From a virus (taxonomy: Duplodnaviria; Caudoviricetes), in the IMG/VR virus record IMGVR_UViG_3300048573_000207, positions 1 through 60,806 of that record: 60,806 bases of DNA; one strand, given 5' to 3'. The notes under the pieces were generated by a model, which was not told the DNA's origin, made no database searches, and saw only the letters and a program-made list of their open reading frames with translations. The translations under genes were made by a program, and so were the position numbers. Shown piece by piece: positions 1 through 60,806 of the stretch. Within the stretch, counting starts at the first letter, position 1. Every line of letters begins with the position of its first letter.

Positions 1-548
1 GATACGATTGTACCACTGAAATCCTTAAGGAATGCACCTCAAAAGAAGAAGTGGCAGAACTTGGAATATATTACAGTGAATTATGGAATATAGTCGAAAG
101 TGATGATTGGGCTAATCTGATAGCAGAAAATGGTGATGGTGGTGGTGTTAAAGGCAAGCCCAAATCGGAGCAGGCCAAAGCTAACATGAGAGGTAAAACT
201 CGTTCAGAAGAAACCAAGGGTAAGATGTCTAAGCCCAAATCGGAGGAGGCCATAGCTAACATGAGAGGTAGAATAGTCTCAGCAGAAACCAAATCAAGAA
301 TATCCGCCGCTAACAAGGGCAAAACTCGTTCGGAAGAAACCAAATCAAGAATATCCGCTGCTAACAAGGGCAAAACTCCCTCAGAAGAGGCCAAAGCTAA
401 AATGTCTACTGCTGCCAAAGGTAGAATCGTCTCAGAAGAAACCAAATTAAGAATATCCGCTGCTCAAATTGGTAAACCTAAATCAGAAGAGACGCGAGCC
501 AAGATGCGTAAACCTAAATCACCTCGAAAGAAACCAGAGCTAAACTAA
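1..548 (+). CDS. Free-standing homing endonuclease (GIY-YIG-like family) with NUMOD3-like repeats; 5'-truncated by window edge
   Basis: Frame is open from position 3 (YDCTTEILKEC...WNIVESDDWANL..ENGDGG), followed by repeated SEETKxRISAANKGK motifs. Confidence 0.75.
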   Translation, partial: YDCTTEILKECTSKEEVAELGIYYSELWNIVESDDWANLIAENGDGGGVKGKPKSEQAKANMRGKTRSEETKGKMSKPKSEEAIANMRGRIVSAETKSRISAANKGKTRSEETKSRISAANKGKTPSEEAKAKMSTAAKGRIVSEETKLRISAAQIGKPKSEETRAKMRKPKSPRKKPELN

Positions 549-633
549 GAGGTAAACTCACTCAATGAGTAACCCAAGACCAAAATATCCGAGACTGTTC
601 ACCAACGGTAATATCCCTACTTTATCAAAACGG

Positions 634-639
634 TAAATA
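634..639 (+). promoter_or_regulatory. T4-late-like promoter motif TAAATA (also at 6491, 18744, 19395, 21557, 31036, 46832; TAAGTA at 34763, 37246)
   Basis: Recurs in short intergenic gaps before structural and nuclease genes; resembles T4 TATAAATA. Confidence 0.65.
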
Positions 640-657
640 GGTATGGAGAAACTTTTA

Positions 658-1305
658 ATGAAGATCAATGAGCTAAATTCCCGCATTGTTGCAGTGTACG
701 CCGGCCGTTTCCATCCGTTTCATCATGGACATGCTGAAGTGTTTCGTGAACTTGCTGGCAAGTTTGGTATCAACAATACTTACATCACTTCTAGTGGCAA
801 AGTAGAGCCAGAAAAGAGTCCGTTTACTTTTGCTGAAAAGGCTGTTATGATGCAAGCCGCTGGCGTACCAAAAAAGAACATTGTAGAAGAAACAGTGCCA
901 TACGCACCTGTCAACTTGCCTTCTAAATTGAGTCTTGATCCAAACAAGGACATTATGGTCTTTGGCGTAGGCCAAAAGGACATGGCCGAAGATCCTCGCT
1001 TTGCATTTAAACCGCTAAAAGATGGAAGCCCAAGTTATTTCCAGCCATACACTGGCAAAAATTTACAGCCATTTAGCAATGCAAAAAATGCTGATGGTAC
1101 TCGTGCCGGCCATGCTTACATATACCCTGTACGTGACGTACAGTTCAGCATAGCTGGTCAAACAATCAACAGTGCAAGTCAAATTAGAAACTTGTACAAA
1201 GCCGCCGTCGATGAAGGCCGTGTGGCAATTTTACACGAACTATACCCCAACGGTGGTGCATTAGTTGACAAGATCAAACGCATCTTTGATGCCAAGTTAG
1301 GATAA
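658..1305 (+). CDS. Cytidylyltransferase-like (HxGH) nucleotidyltransferase
   Basis: GRFHPFHHGH motif and C-terminal SASQIR; GGAGA RBS favours ATG 658 over 643. Confidence 0.75.
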   Translation: MKINELNSRIVAVYAGRFHPFHHGHAEVFRELAGKFGINNTYITSSGKVEPEKSPFTFAEKAVMMQAAGVPKKNIVEETVPYAPVNLPSKLSLDPNKDIMVFGVGQKDMAEDPRFAFKPLKDGSPSYFQPYTGKNLQPFSNAKNADGTRAGHAYIYPVRDVQFSIAGQTINSASQIRNLYKAAVDEGRVAILHELYPNGGALVDKIKRIFDAKLG

Positions 1306-1308
1306 GCC

Positions 1309-1944
1309 GTGGCAAATTTAGATAATCGAGTCACCATCGAATTCAAAGCGTTTGCAGAAATGGGAACCACAGTCGAAAGTGGTCGAAAGAACGCTTCAAG
1401 TGCCCCACGTTCATCAACTTATAAGGAACCAGGTCAGCAACACATCTTAACTTGGCCAACAACTCCTAAAATTTCACAAAGCATTGAAGTAAATTACAGC
1501 ACTTGGGAATTGCAACACACTAACTATCAGCCAAGTGCATTTGGTAATCGCTCAACACCTGTTGTTACTATTTCAGGTCCGTGGATTAGCCGCACAACCC
1601 AAGAAGCACAAGCTACACTAAATGCAATTCATTTGCTTCGCTCAGCGACAAGTATGTTTTACGGCCGCGAAGACAAAAATAAAGGAACACCTCCTCCAAT
1701 TGGACGACTAAATGCTCACGGCTTATACAGCAACACACCGGTGGTTGTAAAGACATTTCAATACGACTATCCAAATGATGTTGATTATATTACTGTACCT
1801 ATGTTCAATGGTCAGCAATCAGTGCCAGTACTGTTTGAAATGAGTGTTAGTTTGATTGTTCAAATCAATGCAGTAGAAGCAGTTAAGGAATACACCTTAG
1901 AAAATTTCTACACTGGCAAATTATTAGGAAACGGATACATTTAA
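1309..1944 (+). CDS. Baseplate / tail-tube initiator-like protein
   Basis: First gene of the baseplate operon, directly before the gp53-like gene; size and beta-rich sequence fit. Confidence 0.5.
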   Translation: MANLDNRVTIEFKAFAEMGTTVESGRKNASSAPRSSTYKEPGQQHILTWPTTPKISQSIEVNYSTWELQHTNYQPSAFGNRSTPVVTISGPWISRTTQEAQATLNAIHLLRSATSMFYGREDKNKGTPPPIGRLNAHGLYSNTPVVVKTFQYDYPNDVDYITVPMFNGQQSVPVLFEMSVSLIVQINAVEAVKEYTLENFYTGKLLGNGYI

Positions 1945-1945
1945 A

Positions 1946-2245
1946 ATGGCAACCACTGGAAAGAATCAATACGCCAATACGCCAATTACAGACTTTTATC
2001 TTGACCTGGCCAAGTTGCCAACAGCCGCAGACATTGTCAATGGCAAAACTACAGAAACAATTGTCGTGGGACCAAAGTACCAACACCGCCCAGACTTACT
2101 GAGCTATTCACTTTACGGCAATAGCAGTTATTGGTGGGTGATTGCGCTAATCAATCGTAATCAACTTCGTGACCCAATTAGAGATTTAAAAACTGGCATG
2201 GTACTTCGTGTATTGAGCAAAGCAGATATCGCTGGAGTAGTCTAA
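1946..2245 (+). CDS. Baseplate wedge protein, T4 gp53-like (LysM-like)
   Basis: YQHRPDLLSYSLYGNSSYWWVI motif. Confidence 0.85.
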   Translation: MATTGKNQYANTPITDFYLDLAKLPTAADIVNGKTTETIVVGPKYQHRPDLLSYSLYGNSSYWWVIALINRNQLRDPIRDLKTGMVLRVLSKADIAGVV

Positions 2246-4326
2246 TGGCAACAGAAAAACCAACATACAACGACAACATTGGCTTACCTGAAATTCATTA
2301 TAACCCGTTACAAAATTATCGCAACGTAACTTACAACACCAGACTAACAATGATGCCTGCTGCTGAAGCAACAAAGTCTCGTCTTGACAGAAGTTATGAT
2401 TACAAAAAGGGAACTGTAATTTGGGAAACAGGTGGCGCTGGCACAGTGTATCTCGAAGAACTAACAATGGAGTGTGTTGGTGCAGGCAATAAGACTGGCA
2501 ACTATGTAACACAACTACCAATTAACTTTAAAGGCAAAGTAGTAGAGCCATTGGGCGGACGCTTTATTGAACAGCTAAGTCTTGCAGCAATGGACTTGGG
2601 TTATAAAAGCAATGACGGCGTTTATCTATTTGAAATTTCCTTTACAGGATTCAATACAGACTCTGACATGCCGGAAGTATGCAAGGGCTGGGAAGGCGAA
2701 GACTTGATCTATCGTTGGTATATTAGATTGAATCAACTTAACATGCAGCTTGATTACAAAGGCAGCACTTACGATTTTGAATTTGTTGTAGCAGCAGGTC
2801 AAGCACTAAACACAGATTACACTAACTTAGAAGAAGGCTTTAGAATGGTAGGCTCTCCAGAGACCATTGGAAGTTTTTGCAAAGAGTTGGCTGACGCACT
2901 TAACAAGCGTGAAAAAGAACACGTTGATGCGGGCATCCGTTGCATACCGCACAAGTACGTTATTACTGCACACAAGGACATTGCAAACTTAAAAGTAAAG
3001 AGTGGCTTTTGGTCACGTCAAACATTTAGCTGGCTAATTGGTCGCGGCGAAATGCAAGGCAAACCCGGCCAAAGTATTCAGACGTTTATCCTAGGTGCCA
3101 TTGCCAACAGCGAAGACATGCTAAAGCACTTGCACCGCATCCCAGAAAAGAAAGACTACAACAGTCCCGACACTAAGCCTGGCAAGCTAGAGTACGTTCC
3201 TCGAAATGTTGTTGTAATTCCCGGCTCCAAAGATGTAGAAGAAAACAAGTCTTATGCATTTGATCCCAAGTTAGGAAGTTCTGCAAAAGAGATTCACTTC
3301 TTTGTTACAACAAAAGAAGATCCGCGAAACATTATTAGTCCGCAGGAATACAAGGATGCACAAGATCCTGCTGAGCGCAACAAACGTGTAGACAATTGGA
3401 TTAAAAAAGGTTTGTTGAGAAAAGTCTATAAGTGGATCTACACCGGCGAAAACTCTGAAGTTATAAACACAAGTTTGAAGCTTGATTACATGTGGCGTAA
3501 TGTTCGTCCACTATGGGTCAGTGCAGAAAGCGGCAAGCCAATTGCACCTGTTGGTACAGCGGCCACAGCCAAAGAAAAAACACCAGCAGCTGGCCCTAAA
3601 TCTATCAAGTGTGATGATGCCAAGACTGTTGGAACAGAACAGCAACGTGTAGCAGCAACGTATGCCGAAGACGCAGAGTTTAATACTGCCACTGGCAAAA
3701 TTGATCCTAAGCCAGGTTGGTATCCGCACATGCCACAATTTTATCATATGAATACTGGTGTTGCCCAACAAAGCCAGCAAGGTGCATTGGCCGCAGAAAA
3801 TGCCAACGAATATAGTGTGTATCGACAAATTGGTGCTAACTTGTCAGGCAGCGGCGAAATGATTAAATTGGATCTTGAAGTCGTTGGCGACCCATATTGG
3901 CTAATGCAAATTCCCGGAACACCTGGTAACCCACCATGGGAAGAAGATGTATGGGAATATGAAAAAGAACAATTAACAGAAGACCAAATGGCAGAAAAGC
4001 GAAAGAAGACTGCAACACATACTTGGTTGCCGTTTATCTACTTTGAAGCTCAAATCCCTTCTGCAACAAATAACAATACAGCAGACACAATGCAACTACG
4101 TCAGTCTGATGCTATCAGTGGCGTTTATTACACTATGAGATTAACAAACAAGTTTGTCAAAGGCAAGTTTACATCTAATTTAGAATGTGCAAGAGAGACT
4201 TTATCAAATCCGTGGACAGGTAAAGCCCCGACTCAGGCAAGTGGATCATCAACTCCTGGTAGTGCAGCAGCAACAGGACCAAATAATGCCGGCGTTGACG
4301 CAATGGGCAATGTAACTGGATATTAA
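2245..4326 (+). CDS. Baseplate hub protein (gp27/VgrG-like, putative)
   Basis: Lies between gp53-like and gp5-like genes; C-terminal LEVVGDPYW and GVYY...F.KGKFT..L motifs. Confidence 0.55.
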   Translation: MATEKPTYNDNIGLPEIHYNPLQNYRNVTYNTRLTMMPAAEATKSRLDRSYDYKKGTVIWETGGAGTVYLEELTMECVGAGNKTGNYVTQLPINFKGKVVEPLGGRFIEQLSLAAMDLGYKSNDGVYLFEISFTGFNTDSDMPEVCKGWEGEDLIYRWYIRLNQLNMQLDYKGSTYDFEFVVAAGQALNTDYTNLEEGFRMVGSPETIGSFCKELADALNKREKEHVDAGIRCIPHKYVITAHKDIANLKVKSGFWSRQTFSWLIGRGEMQGKPGQSIQTFILGAIANSEDMLKHLHRIPEKKDYNSPDTKPGKLEYVPRNVVVIPGSKDVEENKSYAFDPKLGSSAKEIHFFVTTKEDPRNIISPQEYKDAQDPAERNKRVDNWIKKGLLRKVYKWIYTGENSEVINTSLKLDYMWRNVRPLWVSAESGKPIAPVGTAATAKEKTPAAGPKSIKCDDAKTVGTEQQRVAATYAEDAEFNTATGKIDPKPGWYPHMPQFYHMNTGVAQQSQQGALAAENANEYSVYRQIGANLSGSGEMIKLDLEVVGDPYWLMQIPGTPGNPPWEEDVWEYEKEQLTEDQMAEKRKKTATHTWLPFIYFEAQIPSATNNNTADTMQLRQSDAISGVYYTMRLTNKFVKGKFTSNLECARETLSNPWTGKAPTQASGSSTPGSAAATGPNNAGVDAMGNVTGY

Positions 4327-4327
4327 T

Positions 4328-6463
4328 ATGAAAGTAAATTCAAACGGCGGAAATACAAGTGGTGGAACAGGTGCAGCCGGCAGTAAGATGCACGGCGTCT
4401 TCATTGGCAAAGTTAAAGACAATATTGATCCTGAAGGTTTAGGACGACTTCGTGTTTGGATTCCACAACTAAGTGCAGCCACAGAAACAAATTCACAAAG
4501 CTGGTTTACTGTAAGATACTGCCCTCCTTTTGCTGGAGCAACAAATACCAAAGATGAGTCGCAGGCCACGGATGCAACAAAGTACGCACAAACAAATCAA
4601 AGTTATGGAATGTGGATGGTACCACCTGATAAAAACGTGCAAGTTATTTGCAGTTTTATCAATGGCGAATTACACCAAGGTATTTGGTGGGCATGCTTGC
4701 CGCACGATGGGCATACACATGCAATACCGGCAGTTGCGTCGGGCACAACTCACAACGGCGAAACTGCCCCATTGGCCGAACGCAACAGATTTAATACAGT
4801 AGATCCTGATTCTACACGTAGACCTTCTCATCCACTAAACAACGTCATTAGGCGCCAAGGTTTAGAAAAGGATCTGCGCCGCGGACACATCAATGGTGGC
4901 CCTTTTAGAAACAAAGAAAAGCACACTGGTTTAACTTACGGCATCTTGACACCTGGCCAGCATCAGTTTGTAATGGATGATGGTGAAGGTTTCAAAAACG
5001 GCCAAATCAGATTACGCACTGCCTCTGGTAATACTTTTATCATGGACAACGACGAAGGCTTTATCTATTTTATCAACGCAACAGGTAATGCGTGGATGCA
5101 GTTAGACAAAGAAGGCAACGTGGACGTATATGCTGCTGGCGACTACTCTGTAAACGCAGAAGGCAGTATCAACCTTCGTGCTGGCAACAACATCAACATG
5201 GATGCTGGCAACAACATCAATGCAGCCGCAGCAAACAATTTTGAATTAGAAGCGTGTGAAGTGTTTAACGTAACTGGTACAACCGGCATGAAGTTAAGCA
5301 CGGGACAAAACATGAACATTCTTGCTGACAGTCAGTTTAAAATGACAGGTCAGCGTATTGATTTGAATGGTCCCGAAGCAGAACGTGCTGCATTGCCAAA
5401 GTCTAATAGCTTGGTATCAAATACCACAGTAGGTAAAAGTATTGCCGGCCGTGTGCCCGAAGCTGAACCCTACGGTGGCCACGCTAGTAAAGGTGGAGAA
5501 CAGCCTACCGTAGTTCCAGGATCTGCACCAATTGACGATCCAACAATCAGCCCTGCCCCAGAAAGCTACGAAGACAAGCCAGCACCAGAAACAACGGATG
5601 CCATTGCTTGCGTACCAGACGTAACACAAAATAAGTTAAGCGACGAAGGCTTTGCAGTATTGTTAAGTCGCGAAGCATATCGCGGCATGATGTATTCAGA
5701 CTTCCAAGGATACTCAAACGGTTACGGAACTCGTGTTGATATTTTTGGGCCAGATAATCCTGCAAGCAAAATTGATACAAATTTAAAACAAGCTCTGCTT
5801 GCAGGCCCAAGCGAAGCTGAAGCAAGACTAATCACACGACAAATCATTGACCGTCATGTAACCCCAGCTGTTGTTGGTACGTTATCAAAAGAAAAAGCCG
5901 GAGCTGGCAAAGAAGTGTGTATTACACAATCTCAAATTGACGCACTTATTATTGCAGCATACGGTAATCCAGGCGCAGCCAATAATATGGCACGTGAATT
6001 GGTTGCAAGTGGAGTCAGAAGTGCCGACGGCAAACCAACTAATGCAGATATTGCAAAAATATGGAGCAATAGCAGATATTCTAATAGCTCTAACCAAAAA
6101 AACAACGAAGCAGCGTATGCAATGACCGGGAAAATGAACGGAGATGCAAAATCTGCCGATCCGTTGAAACAAATGAAATCTGGTATTAAAGCAGACGAAG
6201 CAGCGGTTAAAAATAATAAAGCTCGCAATCCTGACACCCCTTGGGCAAGATCACTTGGCAACGGTCCAGTGACTGGCCGTAAAAGCGAAGCGGCTTATAC
6301 AAAGCCAACAGCACAACAATCGGCCCAATGGGAGCGAAGTTATTATCTAAATACTGGTAATGTGCCGTTTGGTAGCAATCTAACGGTGGCCCAATTACGA
6401 GACAAGTACGGAGTGCCTCACATTGGAACCAATTATCCACCTGGTGCACCGTCTAAGGCTTAA
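4328..6463 (+). CDS. Baseplate spike, T4 gp5-like (OB-fold, beta-helix, C-terminal lysozyme-like domain)
   Basis: GKVKDNIDPEGLGRLRVWIP OB-fold; AGNNINMDAGNNIN beta-helix repeats; EAYRGMMYSD..GYG and TQSQIDAL resemble GH24 lysozyme. Confidence 0.85.
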   Translation: MKVNSNGGNTSGGTGAAGSKMHGVFIGKVKDNIDPEGLGRLRVWIPQLSAATETNSQSWFTVRYCPPFAGATNTKDESQATDATKYAQTNQSYGMWMVPPDKNVQVICSFINGELHQGIWWACLPHDGHTHAIPAVASGTTHNGETAPLAERNRFNTVDPDSTRRPSHPLNNVIRRQGLEKDLRRGHINGGPFRNKEKHTGLTYGILTPGQHQFVMDDGEGFKNGQIRLRTASGNTFIMDNDEGFIYFINATGNAWMQLDKEGNVDVYAAGDYSVNAEGSINLRAGNNINMDAGNNINAAAANNFELEACEVFNVTGTTGMKLSTGQNMNILADSQFKMTGQRIDLNGPEAERAALPKSNSLVSNTTVGKSIAGRVPEAEPYGGHASKGGEQPTVVPGSAPIDDPTISPAPESYEDKPAPETTDAIACVPDVTQNKLSDEGFAVLLSREAYRGMMYSDFQGYSNGYGTRVDIFGPDNPASKIDTNLKQALLAGPSEAEARLITRQIIDRHVTPAVVGTLSKEKAGAGKEVCITQSQIDALIIAAYGNPGAANNMARELVASGVRSADGKPTNADIAKIWSNSRYSNSSNQKNNEAAYAMTGKMNGDAKSADPLKQMKSGIKADEAAVKNNKARNPDTPWARSLGNGPVTGRKSEAAYTKPTAQQSAQWERSYYLNTGNVPFGSNLTVAQLRDKYGVPHIGTNYPPGAPSKA

Positions 6464-6501
6464 GATATAACCCAGCTTAATAAAACTTGGTAAATAGGTG
6501 T

Positions 6502-6882
6502 ATGCCAATTTACACATCAAAATTTCGCGGATACAGCTCAATTGGAACTAGTTTTTTAAGTCCAGTGCTTTACGATCTTGCCCTTGCAAAACAAGACTTA
6601 TTAAATCATTTTAACACTCGCAAAGGCGAGCGTATTATGATGCCAGAATTTGGCAGCATAGTATGGGACATGCTTTTTGAGCCATTGGACAGTCGCACAA
6701 TCAATTTAATTGACTCGGATGTGCGTTCGATTATTAAAAATGATCCACGTTGGTTACTGCAAAGTGTAGAAATTAGCGAAGGCCCCAATGCACTTAACAT
6801 TGAAGTTACAGTGACATATTTGCCATCAAACGAAACAGTAGTATTACCATTGGTATACGATAAAGGAACGAATACATTATGA
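6502..6882 (+). CDS. Baseplate wedge subunit, T4 gp25-like
   Basis: TRKGERIMMPEFGSIVWDMLFEP...DPR motif. Confidence 0.9.
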   Translation: MPIYTSKFRGYSSIGTSFLSPVLYDLALAKQDLLNHFNTRKGERIMMPEFGSIVWDMLFEPLDSRTINLIDSDVRSIIKNDPRWLLQSVEISEGPNALNIEVTVTYLPSNETVVLPLVYDKGTNTL

Positions 6883-9800
6883 GCCAAACTAGACGCTTGG
6901 GACAATTAAATGCAGCCGAAGGCTGGCTAAACAATTATCGTTATCTGGTAAACGCAGACTTCAAAGCATATGACTTTGAAAGCCTAAGAACTGCTTTACT
7001 AAATTACATCCAATTAAATTATCCCGAAGACTTTAACGACTTTATCAGCTCAAGCGAATACGTTGCACTAGTTGACTTGATGTCTTTTATGGGACAAAAC
7101 TTGGCATTCCGCAGTGACTTGAACTTGCGTGAAACATTTTTAGAAACAGCAGAAGTGCGCGGCAATGTATTAAGCATTGCTCGTCAACTTGGCTATAAGT
7201 CATTCCGTAACGGTGCAGCCACGGGCTTCTTAAAGATTACTTCTGTAACAACTACACAAGAATTATATGACAGCAAAGGTACAAACTTAGCCGGCAAAAC
7301 TATTGTGTGGGCAGACCCGCTAAACTTAGACTTCAATGAACAGTTTTCTTTAATTCTAAATCAAGCACTAAACAAATCTAATCCAATTGGCCGTCCAGTA
7401 AGCTCAATTTCTACAAACGGTGTGTCTCGTCAATTATACGAACTTGACCAACCAGACACACGAACAATGGTAGAGTCATTTAGCCTAACAGCACGAAACA
7501 ACAACAGCTATCCATGTGAGATCGTTCCTGTTACAATTGACACTGCCACAGAGCTTGCAACAGAAAACACACCAAATCCTTATGGACGCCAAACTGTACT
7601 GTTTAACAATGACGGCACTGGTTACGGTTCTACTACCAATGGCTGGTTTTTTATGTTCAAACAAGGTTCATTGAAGTTTGAAGATTTTGTATTAAACACA
7701 CGAGTAGAAAATCGTGTTATTGATTTACAAGGCAGCAACATAAATGAAACAGACGTGTGGGTACAAAGTGTTGATTCAGACGGTAAAGTATTGTACGAAT
7801 GGACTCCTGTTCCCAATACAAACAACAAGAACATTGTGTTCAACGCAGTGTCTAAAGACGTAAGAAAGGTATACGAAGTTATTACTCGAGAAAACGATTC
7901 TGTGTCATTAAAATTTGGCGATGACGTTTTTGCAGACATTCCCACAGGTAACATTCGTGTTTGGTATCGCGAAAGCGCAAATGAAACGCTGACAATTTCT
8001 GGCAATGATGTAGCAGGTTTAGAAATGTCAATTCGTTTTGTTGACAGTACATTTACAGAACAAGACTTAACAGTTACACTTGAGCTGACAACAGCAGCAT
8101 CAAGCACTGCTGGAGAAACACTGGAGCAAATTAAGAATCGTGCAAGTCGTACCAGCGCAAGCCAGGACCGTATGATCACTGCCAGTGACTATAACATCTA
8201 TCCTGAAGGCAAAGTGAGCGGAGTAGACAAGATCAAAGCAGTCAACAGAACACATGCTGGCCAAAGTGTTTATGCAGACTTGTCGGACCCAACAGGTACA
8301 TACCGTTCAGTTATCACTTTTGCCGATGATGGCTTTGTATACGAAACTGAAGTAGTAACTGAAGATTCAAGAGACGCAGTCATTGGAGCCCAAGAGTTAT
8401 TGTCATGGGTTGAAAACAGTTTATTAAACAGACAGTTGGCACAGCTATACTATAAAAAATATAGTCCAATTAAGCCAACAGTTGGTACAAATTTAAAGTG
8501 GGTAACAGTAAGCTCGGGCAACGCAACAACAACTGGCTATTTTTCAATAACTTCCAACAATAGCCCATTACGTGTTGGCCGTGGGAGTCCTGATTTAAAG
8601 TTTAGAACAATTGGTAAAAATACTCTGGTAAAAACTGCAAACGGAGTATGGACTCGTGTGCTAGACGTTTACCGCGAAGGTTTAGGTGTTAGTGATAACA
8701 CTGGCGACAATACCGGCTTACGTGCCAATGGCCAAGGCTCGCTATTTGTTAATTCGATATTGCCAACTATTGCAATTGAATCGTGGTTCCCGGCATTGCG
8801 TACAATGTTTACGCCAACTGAACAACAAGAAATTCTCCGGGAGATTCGCGCAGGCCGTAGCTTTGGTTTAAAGTATGCCAACACTGCGACTCAGCAAAAC
8901 CGTTGGAAAATTATTCCTGCCGACTCTGTTGAAACTGCGGGCAACTTTGTTGTGCCAACAGATGCAAATGAAAATTCAGGTGCGTCTTGGTTGGTTCGAT
9001 TAGAGTATGACTCTACAACAAGCACATGGACATTATTCTCTAGAAATGATCAAACAGTGTTTGGCAGTGTAGATCAGTTGACGTTTCAAAATCAACGGTT
9101 TGGACAAACAGTCGACTCAGCAGCTAAACGAGCATTAAAAGACACAATTAAATTCCTAACACAAAATGGTTTGGAAAACGAACTAACATTGGATGTTGCC
9201 GACTACTTTAAGTTAGATGACGGACGATATGACTCGTCCAGAGTCATGCTATTGCTTCCGGGTCTAAGTGAAAACTTAGCACCAAATGATCCTGACGTAA
9301 TCAGTAAACTGATTACCGGCAATTTACAACTTAAAAAAGTACAATTTGTCGATACCAAAGGTCAATACACATTAAAGCCGTCTGACACCACTGGCGTAGT
9401 CATGCCTGGGCGTAAAGATCTGCGCGTACAAAATACACACGTACCACTACGAGATAACCGCGTTGACGCAGCAACTACAAATATTGTTGACATGTATGTA
9501 TTAACATCAAATTATAACAGTGCTTATCGCGCCTGGGTAAACTCTGGAGCCGACGCTACAACAAAGCCAGTGACATTGACATCATATGGTTTAGAAAAAC
9601 TAATGAGCTCTATTATTCCGTATAAAAGCATCAGTGATAGCATTGTGTTTCATCCTGTGAATTACAAAGTTATATTTGGTAAGACAGCCGATATTAGAAA
9701 TCAAGTCACTATCCGTATTACAAAGAGCGAAACAACAAGAATCAGTGACGCAGAAATTCGCAGTCGAGTTGTTGGTGCTATTAATCAATACTTCTCTGTT

Positions 9801-10007
9801 GACAACTGGGAATTTGGCGAAACATTTTATTTCACTGACATGGCATCTTGGATACATAAACAGTTAGGTGGAGTCATTAGTAGTATTGTGCTAGTGCCAA
9901 AGCAAAAACAGTTAACAAGCAATGACTTGTTTCAAATCCCATGTGAAGACGATGAGATTTTTATTAGCAGTGCAACGGTAAATGACGTTGAAGTAGTTTC
10001 AAATTAA
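6879..10007 (+). CDS. Baseplate wedge subunit, T4 gp6-like
   Basis: DFESLR..L, ETFLETA..R..V..IARQLGY, FGD...IP.G and QDRMITASDY motifs. Confidence 0.85.
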   Translation: MSQTRRLGQLNAAEGWLNNYRYLVNADFKAYDFESLRTALLNYIQLNYPEDFNDFISSSEYVALVDLMSFMGQNLAFRSDLNLRETFLETAEVRGNVLSIARQLGYKSFRNGAATGFLKITSVTTTQELYDSKGTNLAGKTIVWADPLNLDFNEQFSLILNQALNKSNPIGRPVSSISTNGVSRQLYELDQPDTRTMVESFSLTARNNNSYPCEIVPVTIDTATELATENTPNPYGRQTVLFNNDGTGYGSTTNGWFFMFKQGSLKFEDFVLNTRVENRVIDLQGSNINETDVWVQSVDSDGKVLYEWTPVPNTNNKNIVFNAVSKDVRKVYEVITRENDSVSLKFGDDVFADIPTGNIRVWYRESANETLTISGNDVAGLEMSIRFVDSTFTEQDLTVTLELTTAASSTAGETLEQIKNRASRTSASQDRMITASDYNIYPEGKVSGVDKIKAVNRTHAGQSVYADLSDPTGTYRSVITFADDGFVYETEVVTEDSRDAVIGAQELLSWVENSLLNRQLAQLYYKKYSPIKPTVGTNLKWVTVSSGNATTTGYFSITSNNSPLRVGRGSPDLKFRTIGKNTLVKTANGVWTRVLDVYREGLGVSDNTGDNTGLRANGQGSLFVNSILPTIAIESWFPALRTMFTPTEQQEILREIRAGRSFGLKYANTATQQNRWKIIPADSVETAGNFVVPTDANENSGASWLVRLEYDSTTSTWTLFSRNDQTVFGSVDQLTFQNQRFGQTVDSAAKRALKDTIKFLTQNGLENELTLDVADYFKLDDGRYDSSRVMLLLPGLSENLAPNDPDVISKLITGNLQLKKVQFVDTKGQYTLKPSDTTGVVMPGRKDLRVQNTHVPLRDNRVDAATTNIVDMYVLTSNYNSAYRAWVNSGADATTKPVTLTSYGLEKLMSSIIPYKSISDSIVFHPVNYKVIFGKTADIRNQVTIRITKSETTRISDAEIRSRVVGAINQYFSVDNWEFGETFYFTDMASWIHKQLGGVISSIVLVPKQKQLTSNDLFQIPCEDDEIFISSATVNDVEVVSN

Positions 10008-10019
10008 TAAGGCAAAGAG

Positions 10020-13000
10020 ATGGCAAAAGATCCAAAAAAGTTAAATCCAATAGACCCATACAGTAAGACATACCCAGGCCAGGATTTAAACACAGGTGTT
10101 GCACCCAGCACCACTGACTTATTACCAGCAATTTTTAGGACAGAGCCAAACAAAAAGGTTTTAAGTGCAGTAGTCGAAGACTTGTTTCAGCCAAGTTCCA
10201 TTGAAACATTAAACTATGCAGTTGGCCGTAATAACACAAAATTCACTGGCTTGGATTACTTGCCGCACCCTACGGCTCGTAGACAATTAGAAACTGGTTT
10301 AGTAGTATTTGACAATATTGGCAATGCAAATACGTTAACCGCAGACGATATTGCGTCGGCATGGAACTTAAATGACAGAACAAATGAAACTGTTGAAGCA
10401 ATTAGCATCTTAGATCTACCAATTGATCCAGATAAGTTTTTAAATTGGGCAAACTATTACTGGGTTGATAGTCGTATGCCAGTGGTATTTTTAAATAGCG
10501 GCGATAATGCTTCGTTGAGCATTCAAAGCGACATCATTGGCAAAAAGTATTACACATCGCCTGTACAAGATAACGGCCGCAGCTTAGAGTTAAAAAACGG
10601 CATGCGAGTAGTATTCCAACAGCACCCAAATCATTCAGACATCACTGGTGATTTAGATTTAGACTTGTTTACCGACGGCACTGACCAGTTAAACTTAGAG
10701 TATGAGTTCGTTAACTACGACCGAGGTTTAATTGGAGTTTCAGTTGACGGTGTTATTTTAACACAAGGCGTTGAATACTACGTTGCTGGAAATAACATTT
10801 TTTGGATTACTCCTTTTGATGCATTAAAGCCAGTTCACGTTCACGTACCAGATTATTACATAACATTAGATACTGAAACCAGATTACGTACTTGGTTAGT
10901 GTATGGTGTAGGTTCCGAAGAAGGCATTCAATTACTTGGCCTGCACTCGCAATTTACAAATACAGTTTACAGTAAACTATCAAATGCTCGTTGGGATGCA
11001 CCTGCGTTACCATGGGACCGTTCTGAATGGGACGGCACAATTCCAGGTATTAACCCCAAGCAATATATTTTACAAGAACCAGGTGCAAAAAACAAAAATG
11101 CACACAGCAGAACAAACTGCTGGTTCCACAAGTCTGCTATTCAAACAACAGTTGACTTCTTGGGTATTCAATTTAGCGACATTGCAGACAGCAACAGTCA
11201 AGCACTTCGACCAATTGTTGAATTTGAAAATACACTTGAGCTTTATAATCACGGCGTAAACTACAGAAACTGGACTACATTTTTGGTCGACGAAGCCAGC
11301 GTAAGCATTGACGACTTTGTTAACTTGCCATTGGTAGATAAAAATACCACTACGTTAAACGCACGATACATGTCATTATTGACCAAATTGAATCGTCCAG
11401 TTGACATTGCAGTACAAACAGAAATTCAAGGCAAGTTGAAATTTGCATTAAATGCTTCTTCAATTCCTACTGTGGAATTAAACAATATCTTGTCAAGCCT
11501 TGACAAGGACGCCACAGCTGGCCGTACTCCAAAATATGCAGTTTATAAAGTAAACGGTAACCGCATTGAGTGGATTAAAAACGCACCAACAAATACTAAT
11601 TGGGTTATAACATATAGAATTTCTAAAGTGCTATTATCGGCATTGCGTATTCTATGGTTAACAAAAGACGCAAACGTTAACTCAATCTTAAACATTAGAT
11701 CTGACGCAACAAAAACAGTAGGATATACTAAAGAAATTGCAAAAGATGGAGATGCTATTGTTGTTAATGTAACGTCATCAGATGACCCGCATTACCTTAA
11801 AGAGTATTACTGGAAAAACGGTGTTGCCACATTAGCAACATTCCGTAAGACTGCTATCCAACAACCGCTATTTGAATTGTATGCTCGTGACGGGATCAAG
11901 TTAAGTGATAAGACTGCTTTCAAGCCAACTGTTATCAACAGTAACATTATCAAAATCAAAGCTGGTACAAAGTTTGACGATGAGTCGGGTTATACCATTG
12001 ACTTTTTACCAACACAGTTTACACAATTATCTGCAGATAATACAGCAGCGGATAGCGTGTACAATATTTTATTTGAACACACTCTTCAGAAGCCTGCAAT
12101 TTACACTGATGCAAGTGGAACACAATCAACAGTACCAGGCCCTTATTCATTCCGAAGATATGCTGGAAAAGATGTTGTATCTGAGTTAAGCAATGGATAC
12201 CGCCGTGCCTGGTTTAAATTAAAGAGTTGGGCAATTCGTTCGGCACCAGTGTCAGGTGATACCACTATTCAATTGGATAGTTCAATGTGGCCCACTTACA
12301 ATTGGGCAGTTAAAATTGCCAATGGTGTAGGCACAGTATTACATGCCGATGACTTTGTAGAAGTGGTTGATAACGTGGGGGTGGGTGCCCGAGGCCATCA
12401 TATCTCTTTCAAAGTGTATCACAACGGTTTACAAACAGTTGCTACAGTAAGCGGCAGCGGATTTGAATCATTTGATGTCGGCGTAGTTGATGGCACAGTT
12501 TCATTTATTGTACCTACCACAGCAGTTGACACACTAAAAGTTTCTATTGGCTTTATCTCTGTTACTGCCCGCTTAATTGAACTAAAAGATGATCCTCGAT
12601 TTGTCAAAGTTGCGTTAAACGGAATGCCGGTTGACTACTCAATTGATTCAACGGCCTATACTATTTCATTAACAGGCACTGGCGCAGTTGAAATCAATCA
12701 TCAAGGCGATCAAATTGAGTCTGATCATATTACTGCGATTCCGGGCATTGATTACAATCCTGAACAGTATGAAAACTTCGACGAGATCAGTGTAGCAAGA
12801 CTAATCAATGGGCTGTCTAAAAATATTGCAGTTAACACTGCCAATGCTCGTGAATGGGTTGATAGTCCACGGTTCAAAACCTTAGACGGCATTTATATGG
12901 CTGACAACAGTGCAATGCGCTCGTCATGGGCTAACTTTGCGCTACAGCCAAATCTTCGTGACGTTGTTGTAGCACGTTCTATGTCAGCATGGAGATGGTA

Positions 13001-16000
13001 CCGTAAGTTTATTTCTAAATTAGAAGAAAGCAATCGCTTGTACAGCATTGAGACTTACGGCGTTGCTAATACACTTGATCGCATCTTAGATGAATTATTA
13101 CTTGGCGTAAACTACAGCTCTGTGGACGCAGTGTCTGGTATGGCATTTACACGTAGCGGAATGCGAAGCAATACTATCACTGCCCGAGGTAACGCTATAT
13201 TTGAAATTGGATCAAGTGATTTATTTACAAAACCGTATGCCGCTGATCATGTTTATGTTTATGTAGATGGCACTTTACAATTAAAAGAAGTTGACTATAC
13301 AATCAACGGTCAATGCATTGTATTTTTTACAACACCTACTGTTGGCAGCACAGTTGAAATTTACTTTGCTAGTGAAACAGAAATATACTCTGGTATTCCA
13401 GCAAGCCCTGCCAAACTTGGTCTTAGCGGAGTATTCGTACCGGCCATTGTTACAGAAACATGGGGAACAAACTCTAAGACATTTATTCAACGCCACGACG
13501 GTTCACGTATCACTGCATATGTAGATCCAGAATCTGGTTTAGCAGATACCAACAATGCATTTAATGCAGTTATATTAGAATTAGAACGCAGAACATACAA
13601 TGCGTGTATCAATCGTGTCGGAGATGCAGACCGTCAGTCTGCATACAGAAATCACAGCAAAGACGAAATAACAGAATCACAATCTCGTTCACAATTAGAA
13701 TGGTTCTCGATCAATGGTATTGACTACCGCGACCGCAGCGACTTTGATGCCGACGATTCATGGACATGGAACTATGGCAGCGCAAGCTGGAGAAAGTTAT
13801 ACTTAGATTCTTACGGCACTTATCGACTACACGAAGTTCCTTGGGAAGCATTGGGGTACGACAACAAGCCAACATGGTGGGATGCTCACTACTCATGGAC
13901 TGACAGTGCCAAGCGTTCTGCACTTGAGCAAGCATTGTATTTTGGTATCTTAGGAGAGCCAACAGGAGCAGCGTTCACTGATCCCAACTTTGCACATCCG
14001 CGCACAGTCTATCCAGTTGACGCCACAGGCAAGTTGTTAAGCCCATTCGACGCAGGTATTGCTGCTCCTACTGTAGACCAAGCACAACAGCCATGGGAAA
14101 TTGGTTCATTGGGCCCTGCTGAATTAGCATGGAGTCGCAGTGCAAGCGGCGCTTGGTCGAATGTATTACATTCGTTGGACAAGTATAGTTTAGCAAATAA
14201 ATTCTTTGACTGTGCAATCAATCCGTTTGTAGTGACGGTGAAAAATAACAGCACTGCTCCCAAAGGAACAGGCAGTATTGCTCCAGATCAATTTTTGTAC
14301 AATCGTACATTAATTGGCATTGGTGCAGTACTATTTGAAGGCTATCGCGAGTTTAACTTGCTTGGCGAAAGTCCGTTAAATGATTTATTAGCAATTAGCA
14401 CCAAGCTAGAATTCAGCGTAGGCGGCTTTACCGACGGCAATATTTCATTGAAGATGCCGTACACCAAGTTCCAAGACAATGAATATGTTCCTAACGATGA
14501 CTTTGGTTTAACATTAAGCACAGGTGTAGCACAAGAACAATTGCGCTATACATCAGTTAGAGTTGAAAAAGACAGTTCTGGTTTCCGTGTGTACGGTTTT
14601 GATCCAAAGCAACGATTCTTTAAAGTACTAACACCTACAGCTTCTGCATTGTCAACAAGCTATCCAACATCGCGTAGACAACTACAAACCAACTATGGAG
14701 CATTCGTTGAGTATCTGAGTTGGAACACTACTCCTGTGATTGTTCCGTATGGTTCCTATGTTGCAAACAAGCAAGACCTTATTACATTGTTAATGGGCTT
14801 AGGCGAGTACCAAAAGCAACAAGGCTTGGTATTAGACAGCATTAACTCTCGTGGTACTGTCACGGATTGGAAGCAAGCAGCAATTGACGCATTAACCTGG
14901 ATTGAAGAACAATGGAGCAGCGAGCATTATTGCGTAGTTGGCGTTGCCACAACTGACGGATTAAAGTTCCAGCACACTATGGGCGCACTAAGCAGATTGG
15001 ATGCTGCCCTGGAACGCACCGGTAAAGTGTTGTACGCCAATGGTCGTTCGGCTACAGCCAATGAGCTGCTAATTACTCGAGATTTTGAGCCTGGTGTTGA
15101 TAAGATAACACCGTTGACAAGTGAGCAGTTGGTGTTTGTTAACTTTGAAACTCAGTTGTACGATCATGTATTCTTTATTAACAAGAAAACCAAGTTTGGT
15201 GACTTGGTAGTTGATTTACAAACTGACAATAGACTACACGACTTAACAATCTCTGGCCGCAGAACATACAGCTGGAATGGCCGCCCGCACGCTTGCGGAG
15301 TGATTCTACAGCAGTACACCACATTGCCAGGCTTTGACACGTTGGTCAATGATATTGTTGCAAGCCACATGCCTGAACGTGTTGCATTTGACACAGCCAA
15401 AACTGACATTGCCCGCGGCAACGTAGTGCCAGCTAAAAAGAGTGTAATTTCCGACATCATTCAAGACAGCTCAAGTTCGTATTTGTACCGTCAAGGTTTA
15501 CAAAGTGCAGTTGGTACAAACTTGGCCATTGACGCGTTGTTTAGAAACAGAAATATTGACATCCCAGGCAGCTCGCAAGACGTTAGCGTAAACGAGCAGT
15601 GGATGTTTGATACCGGCGAGTTTGGGAACTTAACAAATAAGAAAACGTGGGAAATTGAACTACGAAAAGCGGACCTGACCAGCAATCGACAAATTGTACG
15701 ATTCCGTGATGATGCATTTGGTGTAACAGATTTACAAAGCGACAATATCATTGACATAGTTGGTAAAGCTGATCCTCGTTGGGTATCACGTCCAAGCAAC
15801 ATCTTGTTTGGTACTATCAATAGAGATCAAATTGATCAAAATTACAGTAAAGCACACAACTGGTTACCAAGCGCTGGATTGGCCAGTGTTGATGATGCAG
15901 ATATTGAAATCATGTATCTAAGCGAGCTTACATTTGACAAGCTACTTGGTGTAGATCGTACAAACACTGTTTTTGCTGCACAATCGTTTAGCAGATACAG

Positions 16001-18722
16001 CGATTACAATCCAGGTGATCATGCATGGAATCAAGCAAAGTTGTATCAAGCGAAGGTTCGCATTGTTGGTTCAAACGTTGCCGCATTTGACAGCACACAA
16101 TGGACCGAAATTGACGTTGGATTGTTGCCTTCTATCTGGGTAAGTGATTACTTAGATACAACAGGATTCGGCTGGAACGTTTTACAAACATTTGCTCCTG
16201 CATACATTGAAGAAATCTGTCCAAACACAATTGAAACTGGCTTGAACGAAAGTAAAGCTTCATTTGCTAACCCACACAGATTGACTCAAGGTGATACATT
16301 CATCATTGGCGGCAGCAATGATGGCAATTACAATGGTGTGCATCGTGTTAAAGCAGTAGTTGACGACTATAACGTTCTAATTGAAGCACGTAGTACCAGT
16401 GACGAAGTTGTTTATAATGCAGTTGGATTTAAACTGAATTCTGTTAAGTTTAAAACAGATGCAGATTTTGCAAGTTCTCCTTTGACGTTTGTCAAAGGCA
16501 TGAAAGCCTATATTGACTATGGCGACATCGAAGGTAGCTACAAGATTTACACGTTCACAGGCAACGGTCAAGTAAGCGAACATCAATACCAAGCTGAAAA
16601 TTATAGTAACACCATGATCGACAGCAGTTCAATTTTTCAAATGCAGTTGTTTGACTTCCGCACCAATGAACTATTGGAAACACTTGAAGTATTTGATCCT
16701 TACAAAGGATTAACTATTGACGAAGTTGCACAATACATTGACTTTAAGCAATTACCAGATCCGGCAAACTACAACATTACCGAACTGGGTGTAATAGATG
16801 AGTACATTTCTAACCCATGGGGCGCTGAGCATGTTGGCAAATTATGGTGGAATCTTGACAAGATTCGTTACATCGAGTACGAACAATCTGGTGACATCCA
16901 ATATCGTGCCAACCATTGGGGCGAACGCTTTGCTGACAGTGAAGTTGTTGTTTATGAATGGGTTGGCAGCACAGTACAACCCACCGTAGAGACTGAGCCA
17001 ATGGCATACTTGGACACAAGTGGCAATAGTGCTGGACAAGTTAGATACAGTGAGATTGTTACTACTAACGCCACAAACGGCGCAACACAAACAACCTATT
17101 ACTATTGGAAGCGAGCTCCGTCGGTAGTACCGCACAACAGCAGCAGAACGTACTCGGCAGCGGCAATTGAATCAGTGTTGAATAATCCAGACATCAATGG
17201 AGTTTCTTGGCTTGCTCCAATTGACACCAACGCATTTGTTATTTCTAACATATCTGGATTGTTTGGCAACAGAGACAAGTTAGTATTGCGCATTGAACAA
17301 AATGTTCGACCAGAACAAACACACACCAACAGTGTATTAGTAACTGAAAACGTTGACGTGATCAACGACTATCTATTCAACAGATTGTCAATGAGCATTG
17401 TTGGCCGCGACAACTTTAGAGAATCATATAAGCTAAATGAATACGTAATTGGTCAGCAATATAGCAAAGGCACTTACTTATACATTAAGTCAAATGGTAC
17501 AACCGTGGCAACAAGCACATACGGCGATGATGATTATCCAATCTTGCAAAACTTAGACGATACTCGTTATGACATCAACTCTATTAGACGTTCTGTTGAT
17601 TCTGCAGATCATAAAATTTATGTTGCAATCAAAGACTTTGTTGCAACAGGAATAGCCAGCGATTTGAATAACAGAAGCATTGTTAAGAGTGCAGCGTCGG
17701 CATTGATTCGCGATCCATATGAAAACTCAGACGAGTATTATGCAGTAGTCAATACAAGACGCGCAGTACCGGATCCTAGCCTGCATCCATTACGCCGCTA
17801 TGGTAATATGTATGTTCCAAAGCCACAATCATGGTTTAAGAATATCATAAATGCAAGACGAACATTGATTGTTGCAGCAAACGATTACCTATTGAATATT
17901 GACACAGTAAGCAAGCCAAATTGGGATCGATACCTAACGGTGTATCAACCTCTAAATGGTTCTTATGAAAAGGATCTAACTCGATACTGGACGTATGCGG
18001 ATTATGTTGCACCAGGATACAATGTTGGTAACGAATCTGTACAAATTCGATCAGATGAAATCAGCTCGCTTGACAGCACTGTAACAAGTTTTAGCGTAGT
18101 AGATAACTTTGGTAATGTAATTGAAGCATACGCCAAGTCTGGTAATGCACTAACCCTAAAGTATCGCAAAAACGGCACAATACAATTTTCAAACTCAGTT
18201 TGGGATGGCAGTTTAGGTGATGCGTGGGATTGTGCAAGATGGGACAGCGGGTCATGGGACGAAGATGCAAGCGAAGTAGTTGAAAGTATTTTGCGAGCAC
18301 TTCGCAAGGATATCTTTGCAGGCACCAACATCGAGTACTTCAACAAGCTATTCTTTGCATTGGTAAAGGAAAGTTTGTCACAGATTCCAAATGCTGATTG
18401 GGTAGTAAAAACAACATATCTTGATGTATTCCAAACCAGCGAACGTGAGTTGGTAAAGGTAGGAACTTATTACAACAAAAAGGACAAGCTAATCAATGAG
18501 TACATCAATGAAGTTAAGCCATTCCACAGCAAGATCATTGAAGCAAACAAGCTAAACAATGCTCAACAAGATATTGCTGTCACGGTTGGCGAAGCTGTTA
18601 CTATGACAGTTGAAACTCGTAAAACAATCATTGACGAAACTGGCCGCTCAATTGAAACCGAAGATGGTCGTCAATTGGCACTTGCACCAACAGTGGTTGT
18701 ACAAGAACTAATTGAGCAATAA
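10020..18722 (+). CDS. Very large virion structural protein (baseplate wedge / tail associated)
   Basis: 2900-aa ORF after gp6-like gene; N-terminal LLPAIFRTE.NKK and C-terminal YINEVKPFHSKI motifs typical of jumbo myophage baseplate proteins. Confidence 0.65.
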   Translation: MAKDPKKLNPIDPYSKTYPGQDLNTGVAPSTTDLLPAIFRTEPNKKVLSAVVEDLFQPSSIETLNYAVGRNNTKFTGLDYLPHPTARRQLETGLVVFDNIGNANTLTADDIASAWNLNDRTNETVEAISILDLPIDPDKFLNWANYYWVDSRMPVVFLNSGDNASLSIQSDIIGKKYYTSPVQDNGRSLELKNGMRVVFQQHPNHSDITGDLDLDLFTDGTDQLNLEYEFVNYDRGLIGVSVDGVILTQGVEYYVAGNNIFWITPFDALKPVHVHVPDYYITLDTETRLRTWLVYGVGSEEGIQLLGLHSQFTNTVYSKLSNARWDAPALPWDRSEWDGTIPGINPKQYILQEPGAKNKNAHSRTNCWFHKSAIQTTVDFLGIQFSDIADSNSQALRPIVEFENTLELYNHGVNYRNWTTFLVDEASVSIDDFVNLPLVDKNTTTLNARYMSLLTKLNRPVDIAVQTEIQGKLKFALNASSIPTVELNNILSSLDKDATAGRTPKYAVYKVNGNRIEWIKNAPTNTNWVITYRISKVLLSALRILWLTKDANVNSILNIRSDATKTVGYTKEIAKDGDAIVVNVTSSDDPHYLKEYYWKNGVATLATFRKTAIQQPLFELYARDGIKLSDKTAFKPTVINSNIIKIKAGTKFDDESGYTIDFLPTQFTQLSADNTAADSVYNILFEHTLQKPAIYTDASGTQSTVPGPYSFRRYAGKDVVSELSNGYRRAWFKLKSWAIRSAPVSGDTTIQLDSSMWPTYNWAVKIANGVGTVLHADDFVEVVDNVGVGARGHHISFKVYHNGLQTVATVSGSGFESFDVGVVDGTVSFIVPTTAVDTLKVSIGFISVTARLIELKDDPRFVKVALNGMPVDYSIDSTAYTISLTGTGAVEINHQGDQIESDHITAIPGIDYNPEQYENFDEISVARLINGLSKNIAVNTANAREWVDSPRFKTLDGIYMADNSAMRSSWANFALQPNLRDVVVARSMSAWRWYRKFISKLEESNRLYSIETYGVANTLDRILDELLLGVNYSSVDAVSGMAFTRSGMRSNTITARGNAIFEIGSSDLFTKPYAADHVYVYVDGTLQLKEVDYTINGQCIVFFTTPTVGSTVEIYFASETEIYSGIPASPAKLGLSGVFVPAIVTETWGTNSKTFIQRHDGSRITAYVDPESGLADTNNAFNAVILELERRTYNACINRVGDADRQSAYRNHSKDEITESQSRSQLEWFSINGIDYRDRSDFDADDSWTWNYGSASWRKLYLDSYGTYRLHEVPWEALGYDNKPTWWDAHYSWTDSAKRSALEQALYFGILGEPTGAAFTDPNFAHPRTVYPVDATGKLLSPFDAGIAAPTVDQAQQPWEIGSLGPAELAWSRSASGAWSNVLHSLDKYSLANKFFDCAINPFVVTVKNNSTAPKGTGSIAPDQFLYNRTLIGIGAVLFEGYREFNLLGESPLNDLLAISTKLEFSVGGFTDGNISLKMPYTKFQDNEYVPNDDFGLTLSTGVAQEQLRYTSVRVEKDSSGFRVYGFDPKQRFFKVLTPTASALSTSYPTSRRQLQTNYGAFVEYLSWNTTPVIVPYGSYVANKQDLITLLMGLGEYQKQQGLVLDSINSRGTVTDWKQAAIDALTWIEEQWSSEHYCVVGVATTDGLKFQHTMGALSRLDAALERTGKVLYANGRSATANELLITRDFEPGVDKITPLTSEQLVFVNFETQLYDHVFFINKKTKFGDLVVDLQTDNRLHDLTISGRRTYSWNGRPHACGVILQQYTTLPGFDTLVNDIVASHMPERVAFDTAKTDIARGNVVPAKKSVISDIIQDSSSSYLYRQGLQSAVGTNLAIDALFRNRNIDIPGSSQDVSVNEQWMFDTGEFGNLTNKKTWEIELRKADLTSNRQIVRFRDDAFGVTDLQSDNIIDIVGKADPRWVSRPSNILFGTINRDQIDQNYSKAHNWLPSAGLASVDDADIEIMYLSELTFDKLLGVDRTNTVFAAQSFSRYSDYNPGDHAWNQAKLYQAKVRIVGSNVAAFDSTQWTEIDVGLLPSIWVSDYLDTTGFGWNVLQTFAPAYIEEICPNTIETGLNESKASFANPHRLTQGDTFIIGGSNDGNYNGVHRVKAVVDDYNVLIEARSTSDEVVYNAVGFKLNSVKFKTDADFASSPLTFVKGMKAYIDYGDIEGSYKIYTFTGNGQVSEHQYQAENYSNTMIDSSSIFQMQLFDFRTNELLETLEVFDPYKGLTIDEVAQYIDFKQLPDPANYNITELGVIDEYISNPWGAEHVGKLWWNLDKIRYIEYEQSGDIQYRANHWGERFADSEVVVYEWVGSTVQPTVETEPMAYLDTSGNSAGQVRYSEIVTTNATNGATQTTYYYWKRAPSVVPHNSSRTYSAAAIESVLNNPDINGVSWLAPIDTNAFVISNISGLFGNRDKLVLRIEQNVRPEQTHTNSVLVTENVDVINDYLFNRLSMSIVGRDNFRESYKLNEYVIGQQYSKGTYLYIKSNGTTVATSTYGDDDYPILQNLDDTRYDINSIRRSVDSADHKIYVAIKDFVATGIASDLNNRSIVKSAASALIRDPYENSDEYYAVVNTRRAVPDPSLHPLRRYGNMYVPKPQSWFKNIINARRTLIVAANDYLLNIDTVSKPNWDRYLTVYQPLNGSYEKDLTRYWTYADYVAPGYNVGNESVQIRSDEISSLDSTVTSFSVVDNFGNVIEAYAKSGNALTLKYRKNGTIQFSNSVWDGSLGDAWDCARWDSGSWDEDASEVVESILRALRKDIFAGTNIEYFNKLFFALVKESLSQIPNADWVVKTTYLDVFQTSERELVKVGTYYNKKDKLINEYINEVKPFHSKIIEANKLNNAQQDIAVTVGEAVTMTVETRKTIIDETGRSIETEDGRQLALAPTVVVQELIEQ

Positions 18723-18754
18723 AGCGGGTTATTTTAAATACACTAAATATCAAT

Positions 18755-19381
18755 ATGAACATAACATCTTTGCCAGTTAAAATTACAACACACATTGTAA
18801 TCAGTGATGCAGACTCTGGGGAAATCTTGCGAGAAGGATCAAACGCCATTCACCAAGAAAACATGAGCCAAGTGTTTGCCACTGCATTGTCGCACGGAAC
18901 AAACAGCTTTATCAGCGAAATGCATTTTGGTAAAGGTGCAAGTGTAACTGCAATCAACGGCTCTATTTCTTATAGAACTCCTAATGTATTTGGTACAAAT
19001 TCAGATTTGTACAATCCACTATATTTTAAGGTAGTTGACGGGCAGGACTTAAACAATCTTGATGCCAACAGCAACAGTGTAACAGTAACACACACCACCG
19101 GAACAACTTATAGCAACACTGTGGTCACAGCAACATTGGAATACAACGACCCTGTTGCCAGCAACAGTGTTTTTAACATTGTCAACAGCACCGAAAACAG
19201 TTTAAATGCCACCACAACAGTAGATGGCGAAATGGTTTTTGATGAAATTGCATTAAAAACAAAAGGCACAGCAGGTTTAAACTCTGGAAAGCTGTTAACG
19301 CATTTTATTTTCCACCCAGTTGAAAAAAGCTACAACCAACGTATACAGATTGTGTACACGCTAAAAGTTCAAGCTGGTTAA
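18755..19381 (+). CDS. Virion structural protein (baseplate/tail)
   Basis: FDEIAL...LLTHFIFHPVEKS.N..IQIVYTL motif; late-promoter motif upstream. Confidence 0.6.
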   Translation: MNITSLPVKITTHIVISDADSGEILREGSNAIHQENMSQVFATALSHGTNSFISEMHFGKGASVTAINGSISYRTPNVFGTNSDLYNPLYFKVVDGQDLNNLDANSNSVTVTHTTGTTYSNTVVTATLEYNDPVASNSVFNIVNSTENSLNATTTVDGEMVFDEIALKTKGTAGLNSGKLLTHFIFHPVEKSYNQRIQIVYTLKVQAG

Positions 19382-19430
19382 AGAGAATTTAAACTAAATA
19401 TACAAAGGCATTAGCCAAAAGGACGAGAAA

Positions 19431-20504
19431 ATGGCATACGAAGTAAACAAAGCAAACGGCGAAGTGTTAGTTAACCTAATTGACGGGGAAATTGACAACA
19501 CCTCTACCAGTTTAAATTTATTGGGCAAGAACTATCTTGGTTACGGCGAATTGATTGCAGAAAACTTTGTTCACTTGCTAGAAAACTTTGCAAGTAGCAT
19601 TGAGCCAATTAGCCCGGTAAGTGGTCAACAATGGTTCGACACTGGCGAGTTGCGTTTAAAGTTAAACACAGATAACTCAAACTGGAAGACACTTGCATTC
19701 TTGGCTGCACAAAACAGCTCACCAGCAGCAAGCAATTCAATTAGAGGCGACATTTGGTATGATACTGCCAATAATGCCGTTAAGATTTACACAACCGACA
19801 CAACATTACCAGGTACAAATGGCAACGGTTGGATGAATATTGGCGCATTCCAAGGCACACGCGACACTGCAACTGGTATGACATTCTTAGATCTGTTGGA
19901 CACCAATCGTACCTTGCACAAAGTAGTTGCGCTGTATGCCTCAGGTGTATGCGTTATGATTATTAGTTCTGACGCCGACTTTACCATTGCCGAATCACAT
20001 GCAGTACCGGGCTTTGCTGAGATTGGCAAAGGCATCAACATGAATACCAGTGGCCGCGATTCAACTGGATTTGATACAAACGCATTCAAGTTACGCGGTA
20101 TTTCTATGGAAGCTGAATTTGCCGACGTTGCAGAGATTTATGTAAGTGATGCAGCATACGAGCCAGGTACATTGGTATCGCTGGGTGGCGACAAAGAAGT
20201 CACGCAAACAACTACCGCCGGTGACACAAACATTTTTGGTATTGTTTCAACTCGCCCAGCTTACTTGATGAATGCAAAACAAAAACGCGAAAAGAACGCA
20301 TTGCCAATTGCAGTTGCTGGCCGCATTCCAGTTAAAGTAACTGGCATAGTCAAGCGCGGCGACCGCTTGGTATCAAGCGATATTCCAGGTGTTGCACGAG
20401 TTGCCACACAACAAGATCCAGCCTGGAGTATTGTTGGCCGTAGTTTGGGCGAGTTTAGCGGAGAAGGCATTGGCAAAGTCGAAGCCACAGTTGGAGCACG
20501 ATAA
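19431..20504 (+). CDS. Tail fibre-like protein with C-terminal peptidase G2-like chaperone domain
   Basis: N-terminal L.L.GKNY.GYGE..AENF..LLENFA; C-terminal ADVAE.Y...YEPGT..., GIVST.PAYLMN, AGRIPVKV. Confidence 0.7.
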   Translation: MAYEVNKANGEVLVNLIDGEIDNTSTSLNLLGKNYLGYGELIAENFVHLLENFASSIEPISPVSGQQWFDTGELRLKLNTDNSNWKTLAFLAAQNSSPAASNSIRGDIWYDTANNAVKIYTTDTTLPGTNGNGWMNIGAFQGTRDTATGMTFLDLLDTNRTLHKVVALYASGVCVMIISSDADFTIAESHAVPGFAEIGKGINMNTSGRDSTGFDTNAFKLRGISMEAEFADVAEIYVSDAAYEPGTLVSLGGDKEVTQTTTAGDTNIFGIVSTRPAYLMNAKQKREKNALPIAVAGRIPVKVTGIVKRGDRLVSSDIPGVARVATQQDPAWSIVGRSLGEFSGEGIGKVEATVGAR

Positions 20505-21529
20505 TGGCTATTCAGCGTAAAAAGATTACCGCTGAAGACCTAAACACGTTGGCATCCGACGTTAATGAATTGTTTGGCGACACTCATGCAGGCCAGGGTC
20601 CTTCAACTGACTTGCAAACTCAAGACGACATTCGTTGGGGCTGGGGCGGAGACAATGTTGAATATGTTCAGCCAAAGCAAAAGCTGACAGCGGCTTTTAC
20701 AAATGAATTGGTTAATCGTATTAACCTAAGCACCTACAGAACAAATAGCACTGATCAGGAGCTTGTTATTGTTGCCCAAGGTGAAAAAGTAACAGCAGAA
20801 TTTTTTAACACCGCAGCAAGTTTGTTAGATTCGGCACGCAATTCTCGTAACAAAGTTGATCCGGCACTAACAACTTTAACAACAATCAAAACAGTTACAA
20901 GCACAGTTGATAATTGGAACAACCAGTTAGAAAACGCAGTCCAGTTTAACTTTACTGGTTACGAAAGTGCTCGTCACTTTTTCAATGCTGGAGGTGACAT
21001 TCGTTTAGTGTTTTCCATCACAGACGGTGCAGGCGCCGGATACAACACATGGGGCGGCATCTTTTTGGACCAGGGTACCCTGAGACTAAACGTTGACACA
21101 ATGGCCAGCTTAAACAACCGTGGCGTCAGTCAAGATGTTGGTTTTGCTGAACTTGCACTTAGTGAACAACTACTATACACTAGCCCATCTGGAGGCAGTA
21201 GCGGTTATGGCGGTTATGGGGGCTACGGCGGTTATGGGGGCTACGGCGGTTATGGGGGCTACGGCGGTTATGGGGGCTACGGCGGTTATGGGGGCTACGG
21301 CGGTTATGGCGGTTACGCTTCTAGTCGCGCTAAAATCTATGGCAGCATTGTTGGTGGTAATCTGCAATTGCGCACACTATTGGACCACGCAGGTCTAGGG
21401 ACCAAAGTAACAGGTACAATCACCATGGTAGTATCTGTTTCTCATCCATCTACTGTTACTGAAAATGGTGTAACACTGAGCCTTCCGACTCCTACGGCAA
21501 CTATACATACGCCTTGGCAAGAAATCTAA
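20504..21529 (+). CDS. Virion structural protein with (GGY)12 tract
   Basis: ARHFFNAGGDIR motif of phage tail proteins; Gly-Tyr repeat insert. Confidence 0.6.
   Translation: MAIQRKKITAEDLNTLASDVNELFGDTHAGQGPSTDLQTQDDIRWGWGGDNVEYVQPKQKLTAAFTNELVNRINLSTYRTNSTDQELVIVAQGEKVTAEFFNTAASLLDSARNSRNKVDPALTTLTTIKTVTSTVDNWNNQLENAVQFNFTGYESARHFFNAGGDIRLVFSITDGAGAGYNTWGGIFLDQGTLRLNVDTMASLNNRGVSQDVGFAELALSEQLLYTSPSGGSSGYGGYGGYGGYGGYGGYGGYGGYGGYGGYGGYGGYGGYASSRAKIYGSIVGGNLQLRTLLDHAGLGTKVTGTITMVVSVSHPSTVTENGVTLSLPTPTATIHTPWQEI
21209..21316 (+). repeat. Tandem repeat: five perfect 18-nt units GGCGGTTATGGGGGCTAC plus two GGY codon triplets
   Basis: Read directly: units start at 21209, 21227, 21245, 21263 and 21281. 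Confidence 0.97.
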
Positions 21530-21590
21530 TTGGTTAAACCAGAGTTTGTACGCTGGTAAATAACAGCATACATAATAATTCTGGAACCAA

Positions 21591-21935
21591 ATGGATAAAC
21601 GCCTAACCGATGCATTGGCATTTGCCAATTATAGATTAACACTGCAAGTTCAGAGACAAAATATTGACGCACGAGTTCAAGCGGCATTGTTGGTGTCTTA
21701 TCAGAATGCAATTTTTAAAACTTCACAAGAACTAATTGGATTTGTGGGCCTTAAAACCATGCGTTCAGACCGATTACTTGTAGAAGATAACAGCGGCAAC
21801 GTTATCCAAATTGAAAATCCAAATGAGTTCTTGACTATTCTAATCAATGTATATGACGCAGCAATGGAATTAAAGCAGCAAGAACTTCAAAAATTAAAGT
21901 CAGCAAGAAGCACGGCTAAAATTGTAGGGCTGTAA
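21591..21935 (+). CDS. Hypothetical phage protein
   Basis: 114-aa ORF heading the glycosyltransferase operon. Confidence 0.7.
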   Translation: MDKRLTDALAFANYRLTLQVQRQNIDARVQAALLVSYQNAIFKTSQELIGFVGLKTMRSDRLLVEDNSGNVIQIENPNEFLTILINVYDAAMELKQQELQKLKSARSTAKIVGL

Positions 21936-21936
21936 T

Positions 21937-22815
21937 ATGAGCAGTCGTGGCTTCATGATGTTCGCTTACAACAACGAACAGTTAGACTACACTCAGTTAG
22001 CTCTTGTTGCTGCCTATGCATGCAAGAAATACATGCCTGACATTCCAGTTGTACTTGTTACCAATCAGCAAAGTCTAGAACAGTGTAAAGAAACTCATGG
22101 TACAGCGCTAATGAACGCAGCCTGGGACAATATTATTGTTACCAATCCAGCGTACGAACGTAATATGCGTCTTCATCACGATGGTGCATATCACAGCTTC
22201 AACGCACAGTTTACAAACACCAACAAGCACGACATTTACAACCTAAGTCCATTTGATGAAACTATTCTAATTGACACCGATTACCTGTGTGGCAACAACA
22301 ACTTGGAAAAGTTATTTGGTGGACAACATGATGTTGCAATGTATCGTGACGCCCGTAACTTGCAAATGCAAGAACCATACACCACAGAACGTTGGTTACA
22401 TCATGCTGGTATTCGCATGTGGTGGAGTACAGTAGTGTATTGGCGCAAGAGCGAAGAAGCCGCGCACTTCTTTAACATTTGGACAGCAGTTAAAAATAAC
22501 TGGGAGTACTATCGCTTCTTGTACAAGTTTCCAGGTACATTATATCGCACCGACTACTCGGCAAGTATTGCAGCCCACATGTGCAACGGTTGGCAAGATG
22601 GTGGCTTCATTGGCGAAATTCCCAACTATATGCGCTACCAAGATCAGCGCGACGATATTGTAGAAGTCAAAGGAGCAAACCATTGGGTCATGTTAAGCAA
22701 CTTGCCCGAAGAGTGGAAAAACATTGTGGTTGAAGTTGCTGGCGAAGATGTTCACATGATGAACAAGAAAAGTATCCTTCGAAACTACAAACAGATTATG
22801 AAAGCGCTTGCATGA
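21937..22815 (+). CDS. GT-A fold glycosyltransferase
   Basis: SPFDETILIDTDYL (DxD motif), WWSTVVYWRK and YRTDY motifs. Confidence 0.75.
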   Translation: MSSRGFMMFAYNNEQLDYTQLALVAAYACKKYMPDIPVVLVTNQQSLEQCKETHGTALMNAAWDNIIVTNPAYERNMRLHHDGAYHSFNAQFTNTNKHDIYNLSPFDETILIDTDYLCGNNNLEKLFGGQHDVAMYRDARNLQMQEPYTTERWLHHAGIRMWWSTVVYWRKSEEAAHFFNIWTAVKNNWEYYRFLYKFPGTLYRTDYSASIAAHMCNGWQDGGFIGEIPNYMRYQDQRDDIVEVKGANHWVMLSNLPEEWKNIVVEVAGEDVHMMNKKSILRNYKQIMKALA

Positions 22816-23516
22816 CACTACATATCATTGCCCCGCCTAATTCTGATGAGCATGTCAGCATTACTGCAATGGATGCAAAGTATGTTGATGTAGCTGTGGA
22901 AATCAACGTGGTCCACGTTGACTTGGACCCGTATAGTCAGATCAAGCAGCTTGCATCGCTAGAACTCAAAGCCGGAGATATTATTTGTTTGGCAGGCGCC
23001 TGCCCAAGACAAACAACTGCGCCAATGGCGGAAATTGCCGCAACTAAAAAAGTAAATCTCATGCCCGGCACAGGTGTTGATCACCGCGGTGTGCCAATTG
23101 GCACACATAAGATTAATAGTCGCGCCCCAATTGAAAAGAATAATATGACCGCTTGGCCATATGTAATGGTCGTTGGTGATCCAGAATTGGCAACAAAAAG
23201 TTTTAAGCTATTACCTGACTTGGATCCTGCATTATATTGGGCCAACTATGTCCCTGCACCCAACGATTTAAAAATAGAACACTTGCTGGCAATATTACCT
23301 GCGACAGGATTGTGGGAATCACCAGACTGGTTTAAAGTAGTTGATCTAAGCATACGCAACTTGGAACTTGCGCCCGTCATGTACGCAAGTCATATGTGGC
23401 ACGATTGGATTGCATTTTATCCTGCGAATGGAAATTTCAAATTAGAAAATCATTCGCAGTTATGTCCAGTTTGGTTAGCCGGTAGTACAAAACCATTGGA
23501 ATATTGGAAACAATGA
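22812..23516 (+). CDS. Hypothetical protein, possibly degenerate glycosyltransferase paralog
   Basis: Translationally coupled; position in the GT cluster; no clear DxD motif. Confidence 0.45.
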   Translation: MTLHIIAPPNSDEHVSITAMDAKYVDVAVEINVVHVDLDPYSQIKQLASLELKAGDIICLAGACPRQTTAPMAEIAATKKVNLMPGTGVDHRGVPIGTHKINSRAPIEKNNMTAWPYVMVVGDPELATKSFKLLPDLDPALYWANYVPAPNDLKIEHLLAILPATGLWESPDWFKVVDLSIRNLELAPVMYASHMWHDWIAFYPANGNFKLENHSQLCPVWLAGSTKPLEYWKQ

Positions 23517-24508
23517 GCGAGTTAAAGTTTGAACTACGTCGCCGCGAGAAAAAAAAGTCAGAATTTTGGTGCGTATTTTATGACGAACATTCGGGCAGGA
23601 TCAAATCCATTGAACCAGGTCAGCAACAAGTAGCAGGTGCATTAGTAGTTGATTATGCCCGCGTTAAGAAAATTCTAGCAGGCGAGATTAATCAAAACGA
23701 TTACCGTGTAGCACTCAACGAAAATCTAGGTGTATTAGACTTGGTTGATATCAAGAAGCCTACAGAGTACAAAAAGAAACAAGTGTACCAAAGTTGGCTA
23801 TCGGCAGCCGAAACAGATACGTATGCAGCTGAACCTTTGCGAGCATCATTGTTTGTGGACACCGGGCACATAAGGTTCGAAGCAAGCCGTATTTGGACCA
23901 CTAAAATCAAAGAAGGCATTGACCGCAACTCAATTGACGATTCAATACCATTTTTTATTTCTGACGTAGAAGACCCACACAACTTGTTTGGCAATGACAA
24001 AATTAATCTGGCCGAAATAGTCGAACGTGGCTTTTGGGAAAAACGTTTATGGTCATTTATGGACCATGAGATCATACAAAAAATATTGTATCACAATCAA
24101 GAAATTCGTATCAACATGTCACCAGTTGCCAGCGGCCTTAACTTTGTAAGAATACGCCAACACTCGCCGTTTTTGGAAATCAATGATGAAAGAACTATTC
24201 TAAGCAAACCAGGTCCTGGCAAGCATTTAAGTGTATTTGCACGGGATGGATCATTATGGGCACAAAGTCATTATCAAAAGGGCTGTGCTATTGATCAACT
24301 AACTGGAAATTTATCAGTGGCAATATTATCTCAGCCTGACCCTGACTTCTTTGTCAGCTGGGCAGAGTTGCCAGCACTGATGCTTAGACAAGAACATCCG
24401 TTTGAATTGATTTCAAATTGGCCAGACCATATGGTTCCTTGTTTGTTATATAAAGCTAACAACTTAGATATCGGAGTACTCAGTGAAAACACCAATTACA
24501 GAATTTGA
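23513..24508 (+). CDS. Hypothetical phage protein
   Basis: Long coupled ORF in the operon. Confidence 0.65.
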   Translation: MSELKFELRRREKKKSEFWCVFYDEHSGRIKSIEPGQQQVAGALVVDYARVKKILAGEINQNDYRVALNENLGVLDLVDIKKPTEYKKKQVYQSWLSAAETDTYAAEPLRASLFVDTGHIRFEASRIWTTKIKEGIDRNSIDDSIPFFISDVEDPHNLFGNDKINLAEIVERGFWEKRLWSFMDHEIIQKILYHNQEIRINMSPVASGLNFVRIRQHSPFLEINDERTILSKPGPGKHLSVFARDGSLWAQSHYQKGCAIDQLTGNLSVAILSQPDPDFFVSWAELPALMLRQEHPFELISNWPDHMVPCLLYKANNLDIGVLSENTNYRI

Positions 24509-25454
24509 CGTAGTCTTTATCAGCTATGATGAACCAAATGCAGATGAAAACTATGCAGACCTACTAGAAAAGTGCCCATGGGCCAAGCGCAGTCATGGAG
24601 TGTATGGTAGCGATGCTTGCCACAAAGCAGCAGCCAAGCTAGCTGAAACCGAACGCTTTATCACAATTGATGCAGACAACAAAGTTCGCCCTGACTTCTT
24701 TGAAATGGAACTTGACTTGACCAAGTTTGATCGCAGTGACGTACTAAGCTGGTCGGGCAAAAACGTTATCAATGGTTTGGTATATGGCAATGGTGGTGTT
24801 AAGCTATGGCCCAAGAAAGTTGTAGAACAAATGCGTACACACGAAGCAGTTGATTCTGGCGCAGGCGCAGTTGACTTTTGTTGGGACATTCACTATCATC
24901 AACTAAACAACATCTATTCAGATGTGTATAACAATTCTACCCCATATCAATCATACCGCGCCGGGTTTCGAGAAGGTGTTAAACTTGCATTAACAGACGG
25001 TAAGCCAATGGACTGGCGACAAATTGCTGCCCGCAACAACTTTAAAAATCATCGCAGACTATTAGTTTGGATGAGCGTTGGCCAAGATGTACAAAACGGA
25101 TTGTGGGCCATGTATGGCGCACGTCTAGGTTGCTACTTAACTAACCTTCGCAGTGACTGGGACTATAAATTGGTAGCAGACTTCGAGTGGCACAATCAAT
25201 ATTGGTCTGACACAGTGGTGCCTATGTTTGCCGGCAACGAAGAACAGTGCCCTGTTACCAAATACTCTTGGAGTAAAACAAAGCTAATGGCAGAGACTGT
25301 CAAGTTAGGCCGTGTATTGCGACAGGACTTGCAGTTAGACATTGCTGAGTTAGACGAAGCTGGTAGTAAATTCTTTAAAGCAAGTTTCTTTAATCCACAT
25401 CGACTAGCACCTCACATCAAAGAAAGCGATGTTGACCAGTTTATTGCTGAATAA
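24483..25454 (+). CDS. GT-A (GT2-like) glycosyltransferase
   Basis: FDVVFISYDEPNA, FITIDADN (DxD), NGLVYGNGGVKLW and RAGFREGVK motifs. Confidence 0.75.
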   Translation: MKTPITEFDVVFISYDEPNADENYADLLEKCPWAKRSHGVYGSDACHKAAAKLAETERFITIDADNKVRPDFFEMELDLTKFDRSDVLSWSGKNVINGLVYGNGGVKLWPKKVVEQMRTHEAVDSGAGAVDFCWDIHYHQLNNIYSDVYNNSTPYQSYRAGFREGVKLALTDGKPMDWRQIAARNNFKNHRRLLVWMSVGQDVQNGLWAMYGARLGCYLTNLRSDWDYKLVADFEWHNQYWSDTVVPMFAGNEEQCPVTKYSWSKTKLMAETVKLGRVLRQDLQLDIAELDEAGSKFFKASFFNPHRLAPHIKESDVDQFIAE

Positions 25455-26335
25455 TGCTTGACGTATTTTTTATTTCAATGGGCGAAGAAGGTAGTGAAGC
25501 CAATTGGCAACGACTGCTTTCTTTTGCACCAGGTGCCAAGCGGGTTGATAACGTTAAAGGCATATACAATGTACATAAAGCCTGTGCGCAGTTGAGTACA
25601 ACTGAAAACTTTTATGTTGTAGATGCCGACGCTTGGGTCCTTGACGGATTCAAGTTCCATTGGGAACCAGACGTTAACACATTACACTGGGATGTTCCTG
25701 AAACAGAATGTGTTATTGTGTGGCCGAGCCGTAATCCTGTTAATGGATTGGAGTATGGTTACGGTGGCATTAAAATGTTTCCGCGAGTACCATTCTTAGA
25801 AAACAAGTCCTGGGACATTGATCTATCTACTACTATCAGTCGCGCCACAATTAGCAAAGAACAAGTCAGTTGCGAAACACGATTTAATGTTACACCAGAA
25901 TCAGCATGGATTGGAGCGTTTCGTGAATGTGCTAAACTTTCATCATTGTCAATGATTAAAAGTAGGGTGCGTAAAGCAATTAAAACTAGAAATGCAGAAC
26001 TTGCAGAACTTACAGAACGTACAAACGTATTAACAGATAGGATTCCCACGAATCATGCCATGTACCGTAAGATTCAAAGTATGCTTATCATTGACCGATA
26101 CAAGCGCGAGTCAGACATTTATTCGTACTGGACAGAAATTGAAGAATGCAGCCACCGAAGATTACACTGGACCGCAGTCGGCTGGGAAGCCCCCAATGGA
26201 AAATATAGTGTACTTGGAGCGCAAGCTGGATCTAACTTTGGATTGCAACATGCTGATGATTTAGCGATACTAGATAAAATCAATGATTGGGACTGGCTAC
26301 GAGAGGAATTTAAAAATGTCAATGTTCAATGCTAA
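25454..26335 (+). CDS. GT-A (GT2-like) glycosyltransferase, paralog of upstream gene
   Basis: DVFFIS, FYVVDADA, NPVNGLEYGYGGIK and AFRECAKL motifs align with the previous ORF. Confidence 0.75.
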   Translation: MLDVFFISMGEEGSEANWQRLLSFAPGAKRVDNVKGIYNVHKACAQLSTTENFYVVDADAWVLDGFKFHWEPDVNTLHWDVPETECVIVWPSRNPVNGLEYGYGGIKMFPRVPFLENKSWDIDLSTTISRATISKEQVSCETRFNVTPESAWIGAFRECAKLSSLSMIKSRVRKAIKTRNAELAELTERTNVLTDRIPTNHAMYRKIQSMLIIDRYKRESDIYSYWTEIEECSHRRLHWTAVGWEAPNGKYSVLGAQAGSNFGLQHADDLAILDKINDWDWLREEFKNVNVQC

Positions 26336-26398
26336 CCCAAAAAGCAGAATTCCTAGTACTGTACAACGATGCAGAGTGGCACACTAATTTAAGTTTAT

Positions 26399-27568
26399 AT
26401 GGATGGTTCCGTGGATAAAAATACTGAGTTGAGATCATCGTTATTATACTTTGTCGATGAAGCAATTGGCTATAGACACAGCTTGCACTTCTTTCATCGT
26501 TGGTTAGAAACTGGCAAACAATCCGAATTAGAAGGATTGATAATTGAAGTTGGTCGAGAAAACTTTGTTGACTTGCACTCAATTATAAACACAATTAAAG
26601 ATCCAGAATGTCATGCTGGATTTGGGGTCATTGACGACATTGCACGCATCAAAGGCCTACACGTACCCACTGAGTGGGTCAATGGCAACGAAGTAAAATT
26701 AACTCCACTAACAGTAGCAAACCCAAATCATCCTACGCTATTTGAGTTGTGCAATTGGACAAACGATAATGCAACCAAGATAGCCAATCCTGCTGCGGTC
26801 ATTTGCAAAGCACACAGTTTATTACATGAGTCTCGCACTAACTTTTATAAAGTGTTTAACTTAATGGAAGTGCTATTTGGGCTTAACACAATCTTTTCAT
26901 GTGTCATTGACAGCAACATCAATCGTACAGGCCAGGCCATAAGCCATTACTATCCAACGCAAGCTGACTATATTACTCGTCTTGCCAGCACAATATCTAA
27001 CAACCCAGACTTAAATTGGAAAGACGCACTGAGTCGCAACCAGGTCAAAAGCAAGTTGTGGCTGATTGATCGGCTAAACAAACTAGAAGTATTTGCCAAA
27101 AAGCAAAGCATCAATGATGCGGAAACAACTACATTGGTAGTTGGCGGCTGGGTAGGTATGATTCCTTTCTTGGCAAGTATGAGCCAACTGAATCTTGGCA
27201 ACGTAATCAACATTGATATTGACACCAGTGTGCATTCAGCAGCACATGAACTTAATACCAACACACACAGCAATTTTAAAAATTCTGGTACTGATGTAAG
27301 AGAGGTCGATCTTACAAAATACAAGAATCCATTAGTCATTGACACGATTGTTGAGCACTTTGAGAATCACGGCAAGTGGGTCAAAACACTGCCCAAAGGA
27401 ACCACAGTGGTACTACAAGGAAATGACATGTTTAACGTACCTGACCATGTCAACTGCCATACAACATTAGAAGACTTTATTGGGTCATGCGGGTTAAATA
27501 ACATTATCTGGGCTGGGGAACTCAATCTCCATATGTGTACCAGGTATATGGCCATTGGTACTACATGA
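26399..27568 (+). CDS. Protein with C-terminal class I SAM-dependent methyltransferase-like domain (start may be GTG 26411)
   Basis: QVKSKLWL...LVVGGWVG...NIDID glycine-rich SAM-binding signature. Confidence 0.65.
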   Translation: MDGSVDKNTELRSSLLYFVDEAIGYRHSLHFFHRWLETGKQSELEGLIIEVGRENFVDLHSIINTIKDPECHAGFGVIDDIARIKGLHVPTEWVNGNEVKLTPLTVANPNHPTLFELCNWTNDNATKIANPAAVICKAHSLLHESRTNFYKVFNLMEVLFGLNTIFSCVIDSNINRTGQAISHYYPTQADYITRLASTISNNPDLNWKDALSRNQVKSKLWLIDRLNKLEVFAKKQSINDAETTTLVVGGWVGMIPFLASMSQLNLGNVINIDIDTSVHSAAHELNTNTHSNFKNSGTDVREVDLTKYKNPLVIDTIVEHFENHGKWVKTLPKGTTVVLQGNDMFNVPDHVNCHTTLEDFIGSCGLNNIIWAGELNLHMCTRYMAIGTT

Positions 27569-27867
27569 ACGTTGATAAACGATTTAAACGATACAATAAT
27601 TTTAAAGTATACCGTGCAAGATTATTAACAATGCATCCTCGAACTGGTTATAGTATACACATTGATCAGACTCCTTGTATACATATTGCAATCAACACGC
27701 ATCGACAAGCACGATTTATTTTTACTAATCCTCCAGCGTTGCGCCATATTCCAGCTGACGGACATGTTTGGTGGGTTGACACACGCCAAGAACATTCGGC
27801 AATGAATGGTAGTTTAGAGCCACGCATTCACTTTGTTGCTTGCCTGGATAACACAGACTCAGATTAA
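27565..27867 (+). CDS. Aspartyl/asparaginyl beta-hydroxylase-like 2OG-Fe(II) oxygenase (short, possibly N-terminally deleted)
   Basis: R.RLL.M.P...YSIHID...HIAI and H.AMNG...RIH motifs (HxD...H). Confidence 0.65.
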   Translation: MNVDKRFKRYNNFKVYRARLLTMHPRTGYSIHIDQTPCIHIAINTHRQARFIFTNPPALRHIPADGHVWWVDTRQEHSAMNGSLEPRIHFVACLDNTDSD

Positions 27868-27882
27868 GTCATACATAAAGGT

Positions 27883-28497
27883 ATGACATTAGAAGTTATT
27901 CATACCTGCGCCGACGACTTTGGTAGCGTAGTATCTCTGTACCAAGATTTCTTAACAGAAATTGCAAAAGATCCTCTACCAGCAATGGTTAACATGGGGT
28001 ATGACTTGCCTGCAGGGTTGGGCCACCTGGTTACAAATCGTTCACGTTGGACCCGTGACACGGGCCGCATTGACTTATTACTTGACAGTGGACGCATTGT
28101 TGGAGTTAGTGCAGTAGAAACAAGTTCACTTTCGAGCGCATTTGGCAACGGCGGCAATCGTTGCTGGTTACTGCCAAAATATCGTGTTCATAATGAAATT
28201 ACAAAGTATTTGCTAGCATCAAATTTACAATGGTGCACGGAACAACAGCATGCGGGAATGATACTGACATTTAACGACTACAACAAATGGATCTATACCA
28301 CAATCAAAAAACGCACCACAGGCCAAGCTGGCGCACTTGGCCCAGTTTGGAGCAACTGGTGGAATGATTGTATTCCGTTTGAGCATCAATTGAATGTATT
28401 CAGTACTCCGCAATGGGCAGTAGTAAAACCCATTGCAAGTACAGATGTTGTACTAGACGGAATGAATAACATTGACAGAGAATTTAGAATAACATGA
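27883..28497 (+). CDS. GNAT-like acyltransferase (putative)
   Basis: GRIVGVSAV...GGNRCWLLPKYR resembles GNAT beta3-beta4/motif A. Confidence 0.45.
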   Translation: MTLEVIHTCADDFGSVVSLYQDFLTEIAKDPLPAMVNMGYDLPAGLGHLVTNRSRWTRDTGRIDLLLDSGRIVGVSAVETSSLSSAFGNGGNRCWLLPKYRVHNEITKYLLASNLQWCTEQQHAGMILTFNDYNKWIYTTIKKRTTGQAGALGPVWSNWWNDCIPFEHQLNVFSTPQWAVVKPIASTDVVLDGMNNIDREFRIT

Positions 28498-29441
28498 TTG
28501 TAAACACAGAAAATAGTCACCTGGTGTATTGGTACAACGACAACAAGTCTAGTATCTGGAGAACCGACGATTTTGATACCACTTCAATGAGTGTGGGAGG
28601 ATGTACCAGAAAGCCAATGAAACTCCAAGCAGAACTAATCAGAAATGCTCGTTCATTGATTAGACAATATCCTGATTTGACTATTTTTATGAGTGGTGGA
28701 TTAGACAGTGAAATGGCACTACGTTCTTTTCTTGCTGCTGGTATTACTCCTAAACTGGTTACTGTAAGATTCCCCCACGACAACAACATACACGACATTG
28801 GTCCAATGATCACAATGCTAAACAGCATGGGTTTGGAATATTCCATTATTGACATTGATCCCGACGCATTTTATTACTCAGGGGAATGGAAAGAAATTGC
28901 AGTAAAGTACCAAGCCTATACATTTTATCAACAAATGTTATTAAAAATTGCAGAGCAATACAATGCTCCAATGATCACAGTAGACGAAGTTGAGCTTGAA
29001 AATTTGCCAACTGTTGATTACGAAACCGGCCAGTATAAGTTTAATTGGTCTTTTTTGAAAAAAGAAGATCAAGACGGAGTGTGGCGCCGCTTTAACGAAA
29101 AGACTGGCATCCCTGCGTTAAATAATTTTTATACCTACAGTCCAGAATCTATTTTGGCATTTTTAAAAGAAGACACAGTTGCAAATCTCATAAGAGGTAA
29201 TATTCCTTATAAGCTGTCATGGACTTCATCTAAGATGAAAATTTATGGATCGCTGGGATACAATTTTAGAAAGCGACCAAAGTGGCACGGTGTGGAAAAT
29301 TACATGCACTTATGGGATATGGTAAACTATAATCTTGGCCAAACTGGATTGCACTATAGTCCCAGGCACTATGCAGTACCTGCACTAGAACTAGAACATA
29401 ATTTAGAAACAGGAAAACAAACACTATGTCAGACCGCATAA
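28494..29441 (+). CDS. PP-loop (adenine nucleotide alpha-hydrolase, asparagine-synthase-like) protein
   Basis: IFMSGGLDSE motif. Confidence 0.65.
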   Translation: MIVNTENSHLVYWYNDNKSSIWRTDDFDTTSMSVGGCTRKPMKLQAELIRNARSLIRQYPDLTIFMSGGLDSEMALRSFLAAGITPKLVTVRFPHDNNIHDIGPMITMLNSMGLEYSIIDIDPDAFYYSGEWKEIAVKYQAYTFYQQMLLKIAEQYNAPMITVDEVELENLPTVDYETGQYKFNWSFLKKEDQDGVWRRFNEKTGIPALNNFYTYSPESILAFLKEDTVANLIRGNIPYKLSWTSSKMKIYGSLGYNFRKRPKWHGVENYMHLWDMVNYNLGQTGLHYSPRHYAVPALELEHNLETGKQTLCQTA

Positions 29442-30064
29442 TCCCCCTTAACAGTACACATCTAACAGGACTAGTCAACTTTGCCGACGGCATTTACAAA
29501 AATGCTGACCCGGACAAATATCCAGATTTTCGCATTTCAGCGGACATCGACGACCATGCCAAGCGAACTAAATTTTTTAGTGCATTTTTAGTCCCTAGTA
29601 GCTTCAACGATTATAATATCAGGCAAGCGTATGCATTTGTCAATGATGACGGGGAGTATCAAGCCGCCGTAGGTGTACGCAGATGGGGTCATATGCCAAG
29701 TTGGAGTGTTGGTTGGTTATTGAGTCCAAGCCTTGGAGTACGTTTTATTCCAATGTTTAGAAAAATAATGGACGAGCTGTGCAAAATACACGAAGCCGCA
29801 GGCATGAATGAGTTTTATGTAACGTACCCAACAAGTCGCGAAGCAGCGTATAGTAAGATCATGCTGCCCTTTCGAGATCGCTACTACAGTTTTGTTGAAT
29901 GTACGCTGCCAGCAAAAACAGTAAGTCCTTATGGATTTATTCACTCGTTAATGGGATCAACAATTCACCCACATGATATGAATCTACGAAGATACATACT
30001 ACGAAGAGAAAATACCGAGCCTGAAAGTCAAGGCGGCATTGTTAACAGAAAATTTAAAAAATGA
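29426..30064 (+). CDS. Hypothetical protein, possible GNAT fold
   Basis: Coupled ORF; AYAFVNDDGEYQAAVGV...AAGMNEFY pattern weakly GNAT-like. Confidence 0.4.
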   Translation: MSDRIIPLNSTHLTGLVNFADGIYKNADPDKYPDFRISADIDDHAKRTKFFSAFLVPSSFNDYNIRQAYAFVNDDGEYQAAVGVRRWGHMPSWSVGWLLSPSLGVRFIPMFRKIMDELCKIHEAAGMNEFYVTYPTSREAAYSKIMLPFRDRYYSFVECTLPAKTVSPYGFIHSLMGSTIHPHDMNLRRYILRRENTEPESQGGIVNRKFKK

Positions 30065-30945
30065 AAAATTGGTTAAACAAACAAGTAGAGTTGTATCGTA
30101 AGACACACCAGATTCCGTACATATTAGCAGTATGGTTGCCTTATCACGTGGCAGCAATTGCAGTAATTGCTTATACCATTGCAACAGGCTGGTCATGGAG
30201 CTATATGCTTCTTGCCGTTTGCGGCTGGGTATTGCTAGACGGTGTTGGCAATAACTTGACACTGCATCGTTGGTTAAGCCATAAAAGCTGGACTCCACAT
30301 AAATGGGCAGAACCATTCTTATTATGGGCAAGTACCATGGTAGGAGAAGGTAGTCCGTTATGGTGGGTAGCACTACACCGCGGGCATCATCATCGAGTAA
30401 GTGACCAGCCAGGAGAAGACATTCATACTCCAGTTGGCAATGGATGGTGGCATAGCTATATGGGTTGGCAGTTTGGCATCGACCAAAAATCAGTTGGCTT
30501 TCGTTACGCAGTTGACTTGCTAAGAGATCGTCGTGTTACATTTATTCATGAAAACTACAACAAAATCATCTATGGCACATTGCTGTTGAGTGCATTCTTG
30601 TTTGGATGGCAAGCTACCGTTTGGTTCTTTGTCGTTGGTGCGTTAATGAGCTTGCATGCAGACGGTCTAGTAAACACATTCGGGCACGTACCTGGCGCTG
30701 GCTACCAAAACTTCAACAACAAAGATGCAAGTACTAACGTATGGGCAATTGGATACTTTCACTGGGGGTCGGGTTGGCACAACAATCATCATGCCAAAGC
30801 AAGTTCATTTGATTTTGGTACTTCAGTGAGTGGTCGCCCCCATGAATTTGATCCGTGCTTGGTTTTGGTGATTCCGTTTGCTCCGCTTTCGGAGACTAAA
30901 CGCTTGTGGTTGTTACGTAAAGATGCTATACTAGCTAAACAATAA
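30061..30945 (+). CDS. Membrane fatty-acyl desaturase (delta-9-like)
   Basis: His boxes HRWLSH, HRGHHH, HNNHH plus hydrophobic segments. Confidence 0.9.
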   Translation: MKNWLNKQVELYRKTHQIPYILAVWLPYHVAAIAVIAYTIATGWSWSYMLLAVCGWVLLDGVGNNLTLHRWLSHKSWTPHKWAEPFLLWASTMVGEGSPLWWVALHRGHHHRVSDQPGEDIHTPVGNGWWHSYMGWQFGIDQKSVGFRYAVDLLRDRRVTFIHENYNKIIYGTLLLSAFLFGWQATVWFFVVGALMSLHADGLVNTFGHVPGAGYQNFNNKDASTNVWAIGYFHWGSGWHNNHHAKASSFDFGTSVSGRPHEFDPCLVLVIPFAPLSETKRLWLLRKDAILAKQ

Positions 30946-30953
30946 GGAACAAC

Positions 30954-31010
30954 ATGACAGTACGACTTTTATCTTTCTCACAACCGACGGCAGAATTTAA
31001 AAATAAGTAA
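30954..31010 (+). pseudogene. Orphan thyX N-terminal stub (MTVRLLSFSQPTAEFKNK*)
   Basis: Has an AAGGA RBS; aligns with ThyX start MKVELVSHSAPSTEM. Confidence 0.8.
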
Positions 31011-31046
31011 CCTGCTGTAGTTTCAATCTCAATCATAAATACTTTT

Positions 31047-31787
31047 ATGAAAAAGAGAATAAATTACAGACGAATATGGGTAGCTTATCATGGCAAAATT
31101 CCCAAGGATATAGACGGGCGATCGTTTGACATACATCACTTAGATGGTAATAGTGATAACAATAGCATTGGCAATTTAATAGCTATATCAGCATACGAAC
31201 ATTATTGCATACATAGAGATAAAGGCGAGTTTGGCGCTGCTGCAATGATTGCTAGACGAATGAAAACTAAGCCTAGCGACTTGTCCGAAACTGTTAAATT
31301 GCAAATGAAAAAGTTAATCGAATCGGGCCAACATAATTTCTCGGTTAAAGGATTTGTTAGTGTCAGGGATAAAGATGGTAATAATATGCGAGTAAGTAAA
31401 GACGACCTGAGATTTATCTCAGGTGAGTTAGTTGGAGTTAACACTGGATTTGTTACTGTTAAGGATAAAGATGGTAATAATATGCGAGTTAGCAAAAACG
31501 ACGATCGTCTTAAAACAGGTGAGTTAGTTGGAGTTAATACTGGATTTGTTACTGTTAAGGATAAAGATAGTAATAGTATGCGAGTAAGTAAAGATGACCT
31601 GAGATTTATCTCAGGTGAATTAAAAAGTATCAATTGTGGGAAAATTGGATATAACCTTGGTCGAACCTGGACCCAAACAAATAAGCGTCCGACTGTAAAA
31701 TGTCCACACTGTGCTAAAGAAGGTGACATTAGCCCAATGAAACAACATCATTTCGATAATTGTAAATATAAAATAGGAATAGTATGA
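31047..31787 (+). CDS. HNH homing endonuclease with three 32-aa repeats and C-terminal CxxC
   Basis: DIHHLDGNSDNN.IGNL...EH..IH; CPHC. Confidence 0.9.
   Translation: MKKRINYRRIWVAYHGKIPKDIDGRSFDIHHLDGNSDNNSIGNLIAISAYEHYCIHRDKGEFGAAAMIARRMKTKPSDLSETVKLQMKKLIESGQHNFSVKGFVSVRDKDGNNMRVSKDDLRFISGELVGVNTGFVTVKDKDGNNMRVSKNDDRLKTGELVGVNTGFVTVKDKDSNSMRVSKDDLRFISGELKSINCGKIGYNLGRTWTQTNKRPTVKCPHCAKEGDISPMKQHHFDNCKYKIGIV
31350..31637 (+). repeat. Three ~96-nt direct repeats inside the HNH gene
   Basis: GFV(S/T)V(R/K)DKD.N.MRVSK.D.R...GEL occurs three times. Confidence 0.9.
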
Positions 31788-32464
31788 AAGTAGAATTAGT
31801 ATCGCATTCAGCCCCATCAACCGAGATGGTAGGAAACGGGATAACCGACTTGCAGGAATTGGTGGCATTTTGTGCTCGAGTAAGCAATCCAGATAATCAG
31901 TATAATACTGAAACAAGTGAAAAACTGATTAATTACTTGATCAAACATAAACATTTTAGTCCACTTGAGATGGCTAGCGTATGCATGTCGATTGAGACCA
32001 CCAGAGATATCGCCAGGCAGATCCTTCGCCACCGTAGTTTTTCATTCCAAGAGTTTAGCCAACGTTATGCAGACCCTACCACGGACTTAGGCTTTGTTGT
32101 TAGAGACGCACGCCTACAGGACACAAAAAATCGTCAAAACAGTGTAGACTTAGACTTAACTGATGCTGATCAGCGTGAATTAAACAACTTGTGGATTGAA
32201 AAACAACAGGATGTTATTTGCCAAGCTAAACATGCGTATAACTGGGCAATTGCGAACGGAATTGCAAAAGAACAGGCCAGAGTTGTTCTGCCTGAGGGCA
32301 ATACCGTCAGCCGTTTGTACATGAATGGTACGCTGAGAAGTTGGTGTCACTTCATTGAATTACGTAGTGCAAATGGTACACAGAAAGAGCATCAGTTAGT
32401 TGCCTTGGCCTGTGCAAAAGCTATTGCAGCCATTTACCCGACTGCTAACAACTTAATCTCCTAA
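31784..32464 (+). CDS. thyX: Flavin-dependent thymidylate synthase
   Basis: RHRSFSFQEFSQRY ThyX motif; H.SPLE; EQAR.VLP. Confidence 0.95.
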   Translation: MKVELVSHSAPSTEMVGNGITDLQELVAFCARVSNPDNQYNTETSEKLINYLIKHKHFSPLEMASVCMSIETTRDIARQILRHRSFSFQEFSQRYADPTTDLGFVVRDARLQDTKNRQNSVDLDLTDADQRELNNLWIEKQQDVICQAKHAYNWAIANGIAKEQARVVLPEGNTVSRLYMNGTLRSWCHFIELRSANGTQKEHQLVALACAKAIAAIYPTANNLIS

Positions 32465-33523
32465 CTCTTTTGTGGCAGTTAACGAACCATCTGCGTTCTG
32501 CCACAAAAATCCCCAAGCGTTATTATAACGTGTAATGGTCGGTAAGCTGGGCCATTTTGTTTTATACTTCAAGTATTTCTCATTTGGCCAAATATCATTG
32601 ATCAGTTGTTTTGCTGGCAACTTGTATGTGTTCCATTTTCCGCCTACTTTAGCTTCGTTAGTATACAATGCCCACTGTTGATATTGTGTACTATCAAAGA
32701 AGTTTACAACATTGCCGGCCATGTATTCAGCTTGCTGTGCAGTTGGAGCATGCATTGCCATACGATACTTGACAGCTTGCCACTTCATTGCATAGTTTAA
32801 CCACCATAGGAAATCGTGATTGGTGTTGATAGGAACTGGACTTGCTGCTACCAATGCTCGTAACATTTCCTCACGTTCTTCTCTGTACGGTTCTTTTTTG
32901 TTTAACAACCAAGGAAGCGTTTCAGTTTCCCAATCACCGTGAATAGCATCAAAGTTATTTGAGTTATCCATGTAGCTTTTTAATGTCAAGCTACCAAACA
33001 AGTTATCGGCACATTCGCCAGTGACACACACATTCTTTGGATCCGTTACAATGTCATAAAACTGATTGCTTGGTAATAAGCGTGTACCAAAGTACGGTAG
33101 TACCACTTGATCAAAGAACTCGGGATTTTCCATTTGGCTATCTTCGTTGACAGCAAGCCAAGTGACTTTTTGCAACTCTGCCCAGTCTGGATGACTAATA
33201 AGCAAAGACACAATCAATGTAGAGTCAATACCGCCACTTTGAAAAATTACTAGTCGTTCTTTACCCGGCTCGCTCAGCTTGGCAATGCACTCATCAATCC
33301 TGTTATAAGATACTCCGCTAAAACTAGGAACAACAGATGGCCGCTCTGGGATAGGGCTATTGTTATAAATGTCAATACCCGGGATATCAATTGTACCAGT
33401 GCGATCGCTTAAACTGATCCAAGGGTTAAACATTTCAATGAATGTCTTTGTAACAGGATTGATATCTGCTGCTGCGGGACTACGGTACAGTCTGTGTGGG
33501 ATATAGTATAATAATTTTTTCAT
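32453..33523 (-). CDS. PP-loop asparagine-synthase-like protein
   Basis: SGGIDST and TGECADNLFG motifs (Asn synthetase C-domain-like). Confidence 0.7.
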   Translation of the reverse strand: MKKLLYYIPHRLYRSPAAADINPVTKTFIEMFNPWISLSDRTGTIDIPGIDIYNNSPIPERPSVVPSFSGVSYNRIDECIAKLSEPGKERLVIFQSGGIDSTLIVSLLISHPDWAELQKVTWLAVNEDSQMENPEFFDQVVLPYFGTRLLPSNQFYDIVTDPKNVCVTGECADNLFGSLTLKSYMDNSNNFDAIHGDWETETLPWLLNKKEPYREEREEMLRALVAASPVPINTNHDFLWWLNYAMKWQAVKYRMAMHAPTAQQAEYMAGNVVNFFDSTQYQQWALYTNEAKVGGKWNTYKLPAKQLINDIWPNEKYLKYKTKWPSLPTITRYNNAWGFLWQNADGSLTATKELGD

Positions 33524-33524
33524 G

Positions 33525-34145
33525 TTACATCATCATTGATAAAAACAAATCTTCTTCCATTTGTGATCGTACAATGGCAAATTCTTCTTTGTTTTTTGCT
33601 GCTCTAATCAACTGTTGAAATCTAATACGCAAACGTTCTAACTTTCTAATAGTTTGAACTCTGTTCTGATACTTGTTGACAATAAAGTGTGCGGCTGTTG
33701 GCAAATCTAAATTAGTTTCTTCTGCATAATCCTTGACAAGGCTACATTCTAAGCCTAGTCCCACTGTTACATTAAGGGCCTGTTGATATTTTAGTTCATA
33801 CGCTTCGTGTTGCCAAGTGTATCGGTATTCAAATCGTTTAAAGCCATGTGATAAACGTTGCTGTAGTTCACTCATTAAATTGACACGGGCCTGTAATTGG
33901 TGACTAAGGATCGTGGATTCCATGGGCTTACGATGTGCTAAAAATTCTGTATTGCGCGGCCCATCGAACTTTAGTTTAAAGTCTAAATTGCCTTGCTGTA
34001 GTTGGGCAGCATGCAAATCACTCACACTATAAATTCTACAAATTGCTTGAAACTCACCTAAGCAGGCAGATTCTAAAACTGATAACTCAGTTGCCCATGC
34101 CAATACTTCGTTTTCTGCGGTACATGCTAATGCTAGCCAATGCAT
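33525..34145 (-). CDS. Hypothetical protein; C-terminal half resembles tail-fibre assembly proteins
   Basis: Helical EAYELKYQQA...KLERLR segment; weak resemblance only. Confidence 0.4.
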   Translation of the reverse strand: MHWLALACTAENEVLAWATELSVLESACLGEFQAICRIYSVSDLHAAQLQQGNLDFKLKFDGPRNTEFLAHRKPMESTILSHQLQARVNLMSELQQRLSHGFKRFEYRYTWQHEAYELKYQQALNVTVGLGLECSLVKDYAEETNLDLPTAAHFIVNKYQNRVQTIRKLERLRIRFQQLIRAAKNKEEFAIVRSQMEEDLFLSMMM

Positions 34146-34175
34146 ATCAATAACTCCTATCGTTATTGTATGTAG

Positions 34176-34724
34176 TTAGGAAACGGAAGGGATGTTCTCC
34201 AATAGGATGTCATTGAGAAAGCGAATACTCAACATAAGTCTTGGGCTTGCACTTTGATTTTCGATATGATGTGGAATGTCAATCTTAACTAAGGTGGGTT
34301 TGTCAATTACTTTAGTTGCTACCAGTGTTGGTTCTTCTTGCCAGTTGATCTTCAGATACTTGATAGTTTTAAATGGGCTACGAGTTAAAAAGAAGTTGCC
34401 ATCATACCAATACATCGGACCGTTGTTGCAATTTAGAATAGGAAGATTTAGCGCGGTATTAGAAGCATTTACACGAGCTGGATCAAATCCGTCAACATGC
34501 AAATCTTGTACAAAGCCTGGCTCATTGATGAACATTATAGCTGTTTTGACACTAACATCAATTCCCAGCATGTCTGCAATATCGCGTTTAATTATGCTGC
34601 CAATGTATGCTAAGTCTTCTCCTGTGAACGTTATTGCCGTAGTAAAAGTGCCATCCCATTTACTTAGACAGTAATGTTGTATAGCAGGCCAACTTGGCAA
34701 GTTGATTTCTTTGAAATATTCCAT
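34176..34724 (-). CDS. 2OG-Fe(II) oxygenase / cupin-like protein
   Basis: LHVDG...ALNLPI...PHHIEN...RLMLSIRF; TAAATA five nt before ATG 34724. Confidence 0.65.
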   Translation of the reverse strand: MEYFKEINLPSWPAIQHYCLSKWDGTFTTAITFTGEDLAYIGSIIKRDIADMLGIDVSVKTAIMFINEPGFVQDLHVDGFDPARVNASNTALNLPILNCNNGPMYWYDGNFFLTRSPFKTIKYLKINWQEEPTLVATKVIDKPTLVKIDIPHHIENQSASPRLMLSIRFLNDILLENIPSVS

Positions 34725-34773
34725 AATAATATTTATTGGCAATCTTGTTCAACAATACTTCATAAGTACTAAC

Positions 34774-35232
34774 ATGGAACATATTATTGTATTTCTAAGC
34801 TGGACATTGTACTTGTATGTGATCCACCGCGTCATTCACGGAGTAGGCTTAAAATTCTTCCCTCTGGCATTTAAAGCACATGCTGATCATCACAAGTATA
34901 TCAATACACATGAACAAACAAAGTGGCATTGGAATAACCTGTTCTTGTTTAACGACACATGGACAAGCACACTCGACTTGTGGATCACAGAAGTTGTTCC
35001 AACACTGGTGTTTAGTTGGATAACTGGATATTGGTGGGTAAGTGTATTTTACTATCTATGGGCTGCATTAGTACAAGAGACGATTGAACATAATCCCAAG
35101 TTCAATTTGTATCCGTTTCTTACAAGTGGGAAGTGGCACTTGATTCATCATCGTGCCACTAACTATAATTACGGATTGTTTTTCCCAGTCTGGGATATTT
35201 TATTTAAAACTCACAAACCATTGGCTAATTGA
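34774..35232 (+). CDS. Sterol desaturase / fatty-acid hydroxylase family protein
   Basis: His boxes HRVIH, HADHH, HLIHH and NYGL..WD.LF.T. Confidence 0.8.
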   Translation: MEHIIVFLSWTLYLYVIHRVIHGVGLKFFPLAFKAHADHHKYINTHEQTKWHWNNLFLFNDTWTSTLDLWITEVVPTLVFSWITGYWWVSVFYYLWAALVQETIEHNPKFNLYPFLTSGKWHLIHHRATNYNYGLFFPVWDILFKTHKPLAN

Positions 35233-35906
35233 AATTGCTTTGCATGCCCGGTGCGCTCAATCCAGCTATAAAATGCTAGTATAGCTTTCTTTGGTTGTTC
35301 AACTTCTAATGTAAGTAGATGAGGCCAGATTTCTAAAAAATTTCTAGTAGAAACGTTCTTGGCAGCTAAGTTCTTTGGTACTAGACGTACATGTACTTTT
35401 CCCGTAGGCTCGATGAATACTTGACTAGGCCCGTTTAGTATGCCTGCTTTATCTAAAAATGCAAACGCATCTTCTACACCGTTTACAAAAAATGGTAGCG
35501 TTTGGTCTTTGATAATATTCCACTTGGCATCTTTATAAACAAATGCATCTACAATTGCATGTCGACCTTTGTATGACAAAATATTAAACATCTTGCCAAG
35601 CTCTACTTCAAACTTGGTTGTTAGGTAATGTTCTTTCCTGTTGGCCAATGGCTTATTGTTTAAAATAACTTGATTGCTGATATTATCTAGCCATTGTTGT
35701 CCGCTATTGTGCCATGCAATTGCTGACTTATATACTTGCTCTTGATCCCATGCACTATTATTTAAATCAAGTACATTTAGTTCCGGCGGGTAATCGAACA
35801 TCTGACTATTAGTGGTTGCTATTTGATAACTGACATTGCAAGCAGACAGAACCTTAATAAGTGATTCTGTCTGCTCTCCTGGATTTACTAATAATAGATC
35901 AATCAT
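35211..35906 (-). CDS. Hypothetical protein, possibly degenerate ATP-grasp
   Basis: SYKGRH...LDKAGILNGPSQ resembles the ATP-grasp C-terminal region. Confidence 0.4.
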   Translation of the reverse strand: MIDLLLVNPGEQTESLIKVLSACNVSYQIATTNSQMFDYPPELNVLDLNNSAWDQEQVYKSAIAWHNSGQQWLDNISNQVILNNKPLANRKEHYLTTKFEVELGKMFNILSYKGRHAIVDAFVYKDAKWNIIKDQTLPFFVNGVEDAFAFLDKAGILNGPSQVFIEPTGKVHVRLVPKNLAAKNVSTRNFLEIWPHLLTLEVEQPKKAILAFYSWIERTGHAKQFQLANGL

Positions 35907-36202
35907 TGATTAAAGTGCGTGGCCAATAATGCACCTACTACTCGGGTGACTCGAGTTTTAATAAGTTCACTATCCATCATAACTTCAAAGTCTACAATCC
36001 TGTCTAGATATTGTTCTAGTTGCTTACTTGCCAAAAGCTCGTTGCTACTTTTAATATCAGATAGGTCTTCCTTCTTAAAAACTACTTCAGTGCCATCATT
36101 GAGATACACTTTGATCCAGTCAATGTATTCGACTGGTACTTCTTCAACGTGTATCTCTCTTAGCATTTCTTCAAAGCTACGATCCTTTTTACGGATGCTC
36201 AT
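35903..36202 (-). CDS. Hypothetical phage protein
   Basis: GGAG RBS; coupled to the downstream gene. Confidence 0.7.
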   Translation of the reverse strand: MSIRKKDRSFEEMLREIHVEEVPVEYIDWIKVYLNDGTEVVFKKEDLSDIKSSNELLASKQLEQYLDRIVDFEVMMDSELIKTRVTRVVGALLATHFNQ

Positions 36203-36245
36203 CTAGTACTCCAAAATGATTTTAAACGGTCAAACAATTTTGGTT

Positions 36246-36881
36246 TTAAACTGCTTGAGCTTTCGACGGACGTCCTCGACCCCGTTTCGCTACTTCTGTT
36301 GTCACTTTTGATAACTGAGTCGGACTTACGGGGACGACCGCGGCCGCGCCTTTTGGGTCTAGCTTTTCCGCCTCCTCACGCAAGCGTCTTACTTCCAACT
36401 CAAACTGATTTGCTTGAGCGCGATACTTGCTTGCAAGAGCTTCGTCGGTAATAACACCTGGCGGGTTGTTTGCTGGAGCAGTAGTGGCAATATCACTTGA
36501 ACGTGTTCCAGCCGCTGCCTGTGTATTACTAATTTGTTTCAACTCGCGATTTAAATCAACCAAGTTGATAGTAACACCTGGCTTTGGAGTCATTGCAACT
36601 GACTTAGTTGGAACCTTAACCATCCAACCCTTTTGGTGAAGCGTGTTAAGCATATTTGTACCATCGTTGAAAACTTGACGGAACAAGTAATCACTTGTGT
36701 CCATTAAGTCTTGGCAGTTTGGATGTTCAATTGCTTTGATTAGATCGTCATGATATAATTGTGGTAATGCATCTGTTGGGATAATCAATGCTGATTCAGA
36801 ATCACCGGGCAATTCGCGAAATACCACAACGCATTTCTTCCCTTGACCGTTGACTCCAACATGTTTAATGAATTGCGCCAT
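36246..36881 (-). CDS. Hypothetical phage protein with C-terminal AT-hook-like KRGRGRP
   Basis: AAGGAG RBS before ATG 36881. Confidence 0.7.
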   Translation of the reverse strand: MAQFIKHVGVNGQGKKCVVVFRELPGDSESALIIPTDALPQLYHDDLIKAIEHPNCQDLMDTSDYLFRQVFNDGTNMLNTLHQKGWMVKVPTKSVAMTPKPGVTINLVDLNRELKQISNTQAAAGTRSSDIATTAPANNPPGVITDEALASKYRAQANQFELEVRRLREEAEKLDPKGAAAVVPVSPTQLSKVTTEVAKRGRGRPSKAQAV

Positions 36882-36897
36882 GTGGTAGCTCCTTAAA

Positions 36898-37131
36898 TTA
36901 CTCTGCTGCTGCGGTAACTTCAGGGCCTTCTTCAACTGGCACTGGTTCGCTGGCACTCAGGAACTGTGCCAACTTGTTATAAGTTGTACCGATGATTTCC
37001 ATTTCGCCGGCTCGGTAACCGCCGCGCTGTGATGCCAATTCAATTGCACCAGCAAGAATTTTCATGTCTTGTAGTGTTAAACCAACTGATTGTTGTGTTT
37101 GCTCTTGTTGTTCAGTTTGAACATTTTCCAT
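36898..37131 (-). CDS. Hypothetical phage protein
   Basis: AGGAG RBS; acidic 77-aa ORF. Confidence 0.7.
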   Translation of the reverse strand: MENVQTEQQEQTQQSVGLTLQDMKILAGAIELASQRGGYRAGEMEIIGTTYNKLAQFLSASEPVPVEEGPEVTAAAE

Positions 37132-37200
37132 TTAAATCTCCTAGGTTAAAGATGGATGTCTTCCGCAAATACTTATAGCACATTTTACCATGCGTGTAAC

Positions 37201-37229
37201 CAAAAAAAAAACGCACCTTAGGGTGCGTT
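37201..37229 (-). terminator. Intrinsic terminator
   Basis: AACGCACC-CTAA-GGTGCGTT hairpin followed by a long T run on the minus strand. Confidence 0.8.
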
Positions 37230-37257
37230 AAAAGGAGAAGGATCATAAGTAATAGAT

Positions 37258-37313
37258 GCAGCTCGCGGTGGTGGAACACCCAACTGCTCTAACGTTATAG
37301 GACAACGCCAGCA
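37258..37313 (+). ncRNA. Candidate structured cis-regulatory RNA leader, copy 1
   Basis: GCAG/CTGC, GGTG/CACC and CGTT/AACG stems; covaries with copy at 46842. Confidence 0.6.
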
Positions 37314-37952
37314 ATGATATTTATCAACAACAAATATACCAATTGGTATAATAACATAATTAGTAACGCCGCTCTAAGAATAGATTCTGGATACTCTGAA
37401 AAGCATCACATCATACCAAGGTCGTTTGGTGGCAGCAATGCTAAATCAAATCTAGTCAGACTCACTGCAAGAGAACACTTTGTATGCCATAAGCTATTGA
37501 CAAAGATGACAACAGGCACAGAAAAGAAGAAAATGCTATTGGCACTATTAATGATGTGCGTAACAAGCAAAAATCAACAACGACACAAAATAAATAGTTC
37601 CCAGTATGCACAGATCCGCGTTCAAGCAAGTAAAGCAAACAGCGGAGTCAACAATCCAATGTATGGCAGAAAGCGACCAGCTGAGGAACAACTACGAATA
37701 AATGCCACAAGCAAAGTAAACAGAGCAGCAAGTGGGCCTCGGACACATACAGAAGAAACTAAGAAAAAGTTGAGTAGCAGCCATATGGGAAAGAAACATT
37801 CTGCTGAGACAAAGGCTAATTGGAGTAAAGTTAGAAAAGGACGTGCAGGGCAGGATAATAATTCAGGCAAGCATTGGTACAATGACGGCACTAAATCATA
37901 TCTTGCAAAAGAATGCCCGGCTAATTGTGTGCCAGGCAGACTATGTTACTGA
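37314..37952 (+). CDS. HNH homing endonuclease with NUMOD3-like motifs
   Basis: EKHHIIPRSFGGSN..SNLV.LTAREHF.CH.LL; HTEETKKKLS. Confidence 0.9.
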   Translation: MIFINNKYTNWYNNIISNAALRIDSGYSEKHHIIPRSFGGSNAKSNLVRLTAREHFVCHKLLTKMTTGTEKKKMLLALLMMCVTSKNQQRHKINSSQYAQIRVQASKANSGVNNPMYGRKRPAEEQLRINATSKVNRAASGPRTHTEETKKKLSSSHMGKKHSAETKANWSKVRKGRAGQDNNSGKHWYNDGTKSYLAKECPANCVPGRLCY

Positions 37953-39170
37953 TTAATGTCGACTCTTGCCCGGTGGCACGTAGTTAGCAGTGATACCGAA
38001 CGGTGCTTTGATAGTATTGCTGCCGTGAACTACAAATAGTGTATCCGTATAGTCAGGGTCGCCCCAGCTACCAAACGGATAGCCGTCTGTAAACATAACA
38101 AGTTGATGCGGTTGGATGTCGTTATCTTTCATCCATTGCCACACACATTCAAAGCTGGTACCGCCACCACCTTGGATGTTGTATTCGCCCATGCTTCGAC
38201 CATCGTCACCAGTAAAGGTGTCTTCGTTGTAAACATCAGTGTCAAAGGTAACTACCCGCACCTTGTAACTAGTGAACTGATCCAGGCTACCTTGTACCAT
38301 GCCCAAGAAGTCTGACAACATGCGATCACAAATAGAACCTGAAGCGTCTAATGCAACAACAATATCAAGTTCTTCGCCAGGCAATTGTCCAGGCATAACT
38401 GCACCAGTATGCCAGGCCTTACGGTTAGGACGCATCCATGTGTAGTCGCTCTTGACACTGCCGGAGAACTGAATACGCAACAGGTCCTTCAAGTCCATTA
38501 CTGGAGCAGTGATGTCTTTTACAAGACGTTCAATGTCTAATGGACAGTTGCCTGCACCTGCGTTCTTTGCGGCCTGGATAGTGGCTTCGCGCCATTCGTC
38601 ACGCAAGGCTTTCTTTTCTTCCTCATTCAATTTCTTGAACTTAGGCTTGCCCTTACCTTTGCCTTCTTTGTCGCCATTGCCATCGCCATCGCCGCCCTCA
38701 TCTCCGTCACCATCCATGTCCAAGTGATCGTCAAACGGCATCTTGATAACAGTGGCGTTCTTCATCAAGTCCTCGTACACTTCGTCGGCAGTTTTGCCTT
38801 CGTACTTGCGGTCTGCTAAGATCTCAACAGCGGTAATACGGGTACCAACGTTTTCGCGGATCAACATATTGTTGATAACAAAATCACCAGCCATGTTCCA
38901 AACACCAGGATCGCGACTGCCACGCCGTGTCATGTGTTCAAAGATAATGTGCCCAAGTTCGTGTGCAAAACCAAAGATCAACTCGCCGTCGGAACACTTT
39001 TGAACAAAGTTTGAATTGTAGTAAAACTTGCGACCATCTGTTGCAATGGTCTTGCACCACTCAACTTCTTCTAGTTTCAAGCGAGCAGCCAACGGACCCC
39101 AAAAGGGATACTTGAGCAACATGCTAACACGGCTCTTAATTAAACGATCTTTTGCGGGCATTTTTGACAT
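37953..39170 (-). CDS. Metallopeptidase-VWA domain protein (DUF2201-like), MoxR partner
   Basis: HELGH zinc motif; DASGS MIDAS; GGGGTSF; FTDG. Confidence 0.85.
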   Translation of the reverse strand: MSKMPAKDRLIKSRVSMLLKYPFWGPLAARLKLEEVEWCKTIATDGRKFYYNSNFVQKCSDGELIFGFAHELGHIIFEHMTRRGSRDPGVWNMAGDFVINNMLIRENVGTRITAVEILADRKYEGKTADEVYEDLMKNATVIKMPFDDHLDMDGDGDEGGDGDGNGDKEGKGKGKPKFKKLNEEEKKALRDEWREATIQAAKNAGAGNCPLDIERLVKDITAPVMDLKDLLRIQFSGSVKSDYTWMRPNRKAWHTGAVMPGQLPGEELDIVVALDASGSICDRMLSDFLGMVQGSLDQFTSYKVRVVTFDTDVYNEDTFTGDDGRSMGEYNIQGGGGTSFECVWQWMKDNDIQPHQLVMFTDGYPFGSWGDPDYTDTLFVVHGSNTIKAPFGITANYVPPGKSRH

Positions 39171-39198
39171 AGTGACTCCTAAATTTCTTACTGTATCT

Positions 39199-39228
39199 AT
39201 TATACTGCAAACTCGTCAATGTTGTCAA
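39199..39228 (-). promoter_or_regulatory. Sigma70-type promoter for the VWA gene
   Basis: TTGACA-N18-TATAAT. Confidence 0.7.
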
Positions 39229-39355
39229 CGATTTCATCAATGACTTCGTATACCCAAGACACTGGAATTTCCAGGATAAGTGCAATGGTTGTAGGCCTGT
39301 AATCTTGCTCAAGCATGGCTTCAATTTCCAAACTTAGATTATTCATTGCACTCAT
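39200..39355 (-). CDS. Small hypothetical protein (51 aa, HTH-like), absent from the ORF track
   Basis: MSAMNNLSLEIEAMLEQDYRPTTIALILEIPVSWVYEV...; AAGGA RBS and a promoter upstream. Confidence 0.65.
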   Translation of the reverse strand: MSAMNNLSLEIEAMLEQDYRPTTIALILEIPVSWVYEVIDEIVDNIDEFAV

Positions 39356-39755
39356 TTCGGATCCTTTTGCTGTTTATGTGTATATTATACTGGAGCTTTG
39401 GTCCAACGTCAACCGTTTTTACTGGATTTTCTGTTGTTTTTTGACTACAACTTAGGTCCCAAAGCATAGCAACTTCGGGCTCCCTAAACCAAATTTTTTG
39501 CTTTGGTACAAAATCCCAATCCAGTCGCTTTAGACCTTGGGATCTGCACCATGCGGTAACTTCATTGATTGTTGTGGCTCGATCAAGAACGCGGACGGAC
39601 CAACTTTCTCGTTGTTTGCGGAGCCACTCGCTAACATCGCCCGGTGAAGGGGGCTGGTTCGTCCACACTGTGGTGTACTCCGGACCGTATAGCATTTCTG
39701 CTATTTCAACAGTCCGGGGTCTATCACTCATCTTCAACCTTCCGGGGTCAATCAC
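39339..39755 (-). CDS. Hypothetical protein
   Basis: ORF overlapping the ATPase stop codon. Confidence 0.55.
   Translation of the reverse strand: MIDPGRLKMSDRPRTVEIAEMLYGPEYTTVWTNQPPSPGDVSEWLRKQRESWSVRVLDRATTINEVTAWCRSQGLKRLDWDFVPKQKIWFREPEVAMLWDLSCSQKTTENPVKTVDVGPKLQYNIHINSKRIRNECNE
39384..39412 (-). promoter_or_regulatory. Sigma70-type promoter
   Basis: TTGACG-N17-TATAAT. Confidence 0.75.
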
Positions 39756-40849
39756 TCGTCTGTAAGCAGATTAGCGTAACGCTTGAAGAACTCTGGGAAG
39801 TTGGTCATCTTCTTGCGATCGAAAACCACCTTGTAAGACTTCAACACTGTATGAGCACCCATGATAACCATTTCTGGTTCAAAGTTCGCCATCATAAAGC
39901 CCAGCCAGTTGTCGGCGTTCTTGTTAAAGTCGTCCAACTTACCTGCTCGCTTGCCTGCTTCGTAACGAGTACGAAGTTCGTAGCTCAAGCTAGTAACCAG
40001 AGCGTATGCAGCCGACACTTCCTTGGATTTGAAAGTAGTAACTTTGCCGCTCAATACATCGCTTGGGTCAGGCAAGTCTGCGGCGTGCTTACGGTGTGCC
40101 ATAAACTTAATCGCCATACCTTCACCAACCAAGCCTGACACCATGTCTGTGTTAGCAGAGTCAGGCATGTCGTCATCGATCATGTCGCTAACAAAGCTCC
40201 AGGTACGTGGAGTAGAGAAAGCACGATCGTGTTGTGTAGGATCAAAGTTGTACAGGTCGCCTTTGAACTGCTTCAAGAAGCCCACCACATGCGGATGGAT
40301 TTCGTTCATGATAGCCCACTGTTCCCAGTCTTCGAAGTCGCAACGGATTTCCAAGTGCATGAAGCGGTTAGCCAATGGGCTTGGCATACGGTACGTAACA
40401 CCCTTGTCACCCATACGGTTACCTGCGGCAATCATAACCACGTTTTCTGGCAGTGTGTATTGACCCACCTTACGGTTCAGAATCAACTGATAAGCCGCAG
40501 CCTGAACAGCAGGAGGAGCAGAGTTCAGTTCGTCCAAGAACAAAAAGATCACATCATGCTTTGCGGCAAACTCAGCAGTAGGCAGTTCAGAAGGAGTAGC
40601 CCACTTCATAGTGTTGTCACCAGCTGAGTAGTAAGGGACACCCTTAATGTCAGTGGGATCCATCAACGCCATACGCAGGTCTACGACTGCGGAGTTGGGC
40701 CATTCTGCGGCAACTTGGTTCACCATGTCTGACTTACCAACACCTGGAGGGCCCCAAACAAACACTGGGCGGCGCTTTTGCACAGCACGGCGCAGGATGG
40801 GTTTGCATTCGCTGATCTTAACTGTACGGGTTTCTACTTGACTTGCCAT
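39752..40849 (-). CDS. MoxR-like AAA+ ATPase
   Basis: Walker A GPPGVGKS; Walker B LFLDE; AAGN; LANRF. Confidence 0.9.
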   Translation of the reverse strand: MASQVETRTVKISECKPILRRAVQKRRPVFVWGPPGVGKSDMVNQVAAEWPNSAVVDLRMALMDPTDIKGVPYYSAGDNTMKWATPSELPTAEFAAKHDVIFLFLDELNSAPPAVQAAAYQLILNRKVGQYTLPENVVMIAAGNRMGDKGVTYRMPSPLANRFMHLEIRCDFEDWEQWAIMNEIHPHVVGFLKQFKGDLYNFDPTQHDRAFSTPRTWSFVSDMIDDDMPDSANTDMVSGLVGEGMAIKFMAHRKHAADLPDPSDVLSGKVTTFKSKEVSAAYALVTSLSYELRTRYEAGKRAGKLDDFNKNADNWLGFMMANFEPEMVIMGAHTVLKSYKVVFDRKKMTNFPEFFKRYANLLTDE

Positions 40850-40885
40850 GATGATTCCTACTTAGAATTTGTTGAACATGTGTGT

Positions 40886-40914
40886 ATTATAAAGCATTTA
40901 TTTGCGATTGTCAA
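40886..40914 (-). promoter_or_regulatory. Consensus sigma70 promoter
   Basis: TTGACA-N17-TATAAT. Confidence 0.85.
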
Positions 40915-40935
40915 CAAATAAATGCATTGTGGTTT

Positions 40936-41205
40936 TTACGCAACAGCTTGTTCTTGAGCTGGCATAACTTGAGCAATGAACTCGGAAGCATCAATGGCTT
41001 CTTTGGTCATTGGGGCAGGCAATTCGATGAATTTGACATCAGTGCAACCAGCGCGGACCAGTGTACGAGTACGGCGCTTGTCGTTAGTGTAACGAACTGC
41101 ACCTTTGCCGTTTTTAGAAACAGCGTAGCCAACGTGGGTAAATGTTTCACCAGCAATAACTGATTCAACTGCGGCTTCAACTGCTTGGGCGGTGACTTTA
41201 GACAT
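40936..41205 (-). CDS. Hypothetical phage protein
   Basis: AAGGA RBS; own promoter. Confidence 0.7.
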   Translation of the reverse strand: MSKVTAQAVEAAVESVIAGETFTHVGYAVSKNGKGAVRYTNDKRRTRTLVRAGCTDVKFIELPAPMTKEAIDASEFIAQVMPAQEQAVA

Positions 41206-41258
41206 AAATTTCCTTGAGTGTGTGTTAGTGTATTGCAGAACCGTTCCGCAATGTTTAA

Positions 41259-41287
41259 ATTATACTATTGATCCTGGTCCTTGTCAA
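41259..41287 (-). promoter_or_regulatory. Consensus sigma70 promoter
   Basis: TTGACA-N17-TATAAT. Confidence 0.85.
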
Positions 41288-41429
41288 CCTGTTTTTGATG
41301 CTTTTTGCGTCTTTTGTAGGCTTTTTTGCTTTCCTCTACCTTGCCCTTAAAAGGGCTGTTGGCGTGGTACAGCTCAATAGCTCTACGCTTAGTACGCTCT
41401 AGCTTCAAAGTGATTGTGGTCCGTTTCAT
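41265..41429 (-). CDS. ArfA-like (alternative ribosome rescue factor-like) basic peptide, 54 aa, absent from the ORF track
   Basis: MKRTTITLKLERTKRRAIELYHANSPFKGKVEESKKAYKRRKKHQKQVDKDQDQ. Confidence 0.55.
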   Translation of the reverse strand: MKRTTITLKLERTKRRAIELYHANSPFKGKVEESKKAYKRRKKHQKQVDKDQDQ

Positions 41430-41438
41430 AGTGCTAGT

Positions 41439-41467
41439 ATTATATGGCGGCCCGAGCCAAAAGTCAA
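41439..41467 (-). promoter_or_regulatory. Sigma70-type promoter
   Basis: TTGACT-N17-TATAAT. Confidence 0.8.
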
Positions 41468-41533
41468 CCTGTTATTGGCGCTTTTTTGATGAAAATGTGT
41501 TGTATTTTTGCAACAAAAAAGTAGTACTTGGGT

Positions 41534-41917
41534 TTAACCTTTTCCTTGTGCTCGCCTACTCAATCCATTTAGCCAAAGAACAATATCATCGTTTACTAAA
41601 CGAATTTCCATTGCGTCTTGTTCGCCAAATACACGAAAATAACCGGTACCGTGATAGTAAGGCCAATCCAAGTGTTGCTCAAGACCTATCAAGTGCCCAG
41701 GGTTTGGACTCCAACCTGGAGGGCATTGGTACGACCAATAGCGAAAGTGGGGCTTCATTAGTTCCCAACCAAATGTTGTCAAGCGTAAGCCCTTGCGCTT
41801 GCCTGGTTGGTAGTTTTTAAAAACAGTGTACTCTGTTACCTTGGTATTTTCCCAAATGTGAGGTAAGGGATACTGAGCCAAGTACTCAGTTATCTTTGTA
41901 GCTAGTTCCTTGCTCAC
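41534..41917 (-). CDS. Hypothetical phage protein
   Basis: Coupled ORF; GLRLT..G and L..PYY motifs. Confidence 0.65.
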   Translation of the reverse strand: MSKELATKITEYLAQYPLPHIWENTKVTEYTVFKNYQPGKRKGLRLTTFGWELMKPHFRYWSYQCPPGWSPNPGHLIGLEQHLDWPYYHGTGYFRVFGEQDAMEIRLVNDDIVLWLNGLSRRAQGKG

Positions 41918-42197
41918 TGATCTTGCGTCCTTGCTTCATTTCGACAACTGAAAAATCTTCCACTTTGAATAGTTTGTTTAACTTATCAGCCAAGTTAAAC
42001 GCATGCCCTGGATTAGAAAATGAAACTTTTTTGTACTTTGGGCCTGGATAGCTGATTAAACTGTTCAGGGTGCGAAGATTAATTGGTCGGTCTTTATAAA
42101 AGACCGCATATATTGCATCAGCTGCAAGTACTTCTTCGCTCTTGTAAGTTCTTGGATTTGTATGCGTTAATAGGATGTTGGGCTTGGGTCTACTCAT
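41886..42197 (-). CDS. Conserved-type hypothetical phage protein
   Basis: MSRPKP...GPKYKKVSFSNPGHA.NLA.KLN..F. Confidence 0.7.
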   Translation of the reverse strand: MSRPKPNILLTHTNPRTYKSEEVLAADAIYAVFYKDRPINLRTLNSLISYPGPKYKKVSFSNPGHAFNLADKLNKLFKVEDFSVVEMKQGRKISEQGTSYKDN

Positions 42198-42237
42198 GAT
42201 AACTTTATTTATCAAAAGTAGATATTTATCAAACCAA

Positions 42238-42591
42238 TTACACTGTGGTCTTTGGCAACATTATAGACAGCTTGCCACCGTGTATGATAATACAGCTGGT
42301 CTCAGGATCGGCCACAGAAGTTCCTACGGCAGTAAATGTACGAGTCTTGGAATTGGCCCAAAGGGAAAACATTACAACACCGTCAATGGATCCAACAGCA
42401 ATGACATCTTCCTCGGCAGCTTTTAGGCCATTGGCCAAGTCTTGAGTTTTACCACACGTCCAGCTAGACTCAAGTTTAAAAACTTCGGCATTCGCCGGCC
42501 ATGCTAAAAAAGCAATAACTAAGATCAGTAAGGAAACAATCCCTACCTTAGTTATAAGTGGCCGCCAGCCATTCAGTATGTTGTTGAGCAT
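42238..42591 (-). CDS. Hypothetical secreted/membrane protein
   Basis: Hydrophobic N-terminus with an ANA signal-peptidase-like site. Confidence 0.6.
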   Translation of the reverse strand: MLNNILNGWRPLITKVGIVSLLILVIAFLAWPANAEVFKLESSWTCGKTQDLANGLKAAEEDVIAVGSIDGVVMFSLWANSKTRTFTAVGTSVADPETSCIIIHGGKLSIMLPKTTV

Positions 42592-43531
42592 TATCACTTG
42601 ACTTTTGTAAATTATACTTGCCACAGAACTTCATAAAGTGTGGACCAACAGATGGATTTCGAGGCTTTTGTACAGCTTCGGCAATGGTAGCGTCTAGTTC
42701 AGCTTTGATATGATCTGGCTGTGCAGTCAGATCGATAATGGCACGATTGCGTTCATAATCATCGCGCACCAGGTGCTCGACACCTTCGTGGTCGGTCCAA
42801 CGTTGTAGCATGAGATTGTTCCACATAAAGCCTTTGTTGTTGCGATCTGCAAATGCTTCTTGTAGGCCCACTTTGTTCTTGGTACCTTTGGTACGCACAC
42901 CAGGATAAGCACTAAACACGTTGTCACTTGTATCACCGCGCATGCACTTTTCAAACAGCAACCATTCTGGTTCAGGCGCTGGCTTTACTTCTTTTGTTTT
43001 CTTGTCTTTTACCGGCTGACCCTTTTCATCAAAGTAGCCTTCGTGAGTTGTGAGTACACCAGTGATGCCATTGAACAATTGCACATTAGGAGCAATCAGC
43101 TGTTCAAAGTCTGTGTCACTTGAAACGATAATATGGTTGTCGTCCTTGTGCAATTGAATCCAACGGGCAATAAAATCGTCAGCTTCGCATACAGGATTCT
43201 TAAGAACAGTTACATTGGTCTTGGTACTAATGTATTCGTAGAACTTATCAAACGATTCCCAAAACAGTTTTTCTTCTTCTGCTTCTTTAGGAGTTTGTTT
43301 AGCACGACCCTCTGCACGATTGGCCTTGTACGGCTTGTATACGTCCTTGCGCCAGCTTCGGCCTTCAAAGCAGAATACAACATGCTGGCCCTGTCGATCA
43401 CGCCATTGACGCAGGACAGAGGCCAGGATAATATGGTAGCTCATTGCAACACGCTCTTCAGGGTCACCAGAACGGATCACATGACGGGCACGGAAGAACA
43501 AGTTTGCGGCATCGACGATTAAGTAGCTCAT
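42548..43531 (-). CDS. rnh: T4 RNase H-like 5'-3' exonuclease
   Basis: IVD..N, SWRK..Y..YKANR, EADD, SSDTD and GDTSDN motifs. Confidence 0.9.
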   Translation of the reverse strand: MSYLIVDAANLFFRARHVIRSGDPEERVAMSYHIILASVLRQWRDRQGQHVVFCFEGRSWRKDVYKPYKANRAEGRAKQTPKEAEEEKLFWESFDKFYEYISTKTNVTVLKNPVCEADDFIARWIQLHKDDNHIIVSSDTDFEQLIAPNVQLFNGITGVLTTHEGYFDEKGQPVKDKKTKEVKPAPEPEWLLFEKCMRGDTSDNVFSAYPGVRTKGTKNKVGLQEAFADRNNKGFMWNNLMLQRWTDHEGVEHLVRDDYERNRAIIDLTAQPDHIKAELDATIAEAVQKPRNPSVGPHFMKFCGKYNLQKSSDNAQQHTEWLAATYN

Positions 43532-43537
43532 GTGACT

Positions 43538-43566
43538 ATTGTAGCAGTAAATTGGTTAGGTGTCAA
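43538..43566 (-). promoter_or_regulatory. Sigma70-type promoter giving a probably leaderless rnh mRNA
   Basis: TTGACA-N17-TACAAT, six nt before the ATG, no SD. Confidence 0.7.
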
Positions 43567-43570
43567 GCGA

Positions 43571-43891
43571 TTATTGGTTGCGTGTTCGATCGTTTGTTTG
43601 CATACGACCAGCGTCTGCAATAAATGATCCGGCGGCATCACTGTCCATGCTTACGTTACGGCACATGTCAGTGAACCAAGCGTCAACAATATCCTCGGGG
43701 CTGTTACCTTGATAACCACCGGAACGCAAGAACTGTACAAACGCAGGATTCCATTCCAGCTCAAAATATCCTTGTTTGGGATTGTCAGGAGCAAGATGTG
43801 CTTGAACTACGTTGACCCAAGGTTCGGGGCTATTCTTCATTGACTTTGCAGTTGGCTTTTTGATGAAAATCTTCTTTATAAATTCAAACAT
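43571..43891 (-). CDS. Hypothetical phage protein
   Basis: EPWV...GYFELEWN..F...L...GY.G...IVD.WF. Confidence 0.7.
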   Translation of the reverse strand: MFEFIKKIFIKKPTAKSMKNSPEPWVNVVQAHLAPDNPKQGYFELEWNPAFVQFLRSGGYQGNSPEDIVDAWFTDMCRNVSMDSDAAGSFIADAGRMQTNDRTRNQ

Positions 43892-43892
43892 T

Positions 43893-44087
43893 TCAAATAT
43901 CCCGTCCAAATACATTTTCTTCCCTCTTGGGTAGATCAGCTAACACTGTTTCTCGCCATTCTTTTGATTCCGAATACCATCTGGCACGCTCGTCTTGTGT
44001 GCGGTAGCATCCAATGCACATATCGTTGTCATCTGATACACAGATGCCTACGCATGGGTTAGTTAAATTTGCGTGGTCATCATTCAT
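43893..44087 (-). CDS. DUF1289-like small Cys-rich protein
   Basis: PCVGIC...CIGCYRT..E...W. Confidence 0.75.
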   Translation of the reverse strand: MNDDHANLTNPCVGICVSDDNDMCIGCYRTQDERARWYSESKEWRETVLADLPKREENVFGRDI

Positions 44088-44292
44088 TGTCGGTTCTTTT
44101 AAATGCTTTAAATAACATGGGTATTTGTTTTTCTCTATTTCTTGGCAGCTTGGGTGCAAGGCTACTTAGCTTGACAACTTCATCACTGTATGTGGTGTTA
44201 CACAGCGCACATGATTTATCTGCGGATGACATGGTAACAGTCTTTCTATTAAATGAACAAGTATGAATCCAGGTTATCATAATATTGATCAA
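44080..44292 (-). CDS. Small hypothetical protein
   Basis: Fills the gap between coupled genes; CxxC; start uncertain. Confidence 0.4.
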   Translation of the reverse strand: MINIMITWIHTCSFNRKTVTMSSADKSCALCNTTYSDEVVKLSSLAPKLPRNREKQIPMLFKAFKRTDNE

Positions 44293-44293
44293 G

Positions 44294-44674
44294 TTACTTG
44301 TTACTGTGTTTTTCTAACTCTTTGACAGTAGATTCAATAGCAGCGGAAAAGTTTACGGCACTTTGTTTATTCAGTACCATATGATGCTCTTGCTTGTATA
44401 CACCTTTGACCAAGATATCATAAACAGCTTGCAATCGTTGACTCCAGCCCTTCCAGACTGGAGTCCAGGTAGTTACATAAAAGCTGACTTCAACATCGGG
44501 AATGTCAGCATCATGTTGAACTTCAATCCACATTTTAACAGCATGATCATCGGAAGTGCAATCACATTCAACGTTGAATACTTTTGCATCTGCCCAGTCT
44601 GCGTCAATGCTGACACCCTGTGCTGGTGTTTGTGCTTTCATTGTATCTCCTCCGGTATAAGTTGTTCCGTACAT
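44294..44674 (-). CDS. Hypothetical phage protein
   Basis: Coupled to queE; CDC...H motif. Confidence 0.7.
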   Translation of the reverse strand: MYGTTYTGGDTMKAQTPAQGVSIDADWADAKVFNVECDCTSDDHAVKMWIEVQHDADIPDVEVSFYVTTWTPVWKGWSQRLQAVYDILVKGVYKQEHHMVLNKQSAVNFSAAIESTVKELEKHSNK

Positions 44675-45534
44675 TATTTAGCCCATCCATTGCCCCATAT
44701 TGTACAATGCAAACGGGGACTTATATTGTATCCTCGAACTAATGCTTCATCTGCGACTAATCTTAAATTTTTATTATACATTTCGTCTGTACCGCCAACT
44801 GGCATAACAAATACAGGACCTTTAAAGCCTGCTTCACGATACTCTGCTGTGGCAGCATCTACTTCTTCGAAGTCAGCAGCCTTGTCAACAACAAACTTCA
44901 AGTAAGTAAACCCTCGGGTTTGGTATTCCGCAACCACTTCGGGCTTGACAGCATCTGACCACTTTTCTCCACTTGCACTTAGCTTGGGACTTACACTGAA
45001 CGTAATTTGATCTTTACGCAAATGATAATCATCCATTAAGAAACGTTTAAAGTCTTCGTGTAAGTGCTGAGTACCGTTAGTTTCAAATGTAAGATTTTCT
45101 AAGTCTCGCATTTTGTTTTCGCTCAACAAGTCTGGATACAGTTGTTGCCAGCCCAACAGCGGCTCGCCCCCAGTGATAACAAGATGTACGTCATTGCCAT
45201 TGTCTTGCTTCCAGGCATGATTAGGAGTCAGCTCCAACATCTTTTCAATGGCTTGGTCTACAGTGTAGTATGGACTTAGATGCTTGAACGCAGGATGCCA
45301 TGATGCGTAACTATCGCAGCCAGTTTGTGCCAATGGTAGTTCTTCAAACTTTTTGTAAAGATGCACTACCTTGCCAATTTCATCGGGCTCCGCAGTTTTC
45401 TCGCCTGGCGGTAGGCCAAAGCCCGGACATTTAAAGTTGCAGCCAAATGTTCTAAAGAACACACTGGGCACACCAATAAAGCGGCCTTCGCCTTGTGCGC
45501 TATAAAACACTTCACTTACTTTAAATTCATTCAT
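44674..45534 (-). CDS. queE: 7-carboxy-7-deazaguanine synthase (radical SAM)
   Basis: E.FYS.QGEG, GCNFKC...CDS (expanded loop), TGGEP, ETNGT, SVSPK and PRLH motifs. Confidence 0.9.
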   Translation of the reverse strand: MNEFKVSEVFYSAQGEGRFIGVPSVFFRTFGCNFKCPGFGLPPGEKTAEPDEIGKVVHLYKKFEELPLAQTGCDSYASWHPAFKHLSPYYTVDQAIEKMLELTPNHAWKQDNGNDVHLVITGGEPLLGWQQLYPDLLSENKMRDLENLTFETNGTQHLHEDFKRFLMDDYHLRKDQITFSVSPKLSASGEKWSDAVKPEVVAEYQTRGFTYLKFVVDKAADFEEVDAATAEYREAGFKGPVFVMPVGGTDEMYNKNLRLVADEALVRGYNISPRLHCTIWGNGWAK

Positions 45535-45799
45535 AGATATTTGACCATTTCTTTAGTTTTTCAATCTTGGCTAACTTGGCAGCTTCAAGTCCTGCATCTG
45601 TTACAACACCTTTTAATTTTAACAGATCTACCATGGCAAGTAAATCACCAATTTCACCTTCTAAGTGTTGTGCATTAGTTAGGGGTTTGCCAGGCTTGAA
45701 GTTATCCAAACCAAAGCGATTGCACTTGCTTACTGCTTGCACCACTTCGGCACATTCCTCAGAAAGAATGTTCATAATTTCGTATAGTTTACTGTCCAC
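45527..45799 (-). CDS. MazG-like NTP pyrophosphohydrolase
   Basis: EECAEV.QA.SK...EIGDL. Confidence 0.75.
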   Translation of the reverse strand: MDSKLYEIMNILSEECAEVVQAVSKCNRFGLDNFKPGKPLTNAQHLEGEIGDLLAMVDLLKLKGVVTDAGLEAAKLAKIEKLKKWSNIYE

Positions 45800-45980
45800 T
45801 TTTTAATTCCATATAAGGGGCAATGTCGTTATCAAACAACTTGGCCATTTGATTCCATAATGCTCGAGCCTCGGTATCAGTCATGCCCGAGCCAATATCT
45901 TTAAAATTGTCTTTTCTTAAACCATAATCATGACGCCATGTATAACACATACTAGTGATAACTTGTTCTCTTGTTTTCAT
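45789..45980 (-). CDS. Small hypothetical protein
   Basis: Coupled ORF. Confidence 0.65.
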   Translation of the reverse strand: MKTREQVITSMCYTWRHDYGLRKDNFKDIGSGMTDTEARALWNQMAKLFDNDIAPYMELKSGQ

Positions 45981-46192
45981 GGTCTTGGAAAGTCTAATTG
46001 AAATACGTGTGCTTTGGTACCTTTTAGTGCCAATAGCATTTGTTCTTGTTGTGCATCTTCAAGGCTAGTGTAATAGCCTGGAAAGATACCTGACCCAGCA
46101 GTAGACGGGCTATGTGTAGACATTGAACCAGTTGAAGAAATGCTGGCTATAACCCAAATAGATAATGTCTCTGGTGGGTCAATTGGTTTCAT
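45977..46192 (-). CDS. Small hypothetical protein
   Basis: Coupled ORF. Confidence 0.6.
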   Translation of the reverse strand: MKPIDPPETLSIWVIASISSTGSMSTHSPSTAGSGIFPGYYTSLEDAQQEQMLLALKGTKAHVFQLDFPRP

Positions 46193-46195
46193 TAG

Positions 46196-46759
46196 TTAAA
46201 TCTCGCTGTAGTCATCAGATGACTCATTATCTTTAAGAATGCCAGACTCTTTAGCTGCATTGATAGCTTCCCGCAATGCTTCTTCAACTAATGCATTAAA
46301 TGTCATATCACGTTCGTGCGCCAACTTCATGTACTTTAGCAGTTCTTCATCAGTGAAGTCAACAGGGATACTTACTCGAGTGTCGTATTCTTCGCCGTTG
46401 ACAATAGCTGTTAACTTTTCCAAAAAGTCTTCTTCAACATCAAGATCTGTGTAGTTAACATCGTCCCATGCCTGATTGCCTAGCACACCTCGCTCAGTTG
46501 CTTCTGCTGCATGCTTGGCTTTATACTTGGGATTGATCAGTCGATATGCGCGGTCATTAGTGTAGTCGCATACTTCTACTTCGTATACTTTTTGGCTCTT
46601 GGTGCTGAACACAATGTTAGCACTCCATCCACCTGAACCATGAACTCCATTCCATGCACTCAACTGATGCGAGTTGGACCCATAACAGCTCCATCCGTAG
46701 TCGCCACCTTCGGTAATGCGATAGCCAACAATTTCCATCCATTCTTTTAAAGTCAGCAT
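46196..46759 (-). CDS. Hypothetical protein with C-terminal ribbon-helix-helix-like segment
   Basis: AAGGA RBS before ATG 46759; LAHERDMTFNALVEEALR; TTGACT-N17-TATACT upstream. Confidence 0.7.
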   Translation of the reverse strand: MLTLKEWMEIVGYRITEGGDYGWSCYGSNSHQLSAWNGVHGSGGWSANIVFSTKSQKVYEVEVCDYTNDRAYRLINPKYKAKHAAEATERGVLGNQAWDDVNYTDLDVEEDFLEKLTAIVNGEEYDTRVSIPVDFTDEELLKYMKLAHERDMTFNALVEEALREAINAAKESGILKDNESSDDYSEI

Positions 46760-46841
46760 ATAATTTCCTTTTAAATAATTATTAATATATACAGTATACA
46801 ACAAGTAATACAAGAAGTCAATAAAAATGGATAAATAAAGT

Positions 46842-46897
46842 GCCAATCGCGATACTGGACATATCCACTGGCTCTAACGCTATTAAGGAGCATCAGC
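46842..46897 (+). ncRNA. Candidate structured cis-regulatory RNA leader, copy 2
   Basis: GCCA/TGGC, GATA/TATC and GCT/AGC stems; same linkers (TCGC, TCTAAC) as copy 1. Confidence 0.6.
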
Positions 46898-47134
46898 ATG
46901 AATATTTATTCAATTTACAAAGCAACCAATATTAAAAATAGTAAATCCTATATAGGATTTGACTCGCACTGGCCGAAACGAAGATCCGAACACAAATCAG
47001 CTGCAGGCACCGGGAGACATTCTGCTAAAGGATCAAAGTGGTGGAATGATGGAATAGTGGAAGTAATGTTGCCAGAATCTCCGAAGCCATCATTCGTCAG
47101 AGGAAGGCTCAAGAAAGATTCCACTGATTCTTAA
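46898..47134 (+). pseudogene. Internally deleted GIY-YIG homing endonuclease
   Basis: SIYKATN..N.KSYIG...R..EH N-terminus joined almost directly to the WWNDG...F.RGR C-terminal motif in only 78 aa. Confidence 0.65.
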
Positions 47135-48014
47135 TCACATAGTCTTTATCCGGCATATTATCTAGGTCAATAACAATGTTAGGGTTCCAACCTGTGTCTT
47201 CGCTGTAGCCTTCGTTTTCGTAACCCCGCGGGTTACAAGTAATTAGCGTATCTCCGACATGGTACCAATGTGCGTGATGAGTATGCCCACATGTCCACAG
47301 TTTAATCTGCGGATGATCCATAATAAATTCAGTGAGGTCACTGTGGTACCCGCCGTTCATTAGGTATTGGGTTCGATACTGTTCATGTACACTTTGGAAA
47401 CTGGGACTATGATGTCCAACAACAACAAATTTCTTATCGTGTTGTTCGGCCAATACACTTCTAAAGTATTGCAATGTACGTGCATGACGACTAACAACAT
47501 CACGAGCACTCATTCGAGCGTACTCTCGCTTGTCATTGCGAATGATGCGGAAGTCGTTCATCATGCCTTCGATTGCATGCATGGTCAAGGGATCGCCTTT
47601 GTTCATGTCAGTCCACAAAGTAGCACCGATGAATGTAACATCGTCGATAACTTTGGTATCGCACTCTAAGAAGTAAATGTTAGGGAACTTTGCACATTCT
47701 TCACGTAGGTAATCAATACCAGCAAAGAACTTGCCGTGGTAAAATTCGTGATTACCAGCAACATAAACAACGTGCGGGAATTGAAAACTGCAACGCTTTA
47801 AGAAGTCACGAAAGCGAGCAACTCGTTGCATCTTACGACCGAGGTCTGCTAATGCTCCACTGCTGTATGGATCAAAGTCGGCTGCAATATGGTCATGCAA
47901 ATCCTGGGCAACCATAATGTCACCGCTCAAGATAAGAACGTCACACTTGTCATCGTTTGTGATATTGATATCAGAGAACTCCAAGTGTAAATCACTAACA
48001 AGTTTAATCTTCAT
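47109..48014 (-). CDS. Calcineurin-like metallophosphoesterase
   Basis: SDLH, GD, GNHE, HH.P, GHTH and NPRGY motifs. Confidence 0.9.
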   Translation of the reverse strand: MKIKLVSDLHLEFSDINITNDDKCDVLILSGDIMVAQDLHDHIAADFDPYSSGALADLGRKMQRVARFRDFLKRCSFQFPHVVYVAGNHEFYHGKFFAGIDYLREECAKFPNIYFLECDTKVIDDVTFIGATLWTDMNKGDPLTMHAIEGMMNDFRIIRNDKREYARMSARDVVSRHARTLQYFRSVLAEQHDKKFVVVGHHSPSFQSVHEQYRTQYLMNGGYHSDLTEFIMDHPQIKLWTCGHTHHAHWYHVGDTLITCNPRGYENEGYSEDTGWNPNIVIDLDNMPDKDYVIKNQWNLS

Positions 48015-48291
48015 CGCCGCTTTCCAGTTTAGCTATTGAGTTAAGTCCATTTACAGGAATACCATCTTCATCGACGATTGCAAAGTGATCAAACATAAAG
48101 CCTGCGCCTTTACAAAAGTCTTCAAATGCTTGCAACACATCATCTAATGTTCCATGATTGTGTTCCATAGCAATATTCCTAGTACCATCAGTATAACACA
48201 AAATCCACTTGGGGTCAAGTGCATCTGTGTCCAAACCTTTGATACCTTGTATTGATTTTACTACATTTTGCCACGGATCATTCTTTGACAT
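48004..48291 (-). CDS. Hypothetical protein
   Basis: Coupled ORF. Confidence 0.6.
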   Translation of the reverse strand: MSKNDPWQNVVKSIQGIKGLDTDALDPKWILCYTDGTRNIAMEHNHGTLDDVLQAFEDFCKGAGFMFDHFAIVDEDGIPVNGLNSIAKLESGDED

Positions 48292-49075
48292 TGGTCCTCA
48301 TTTCGTTATTTAGATCTGTAATAGCACGAATTAAGTCCACATGAAGCCCAGACTTGACCAGGGCAGCTTCAAATGTTTGTACATCTTTTGGAAAGCACTT
48401 GCCCGAGAAACCTGCGGTACCATCTGATCCAGGTACGCTCCAATGACTGGTGCCCAAGCGACCTTCATTCTCAAGCATAACTTGAACAATGTTGTAATCA
48501 GCACCAACTGCTTTGCACAGTTGTTCAACTTGGTTAGCAAAGACCACTTTCATTGCTAGGAATGTGTTGGTGCTTAGTTTTGCAACCATGGCTTCCATTG
48601 GGTCTGTAATAAAAGCCGGTCCTTTGTATTCAGTTAGCAAGTCAGCAAACGCTTCGGCTGGTTCGCCACCTAGTACAATAAACTTTGGACTAACCGAATC
48701 TTCTTGCCAAGTTGCTTCGCGAATGTATTCGGGCCATACAAGCAAGTGTTGGCCCAGTTGTTCGGTATAGTCTTTAATAGCGCCCATACCTAGTGTACTG
48801 CGAACAACAACGGTACCAGTGAATCCGTTTGCCAATGCTTCATTGACTGCATCATTTACATTTTTTGTATTGTTTTCTGGTAATGCCAATGTCTCATCTA
48901 AATCTGTATTCACACAAACAACAACATAGTCAGCTTCGGTCCAATCAGTTGGAATAGGACTAACATTTTTTGCCGGATCGTTGTAAGAGATTTTTACTTC
49001 TGGTAAGAACTTTTTAAGAAATAGCTCTGTGCTTTGTCCAACAATGCCGTAGCCTTGAATAATAATTTTTGTCAT
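48278..49075 (-). CDS. ugd: UDP-glucose/GDP-mannose 6-dehydrogenase family protein (lacks C-terminal domain)
   Basis: GYGIVG Rossmann motif; RST; PEY.RE; K...NTFLA.KV.FAN; GKCFPKD catalytic Cys. Confidence 0.8.
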   Translation of the reverse strand: MTKIIIQGYGIVGQSTELFLKKFLPEVKISYNDPAKNVSPIPTDWTEADYVVVCVNTDLDETLALPENNTKNVNDAVNEALANGFTGTVVVRSTLGMGAIKDYTEQLGQHLLVWPEYIREATWQEDSVSPKFIVLGGEPAEAFADLLTEYKGPAFITDPMEAMVAKLSTNTFLAMKVVFANQVEQLCKAVGADYNIVQVMLENEGRLGTSHWSVPGSDGTAGFSGKCFPKDVQTFEAALVKSGLHVDLIRAITDLNNEMRTNVKE

Positions 49076-49076
49076 T

Positions 49077-49829
49077 TTAACTTTTTATAACATACTCGGA
49101 GTACTTGTTTATGCTTTGATCAAGTAGCGACTCGAGTCTATCTACATCAATCCAACCTTTAATCACCACAAGTATTTTTCTATACTGAGGGTTATAATCT
49201 GCTCCATGCAAGAAATCTTCGTTGTTCCATGCAAATGTATTTGTATCTATCGGAAGTTTGACATAGCGTCTATCCACTTGCGGAACATCACTATGGGGCT
49301 TGCTAACTGCAATGGGTGTTAGCCAAAATGTTTCTGTTGGATTTTGGTCATCTAACATTATGCGAATTTCTGTTGGAAATCGTAGTACACCATCTAAGCT
49401 GGCTGGCATATTGCCGTCATAATGAGGAGGAATGGTGCAATTGGCACTCCATAGCCTAATAGAACGAGTTCTTACAAAAGGCAAAGTCTCAAATATAGAC
49501 TTGACATAGTTAGGCTGGCTTTCTGCAAGTGCAGGAGACAGCTTTGTCACCCATGCAGCATTTTTAAGTAATATTTCGTCCTCGTACAATGCAACACCGT
49601 CCCATTGAGTATAAGACTTTGATACCTTGGTTGGGTCCTTGCCCACTGCACCTCGATCAATATGTTGACGATCTACGCGAGCATGTTCTTCATTCCATAT
49701 GCGCCAGAAATCAGATACATTGTCCAATTCAAACTTGGGCAGTGCCAAAGGTAGGGCAGCTATCCCAGCGTACTTCTCTACCAGCCTAGGAACTTCAGAA
49801 AGTTTAATTAGATTGGCTAAGTTATTCAT
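49077..49829 (-). CDS. 2OG-Fe(II) oxygenase-like protein
   Basis: IPPHYD...WNN..FLHGA...KI (HxD...H). Confidence 0.55.
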
Positions 49830-50143
49830 TCTTCGAGCAAATGACGTTTATCTTTGATTGCTTTGAATTCTTCAGCCTCGGGCAATGCTGCTTTCTTCTT
49901 TGAAATAGTAGGCCACTGCAATGCTAGTTTAGCATTGATATCTAACCATGATTTATCTTGCAAATCGTGATCAGACACAATAGCATCAGCAGGACACTCA
50001 GGTACACAAACTGCACAATCAATACAACCATCAGGATCAATTACAAGAAAGTTGGGACCTTCTTTAAAACAATCGACGGGACAGACGTCTATGCAATCAG
50101 TGTACTTGCACTTAATACAACTTTCGGTAACTACAAATGTCAT
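49826..50143 (-). CDS. fdxA: 7Fe ferredoxin (FdxA-like)
   Basis: [25 protein letters not shown]...[12 protein letters not shown]. Confidence 0.9.
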
Positions 50144-50144
50144 T

Positions 50145-50558
50145 TTAGATTTTCCAATTCGATTCGATATATTCTTTGTTAGCTGGCGCATTACCAGTTA
50201 ACCCCATCATGCCACGATAGGCTTGCCATGCTTCTTGTACCATCGGATCGGCATGACCCCCAGTAGGAAGCAAATCAGCCCAAATACAAGATTCGGGCAC
50301 CTGACTTCTGAATGTGCCAAAGTTGCGCGGCTGATGGATTTTGCCTTCGCGGAACAATACACTTGCAACGCCGTGGCATTCTGCTTCGTCTAGTCCCAAC
50401 AAGTAGGTGTCCCGCCACATGTATTCAGACACAATAGCATCCAACTGTTCTTGTGTTGTAAATCGTGTTCCGGACACAATTACAACAACATCATCGATGT
50501 CAACTGTGCCATTTACAATATCACGGATACATCGACCTAAGCTAAATCCTACTTTCAT
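50145..50558 (-). CDS. Hypothetical phage protein
   Basis: MKVGFS..RC.RDIV.G...GKIHQPR.FG. Confidence 0.7.
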
Positions 50559-50570
50559 TTTGAATTCCTA

Positions 50571-51002
50571 TTATTGATTACTATCGGGACCTGAAAGCAG
50601 TGCTTCCAGTGCTTTGTATTCATTGTATAACTCTTTTAACATTGGATACTTTTCATGCTTTTCAAAGTCCGGTGTTAAGATAAGCAAACGCTTTTTAAGT
50701 GTTTCCATCATGTCGGCTAATTCGTCAATGTCAATTGTGCTTCGAGCTGTTTTAATAGTGTTCTTGCTATACTCAGTAGTATCTGCATTAAATGCGTCAG
50801 AACTACCAAATGAAAAGCTATTCCCATTGGTCCAGCTATTACTAGCAATGCTAACAGTATTGGCACTGGACCCAATGCTACCAATCTCTTGGGCAACGAA
50901 ACCAACAGTTGTATTGGTTTCATCCCATTTGTATTCAATGGGATTAATGGAGGACAGCACATCTTTTAGTTTGTTTTTATCGCTATCATCCATTATGATC
51001 AC
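50571..51002 (-). CDS. Hypothetical protein
   Basis: Coupled to folE; contains a short INPIEYKW...GFVAQE segment. Confidence 0.6.
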   Translation of the reverse strand: MIIMDDSDKNKLKDVLSSINPIEYKWDETNTTVGFVAQEIGSIGSSANTVSIASNSWTNGNSFSFGSSDAFNADTTEYSKNTIKTARSTIDIDELADMMETLKKRLLILTPDFEKHEKYPMLKELYNEYKALEALLSGPDSNQ

Positions 51003-51817
51003 CGTGGTGCAAATTCTTGTTGGAGTTTGATGTTGTCAAAGAACTCTTTCTTTGTAGCTGGGTCATCTTTAAATGTACCACGAAGCACTGTAGTCTGCGT
51101 CAATGAACTATGTGCCATAATGCCACGATTCTCACAGCAACCATGTACTGCCTGAACATATACTGCTACGTTTTCGGAGTCAGTAGCTTTACTAATTTCT
51201 CTAGCAATGTCATTACATAGCTCTTCTTGAAGTGTGCCACGGCGAGCGCACCACTGAGCAATACGAGTGTACTTGCTAAGACCAATGAGCTTTTGAGCGG
51301 CAATAATCCCAATATAAGCAACGCCACTAACAGGCTGGTGATGATGTGAACACATACTACGAAGCTCACTACGTACCACCAACATGCCTTCATATCGATC
51401 TTGGCTATCATTTGGGAAAGCCGTTGCATCAGGAGCTGGTTCATATCTACCTTCCATAATTTCATTAAAGTACATCTTGGCTAGTCGTCGAGCCGTACCT
51501 TTTGAGTTTGGATCGTTTTCACGATCAATAAGCAATGCATCTAGCACACCTTCGAATGCTAAGGCTGCTTCGTTGATAAGTTGTTCTTTATCGTAGCCGT
51601 CTTCATCTAAGTATTCGCTGATGTTATCACCTGCCCAGAAACGTTTTCCATCACGTTTCATTTTAGCACGAATAGCATTACCTAGATAGCCTTCTTCGTC
51701 TTTGTTAAGCGTTGCATCAGCAGCTTTGACAAATACTTCTTTACCTAGTGGTACGTATTCGTCTTGTTTAAATTCTAGTTCTGGTGTACTAGGATCTTGT
51801 TTAAATTCTTTATCCAA
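50999..51817 (-). CDS. folE: GTP cyclohydrolase I
   Basis: SMCSHHH, GLSK..R, LQEEL and H.C...RG motifs; TTG start with GGAG RBS. Confidence 0.93.
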   Translation of the reverse strand: MDKEFKQDPSTPELEFKQDEYVPLGKEVFVKAADATLNKDEEGYLGNAIRAKMKRDGKRFWAGDNISEYLDEDGYDKEQLINEAALAFEGVLDALLIDRENDPNSKGTARRLAKMYFNEIMEGRYEPAPDATAFPNDSQDRYEGMLVVRSELRSMCSHHHQPVSGVAYIGIIAAQKLIGLSKYTRIAQWCARRGTLQEELCNDIAREISKATDSENVAVYVQAVHGCCENRGIMAHSSLTQTTVLRGTFKDDPATKKEFFDNIKLQQEFAPR

Positions 51818-51861
51818 TTTTTATTTCTCCGAGTTATGATGACGTGGATGTCATATTGTTT

Positions 51862-51890
51862 ATTATAGCATCTATTTAGGGATTGAGCAA
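51862..51890 (-). promoter_or_regulatory. Promoter for folE
   Basis: TTGCTC-N17-TATAAT with an embedded TAAATA. Confidence 0.55.
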
Positions 51891-52193
51891 GACCTCAGAT
51901 GACCAAGTTAGCAAATAAAGCATTAAATCTTCTGGCTTCTTAAAGTGGACCATGATAGTAATGTCAAACATTTCATGTGAGTACTTGGCTGATTCAATCT
52001 TTGATAACTTGCGCCAGTTAAACGGATCACCTTTGTAATCTGTTGCAATCCAACGATTCTTGCAATTGTCAATCAACCACCGCCTAATGTCCTTTAATGT
52101 GTACACATAGGCAGCAGTCTTGGCCGAATATACCTTATCCGTTATTAGCGTTGGCATAAAATTCGCTGACTCGCAAATTATCCCATCCGCCAA
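51876..52193 (-). CDS. Hypothetical protein
   Basis: ORF in the operon; start uncertain. Confidence 0.5.
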   Translation of the reverse strand: MADGIICESANFMPTLITDKVYSAKTAAYVYTLKDIRRWLIDNCKNRWIATDYKGDPFNWRKLSKIESAKYSHEMFDITIMVHFKKPEDLMLYLLTWSSEVLLNP

Positions 52194-52383
52194 TTAGTGT
52201 TCCATCAATGATAATTTGTGGTACTGTACGGGCAGTTGGAACTGCTTCTAATAAGTTTTCACGAGTGAAGCCATTATGGCCAATTTTGTGTTCTGTAAAG
52301 GCTAGGCCTTTGCTTGTAAGCCATGCTTTTGCTTGGTCGCAATAAGGACAATGGTCCTTGCTATAAACTACAATTGCTGTCAT
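52135..52383 (-). CDS. Glutaredoxin
   Basis: CPYC, TVPQI and IGG motifs. Confidence 0.93.
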   Translation of the reverse strand: MTAIVVYSKDHCPYCDQAKAWLTSKGLAFTEHKIGHNGFTRENLLEAVPTARTVPQIIIDGTLIGGWDNLRVSEFYANANNG

Positions 52384-52544
52384 ATTCCTGCTCCGTTATC
52401 AAATAATTCTTCTTCGTATTTTTTTAATGCTGCTTGGTACTGTTCTTCAGTGAGACCATGCCAGCCAATACACTTACCAGTTGGGCTACGACCGCAACCA
52501 CACCGACCAAACTCTTCTGGATTTTCTTTTACTCTTACTTGCAT
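52380..52544 (-). CDS. CDGSH-type iron-sulfur small protein
   Basis: CGCGRSPTGKCIGWH. Confidence 0.65.
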   Translation of the reverse strand: MQVRVKENPEEFGRCGCGRSPTGKCIGWHGLTEEQYQAALKKYEEELFDNGAGI

Positions 52545-52545
52545 A

Positions 52546-52746
52546 TTACGCTCCTGATGTGTCGTATGTTTGAGCAAAGATATCTTTCTTTACTGCACCA
52601 TAGTCACCTGTACCTTCTAATGTTTCTACTGTACCCGAGTCGATGGCTGTTTGATACTTGATAGGACTTGGCTTCTTGTATGTTTCAAATCCGCCATGAT
52701 CAAACCAAGCATCATTGATACCGTTTTCTAACTCATTGATTTTCAT
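52546..52746 (-). pseudogene. Short, probably internally deleted PGDYG-like protein
   Basis: TVETLEG joined directly to TGDYGAVKKDIFAQTY. Confidence 0.45.
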
Positions 52747-53164
52747 TTTTTTCCCTTTCAGCTTCGTATACACGTTTTCTTAAACTGCTTGAACTAAAAC
52801 TATGATCACGACCGTTAAAGTATAAATCAATGTTTCGCTTGTGACAAATTTCACGTCCAGTAAACTCTTTACCCTCATACTCAACACCTAAGATGCGAAC
52901 ATTGATTGGTAAAGTAAGCAATAGATCTTCAAGGTCTTTTTCAGTATTGTACACCCAAACTTCGTCTACATAACGACTGCCTTTGAGTTGCATCTGTCGT
53001 TCCACAATGCTTTGCACAGGAGCATTTTTGGTAGGTCGATCCAGTGTGGGGTCGTTTTGCAACCCACAAATAAGATAGTCGCATTGTGTCTTTGCTTCTT
53101 GCAGCATGGACACATGGCCAGCATGCAGCAAGTCCCACGTTGAACACGTAAATCCCACTTTCAT
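52733..53164 (-). CDS. Cytidylyltransferase (TagD / glycerol-3-phosphate CT-like)
   Basis: DLLHAGH, ER..QL...YVDEV and SSSSLR motifs. Confidence 0.85.
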   Translation of the reverse strand: MKVGFTCSTWDLLHAGHVSMLQEAKTQCDYLICGLQNDPTLDRPTKNAPVQSIVERQMQLKGSRYVDEVWVYNTEKDLEDLLLTLPINVRILGVEYEGKEFTGREICHKRNIDLYFNGRDHSFSSSSLRKRVYEAEREKNENQ

Positions 53165-54156
53165 GCTCTCCCCTTGTACTCTGCAGAGTTATACCAGGCC
53201 CATGCAGTTTTAACAATATTGTCAATGCCGCTGTGTTCTGGTTCCCAGCCAATGGTCTTTTTGGCTTTGTCGGCATACGCAACCAATGTGGCCGGATCGC
53301 CTTCTCGCATTGGACCCTTGTGTACTAAAACTGTACGACCAGTAATGCGTTCAACTGAAGCAATAATTTCAGAGATGCTGGTACCCTTACCTGAACCAAG
53401 ATTTAACTCAACTGAAGTTCCTTTGTCAACTGCCTCTCCCCACTTGGTTGCAAGAAAGTGTGCTTCGGCAATGTCGGCCACGTGCAGGTAGTCTCGAACG
53501 CAGGTACCGTCGTGAGTGGGATACTCAGTTCCGTTTAATGTAAACACACCTTTGTTCACAATGGTTTCCATGATTCGAGCAATAACATGTGTTGCTGATT
53601 TTAACTGACCATGTCTAACTTGATCATCTGCGCCACATGCATTAAAGTAACGAAGTGCAACGGTTCTATAGCCATATGCCTTTGCACAATCACGCAGCAC
53701 TTGTTCAGCCATCAGCTTGCTATGACCGTAAGGACTGATTGGAACAGTTGGACTATTTTCTGTAAGTGTATTAGATCGCGGCTCGCCATACACCGCAGCA
53801 CTTGATGAATACACCACAGTCTTATGCCAGCCACGTTCAGCCAGCGTGGCCAGCAGTTTAGCAGTGCTGCCCACGTTGTTGGCATAGTAAAGTCCCGGGT
53901 CTTTTAAACTGGGCCCCACCAGGCTTGTTCCAGCAATATGAATCAGTGCAACAGGATTTTTATCAATGAACGAATTGATAAAGATTGCATTGTTAAAGTC
54001 GCCTTTGATAACTTGATCTAGTGATTCGGCAATCCAAGGCGCTGTGTTGTTGCGATCTACTCCAAGGACTTTATAGCCCAAGTCCTTGAAGCGTAGTGCA
54101 GTCTGCCCACCAATGTATCCGTTGCAACCAGTGATAGCAATCCATTTGTCTGCCAT
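53161..54156 (-). CDS. galE: UDP-glucose 4-epimerase
   Basis: G.NGYIG, SSSAAVYG, Y..SK, LRYFN and DGTCVRDYLHV motifs. Confidence 0.9.
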   Translation of the reverse strand: MADKWIAITGCNGYIGGQTALRFKDLGYKVLGVDRNNTAPWIAESLDQVIKGDFNNAIFINSFIDKNPVALIHIAGTSLVGPSLKDPGLYYANNVGSTAKLLATLAERGWHKTVVYSSSAAVYGEPRSNTLTENSPTVPISPYGHSKLMAEQVLRDCAKAYGYRTVALRYFNACGADDQVRHGQLKSATHVIARIMETIVNKGVFTLNGTEYPTHDGTCVRDYLHVADIAEAHFLATKWGEAVDKGTSVELNLGSGKGTSISEIIASVERITGRTVLVHKGPMREGDPATLVAYADKAKKTIGWEPEHSGIDNIVKTAWAWYNSAEYKGRA

Positions 54157-55337
54157 TAGTATTTTGCTCCTGCTACATGATCACGATAGCGATTACCTGC
54201 ACGGTTCCACTGCTCGCCTTTGCCTTCGATGATATCTAATACTCGATCAATGGTACCATCGTTCCAGTCGCTAATCTTACCTTGGTTGACGTGAGGTCCA
54301 GATAGTTGAATACGCAATTTGTTTACAGCGTCATCGATAGACCAAGGTACATAAAGCCGGGTATGGTCATTGGCGAATGTCTCAGGAAAGCTACGATAAG
54401 CAGGATACAAAACATTACAACCAAGAGCATCGGCTTCGCTAACGGTGTTTGAAACCCAATCCTGTAAAGCACAGTTGAACAAAACACGGCTATCATTGAC
54501 AAGATTATAGTAATCATTCTTTTGCAAATCCTTGTAAATCTTTAGCTTGCCTTCTGCTTCCATCTTGTAAGCACGTTCAAGATATTTAGGATTATTGCTA
54601 CGCAATGGTCCACCGCTTAGTACTGCGAACTCAACCGGATTGTTGGGTTGCTCAGCATGCCACTTCTCAATCAAGTCCATGAAAAAGTCTGGCTGCTTCT
54701 CTTGATCAAAACGTGCAGCAAACACTACACGATTAGCTCGTTCTGGCCAAGACTTGATATTTTCTGCGCCGCCGATGCGAGCACGTACTTCTTCTTTACC
54801 AAATGCTAAACCAGAGATGTTATAGATAGGAGCAGTCCAGTTTGCGATGCGCATGTGGGCTACCATCTCTTCGTTAGTGGCCAACACAGTAGCAAACTCA
54901 TTTACCATTTGCTCGTATGTACTCATCCACTTGGCCATACCCCATACATGAACAAAGTCATCGGGGTCAATCGCTTGTGCTAAACAACGTACAAAGATTT
55001 TAGGGCGCTGTTCTGCAGGAATCTGATCCATGATGTAAGGCAACGATTCGATGCCTGGTTGGAACATGTCTTCGAAGTAAATAACGTCTTGACCAGTAAC
55101 CTCGCCACTGCGCATCATCTGTACGAGATTCATCATCTGACTCATACCAAAGTAGCTTCGTCCATGTGCGTCTAACACTTGTCCTACTGAGATAGCCTTA
55201 GTGTTGTCAATAGTACTGCCTGGCACAATAACATAGTCAATGCCACGCCGTTTAAACACCGCTTCGTTCCAGTCTTGCAACTGTAGAGTGTATCTTCCCT
55301 GGTACGGCTCAAGTCCCATATACCACAACTTTCGCAT
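54156..55337 (-). CDS. GT-B fold glycosyltransferase
   Basis: FAARFDQEKQP...QDWVSNTVSEA..LGC..LYP (GT4-like C-domain). Confidence 0.75.
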   Translation of the reverse strand: MRKLWYMGLEPYQGRYTLQLQDWNEAVFKRRGIDYVIVPGSTIDNTKAISVGQVLDAHGRSYFGMSQMMNLVQMMRSGEVTGQDVIYFEDMFQPGIESLPYIMDQIPAEQRPKIFVRCLAQAIDPDDFVHVWGMAKWMSTYEQMVNEFATVLATNEEMVAHMRIANWTAPIYNISGLAFGKEEVRARIGGAENIKSWPERANRVVFAARFDQEKQPDFFMDLIEKWHAEQPNNPVEFAVLSGGPLRSNNPKYLERAYKMEAEGKLKIYKDLQKNDYYNLVNDSRVLFNCALQDWVSNTVSEADALGCNVLYPAYRSFPETFANDHTRLYVPWSIDDAVNKLRIQLSGPHVNQGKISDWNDGTIDRVLDIIEGKGEQWNRAGNRYRDHVAGAKY

Positions 55338-55399
55338 AAATTAGGTCTCCAATGCTAAATAAAATAATACTTATACAAGTATATAGGATATAAAAATAA

Positions 55400-56320
55400 A
55401 TGTCAACTAAAAAACTTACTCAGCAACAATTTTTGAACAGATGCATAGAAATTCACGGATCAAATTTTGATTACTCATTGGCATCTTATGTAAATGCTAT
55501 TACTAAGGTTACTATCAAATGCAATACATGTAATCACATATGGAGTGTCACTCCTAATAATTTTCTTAATAATCATAGTAGATCAGGGTGTCCAAACTGC
55601 AAACGTATTAAACAAATTGGGCGAGATACAAAAACAACTAGTAACATATTGGAAGAAATTAAAGCATGCCACGGTGATACATTTTTGTATGACCGGTTGG
55701 TTTATGTTAATTGTAATACCAAAGTAACCGTTGGGTGTAAAGTGCATGGATATTTTGACAAGTGGCCTAATGACTTAAAGCACGGGTCAGGATGCCCAAA
55801 GTGTTCGGGCAGTTTAGTAACGACAGACGAGTTTATCAATGATATGAAACTTAAACATTCAAACTTTGATTTTTCAAAATTTGTTTACACATCAGCAGCA
55901 ACTAAGTCTACGGTAATTTGCCAAGAGCACGGAGAATTTTTACAAACTCCGTCGGGGTTAAGAGCAACAAAACCCAACTATGGTTGTGCAAAATGCGGAG
56001 TCAAAAATCAATTGTTAACCTCTATTATCAACGGAAATATACGAGATCCCAAAGATATTCCTGAATACGAAAAATATCGTAAACAAGTCTGGAAAATATC
56101 AAATCAACAATTTGTCGAACACTATTGCAAGATCAATCCCGAAGACATCAAACGCGGACCTAAATATCACCTAGATCACAAATATTCAATACAACAAGGA
56201 TGGCAAAACATCGTTTTGCCAGAAATAATCGGAGGTTGGAAAAATCTTCAACTTCTTCCGGCAAAACAAAATCAATCAAAATCTAACAAATGTAGCGTTT
56301 TGCTCGAGGAAATACTATAA
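55400..56320 (+). CDS. Homing endonuclease with repeated zinc-ribbon modules and C-terminal HNH-like domain
   Basis: Three (F.Y....Y....KV...C..H/C..C...GCP.C) modules; HLDHKYS...NLQ.L....N.SKSN. Confidence 0.8.
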   Translation: MSTKKLTQQQFLNRCIEIHGSNFDYSLASYVNAITKVTIKCNTCNHIWSVTPNNFLNNHSRSGCPNCKRIKQIGRDTKTTSNILEEIKACHGDTFLYDRLVYVNCNTKVTVGCKVHGYFDKWPNDLKHGSGCPKCSGSLVTTDEFINDMKLKHSNFDFSKFVYTSAATKSTVICQEHGEFLQTPSGLRATKPNYGCAKCGVKNQLLTSIINGNIRDPKDIPEYEKYRKQVWKISNQQFVEHYCKINPEDIKRGPKYHLDHKYSIQQGWQNIVLPEIIGGWKNLQLLPAKQNQSKSNKCSVLLEEIL

Positions 56321-56334
56321 AATAGTTTTCTCAT
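56317..56334 (-). pseudogene. Orphan glycosyltransferase N-terminal stub (MRKLFY)
   Basis: AAGGA RBS and TTGCTT-N17-TATAAT upstream; matches the GT start MRKLWY. Confidence 0.75.
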
Positions 56335-56375
56335 TATAAAATCCTTTATTAGATATTATAGCAAAGCGCAAACGA

Positions 56376-56405
56376 AAAAGCAACGGCTTTTTACACCGTT
56401 GCTTT
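56376..56405 (-). terminator. Intrinsic terminator
   Basis: AAAGCAACGG/CCGTTGCTTT hairpin running into Ts on the minus strand. Confidence 0.65.
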
Positions 56406-56416
56406 GCCATCATGTA

Positions 56417-56899
56417 TTACAGGCGATTAGGCATGCAACATAAGCCATCTGCACTATGGATTGTCTCACGACACCATGCGCTCTTGTAAAGACCAACGTG
56501 GATCTTAATAGCCTTGCTAGCGCGGTCACGACCGCTTTGAATATTGACCGTGTAGGTAAAACTACGGTCGCCACTTGCTTCGTGTGTGCGAAGCTCCGGT
56601 GTGTCAATGGTGTATGCAAAGATCATACCGCTCTTGCACAAGTCCATCAAGTACTGGTTGTAGAAATCTAGTGGCAAGTGCCCTAGCTCTGCGCTCAACA
56701 CACCATCATACAACTCACTGATTTTCAGCAAGTCGAACTTGATGTGGTTGATGTTAAGGCCAGACCGCCGAGGTTGGTACTGGCTATTGTTGTTGTAACC
56801 ACGCTGTTCACGTGGGCCACGGTTGTCGCGATAACCGCGATCGTTATTGAACTTAACGTGATTGTTAAGCGTATTGCTTGAGGCATCCATTTTCGCCAT
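56417..56899 (-). CDS. Hypothetical protein with Arg/Gly/Asn-rich disordered N-terminus
   Basis: AAGG RBS before ATG 56899; DRGYRDNRGPREQRGYNNN. Confidence 0.65.
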   Translation of the reverse strand: MAKMDASSNTLNNHVKFNNDRGYRDNRGPREQRGYNNNSQYQPRRSGLNINHIKFDLLKISELYDGVLSAELGHLPLDFYNQYLMDLCKSGMIFAYTIDTPELRTHEASGDRSFTYTVNIQSGRDRASKAIKIHVGLYKSAWCRETIHSADGLCCMPNRL

Positions 56900-57093
56900 C
56901 CTTTGAATTTTGATAAGATTTGATAAATGATAACGATAGAGAAATAGGACTATGCCCAAACTTACTAACGTTAACTCTAATATACTTGTTTTTATGTGGG
57001 AGTCAAGCTGTCTACATAAGTTATAACTCCAAAAATGAGATGTGTTGAAAACATTACTCAATGTCCTGCCGTATTAAAAATTCAAAGAATTAG

Positions 57094-57471
57094 TTAAGGC
57101 TTATACTCAATAATACCGTCAGATTCACCATCTTCGGAAACCACTATTTCATAGTGACGTTCTCCGTAAAGCGGCCTAAGATGATTTTCTAAAATATCAG
57201 TTGCAATCATCTCACACGACTTGTGATTTTGATTTCCAGACTTGATAAATTCCTGCAGTGCCCATTTAACCAAGAAAAATTCTAATTCGCGATCTAGGTG
57301 TTCGACTGAAATTTTTACTTCTACTTTGAACATATGACGATGCTCGTTTTCAAGAAATTTGATACGAGAATCAATTAATCCTGCATTTGGGTAGTAGTGC
57401 CATCCTTCAAATTCAGTTCGAACTTTAATAAATGTCATTTTGTTAGGACCACTGTCTTGTGACATAACCAT
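57094..57471 (-). CDS. T-fold QueD-like protein with LxxxHRHxF motif (DpdL-like)
   Basis: F...H...FLENEHRHMF...SCEMIA...V.EDGE. Confidence 0.7.
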   Translation of the reverse strand: MVMSQDSGPNKMTFIKVRTEFEGWHYYPNAGLIDSRIKFLENEHRHMFKVEVKISVEHLDRELEFFLVKWALQEFIKSGNQNHKSCEMIATDILENHLRPLYGERHYEIVVSEDGESDGIIEYKP

Positions 57472-57474
57472 TCC

Positions 57475-57675
57475 TTAATCAATGTAGTTGTTGGCTTTTA
57501 AGTAAACCCACATCTTCCAATCAATAGCTTGAAGATGCTTTAATACTTCATCTAACTTTGTATTAAGTTCTTCGACTGTAACAGCCGGAGCACCTTCTGC
57601 TACTGGAGCTTTACTTGGGACTGGTCTTTTAGTTGGCTTATTAAAATTGCCAACTTTGACTTCTTCTTCACTCAT
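57475..57675 (-). CDS. Small hypothetical protein
   Basis: AAGGA RBS; IDWKMW motif. Confidence 0.7.
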   Translation of the reverse strand: MSEEEVKVGNFNKPTKRPVPSKAPVAEGAPAVTVEELNTKLDEVLKHLQAIDWKMWVYLKANNYID

Positions 57676-57684
57676 TGTGCTTCC

Positions 57685-58203
57685 TTAGTTTACGGGATTA
57701 TCGCCTACATAGGCATGCCAGGGTGTAAATGTGTCTCTATTCATAAGGTTATGTAAAGAATGACACCACACACCGGGGTTAGTTGCATTAAAACCTTTGT
57801 CATCAATTTTAATTGTTGTATTGTAGTTAAGCAATCTTGTATAGGGTAGTTTGACCGAAATCATTGGAATAACACGATTATCTTCAGAAGCACGGCTTTC
57901 TAAGAAGCCTTCAACTTGAGCCGAAGTTAAATCTATGGTCACATAATCAACTGCACTCGATTCAAGTACACCTTCGATCATATCGTCCCAAGATTTCCAA
58001 ACATCGTGATCATCATTACCTACTTCATGTAAACTCATATTAGCACCAATATAAACGTGCCGTGACTTTGAGTTTAACACATTAGCAATGATTGTGTCAA
58101 CCGGTTGAATGCCAACTACAAACAAGGTTCGCAGGCCTTTGGCAGGAGAGTTTTCGACTTCTACTCCTGTAAAGAAATCCGGAGCAACACGTTCAATTGT
58201 CAT
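57685..58203 (-). CDS. Hypothetical protein coupled to the TGT-like gene
   Basis: FFTGVEVE.SP..G..TLFVVG...KIDD..F.ATNPGVWCH. Confidence 0.7.
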   Translation of the reverse strand: MTIERVAPDFFTGVEVENSPAKGLRTLFVVGIQPVDTIIANVLNSKSRHVYIGANMSLHEVGNDDHDVWKSWDDMIEGVLESSAVDYVTIDLTSAQVEGFLESRASEDNRVIPMISVKLPYTRLLNYNTTIKIDDKGFNATNPGVWCHSLHNLMNRDTFTPWHAYVGDNPVN

Positions 58204-59785
58204 TGTCTAGTTCCTGTTCAAGTGCAGTTAAGTTCTCGTCATCTAAACCAGCCATGTCGTCATCATCTGGGACTTCGTCTGCTGTTTCAAAGATGTCATT
58301 GCTCTTGGCCTTACGGGCCGCTTCAACACCACCAAAGCTGATTGAGTTCAAGAACGTTGTGTTGTCGGAAATCATTTGACGCTTGTCTGCCATTGGTGTA
58401 GCAGGATCAAACAACACTTCAACAAAGTTGTTAAAGTACAAGATGTCATTGGGAAGGAACTCGCTTAGGTTAGGAGCCTTTTTGCCATAACCTGTTGCAT
58501 CTCGATAATCAACGTTGGGATTACGTGCATACTCGATGTCAGCCAGTCGCAATGTTTCTTGTACAGCTTGAATGTGGTTGTACACGTTATGAGCCATAAC
58601 AAACAAGTACGAAATAGTGTCCCAACTTGTTTTACCAATCTTGCCATTCTTGTTGGCATCGTTTGGACCAAGATAGCAAATGTCACCTGCAACCAAGCGT
58701 TCCATAATAGGACCTTGGTGAGGCATTTCCAATTGCGAACCCTTCATACTCTTGTTGTCAACGCTCTTACTCATTGAGTAAGTCAGCTTGTTGGGAGTAA
58801 AGTAGTTGTAATTGTAACTCAATGCATAACCACCTGCTGCCACAAAAGGACTAGCAGCATCAAAGCTGATGTTGATATTAGGGTTGTAATGCTTTTGCAG
58901 CTGACGTTTGATAGATGTCAAGTAGCAAGCCCACTTTAGACGACCAATACCCAAGAAGTGAATCCAATCCTTGTCAGCGATCAAATCATCTTCGATCAAG
59001 TCCAGCATACGATTCAGTACGCTTGGCATGTGCTTCATGTTGATACCAGCAAACGCCCAACCTTCTAATGTACGATCTTTAGAGTAGCCCATTTCTTCAA
59101 CAGACTCTGGCTTACTAAAGTGTTTGATTGTGTCGTACCATTGCTTGGAGTTATCTGGTGTGCTACCAGAGATAACATTTAGAAACTTTGTAGCACCTGG
59201 TACACGATGCTTCATAAAGTAATGAAGGTTGTGTACTGAAATGTCTAGTGTATCTTCAAACTTGGTTAGACCTGTTTTAGCACTTAGCGGAGGGACGGCA
59301 GCAAACGCAGGAACGTCAAGTGTCATTGACCAATCGGAAGTGTGTTCTAAGTAACGTAGAATTTCTTCACGGAACTTGTCACCTTCGGCACCTTTGATGT
59401 TCTTCCAATCCATCTTGATAACACCAGTGGCCAATTGGAAACCAGAGCTATCACCTACGATAATTGTTTTGCTACGATCACGTTTGTGAATCATTGGCTC
59501 TTTGTCATCACAGCGAGTCAGGTTGCGATCAGCATGTCCTGCTGAGTACAGAGCTACGCCATAGTGATAGTAAGAGTTTTCAGGGTCTAAAAAGTTAGTG
59601 CCTTCGATACCTTTTTCAAACTTTGCAGGTACGCGGCCCGGCGGTAGGAAATTGGGATCGGATGCAATCTTACCTAGCGTCTTAGTGTAGAATCCACTAA
59701 TGGCTGGCAAATATACTGCCCATTTAAATTTTCCATCAGCATCACGAGCACGGTCCGTTAAATCAACAGTTGGACTATTTTTCAT
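58193..59785 (-). CDS. tRNA-guanine transglycosylase-like DNA base-exchange enzyme (DpdA-like)
   Basis: GDSSGFQ, MTLDVP, IHFLG and SFDAASP motifs of the TGT fold; context with folE/queE. Confidence 0.7.
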
Positions 59786-60380
59786 TTTTTCTTTTCTCCC
59801 ATAATTTTTTCCTAGATTCAGACATTTTCTTTTTTGTTTCTTCGGACATTACTCGTCCTTTAAGAGCTGCACTTATTTTGGCTTTTTGCTCGGGAGTGTT
59901 TGGTCTACCCTTGTGAGACTCACTCATTTTTTTTCTAGTTTCTTCACTTACTTCAACACCAAGTCTACTACCTACTTGAACACCAGTTAATCCTTTATTC
60001 CATGGGATATTACCTTTACCAGCTTTGCTTAGATTTTTCTTATGCTCTTCGGATTTAGGCTTGCCGCTAGCTGCAATACTCATATTTTTCTTGTGCTCTT
60101 CAGATTTGGCCGTAGTATTACCAGTTGCGCCTTCGCCGCCATCTGTTCGATTGTGTAGTATCCCAGTTCCTGAATCTTTTCGACCATACCATCGAATCAT
60201 TCTTCTTTCAAGTGCAAACGCACCAGGTTCAGTTAAATTAGTTTCTAGCATGACTATCCTGGAATGATCCAGCGGTACATGTACATTAAGATGTTTGTTC
60301 CATGCACGACAATCTTTGCCTTTACCAATATAGTATGGTGTTAAATCGCTTGCTCGCAAGTAAGCATATACATAAAACAT
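59775..60380 (-). CDS. GIY-YIG-like homing endonuclease with NUMOD3 repeats
   Basis: YVYAYLR...PYYIGKG..RA...AF.LE...I..YGR.D...G.L.N.TDGGEG; SEEHKKN / SEETRKKMS repeats. Confidence 0.9.
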
Positions 60381-60437
60381 AGTAGTCTCCTATATGTTTA
60401 CTAATACGATTACTTGCGATATTAGCCTATTACTTGG

Positions 60438-60470
60438 TTAAATTGCTCGTTTAGTTAAGTCGATACTCAT
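60438..60470 (-). pseudogene. Orphan DpdA-like N-terminal stub (MSIDLTKRAI*)
   Basis: ATG overlaps the clamp stop (ATGA); IDLTKRA matches VDLTDRA near the start of the TGT-like protein. Confidence 0.75.
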
Positions 60471-60806
60471 TGCTGTGCAATTACTAGATATTCGTATGCA
60501 ATAACGCCACTATCAAATTCGATCTTGGCAACTTTTTCCGAGATACTGATAATCGGAGTACCTTGGCTTGCTGTTTTAAGTGCAAGCAACAAACTTTGGA
60601 TTGGCAATGTTACTGGACGCTTTAGTGTTTGTGTAGTGTCTGCAAACACAAACTTACCACTATGACCGCCACCTGCTGAGCCACCAAACGTAAAGATCAA
60701 CTTGCCGTTGTCTGTGGTAGCTACCAAGTTAGGATCAATGCTGGCATACAAGCCTGCACGTTGTGCCAACTCGCTGATCTTGTTAGCAGCCGGCTTGACA
60801 ACAACA
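60467..60806 (-). CDS. DNA polymerase sliding clamp (gp45-like), 5'-truncated by window edge
   Basis: NGKL.F.FG...H.G.FVF...I.FDSG...Y.Y...AQ C-terminus typical of large-phage clamps. Confidence 0.6.
   Translation of the reverse strand, partial: VVVKPAANKISELAQRAGLYASIDPNLVATTDNGKLIFTFGGSAGGGHSGKFVFADTTQTLKRPVTLPIQSLLLALKTASQGTPIISISEKVAKIEFDSGVIAYEYLVIAQQ

Follow-up and report, generated by a model that had tools for sequence, protein, structure and literature searches.

In T4-like phages, the free-standing homing endonuclease genes (HEGs) of the seg (GIY-YIG) and mob (HNH) types adjoin conserved target genes, are present in some related phages and absent from others, and spread by intronless homing, in which flanking markers are co-converted and the donor sequence replaces that of the recipient; self-immunity comes from sequence difference (PMC2988022). 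These elements are intergenic, with cleavage sites at distances of tens to thousands of bp, and neither an orphan gene head nor a supplied start with first codons is described in that source's treatment of them (PMC2988022). In the so-called genes in pieces, a free-standing HEG interrupts a coding region without an intron or intein being involved, as in nrdA of Aeh1 (mobE), T4 genes 39/60 (mobA) and gp43 of phage 25, but both pieces are long, needed and reassembled as protein, with no duplication (PMC2988022). In ICP1-like HEG islands, small genes beside the HEGs are fragments of essential cargo genes; Barth, Dunham and Seed (2023) described nucleases that mark exchange boundaries and suggested that the fragments serve as recombination substrates (PMC10448857/PMC10055350). 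The portions of that work dealing with the fragments do not present them as native heads displaced by an imported start and first codons, nor give exact junctions or empty alleles (PMC10448857/PMC10055350). In the hybrid genes of fungal mitochondria, an endonuclease ORF (mORF) carries a foreign end of the host gene with no splicing (atp6 of Allomyces macrogynus; atp6, atp9, cox2 and nad3 of Glomus), and the native end persists next to it as a relic that resembles relatives more closely than does the in-frame copy; there the 3' end (C-terminus) is replaced, and the mORF is often in phase with the gene (PMC3630166). In the homing of group I introns and inteins, finally, immunity results from splitting the recognition site, and conserved parts of important genes are targeted.

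In the window (the whole 60,806-nt stretch of freshwater phage DNA that was analysed), three selfish nuclease genes very probably lie within the first codons of conserved genes, each supplying its target with a new start and first codons. In contrast to the T4 elements, these have their junctions within codons 2-17, with a new start codon that overlaps the nuclease ORF; as a mirror image of the mORF hybrids, it is the 5' end that is exchanged, and the incoming end brings its own RBS and start. Unlike genes in pieces, the stub left behind is of 6-17 codons and dispensable, and the other piece is complete through a duplicated, diverged head; unlike group I introns and inteins, neither ribozyme nor intein is present, and gene function would be preserved in the DNA itself, part of the gene being duplicated and replaced. 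The Allomyces hybrid reportedly goes back to a 1994 paper. The initial annotation had put the arrangement forward as one not described as a general class, a claim to be read more narrowly, given partial precedents already in print: on our comparison these would be T4 intronless homing, the cargo-gene fragments of HEG islands and, as a mirror image, the C-termini replaced by mORFs.

Three stub, nuclease and gene triplets

On re-reading the sequence of the whole window, the three triplets of stub, nuclease and intact gene were found at the positions claimed for them. In all three cases, IMG/VR relatives lacking the nuclease have the same upstream gene as the window, followed by a stub-type head in frame with the gene body, as the initial annotation had predicted of empty alleles, and they carry no extra stub. 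Sequence and comparison with these relatives also bore out that the stubs retain the native RBS and coupling signals, and that the intact downstream genes have their own RBS, their own start and a full homologous head. Native sequence takes over from the replacement near the 5' end of each gene (31853 in ThyX, 59710 in the DpdA-like gene and after codon 6 in the glycosyltransferase), the replaced heads being short (about 69, 75 and 18 nt, respectively).

At the DpdA-like gene (58193..59785, minus strand), the mobile element could be delimited exactly (59711..60441, minus strand): 731 nt, consisting of a leader, the nuclease ORF and a replacement head, have replaced 22 native nt. The upstream gene (60467..60805, minus strand; PHROG 12062), which runs off the window, has 86-91% DNA identity to nuclease-free relatives, and its stop overlaps the ATG of the stub (ATGA). 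The stub ORF, MSIDLTKRAI and a stop (60438..60470, minus strand), contains 29 nt of native head (60470-60442), of which 25-28 bases are the same as in the gene heads of nuclease-free L164-L168, and the 45 bases 5' of it are all identical to those of L165 and L166 (45/45). The empty allele was found in seven distinct IMG/VR contigs (11 loci), with the last 11 upstream bases identical and heads beginning MS/TIDLTK(R/K), the window stub corresponding to their nt 1-29. A nuclease-free joint of 59710 to 60442, with 22 other letters between, was detected in the DNA run X4 (depth 12.7) and in the RNA-library runs X20 and X23; in X4, from freshwater, empty and occupied alleles were both present.

The replacement head of this gene comprises 25 codons (59711..59785, minus strand), its start codon falling within the 3'-terminal codons of the nuclease ORF (59775..60380, minus strand). 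In the alignment it resembles the heads found beside homologous nucleases (L267, L277, L281 and L276), not those of the native clade: residues 1-24 of the protein are unlike that clade, native-level identity follows directly, and 90% DNA identity to L165 is restored from 59713, over 90 bases. The nuclease matched Pfam NUMOD3 (E 1.4e-13) and a PHROG 'homing endonuclease' (E 1.8e-22), and combines a GIY-YIG-like N-terminal domain with four NUMOD3 motifs; the pattern YVYAY..YYIGKG..R..E..N is invariant across 11 homologues. The Pfam GIY-YIG model matched none of the 11 family members at E<=1, and Foldseek, given a model of pLDDT 63.5, reached E 1.7 at best; the putative assignment of the nuclease as GIY-YIG-like rests on the motifs and on homologue annotations.

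At the glycosyltransferase gene (GT group 1; 54156..55337, minus strand; Pfam Glycos_transf_1 E 2.4e-6, 27.6 bits against a cut-off of 26.4), the nuclease ORF is antisense to its target (55400..56320, plus strand). It consists of repeated treble-clef/zinc-ribbon modules of CapR/DUF723/DUF4379/DUF7836-like type (Pfam DUF7836 E 6e-8; CapR and DUF723 weak), matches PHROG 'HNH endonuclease' (E 7e-40) and 'endonuclease VII' (E 1e-4), and has a C-terminal H-x-D-H...N...N motif, spotted by eye. The stub ORF, as read in the sequence, is MRKLFY plus 14 unrelated codons (56272..56334, minus strand); only its first 18-19 nt (56334-56316) are native GT head, the remainder being the antisense of the nuclease 3' end. 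This head shares 17/18 bases with nuclease-free L015 and L017, and 16/18 with the cultured phage BUCT-ZZ01, which has a stub-type GT head. The nuclease-free L015-L017 have the same terminator, promoter and RBS context as the stub, including a terminator-like hairpin (56377..56405, minus strand) that lies 5' of its native promoter/RBS region, and window positions 56902-56316 are 87% identical to L015 (blastn). The replacement head, the six codons MRKLWY (55320..55337, minus strand), shares 13/18 bases with L015/L017, and the next 30 nt share 28/30 with L017; the replaced tract may extend beyond these 18 nt, all available GT relatives having only ~71-76% DNA identity. Within the element, a promoter-like site directed toward the GT (55378..55406, minus strand; TTGACA-17-TATACT, 11/12, a consensus match only) has as its -35 hexamer the antisense of nuclease codons 1-2.

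The GT has 584 relatives in IMG/VR, and all 80 related heads (80/80) read M/V-(R/K)(R/K)-L-(F/Y/I)-Y. Trp5 occurs in none of these 80 heads and is present in L239, which has a 49.7% identical homologue of the nuclease at the same site, likewise antisense and with the same TTGACA overlap, together with an 18-nt stub and the GT head MRKLWY, as in the window. In L031 and L069, another HNH lineage lies on the same strand as the GT, with stubs of 10 and 6 nt and Cys7 heads, these being two of the three Cys7 heads among the 80. A Cys7 head without any nuclease occurs in L040, so that the head variants are not strictly tied to occupancy.

At ThyX (flavin-dependent thymidylate synthase; 31784..32464, plus strand; Pfam Thy1 E 8e-43), which has a chimeric 5' end, the upstream gene is of the fatty-acid desaturase family (30061..30945, plus strand; Pfam FA_desaturase E 5.5e-13) and is collinear by blastn with the gene that directly abuts ThyX in nuclease-free L083, L084, L108 and L090, the heads in L083 and L084 being of stub type. 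The stub ORF, MTVRLLSFSQPTAEFKNK and a stop (30954..31010, plus strand), corresponds to about nt 1-51 of a native ThyX head, followed by two codons and the stop; 41/51 of its bases are those of the L083 head, against 30/51 for the new head, and its peptide shares 14/17 residues with L083 and 13/17 with L084. The nuclease ORF (31047..31787, plus strand) has an N-terminal HNH_3 domain (Pfam E 9.3e-9, above cut-off), three copies of a ~35-aa repeat and a C-terminal Cys/His cluster, and matches PHROG 'HNH endonuclease' (E 4e-23) and 'intron-like DNA endonuclease' (E 3e-21). The intact ThyX begins MKVELVSHSAPSTEM, its ATG overlapping the nuclease stop (ATGA). Its replacement head of 23 codons (31784..31852, plus strand) shares 37/69 bases with L083, blastn homology to L083 restarts at 31853, and the body is 83% identical to L083 in amino acids, L083 and L084 being the nearest relatives of stub and body alike. 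No close relative of the new head was found in the alignment with ThyX relatives, and none of the nuclease at ThyX: eight IMG/VR and seven metagenome loci gave partial matches only, and none of the five inspected adjoins ThyX. In L109, a different HNH_3 gene lies directly 5' of ThyX, with no clear stub.

All three targets had been taken for nucleotide or DNA-modification genes, a claim that is only partly supported: it holds for ThyX and may hold for the GT. The DpdA-like protein (530 aa) had no sequence match in Pfam, PHROG, NCBIfam or PDB; all 15 Foldseek matches of its AF2 model (pLDDT 83.8) at E<=0.001 were TGT/QTRT chains (best E 5e-7, TM 0.36/0.48-0.51), a tRNA-guanine-transglycosylase (TGT)-like fold being suggested only by structure prediction.

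Recurrence of the elements and a proposed route of spread

Fifteen homologues of the GIY-type nuclease were found in IMG/VR (L267-L281; 56-65% identity), with a conserved leader and at least seven different left contexts. The nuclease stop overlaps the start of the DpdA homologue in all eight whose flanks were inspected, and the left junction of each of the remaining seven is identical to one of those eight. Nine distinct contexts of this element included two with a clear target stub, one with an ambiguous 6-nt stub, one with a stub of another gene (L268-270, where two genes are deleted) and five with none; L280 has a DpdA-type stub of 30 nt, at nearly the same position as the 29 nt of the window. 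In L221, a 31-nt stub and a new head flank a decayed 65-aa HNH remnant, and in L217 the nuclease is lost, leaving the stub, a scar of ~32 nt and the new head; occupied, decayed and lost versions exist, as in a HEG life cycle. Comparison establishes presence/absence polymorphism at exact junctions, same-site recurrence, and nuclease decay and loss, as well as replaced heads that are foreign and linked to the nuclease.

We propose that three unrelated free-standing HEGs entered conserved phage genes, each a few codons after the start, as mobile units that combine a nuclease ORF with translation signals, a start codon and the first 6-25 codons of the target, these codons having been taken from a donor lineage. 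The new start codon overlaps or abuts the nuclease ORF in the same-strand cases (ThyX and DpdA-like), and in the antisense GT case is preceded by the element's own promoter-like site. By insertion, the native head would be cut off from the body and left as an orphan stub, still preceded by the native expression signals, and the body would be read from the imported head, so that neither RNA nor protein splicing would be needed. Nuclease activity, cut sites, cleavage resistance or immunity, the repair pathway and expression are what we infer here: spread would be intronless homing via double-strand-break repair, the naive allele being cut near the stub end and repaired from an occupied genome, with homology arms formed by the upstream gene plus stub on the left and by the gene body on the right. 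Immunity of the occupied allele would follow from the splitting of the target and from the divergence of its gene-side half. On first invasion of a new genome, the left side was probably joined illegitimately, which would explain the variable stub lengths, the stubless alleles and the one stub of another gene.

Competing explanations

Phage gene heads might instead have been swapped by recombination, the nucleases being mere passengers at mosaic boundaries that do not target gene starts, a reading that we consider unlikely. It would accommodate the varying left junctions (stubs of 6, 10, 18, 29-31 or 51 nt, none, or that of another gene) and the identity to L015 of 87% 5' and 76% 3' of the GT element, a step that fits nucleases placed at exchange boundaries as portrayed for HEG islands (PMC10448857). 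However, diverged homologues of one nuclease occupy a given gene at almost identical positions in distant genomes: nt 18 of the GT in both L239 and the window, and nt 29-30 of the DpdA homologue in both L280 and the window. The eight GIY-type homologues are fused to the same gene start despite their different left contexts, and the tract that was replaced is very short and has clear limits, as expected of break-proximal conversion.

Selection on the stubs, as leader peptides or uORFs tuning nuclease expression or as a left homology arm for homing, is very unlikely, even though their native RBS and coupling signals are retained and gene fragments of HEG islands have been proposed, in the part of that work concerned with them, as recombination substrates (Barth et al., PMC10055350). 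The L217 stub outlasts the nuclease, which looks like neutral persistence; the stubs look like by-products or scars, since many occupied alleles are stubless and one has another gene's stub. Of the strategy envisaged by the initial annotation, gene-head replacement is upheld, but not the stub as a designed part.

A further reading makes the stub a 5' exon that RNA splicing would join to the body, the nuclease belonging to a self-splicing intron or lying next to one (classical or collaborative homing). It has a parallel in the unannotated short ORFs beside phage HEGs that proved to be exons, such as that of the ICP1 terminase (PMC10448857), but is highly improbable here. Rfam returned no family for the whole window at gathering score and no group I or group II intron family in the three nuclease regions even at E<=10, in agreement with the earlier rejection of an intron core, as is the antisense orientation of the GT nuclease. 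Non-ORF sequence flanking the nucleases amounts to only 36-66 nt, the downstream genes already possess an RBS, a start and a complete head, and at the DpdA-like gene the native allele requires 22 nt that the occupied allele lacks, the sole stub-body joint found having those 22 letters, in a DNA run.

Chance similarity of short ORFs, or chimeric assembly of what is a metagenomic contig, is barely conceivable: the stub-head peptide scores in the window (27, 27 and 22 in the nuclease-flank scan) do reach only the top 5%, not the top 1%, of permuted flanks for ThyX and the DpdA-like gene and fall below the 95th percentile for the GT (n = 485; 95th percentile 24, 99th 28.3, maximum 32), a likeness that is weak and not significant by itself, but stub DNA and upstream context match the empty alleles at base level, and the same architecture occurs in unrelated IMG/VR contigs. 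The GT arrangement is bridged by independent assemblies of other samples (X4 record 18 and X5 record 25, zero differences), and both junctions at the DpdA-like gene by X5 record 32, from another sample (12 differences); an assembly artefact is therefore unlikely. In a head-pattern search, short stub ORFs were found 5' of 3/128 GT starts, all three at element-bearing or scar loci, and L239, whose stub ORF is longer, provides a fourth GT start with an upstream stub.

Nuclease genes between orphan gene starts and complete target genes

The three orphan stubs, nuclease genes and intact target genes described in the initial annotation were all found in the window sequence. At the ThyX site, a stub (an orphan native gene head left upstream of the nuclease) with the peptide MTVRLLSFSQPTAEFKNK and a stop codon (30954-31010, + strand) was followed by an HNH nuclease gene (31047-31787, +) and by the ThyX gene (31784-32464, +). 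At the glycosyltransferase (GT) site, the stub (56334-56272, - strand) read MRKLFY and then 14 codons antisense to the 3' end of a zinc-ribbon/HNH nuclease gene (55400-56320, +), beyond which lay the GT gene (55337-54156, -), with the start MRKLWY. At the third site, the stub MSIDLTKRAI and its stop codon (60470-60438, -), a GIY-YIG-like/NUMOD3 nuclease gene (60380-59775, -) and a DpdA-like gene of 530 aa (59785-58193, -) were arranged in this order. The target ATG overlapped the end of the nuclease ORF at the ThyX and DpdA-like sites, and the ATG of the DpdA-like stub overlapped the stop of the upstream gene.

The likeness between stubs and target heads was compared with chance: peptides read from start codons in the flanks of nuclease genes were scored against the head of the adjacent gene, with permuted flanks (n = 485) as the control. 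The window pairs scored 27, 27 and 22, and the permuted 95th percentile, 99th percentile and maximum were 24, 28.3 and 32, respectively. Because this likeness is not compelling on its own, the proof rests on comparison with other genomes. A peptide-only survey of triplets (114 nuclease loci plus the window and the IMG/VR contig loci L031, L069 and L109) was dropped, its null being too high; it did flag locus L280.

The window is a linear record of 60,806 bases with a completeness estimate of 18%, and by word matches many metagenome runs from freshwater contain DNA nearly identical to it. The search of phage-collection DNA returned distant relatives only, including those for the ThyX and DpdA-like genes; the useful named one was the freshwater Synechococcus phage BUCT-ZZ01 (Kyanoviridae), for the GT site only. 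With the exception of BUCT-ZZ01, the genomes compared were metagenomic contigs, of which at most 80 loci per family were kept.

All three nucleases belonged to homing endonuclease families by Pfam and PHROG. The ThyX-site nuclease matched Pfam HNH_3 above the cut-off and the PHROG HNH/intron-like endonuclease. The GT-site nuclease matched the PHROG HNH endonuclease (E 7e-40), showed by eye a C-terminal H-x-D-H...N...N motif, and carried repeated DNA-binding treble-clef zinc ribbons (DUF7836, with weak CapR/DUF723/DUF4379 matches) of a kind widespread in named phages. The DpdA-site nuclease contained four NUMOD3 motifs, matched a PHROG homing endonuclease, and shared YVYAY, YYIGKG, R25, E58 and N77 as invariant positions with its relatives across 11 homologues, none of which (0/11) matched Pfam GIY-YIG at E<=1; its best Foldseek E value was 1.7, from a low-confidence model. 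Its tblastn homologues in named phages, all distant, were annotated as Seg-like, GIY-YIG or intron-associated endonucleases; those of the GT-site nuclease were likewise distant only, and the S-SRM01 locus was not beside a DpdA-like gene. A PDB sequence search with the three nucleases gave nothing significant.

Among the targets, ThyX was a full-length family member (Pfam Thy1, E 8e-43, residues 22-220), and GT was a group-1 glycosyltransferase barely above the Pfam cut-off. The 530-aa protein had no match in Pfam, PHROG or NCBIfam and no PDB profile match at E<=1. Its AF2 model (pLDDT 83.8) gave 15 Foldseek matches with E<=0.001, all 15 to TGT/QTRT proteins, the best with E 5e-7 and probability 1.0, at TM values of only 0.36/0.48-0.51. 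The label DpdA-like is therefore a plausible one at the level of the predicted fold only, since the TGT fold was matched and no sequence family was.

A fourth free-standing nuclease gene (37314-37952, +; 212 aa, HH...N...H by eye, NUMOD3 Pfam E 3.7e-8) has a minus-strand gene on either side, its stop abutting the stop of a 405-aa gene (37953-39170), and no stub was seen beside it. Other features of the window included a single 2,900-aa ORF (10020-18722, +), a fatty-acid desaturase-family gene (30061-30945, +; Pfam E 5.5e-13) and a fatty-acid hydroxylase-family gene (34702-35232, +; Pfam E 1e-12).

Empty alleles and junctions of the elements

If a nuclease had invaded each gene start, an empty allele should read as the stub joined in frame to the gene body, as the initial annotation had predicted; such alleles were recovered for all three genes. 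For the DpdA-like gene, 79 IMG/VR relatives from 78 loci were compared, and the closest clade starts M(S/T)ID(L/M)(T/S)K(R/K)A(M/V/I). In seven distinct contigs, the end of a window-type upstream gene runs directly into the DpdA-like ATG. The upstream gene and the stub of the window align to these empty alleles through native nt 29, and the body realigns from window position 59713; the 45 bases before the ATG were identical (45/45) to those of loci L165 and L166, and the stub DNA was identical at 25-28 of 29 positions to loci L164-L168. In the public DNA run X4, which is not among the flagged candidate sources of the window, a contig (depth 12.7) joined position 60442 to 59710 through 22 other letters, corresponding to the native post-stub codons of L166, and contigs of the occupied form were present alongside this empty allele. 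With this joint and its 22 native letters, the element is defined as 59711-60441, that is, 731 nt replacing 22 nt. Record 32 of run X5 spans both junctions of the occupied form. The 60442/59710 joint was also detected in two RNA-library runs (X20 and X23), whose contigs lie outside the nuclease ORFs and are uninformative on expression either way.

For the GT gene, 80 of 584 IMG/VR relatives were kept. All 80 heads conform to M/V-(R/K)(R/K)-L-(F/Y/I)-Y, and Trp was found at position 5 in none of them (0/80). The GT of BUCT-ZZ01, without a nuclease, has the head MRKLFYMGLE, identical at 16 of 18 positions to the window stub. In loci L015-L017, the terminator hairpin, TATAAT box and RBS of the window stub region are followed directly by GT; window 56902-56316 was 87% identical to L015 3435-4019. 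Against the L015-L017 heads, the stub matched at 17/18 positions and the new head (the imported start and first codons) at 13/18, and the 30 nt that follow the GT head in the window were 28/30 identical to L017. On these alignments, the GT site is an insertion of about 1 kb after GT nt 18-19, accompanied by an 18-nt diverged duplicate. The stub-nuclease-GT start arrangement was spanned by two zero-difference contigs (X4 record 18 and X5 record 25) from samples other than the possible sources of the window; no empty-GT joint was seen in the contigs of four runs, which does not imply that empty GT alleles are absent there.

The GT region of the window was only about 71-76% identical to each GT relative compared. 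Across window 53100-56902, identity to L015 was 87% upstream of the element and 76% across GT and the downstream epimerase gene, so that the nuclease sits at a step in relatedness. Contigs from X5 and X20 skip 550-605 bases within window 56902-57508 (joints 56902/57453 and 56902/57508); the skipped segment, another variable one, covers a QueD-like gene (57094-57471) and the start of a 214-aa ORF.

For ThyX (80 of 600 relatives kept), loci L083, L084, L108 and L090 have collinear upstream genes joined directly to ThyX, the heads of the first two starting MTV(R/K)L and providing the predicted empty allele. Against the L083 head, 41 of 51 bases were identical in the stub and 30 of 51 in the new head, and homology to L083 picks up again at window position 31853. 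Stub and body share their nearest relatives among the ThyX sequences compared at the protein level (L083, 14/17 and 83%; L084, 13/17 and 78%), and the new head of 23 residues was identical at 9-13 of 23 positions to every sequence compared. Relatives of the nuclease (8 IMG/VR and 7 metagenome loci) were all partial or distant, and no second occupied ThyX allele with this nuclease was found among them. Because none of the five inspected adjoins ThyX (0/5), this site rests on empty alleles only. In another lineage (locus L109, 3439-4011), ThyX is directly preceded by a different HNH_3 gene that has 35% identity to the ThyX-site nuclease over 96 aa and whose 3' end overlaps the ThyX start; there is no clear stub.

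The reading of these arrangements as introns or inteins, in which stub and gene body would be joined by splicing, was rejected. The whole window gave no Rfam match at gathering score, and the three regions gave no match to Rfam intron families at E<=10. The non-ORF sequence flanking the nucleases amounts to 36-66 nt. The sole stub-body joint seen, which occurs in DNA, carries 22 letters that the occupied allele lacks. Neither a ribozyme core nor an exon ligation restoring the ORF, as in a group I intron, was found; each nuclease ORF has a start and a stop of its own, the GT-site nuclease is antisense to GT, and the target genes carry complete heads of their own.

By sequence context and comparison, the stubs retain the native expression signals. 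At the ThyX and DpdA-like sites the nuclease ORF and the new start are coupled. Facing GT, the GT-site element contains a GGAG RBS and a promoter-like site close to consensus, TTGACA-17-TATACT, these being consensus matches and not evidence of function. The -35 hexamer TTGACA is the antisense of the first codons of the nuclease, both in the window and in locus L239.

Heads linked to nucleases, and nuclease decay and loss

From the GIY-type nuclease family, 80 of 429 relatives were kept. The 15 closest homologues among the matches listed (L267-L281, 56-65% identity) share a conserved leader with the window, and their left contexts are of at least seven kinds. In all of those with inspected flanks (8/8), a homologue of the 530-aa gene follows, its start overlapping the nuclease stop; the remaining 7 of the 15 have left junctions identical to one of the inspected eight. 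The heads MK(S/N)RPP(V/I)DL beside the nuclease in L267, L268, L271 and L277 are like the imported head of the window, and so are those of L276 and L281, which have a 4-residue insertion with ...WAV; the new DpdA-like head of the window clusters with nuclease-linked heads of other clades. A DpdA-type stub of 30 nt, at nearly the same position as the 29 nt of the window, was found in L280 and a possible one of 6 nt in L281; no stub was seen in L267, L271, L276, L277 and L278. In L268-L270 (~2430-2500), a 5-codon stub (MIKGE and a stop) from another gene lies ahead of the element; in the corresponding stretch of L267 (1780-2452) that gene is intact at 130 aa. This 130-aa gene and the 98-aa gene that follows it are missing from L268-L270, indicating that entry of the GIY-type element can be accompanied by a deletion and can leave behind a stub from a gene that is not its target. 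In the leader (~2455-2500 in L267-L281; 60381-60441 in the window), most relatives have TATAAATA just before the RBS, letters that we take to resemble the T4-type late promoter consensus, and the window copy differs there.

Locus L239 holds the closest relative of the GT-site nuclease among the matches listed (49.7% identity), on the strand opposite to GT, together with an 18-nt stub and a GT head MRKLWY with Trp5. A second HNH lineage, encoded on the GT strand, was found in L031 and L069, with stubs of 10 and 6 nt and GT heads with Cys7. This residue occurred in 3/80 GT heads, namely these two and the nuclease-free L040. In L040 (~3960-4060), the upstream gene overlaps the GT ATG as in other empty alleles, yet Cys7 is present, and its GT may be a formerly occupied or resistant allele.

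Partly or wholly lost nucleases were also observed. L221 retains 31 nt of native stub, a new head and, of the nuclease of the second HNH lineage, a decayed remnant of 65 aa; in L217, a stub, about 32 nt of the 3' end of the element and a new head remain, and the nuclease is gone. The GT head was uninterrupted in L220, L227 and L230, which are without a homing endonuclease gene (HEG). In a head-pattern search, short stub ORFs lay upstream of 3/128 recognisable GT starts, those of the window, L217 and L221; the loci searched were not de-duplicated, and L239 was filtered out by its longer stub ORF.

A proposed homing mode at gene starts

As in free-standing HEGs, presence or absence of the nuclease was polymorphic at all three sites, outside any intron or intein. 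Read from the compared genomes, there is insertion polymorphism at exact junctions, with short foreign heads, linkage between heads and nucleases, recurrence at the same site, and nuclease decay or loss. To account for these patterns, we propose that each nuclease, as yet uncharacterised, would recognise its target gene by the conserved head region and cut near the end of the stub, the predicted target sites being thyX nt ~51, GT nt ~18 and, in the TGT-fold gene, nt ~29. Repair off an occupied genome would copy the nuclease together with the head, and a target both split and diverged would be immune. On first entry into a new genomic context, the left end would be joined illegitimately, as the variable left junctions suggest; afterwards, the upstream gene and the stub could act as a homology arm of the ordinary kind. 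The stub itself is better regarded as a possibly useful scar than as a designed component.

We are somewhat inclined to think that free-standing HEGs of phages commonly travel as "portable gene heads", in which the nuclease ORF is fused to the start and first codons of its target, so that the element would land in essential coding sequence without splicing, destroy its own target site and resist deletion, in a general and unnamed homing mode. If so, an orphan stub would mark the position of cutting or joining, decay of the nuclease would leave a tandem duplicated head, as in L217, and the N-termini of conserved phage genes would be continually rewritten, for instance from Phe5 to Trp and from Met7 to Cys in GT.

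Several known systems come near to this arrangement. According to the parts of the source consulted, the T4 seg and mob genes are intergenic and convert flanking markers, and certain HEGs divide a gene into two pieces that both work (PMC2988022). Barth, Dunham and Seed, in the portion available, described small genes in HEG islands as fragments of essential cargo genes, possibly acting as recombination substrates (PMC10055350). A search of the literature outside subscription journals turned up no account of phage nucleases that bring replacement gene heads and leave orphan start stubs. A replacement gene head would be a third way for an HEG to reside inside coding sequence, next to splicing (introns and inteins) and division into two working pieces. 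It would explain the orphan mini-ORFs and odd N-termini beside nucleases in phage annotation, would diversify the N-termini of conserved phage genes and give rise to short tandem duplications of their heads, and points to a simple rule for design, by which cargo could be inserted at a gene start with function kept.

Another parallel is offered by the mORFs of fungal mitochondria, which, in the sections of the source seen, bring a foreign copy of the C-terminal end of a gene, the native C-terminus staying behind as a relic (PMC3630166). As in those hybrids, the in-frame duplicate in the phage is foreign and the relic native (stub 41/51 against 30/51 for the new head of ThyX; 17/18 against 13/18 for GT); unlike them, as far as that source was consulted, the 5' end is replaced in the phage and the 3' end in the mORF system, so that the portable heads would be their mirror image. 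A counterpart with a 3' relic was found in a neighbouring gene in phage locus L041 (1560-2881), where a full window-type QueD-like gene (124 aa) is followed first by an opposite-strand HNH gene (1915-2646) and then by a 63-aa relic, which aligns to the C-terminal portion of the QueD-like gene of native type in L069 and L040.

Follow-up and report, generated by a model that had tools for sequence, protein, structure and literature searches.

Two copies of an RNA leader in a phage genome

The window analyzed here is the whole 60,806-nt stretch of a Caudoviricetes record (IMGVR_UViG_3300048573_000207). It contains two copies of a small RNA element, with the coordinates and letters that the original prediction had given for them (Table 1). 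Copy 1 precedes the gene of an HNH homing endonuclease (NUMOD3, 3.7e-08; HNH, 0.0015, below the Pfam cut-off; phrog_655 homing endonuclease, 4.4e-49), which is antisense to both neighbours and tail to tail with the stop of a DUF2201 gene (37953-39170, - strand). Copy 2 precedes a short ORF (GIY-YIG, 0.00098, below the Pfam cut-off; phrog_314 and phrog_20015), probably a nuclease remnant, which overlaps the 3' end of a metallophosphoesterase gene (47109-48014, - strand). Both nucleases are + strand genes among - strand genes, as had been noted. The terminator past copy 1 would stop both the transcript of the flanking operon and a leftward RNA, if any, from that copy; weak Rfam matches at this site correspond to the terminator portions of sRNA models. 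The sigma-70-like promoter past copy 2, identified by consensus match alone (10 of 12 positions), would drive the following - strand gene, with an ATG that we read at about 46757.

Table 1. Features of the two element copies and their surroundings in the window
Feature	Position	Strand	Remarks
Copy 1 element	37258-37313	+	covariance model
Forward late-promoter-like box TAAGTA	37246-37251	+	6 nt before P1 first base
Long bulged hairpin	37258-37287	+	comparative fold; loop GTGGAA
P1	37258-37262 with 37283-37287	+	C37262/A37283 mismatch on +, U·G pair on -
Junction pairs	T37263-A37282, G37265-C37281	+	bulged C37264, C37266
P2	37267-37270 with 37277-37280	+
Second hairpin, P4-P3	37289-37311	+	loop ATAGGAC with SD; two A·C mismatches on +, G·U pairs on -
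P4	37289-37292 (CTAA) with 37308-37311 (CCAG)	+
P3	37293-37296 with 37304-37307	+
Nuclease gene	37314-37952	+	212-aa HNH homing endonuclease with NUMOD3 motif
Inverted box TAAATA	37318-37323	-	predicted promoter; nuclease codons 2-4
Leftward start, G	about 37312	-	predicted; base of P4'/P3' hairpin
Strong intrinsic terminator	37210-37229	-	8-bp stem then ten-T run; ~25 nt past copy 1
Copy 2 element	46842-46897	+	covariance model
Forward late-promoter box TAAATA	46832-46837	+	4 nt before P1 first base
Long bulged hairpin	46842-46872	+	comparative fold; loop CTGGACA
P1	46842-46846 with 46868-46872	+	A46846/C46868 mismatch on +
Junction pairs	T46847-A46867, G46849-C46866	+	bulged C46848, C46850
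P2	46851-46854 with 46862-46865	+
Second hairpin, P4-P3	46874-46896	+	loop ATTAAGG with SD
P4	46874-46877 (CTAA) with 46893-46896 (TCAG)	+
P3	46879-46881 with 46889-46891	+
Nuclease gene	46898-47134	+	78-aa ORF; GIY-YIG N-terminal part only
Inverted box TAAATA	46903-46908	-	inferred promoter; codons 2-4
Leftward start, G	about 46897	-	predicted
Sigma-70-like promoter TTGACT-17-TATACT	46793-46821	-	consensus match

A family of leaders linked to homing endonuclease genes

Under a covariance model built from relatives, the scores were 74.9 bits for copy 1 and 82.7 bits for copy 2, compared with 14.1 bits for the next-best place in the window (both strands, filters off), so that the window holds exactly two copies. 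A strict sequence pattern found the element in 6 viral contigs, and a relaxed one in at least 119 stretches (124 occurrences were viewed and only one, L089, was set aside, by eye). The covariance model gave 112 matches in 99 sources, 11 of them outside the pattern. In all, uncultured viral contigs yield more than 120 copies, as many as 12 of them in one 142-kb fragment; the covarying leader is real and not limited to the window. The carriers are uncultured giant freshwater phages; the element was absent from three cultured relatives. Dassa et al. 2009 (PMC2677866) may already have seen part of it.

In all copies examined, the element runs directly up to the start codon of a free-standing homing endonuclease gene; these nucleases come from at least five HNH or GIY-YIG lineages. 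Most of the 109 distinct downstream ORFs start like an HNH or GIY-YIG nuclease, with representatives matching phrog_655, phrog_314 and phrog_12324, and Pfam HNH, HNH_3, GIY-YIG and NUMOD3; six complete ORFs are shorter than 20 aa (remnants), and four others run out of the locus before reaching 20 aa. A single leader haplotype (P1 GTAGT, P2 GGAA) was found ahead of five nuclease classes, and leaders with decayed ORFs of 13-17 aa retain the fold and both boxes described below. In five large records with 19 copies, a nuclease ORF follows from an ATG in 17; the nuclease reading starts only from TTG or GTG in L131 and L133. Neither in the window nor among these 19 copies did we find an element without an adjoining nuclease start. 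By crude ORF calling, 79 of the 103 copies with an upstream ORF have that neighbour on the opposite strand and 24 have it on the same strand, and both flanks are opposite in 55/112.

Covariation of the fold

In a seed of 42 sequences, 94.7% of the cells were paired, versus 77.6% in shuffles, and pairing fell to 27-45% when the partner was slid by 1-3 columns. The compensatory changes claimed for all three stems from the two copies held in the family: the seed had 132 double-change cells versus 37.9 in shuffles, and none of 500 shuffles reached 132, pointing to strong covariation in P1, P2 and P3. The SD sequence lies within the loop and 3' arm of the last hairpin, in line with the original prediction. 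Single-sequence folding gave no thermodynamic signal (z from -0.49 to +0.63); the support for the fold is comparative, not thermodynamic.

Two further claims were not supported. The linkers thought to be invariant include a fourth helix, P4, in which CUAA pairs with UCAG; its double changes are of two separate kinds, seen in 1 and 3 of 64 sequences. TCGC and CTCTAAC were imposed by the search patterns, and hence fixed among the copies found with them; in the pattern-free copies they vary, and do so compensatorily (UCGC..CCA becomes CCAC..CCG, and G10-C27 becomes A-U). Bulged C9 and C11 are kept although the flanking pairs covary. The pseudoknot proposed between the TGG loop and the bases beside the start codon had no double change in its four pairs in the 42-sequence seed, and the UGG loop is swapped for unrelated loops in several copies while its UCAGCA partner is unchanged.

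These results bear on the possibility, also raised in the original prediction, that the nuclease genes carry a small self-cleaving ribozyme or a riboswitch aptamer. The element is compact, with several helices and highly conserved bases outside them, as such an RNA might be; yet most of the conserved linkers are ordinary helix, the one proposed tertiary contact fails, and the strand asymmetry described below points away from the mRNA strand. Rfam families include the known small ribozymes and riboswitch classes, and none of the 4227 families of Rfam 15 matched the element at gathering score or at E up to 10. A ribozyme or aptamer is, on this evidence, highly improbable.

The helices are better kept on the opposite strand

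Near-perfect pairing of the helices is confined to the strand opposite the nuclease. Across 64 sequences and 19 pairs, counted over related sequences and hence not as independent events, standard pairs make up 99.0% on the antisense strand versus 88.3% on the sense strand, with 136 versus 6 G·U pairs; on the antisense strand 17 of the 19 pairs show double changes, which no shuffle of 500 reached. Likewise, 111 unique sequences had 3 G·U versus 124 A·C cells on the + strand, the latter clustered at a few positions, some of them helix ends (the outermost P3 pair accounts for 89 of the 124). Among 28 P1 haplotypes, A·C occurs in 15 and G·U in none. P4 has an A·C mismatch on the sense strand in all 64 sequences, which is G·U on the other strand. 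For one alignment, RNAalifold put the sense strand at -12.8 kcal/mol and the antisense strand at -21.1. With P1-P3 taken on their own, the strands are about equal (-9.1 versus -9.0 kcal/mol), the sense strand being more stable in 80/111; the antisense advantage stems from P4 and the pair counts, not from P1-P3 energies.

The asymmetry weighs against the reading in which the fold matters only on the nuclease mRNA. There, the 5' hairpin would stabilise a late transcript, P4-P3 would partly hide the SD, and the unpaired bases (the two bulged C's, the U between the hairpins, the CA before the AUG and the UAUUUA after it) would contact a small ligand or a factor of phage or host origin. By position the element is indeed the nuclease mRNA's 5' UTR, containing both SD and AUG, and the predicted start is the first base of P1; the persistence of the bulged C's and the equal P1-P3 energies also suit this reading. 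It leaves unexplained the near absence of G·U where A·C is common, the universal P4 mismatch, and a promoter-spaced hexamer within codons 2-4 in all three frames (see below), and Rfam yielded no riboswitch or protein-binding leader match. We regard a sense-only leader as unlikely, while still a serious contender.

Paired promoter-like boxes

The late-like box reported 4-6 nt upstream (6 nt in copy 1, 4 nt in copy 2) is a family feature: TAA[AG]TA precedes the element in 119/122 copies, with a spacer to the first base of P1 of 5 nt in 90 of 119 and of 3, 4 or 6 nt in 16, 5 and 5 copies, respectively. An inverted TAAATA box, which the original prediction had overlooked along with the better-kept fold on the opposite strand, is also present in 119/122. 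It lies 4 nt past CAGCA in 98/119, at nuclease codons 2-4, and it occurs in all three reading frames (73, 21 and 16 of 110), so it does not reflect a coding constraint. Both boxes are followed by N4-T-G, with G at six bases past the box in 91/119 forward and 99/119 inverted copies, and T just before it in 105/119 and 102/119. If transcription starts 6 nt past each box, the rightward mRNA would begin at the first base of P1 and the leftward RNA at the first base of P4'/P3'; the ~57 nt between the predicted starts fold into the two covarying hairpins, P1-junction-P2 and P4-P3.

TAAATA-N5-ATG marks the start of the long ORF in four window genes (6491, 18744, 31036 and 34735 on the - strand), which fits a start 6 nt past the box. 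TAAATA is scarcer in the window than in shuffles (31 copies versus 53.6 +/- 6.6), so the hexamer behaves like a signal. With a hexamer of 6 nt as its basis, the identification of the boxes as promoters is weak. Contigs from three RNA runs, data that carry neither strand nor ends, were mostly 90-95% relatives and left the HNH region uncovered.

In almost every copy the hexamers are each other's complement, which recalls the timing switch of I-TevI, segB and mobE in T4. AUAAAUA would pair with UAUUUAU in codons 2-4 (helix P0), locking the start region on early or middle read-through transcripts, while late transcripts would begin inside P0 and be translatable. Such a mechanism is established for T4 and Aeh1 nucleases (PMC2988022) and was invoked by Dassa et al. 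for metagenomic free-standing nucleases (PMC2677866), and an 85-nt fold of copy 2 predicts P0. Against it, covariation does not extend beyond the hexamer, the four flanking positions on each side being at shuffled level (e.g. 0.58 vs 0.57); the only box variants are 11 cases of A·C and two of G·U, with compensated pairs absent; and P0 is weak, with six A-U pairs closing ~70 nt. The predicted late start lies upstream of every covarying helix, so that all would be retained in late transcripts, and most cassettes lack a same-strand upstream gene for read-through. A switch of this type appears improbable.

The opposite-strand fold could instead serve the flanking genes, as a terminator or 3'-end stabiliser on the operon RNA ahead of the next gene's promoter, a joint that the cassette would carry to limit harm to its host phage. 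Most cassettes sit within operons of the other strand. Composite terminator/promoter motifs of this kind, PeSLs, are described in T4-like phages (PMC4122927); they sit between ordinary genes, whereas the element adjoins nuclease starts. The predominance of opposite-strand neighbours is consistent with this reading, as are the sigma-70-like promoter past copy 2 and the GTCAA next to the forward box in many relatives (TTGAC when read from the opposite strand), seen by eye and uncounted. The antisense long hairpin (mean -9.3 kcal/mol) is followed by at least 5 T within an 8-nt window in 106/111 copies; this tail is mostly the complement of the forward box and largely a by-product. In favour of this reading, L033, L059 and L117, which lack the forward box, still have an A-rich run in its place.

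Bulged stems are poor terminators, and a simple terminator scan passed over the element. Beyond copy 1, at a distance of 25 nt, lies a native terminator of much better quality, and a terminator would not need the conserved first hairpin, P4'/P3'. Service to flanking genes also leaves unexplained the inverted TAAATA with a fold starting exactly 6 nt past it, and no element lacking an adjoining nuclease start was found in the window or among the 19 copies of the five large records. This explanation seems to us rather unlikely.

A candidate sense/antisense control module

Taken together, the inverted box and the better fold on the opposite strand make a sense/antisense pair the likelier mechanism, in place of a ribozyme or a switch confined to the sense strand. 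The original interpretation is partly supported: a portable covarying RNA is shared by unrelated nucleases, as proposed, while a translational switch acting purely on the sense strand is less likely than such a pair. We tentatively favour, at somewhat less than an even chance, the view that the element heads a portable expression cassette for free-standing homing endonuclease genes and acts as a convergent-promoter sense/antisense control module.

In this proposal the leftward box would fire late, giving a stable antisense RNA of ~70 nt (~110 nt for copy 1, if extended to the native terminator). Its complementarity to the nuclease 5' UTR would be complete, covering the SD and ending 1-2 nt before the AUG. 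Pairing would block ribosome binding and perhaps trigger duplex cleavage, and convergent transcription could add interference. The mRNA helices, weakened by A·C mismatches, would half-bury the SD as a second, milder brake. Perfect complementarity in cis offers no reason for unpaired bases, among them the two bulged C's, to stay conserved from copy to copy.

The proposed module is of the same kind as IS10 RNA-IN/RNA-OUT and IS200 tnpA/art200; in IS200, a cis-antisense sRNA lies opposite the 5' UTR, and the mRNA also folds so as to sequester the SD (PMC4513863). Phage homing endonucleases offer a precedent too, in CfrI, an antisense RNA that spans such a gene (PMC2984593). The net outcome would be low, late-only synthesis of a potentially harmful nuclease. 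This small, highly conserved folded element precedes many unrelated selfish nuclease genes, and the better preservation of its fold on the opposite strand suggests an antisense RNA that restrains nuclease production.

Distribution of the leader family

Both copies of the folded leader were present in the window with exactly the sequence of the original prediction. A strict pattern made from the bases common to the two retrieved 6 viral contigs, with 4 new diverged copies, each after an ATAAATA-like box and immediately before an ATG. A relaxed pattern returned at least 119 stretches; 124 relaxed-pattern occurrences were inspected by eye, a single one (L089) was judged unrelated, and 101 unique sequences were left, 42 of which were used to build a covariance model (R1). 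R1 gave the two window copies 82.7 and 74.9 bits and found no third copy in the window (next-best site at most 14.1 bits). In a covariance-model search, a step proposed with the original prediction, R1 identified 112 copies from 99 sources, 11 of them missed by the pattern. Five large records contained 1, 1, 2, 3 and 12 copies, the last all within a single 142-kb fragment.

The comparison with Rfam that had also been suggested yielded no family for the leader, as the whole window had 0 matches to Rfam 15 at gathering score. With E values up to 10, the only matches in 37200-37360 were - strand ones on the adjacent terminator or reaching across it, and a 7.8-bit CrcZ match downstream; three long sRNA models also extended over the element, scoring no more than 16.9 bits where their gathering scores are 50-100. 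The families of Rfam 15 include small ribozyme and riboswitch classes, and we consider it extremely unlikely that the leader is a ribozyme, which had been among the first guesses, or a riboswitch.

No cultured phage in the collection matched either locus by megablast, and blastn against about 50,000 records gave only chance matches of 23-26 nt for copy 2 (E about 8) and nothing for a near-consensus copy. Judged by the ATPase, Pseudomonas phage PA5oct and its kin (49% identity) come closest to this virus among cultured phages; Phosso and Atu_ph07 are next. R1 found no copy in PA5oct, Phosso or Atu_ph07 (maximum 19.5 bits), and its best match among the three, in Phosso, lacked the motif on reading. 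Applied to 185,579 prokaryote species genomes, the pattern returned 26 stretches, of which only two scored as true copies (L171, 78.1 bits; L174, 70.1 bits); since both are short contigs placed in MAG bins, we draw no host inference from them.

DNA of the window was present in 21 sequencing runs (guessed to be DNA, labelled freshwater metagenome). Three RNA runs contained 6-7% of the sampled words of the window, as contigs without strand, start or end, and RNA cover of the bin with the HNH gene was zero in these contig-level runs, which is uninformative. In one RNA run (X24), contigs cover the 3' portion of copy 2, beyond which their sequence differs; they show leader-like sequence inside an RNA library and nothing further.

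Fold and covariation

Covariation is strong in the three stems first proposed, P1 (5 bp), P2 (4 bp) and P3 (3-4 bp). In the seed alignment 94.7% of the stem cells are paired, against 77.6% in shuffles, and there are 132 double-change cells against 37.9, a value reached by 0 of 500 shuffles; in controls with slid partners, pairing drops to 27-45%. RNAalifold added two junction pairs, U8-A28 and G10-C27, leaving two C's bulged. Since these pairs become C-G and A-U in copies found without the pattern, and thus covary, P1, the junction and P2 form a single long bulged hairpin.

Two further parts of the original prediction had to be revised. The linkers taken to be invariant instead form a fourth helix, P4, in which CUAA (after P1) pairs with (U/C)CAG (before the start codon) and closes P3; its support consists of two separate kinds of double change, in 1 and 3 of the 64 sequences. 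The proposed pseudoknot between the P2 loop and YCAG showed zero double changes, the loop varying without compensation, and several copies have unrelated P2 loops while UCAGCA is unchanged. The SD does lie inside the last hairpin, in the P3 loop and 3' arm, as predicted. Folding of single sequences gave z-scores from -0.49 to +0.63; this thermodynamic signal was absent and was dropped as evidence.

Late-type boxes on both strands

A forward TAA[AG]TA box precedes P1 in 119 of 122 copies, with a 5-nt spacer in 90 of the 119. The late-type hexamer is TAAATA; copy 1 has TAAGTA. The box is followed by four variable bases, T (105/119) and G (91/119), and with this G P1 begins. A second TAAATA, in inverted orientation, is situated 3-4 nt past CAGCA, within nuclease codons 2-4, and on its own strand it is again followed by four bases, T (102/119) and G (99/119), here at the base of the P4'/P3' hairpin. 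Relative to the nuclease ORF, the inverted box is found in each of the three frames (73, 21 and 16 of 110), which a coding constraint does not account for. In three loci (L033, L059 and L117) the forward TAAATA is absent and an A-rich ..CAACAAAAATG-type sequence stands in its place; their opposite strand has a T run followed by TTGAC, and the inverted box is retained.

The same hexamer stands five nucleotides ahead of the ATG of four long ORFs of the window (see table), which, from sequence, suggests leaderless late mRNAs in this phage. Such genes would fit transcription starting 6 nt past the box. TAAATA is depleted in the window (31 occurrences against 53.6 +/- 6.6 in shuffles). The geometry of box and start also fits the T4 late promoter TATAAATA, which we take to be centred near -10.

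In phage T4 (I-TevI, I-TevII, I-TevIII and segB) and in Aeh1 (mobE), a late promoter is embedded in a hairpin that sequesters the ribosome binding site, according to the relevant passages of the source (PMC2988022). These cases share with the leader a late promoter directly upstream of the nuclease ORF and RNA structure at the ribosome binding site. There, however, the promoter is within the inhibitory hairpin and the late RNA escapes it, whereas in the leader the predicted start precedes every covarying helix; a helix P0 joining the two boxes found no support, its flanking positions pairing at chance and box variants being uncompensated. A T4-type switch also needs read-in on the same strand, but 79 copies of the leader have an upstream neighbour on the opposite strand, against 24 with one on the same strand (crude ORF calling). 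That the leader is a classical T4 switch with its promoter in the hairpin is therefore very unlikely. As far as the source describes them, the T4 and Aeh1 hairpins are gene-specific, while the leader is one conserved family over at least five nuclease lineages, and most of its cassettes, by the same crude ORF calling, are antisense to their neighbours.

Strand asymmetry and a candidate antisense RNA

An A·C mismatch on one strand is a G·U pair on the other. Read on the sense strand, that of the nuclease, the helices have A·C in 124 cells and G·U in 3 across 111 unique sequences, and A·C occurs in 15 of 28 P1 haplotypes and G·U in none, counts that represent non-independent events because the sequences are related. 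In a 64-sequence alignment of the antisense strand, 99.0% of 1211 cells are standard pairs and 17 of 19 pairs show double changes, every measure beating 500 of 500 shuffles; the same 19 pairs read on the sense strand are 88.3% standard, with 6 G·U against 136 on the antisense strand. One pair of P4 is G·U in 64 of 64 antisense sequences, and thus an invariant A·C mismatch on the mRNA. On the same alignment, RNAalifold gave -21.1 kcal/mol for the antisense and -12.8 for the sense strand. The long hairpin of the antisense strand is followed by a T-rich tail (five or more T among 8 nt, in 106 of 111), which is largely the complement of the forward box.

The best fit to these sequence patterns, which we hold tentatively and at somewhat less than an even chance, is a module of convergent promoters making sense and antisense RNAs. 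The nuclease mRNA would begin at P1, and a short stable antisense RNA would begin at P4'/P3', where geometry places its predicted start (37312 and 46897) 1-2 nt before the ATG. The antisense RNA would span the entire 5' UTR, including the SD, and end at the T-rich tail of the long hairpin or at the next terminator, while the mRNA's own fold, weakened by A·C, would hide the SD only partly. Two observations speak against an antisense RNA: energies computed from P1-P3 only are equal between strands, and the A·C cells are clustered at few positions. A leader that acts on the sense strand only, by binding a factor, is unlikely in our judgement.

In giant phages, the antisense RNAs might form a family of about 70 nt, made late and acting in cis and in trans to control homing endonuclease copy number genome-wide, a possibility that we regard as doubtful. 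It would imply one antisense RNA per nuclease cassette, a dozen or more per genome, whose conserved 5' GCUGAU, GUUAGAG and anti-SD loop would permit action on all leader-bearing nuclease mRNAs, comparable to the multicopy inhibition of IS10. Such cross-talk would explain why the stems drift by compensation while the segments of contact between copies are fixed. In this scheme, late transcription of the adjacent phage gene might come from the outward-facing promoter as well.

Nucleases behind the leader and genomic setting

In every copy examined, the leader directly adjoins the start codon of a nuclease or what remains of one. The majority of the 109 distinct downstream ORFs begin nuclease-like; 6 are complete but do not reach 20 aa, and 4 leave the locus within 20 aa. 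In the large records, 19 of 19 copies abut nuclease-like ORFs, two of them only via TTG or GTG starts. A rough motif classification of 110 downstream ORFs gave GIY-YIG type A (36 copies), HNH of the phrog_655-like kind (25), GIY-YIG type B (18), other GIY-YIG (15), HNH_3-like (6) and short or unclear ORFs (10). Pfam and PHROG matches of representatives back the HNH, HNH_3 and phrog_314 classes; types A and B carry a GIY..YIG motif seen by eye, type A matching only phrog_15526 (function unknown) and type B having no match in Pfam or PHROG. One leader haplotype is found before five classes, so leaders and nuclease ORFs have recombined repeatedly. Five solo leaders (L039, L084, L088 and the - strand copies of L043 and L123) are followed by an ORF of just 13-17 codons and retain an intact fold and both boxes, reflecting either recent decay of the nuclease or maintenance of the element for its own sake.

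The window is estimated to be 18% complete, suggesting a full genome of roughly 300 kb or more. Its genes lie on the + strand from 1 to about 32.4 kb, including very large structural-type ORFs, and nearly all on the - strand beyond, with DNA-metabolism and auxiliary genes (a MoxR-type ATPase, a DUF2201 metallopeptidase/VWA protein, a 5'-3' exonuclease, a QueE-like radical SAM enzyme and a metallophosphoesterase). Among these there are three + strand ORFs, two of which are the leader-bearing nucleases; both are antisense to their neighbours, as originally noticed. The insertion of copy 1 separates the DUF2201 stop codon from the operon terminator; copy 2 is flanked on one side by the end of the metallophosphoesterase gene and on the other by a sigma-70-like promoter for the next gene. 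Across the family, both flanks are opposite to the cassette in 55 of 112 copies (crude ORF calling), and the co-oriented cassettes include insertions beside terminase genes. In L103 (4327-6863, -), the large terminase gene is split into Terminase_6N and Terminase_6C parts around a leader with a GIY-YIG nuclease; the N part ends in a short CFDGST... stretch and the C part opens with an intein-like stretch.

R1 found no leader at the window nuclease genes at 31047 (HNH_3), 55400 (treble-clef type) and 59775 (NUMOD3), and this phage thus has at least two kinds of nuclease front end. The tandem repeats of the HNH_3 gene probably encode repeated DNA-binding modules.

Features of the window, with positions and strands
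Feature	Position	Strand	Remarks
Leader copy 1	37258-37313	+	
HNH/NUMOD3 homing endonuclease, 212 aa	37314-37952	+	behind copy 1
Operon terminator	37229-37210		beside copy 1
Leader copy 2	46842-46897	+	
GIY-YIG N-terminal remnant, 78 aa	46898-47134	+	behind copy 2; overlaps metallophosphoesterase gene end
Sigma-70-like promoter	46821-46793	-	beside copy 2
NUMOD3-repeat nuclease-type ORF	3-548		window end; without leader
NUMOD3-repeat nuclease-type ORF	59775-60380	-	window end; without leader
Treble-clef/DUF7836 ORF	55400-56320	+	without leader
HNH_3 endonuclease gene	31047-31787		
Three tandem 96-nt repeats	31350-31637		82-83% identical; in HNH_3 gene
TAAATA-N5-ATG sites	6491-6504, 18744-18757, 31036-31049	+	long-ORF start
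TAAATA-N5-ATG site	34722-34735	-	long-ORF start
Fifth box-ATG gene	634-645		3-nt spacer
Perfect or near-perfect sigma-70 promoters (TTGACA-17-TATAAT)	39190-39228, 39384-39412, 40886-40914, 41259-41287, 41439-41467, 43538-43566	-	
-35 box within 12-bp stem-loop	40894-40925		resembles early promoter/stem-loop cassettes (PeSLs) of T4-like phages
11 overlapping copies, 9-nt period (GGY TAY GGN)	21185-21328		Gly-Tyr-Gly repeat in ORF 20504-21529
Single 2900-aa ORF	10020-18722	+	in structural block

The setting bears on another explanation, in which the element is a terminator or insulator on the opposite strand that serves the flanking genes, like the promoter-stem-loop modules (PeSLs) of T4-like phages. 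PeSLs, in the relevant parts of their description, are composite cassettes of terminator and promoter with a stem-loop and, like the leader, short repeated conserved modules in plastic regions and possible recombination joints (PMC4122927). The - strand of copy 2 resembles them, having a stem-loop and then the sigma-70-like site, while copy 1 has a terminator instead. However, the PeSLs described there carry early or middle promoters and lie between ordinary ORFs (PMC4122927), whereas the leader has late-type boxes, two hairpins, fixed sequence features and an adjoining nuclease start or remnant in every copy examined. We therefore consider a PeSL-like role quite unlikely.

Discussion

Among the selfish genes of large phages, homing endonucleases take first place, and to our knowledge the control that keeps them harmless is known only case by case. 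RNA structure with a late promoter before these genes is an established theme, as the parts of the literature concerned with it attest (PMC2988022). In the portions of their article that deal with such loci, Dassa et al. 2009 described free-standing endonucleases of metagenomes that are preceded by hairpins and by two complementary motifs, the hairpins being found in 15 of 16 5' UTRs, 10 of them with TATAAATA (PMC2677866). Like the leader loci, theirs are metagenomic and phage-like, with GIY-YIG among the nucleases, and the split terminase of L103 has their "fractured gene" arrangement, although terminase is not among the hosts of fractured genes named in those portions. They give single RNAfold hairpins; the same portions mention neither covariation nor a second hairpin, an inverted box or an asymmetry between strands, and the word "antisense" is absent from the text (PMC2677866). 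Dassa et al. may thus have seen part of the leader element.

A single earlier case of an antisense RNA opposite a phage homing endonuclease gene, with which it is co-expressed, is CfrI of the T4-like cyanophage S-PM2, according to the relevant passages of its report (PMC2984593). Compared by that description, CfrI is about 225 nt long and connects the nuclease gene to psbA; a leader-like fold or promoter geometry is unstated there. In the full-text literature, supplements apart, and in Rfam, we found no description of the four-helix family fold or the inverted second box, nor of sharing by at least five nuclease lineages, of the strand asymmetry or of antisense RNA at the leaders.

The transposon IS10 restrains its transposase by antisense RNA (RNA-IN/RNA-OUT). 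In IS10 and in IS200 (tnpA/art200), as in the proposed reading of the leader with convergent promoters, the harmful enzyme of a selfish DNA is held low, and an outward promoter close to the gene's 5' end makes a short stable RNA whose sequence complements the SD and the start region. IS200 has a second brake beside art200, an mRNA fold that sequesters the SD, as the relevant section of its report has it (PMC4513863). In contrast to these systems, the leader serves a homing endonuclease of a lytic phage instead of a transposase, its two predicted promoters are late-type boxes of the phage, the overlap would take in the 5' UTR from end to end, the antisense RNA is itself a prediction, and there is no sequence or Rfam similarity.

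The leader looks like a single portable control module shared by five or more lineages of nuclease that are unrelated to one another. It abounds in uncultured giant phages of fresh water, and neither Rfam nor three cultured relatives contain it. It is also a sequence tag with which free-standing nuclease cassettes, including those in fractured genes, can be found in metagenomes. If the antisense reading is true, the element would be a compact late-promoter and riboregulator part for phage engineering and a clean natural case of G·U versus A·C, in which one segment folds strongly on one strand and weakly on the other, and it would extend transposon-style antisense control, as in IS10 and IS200, to the homing endonucleases of phages.
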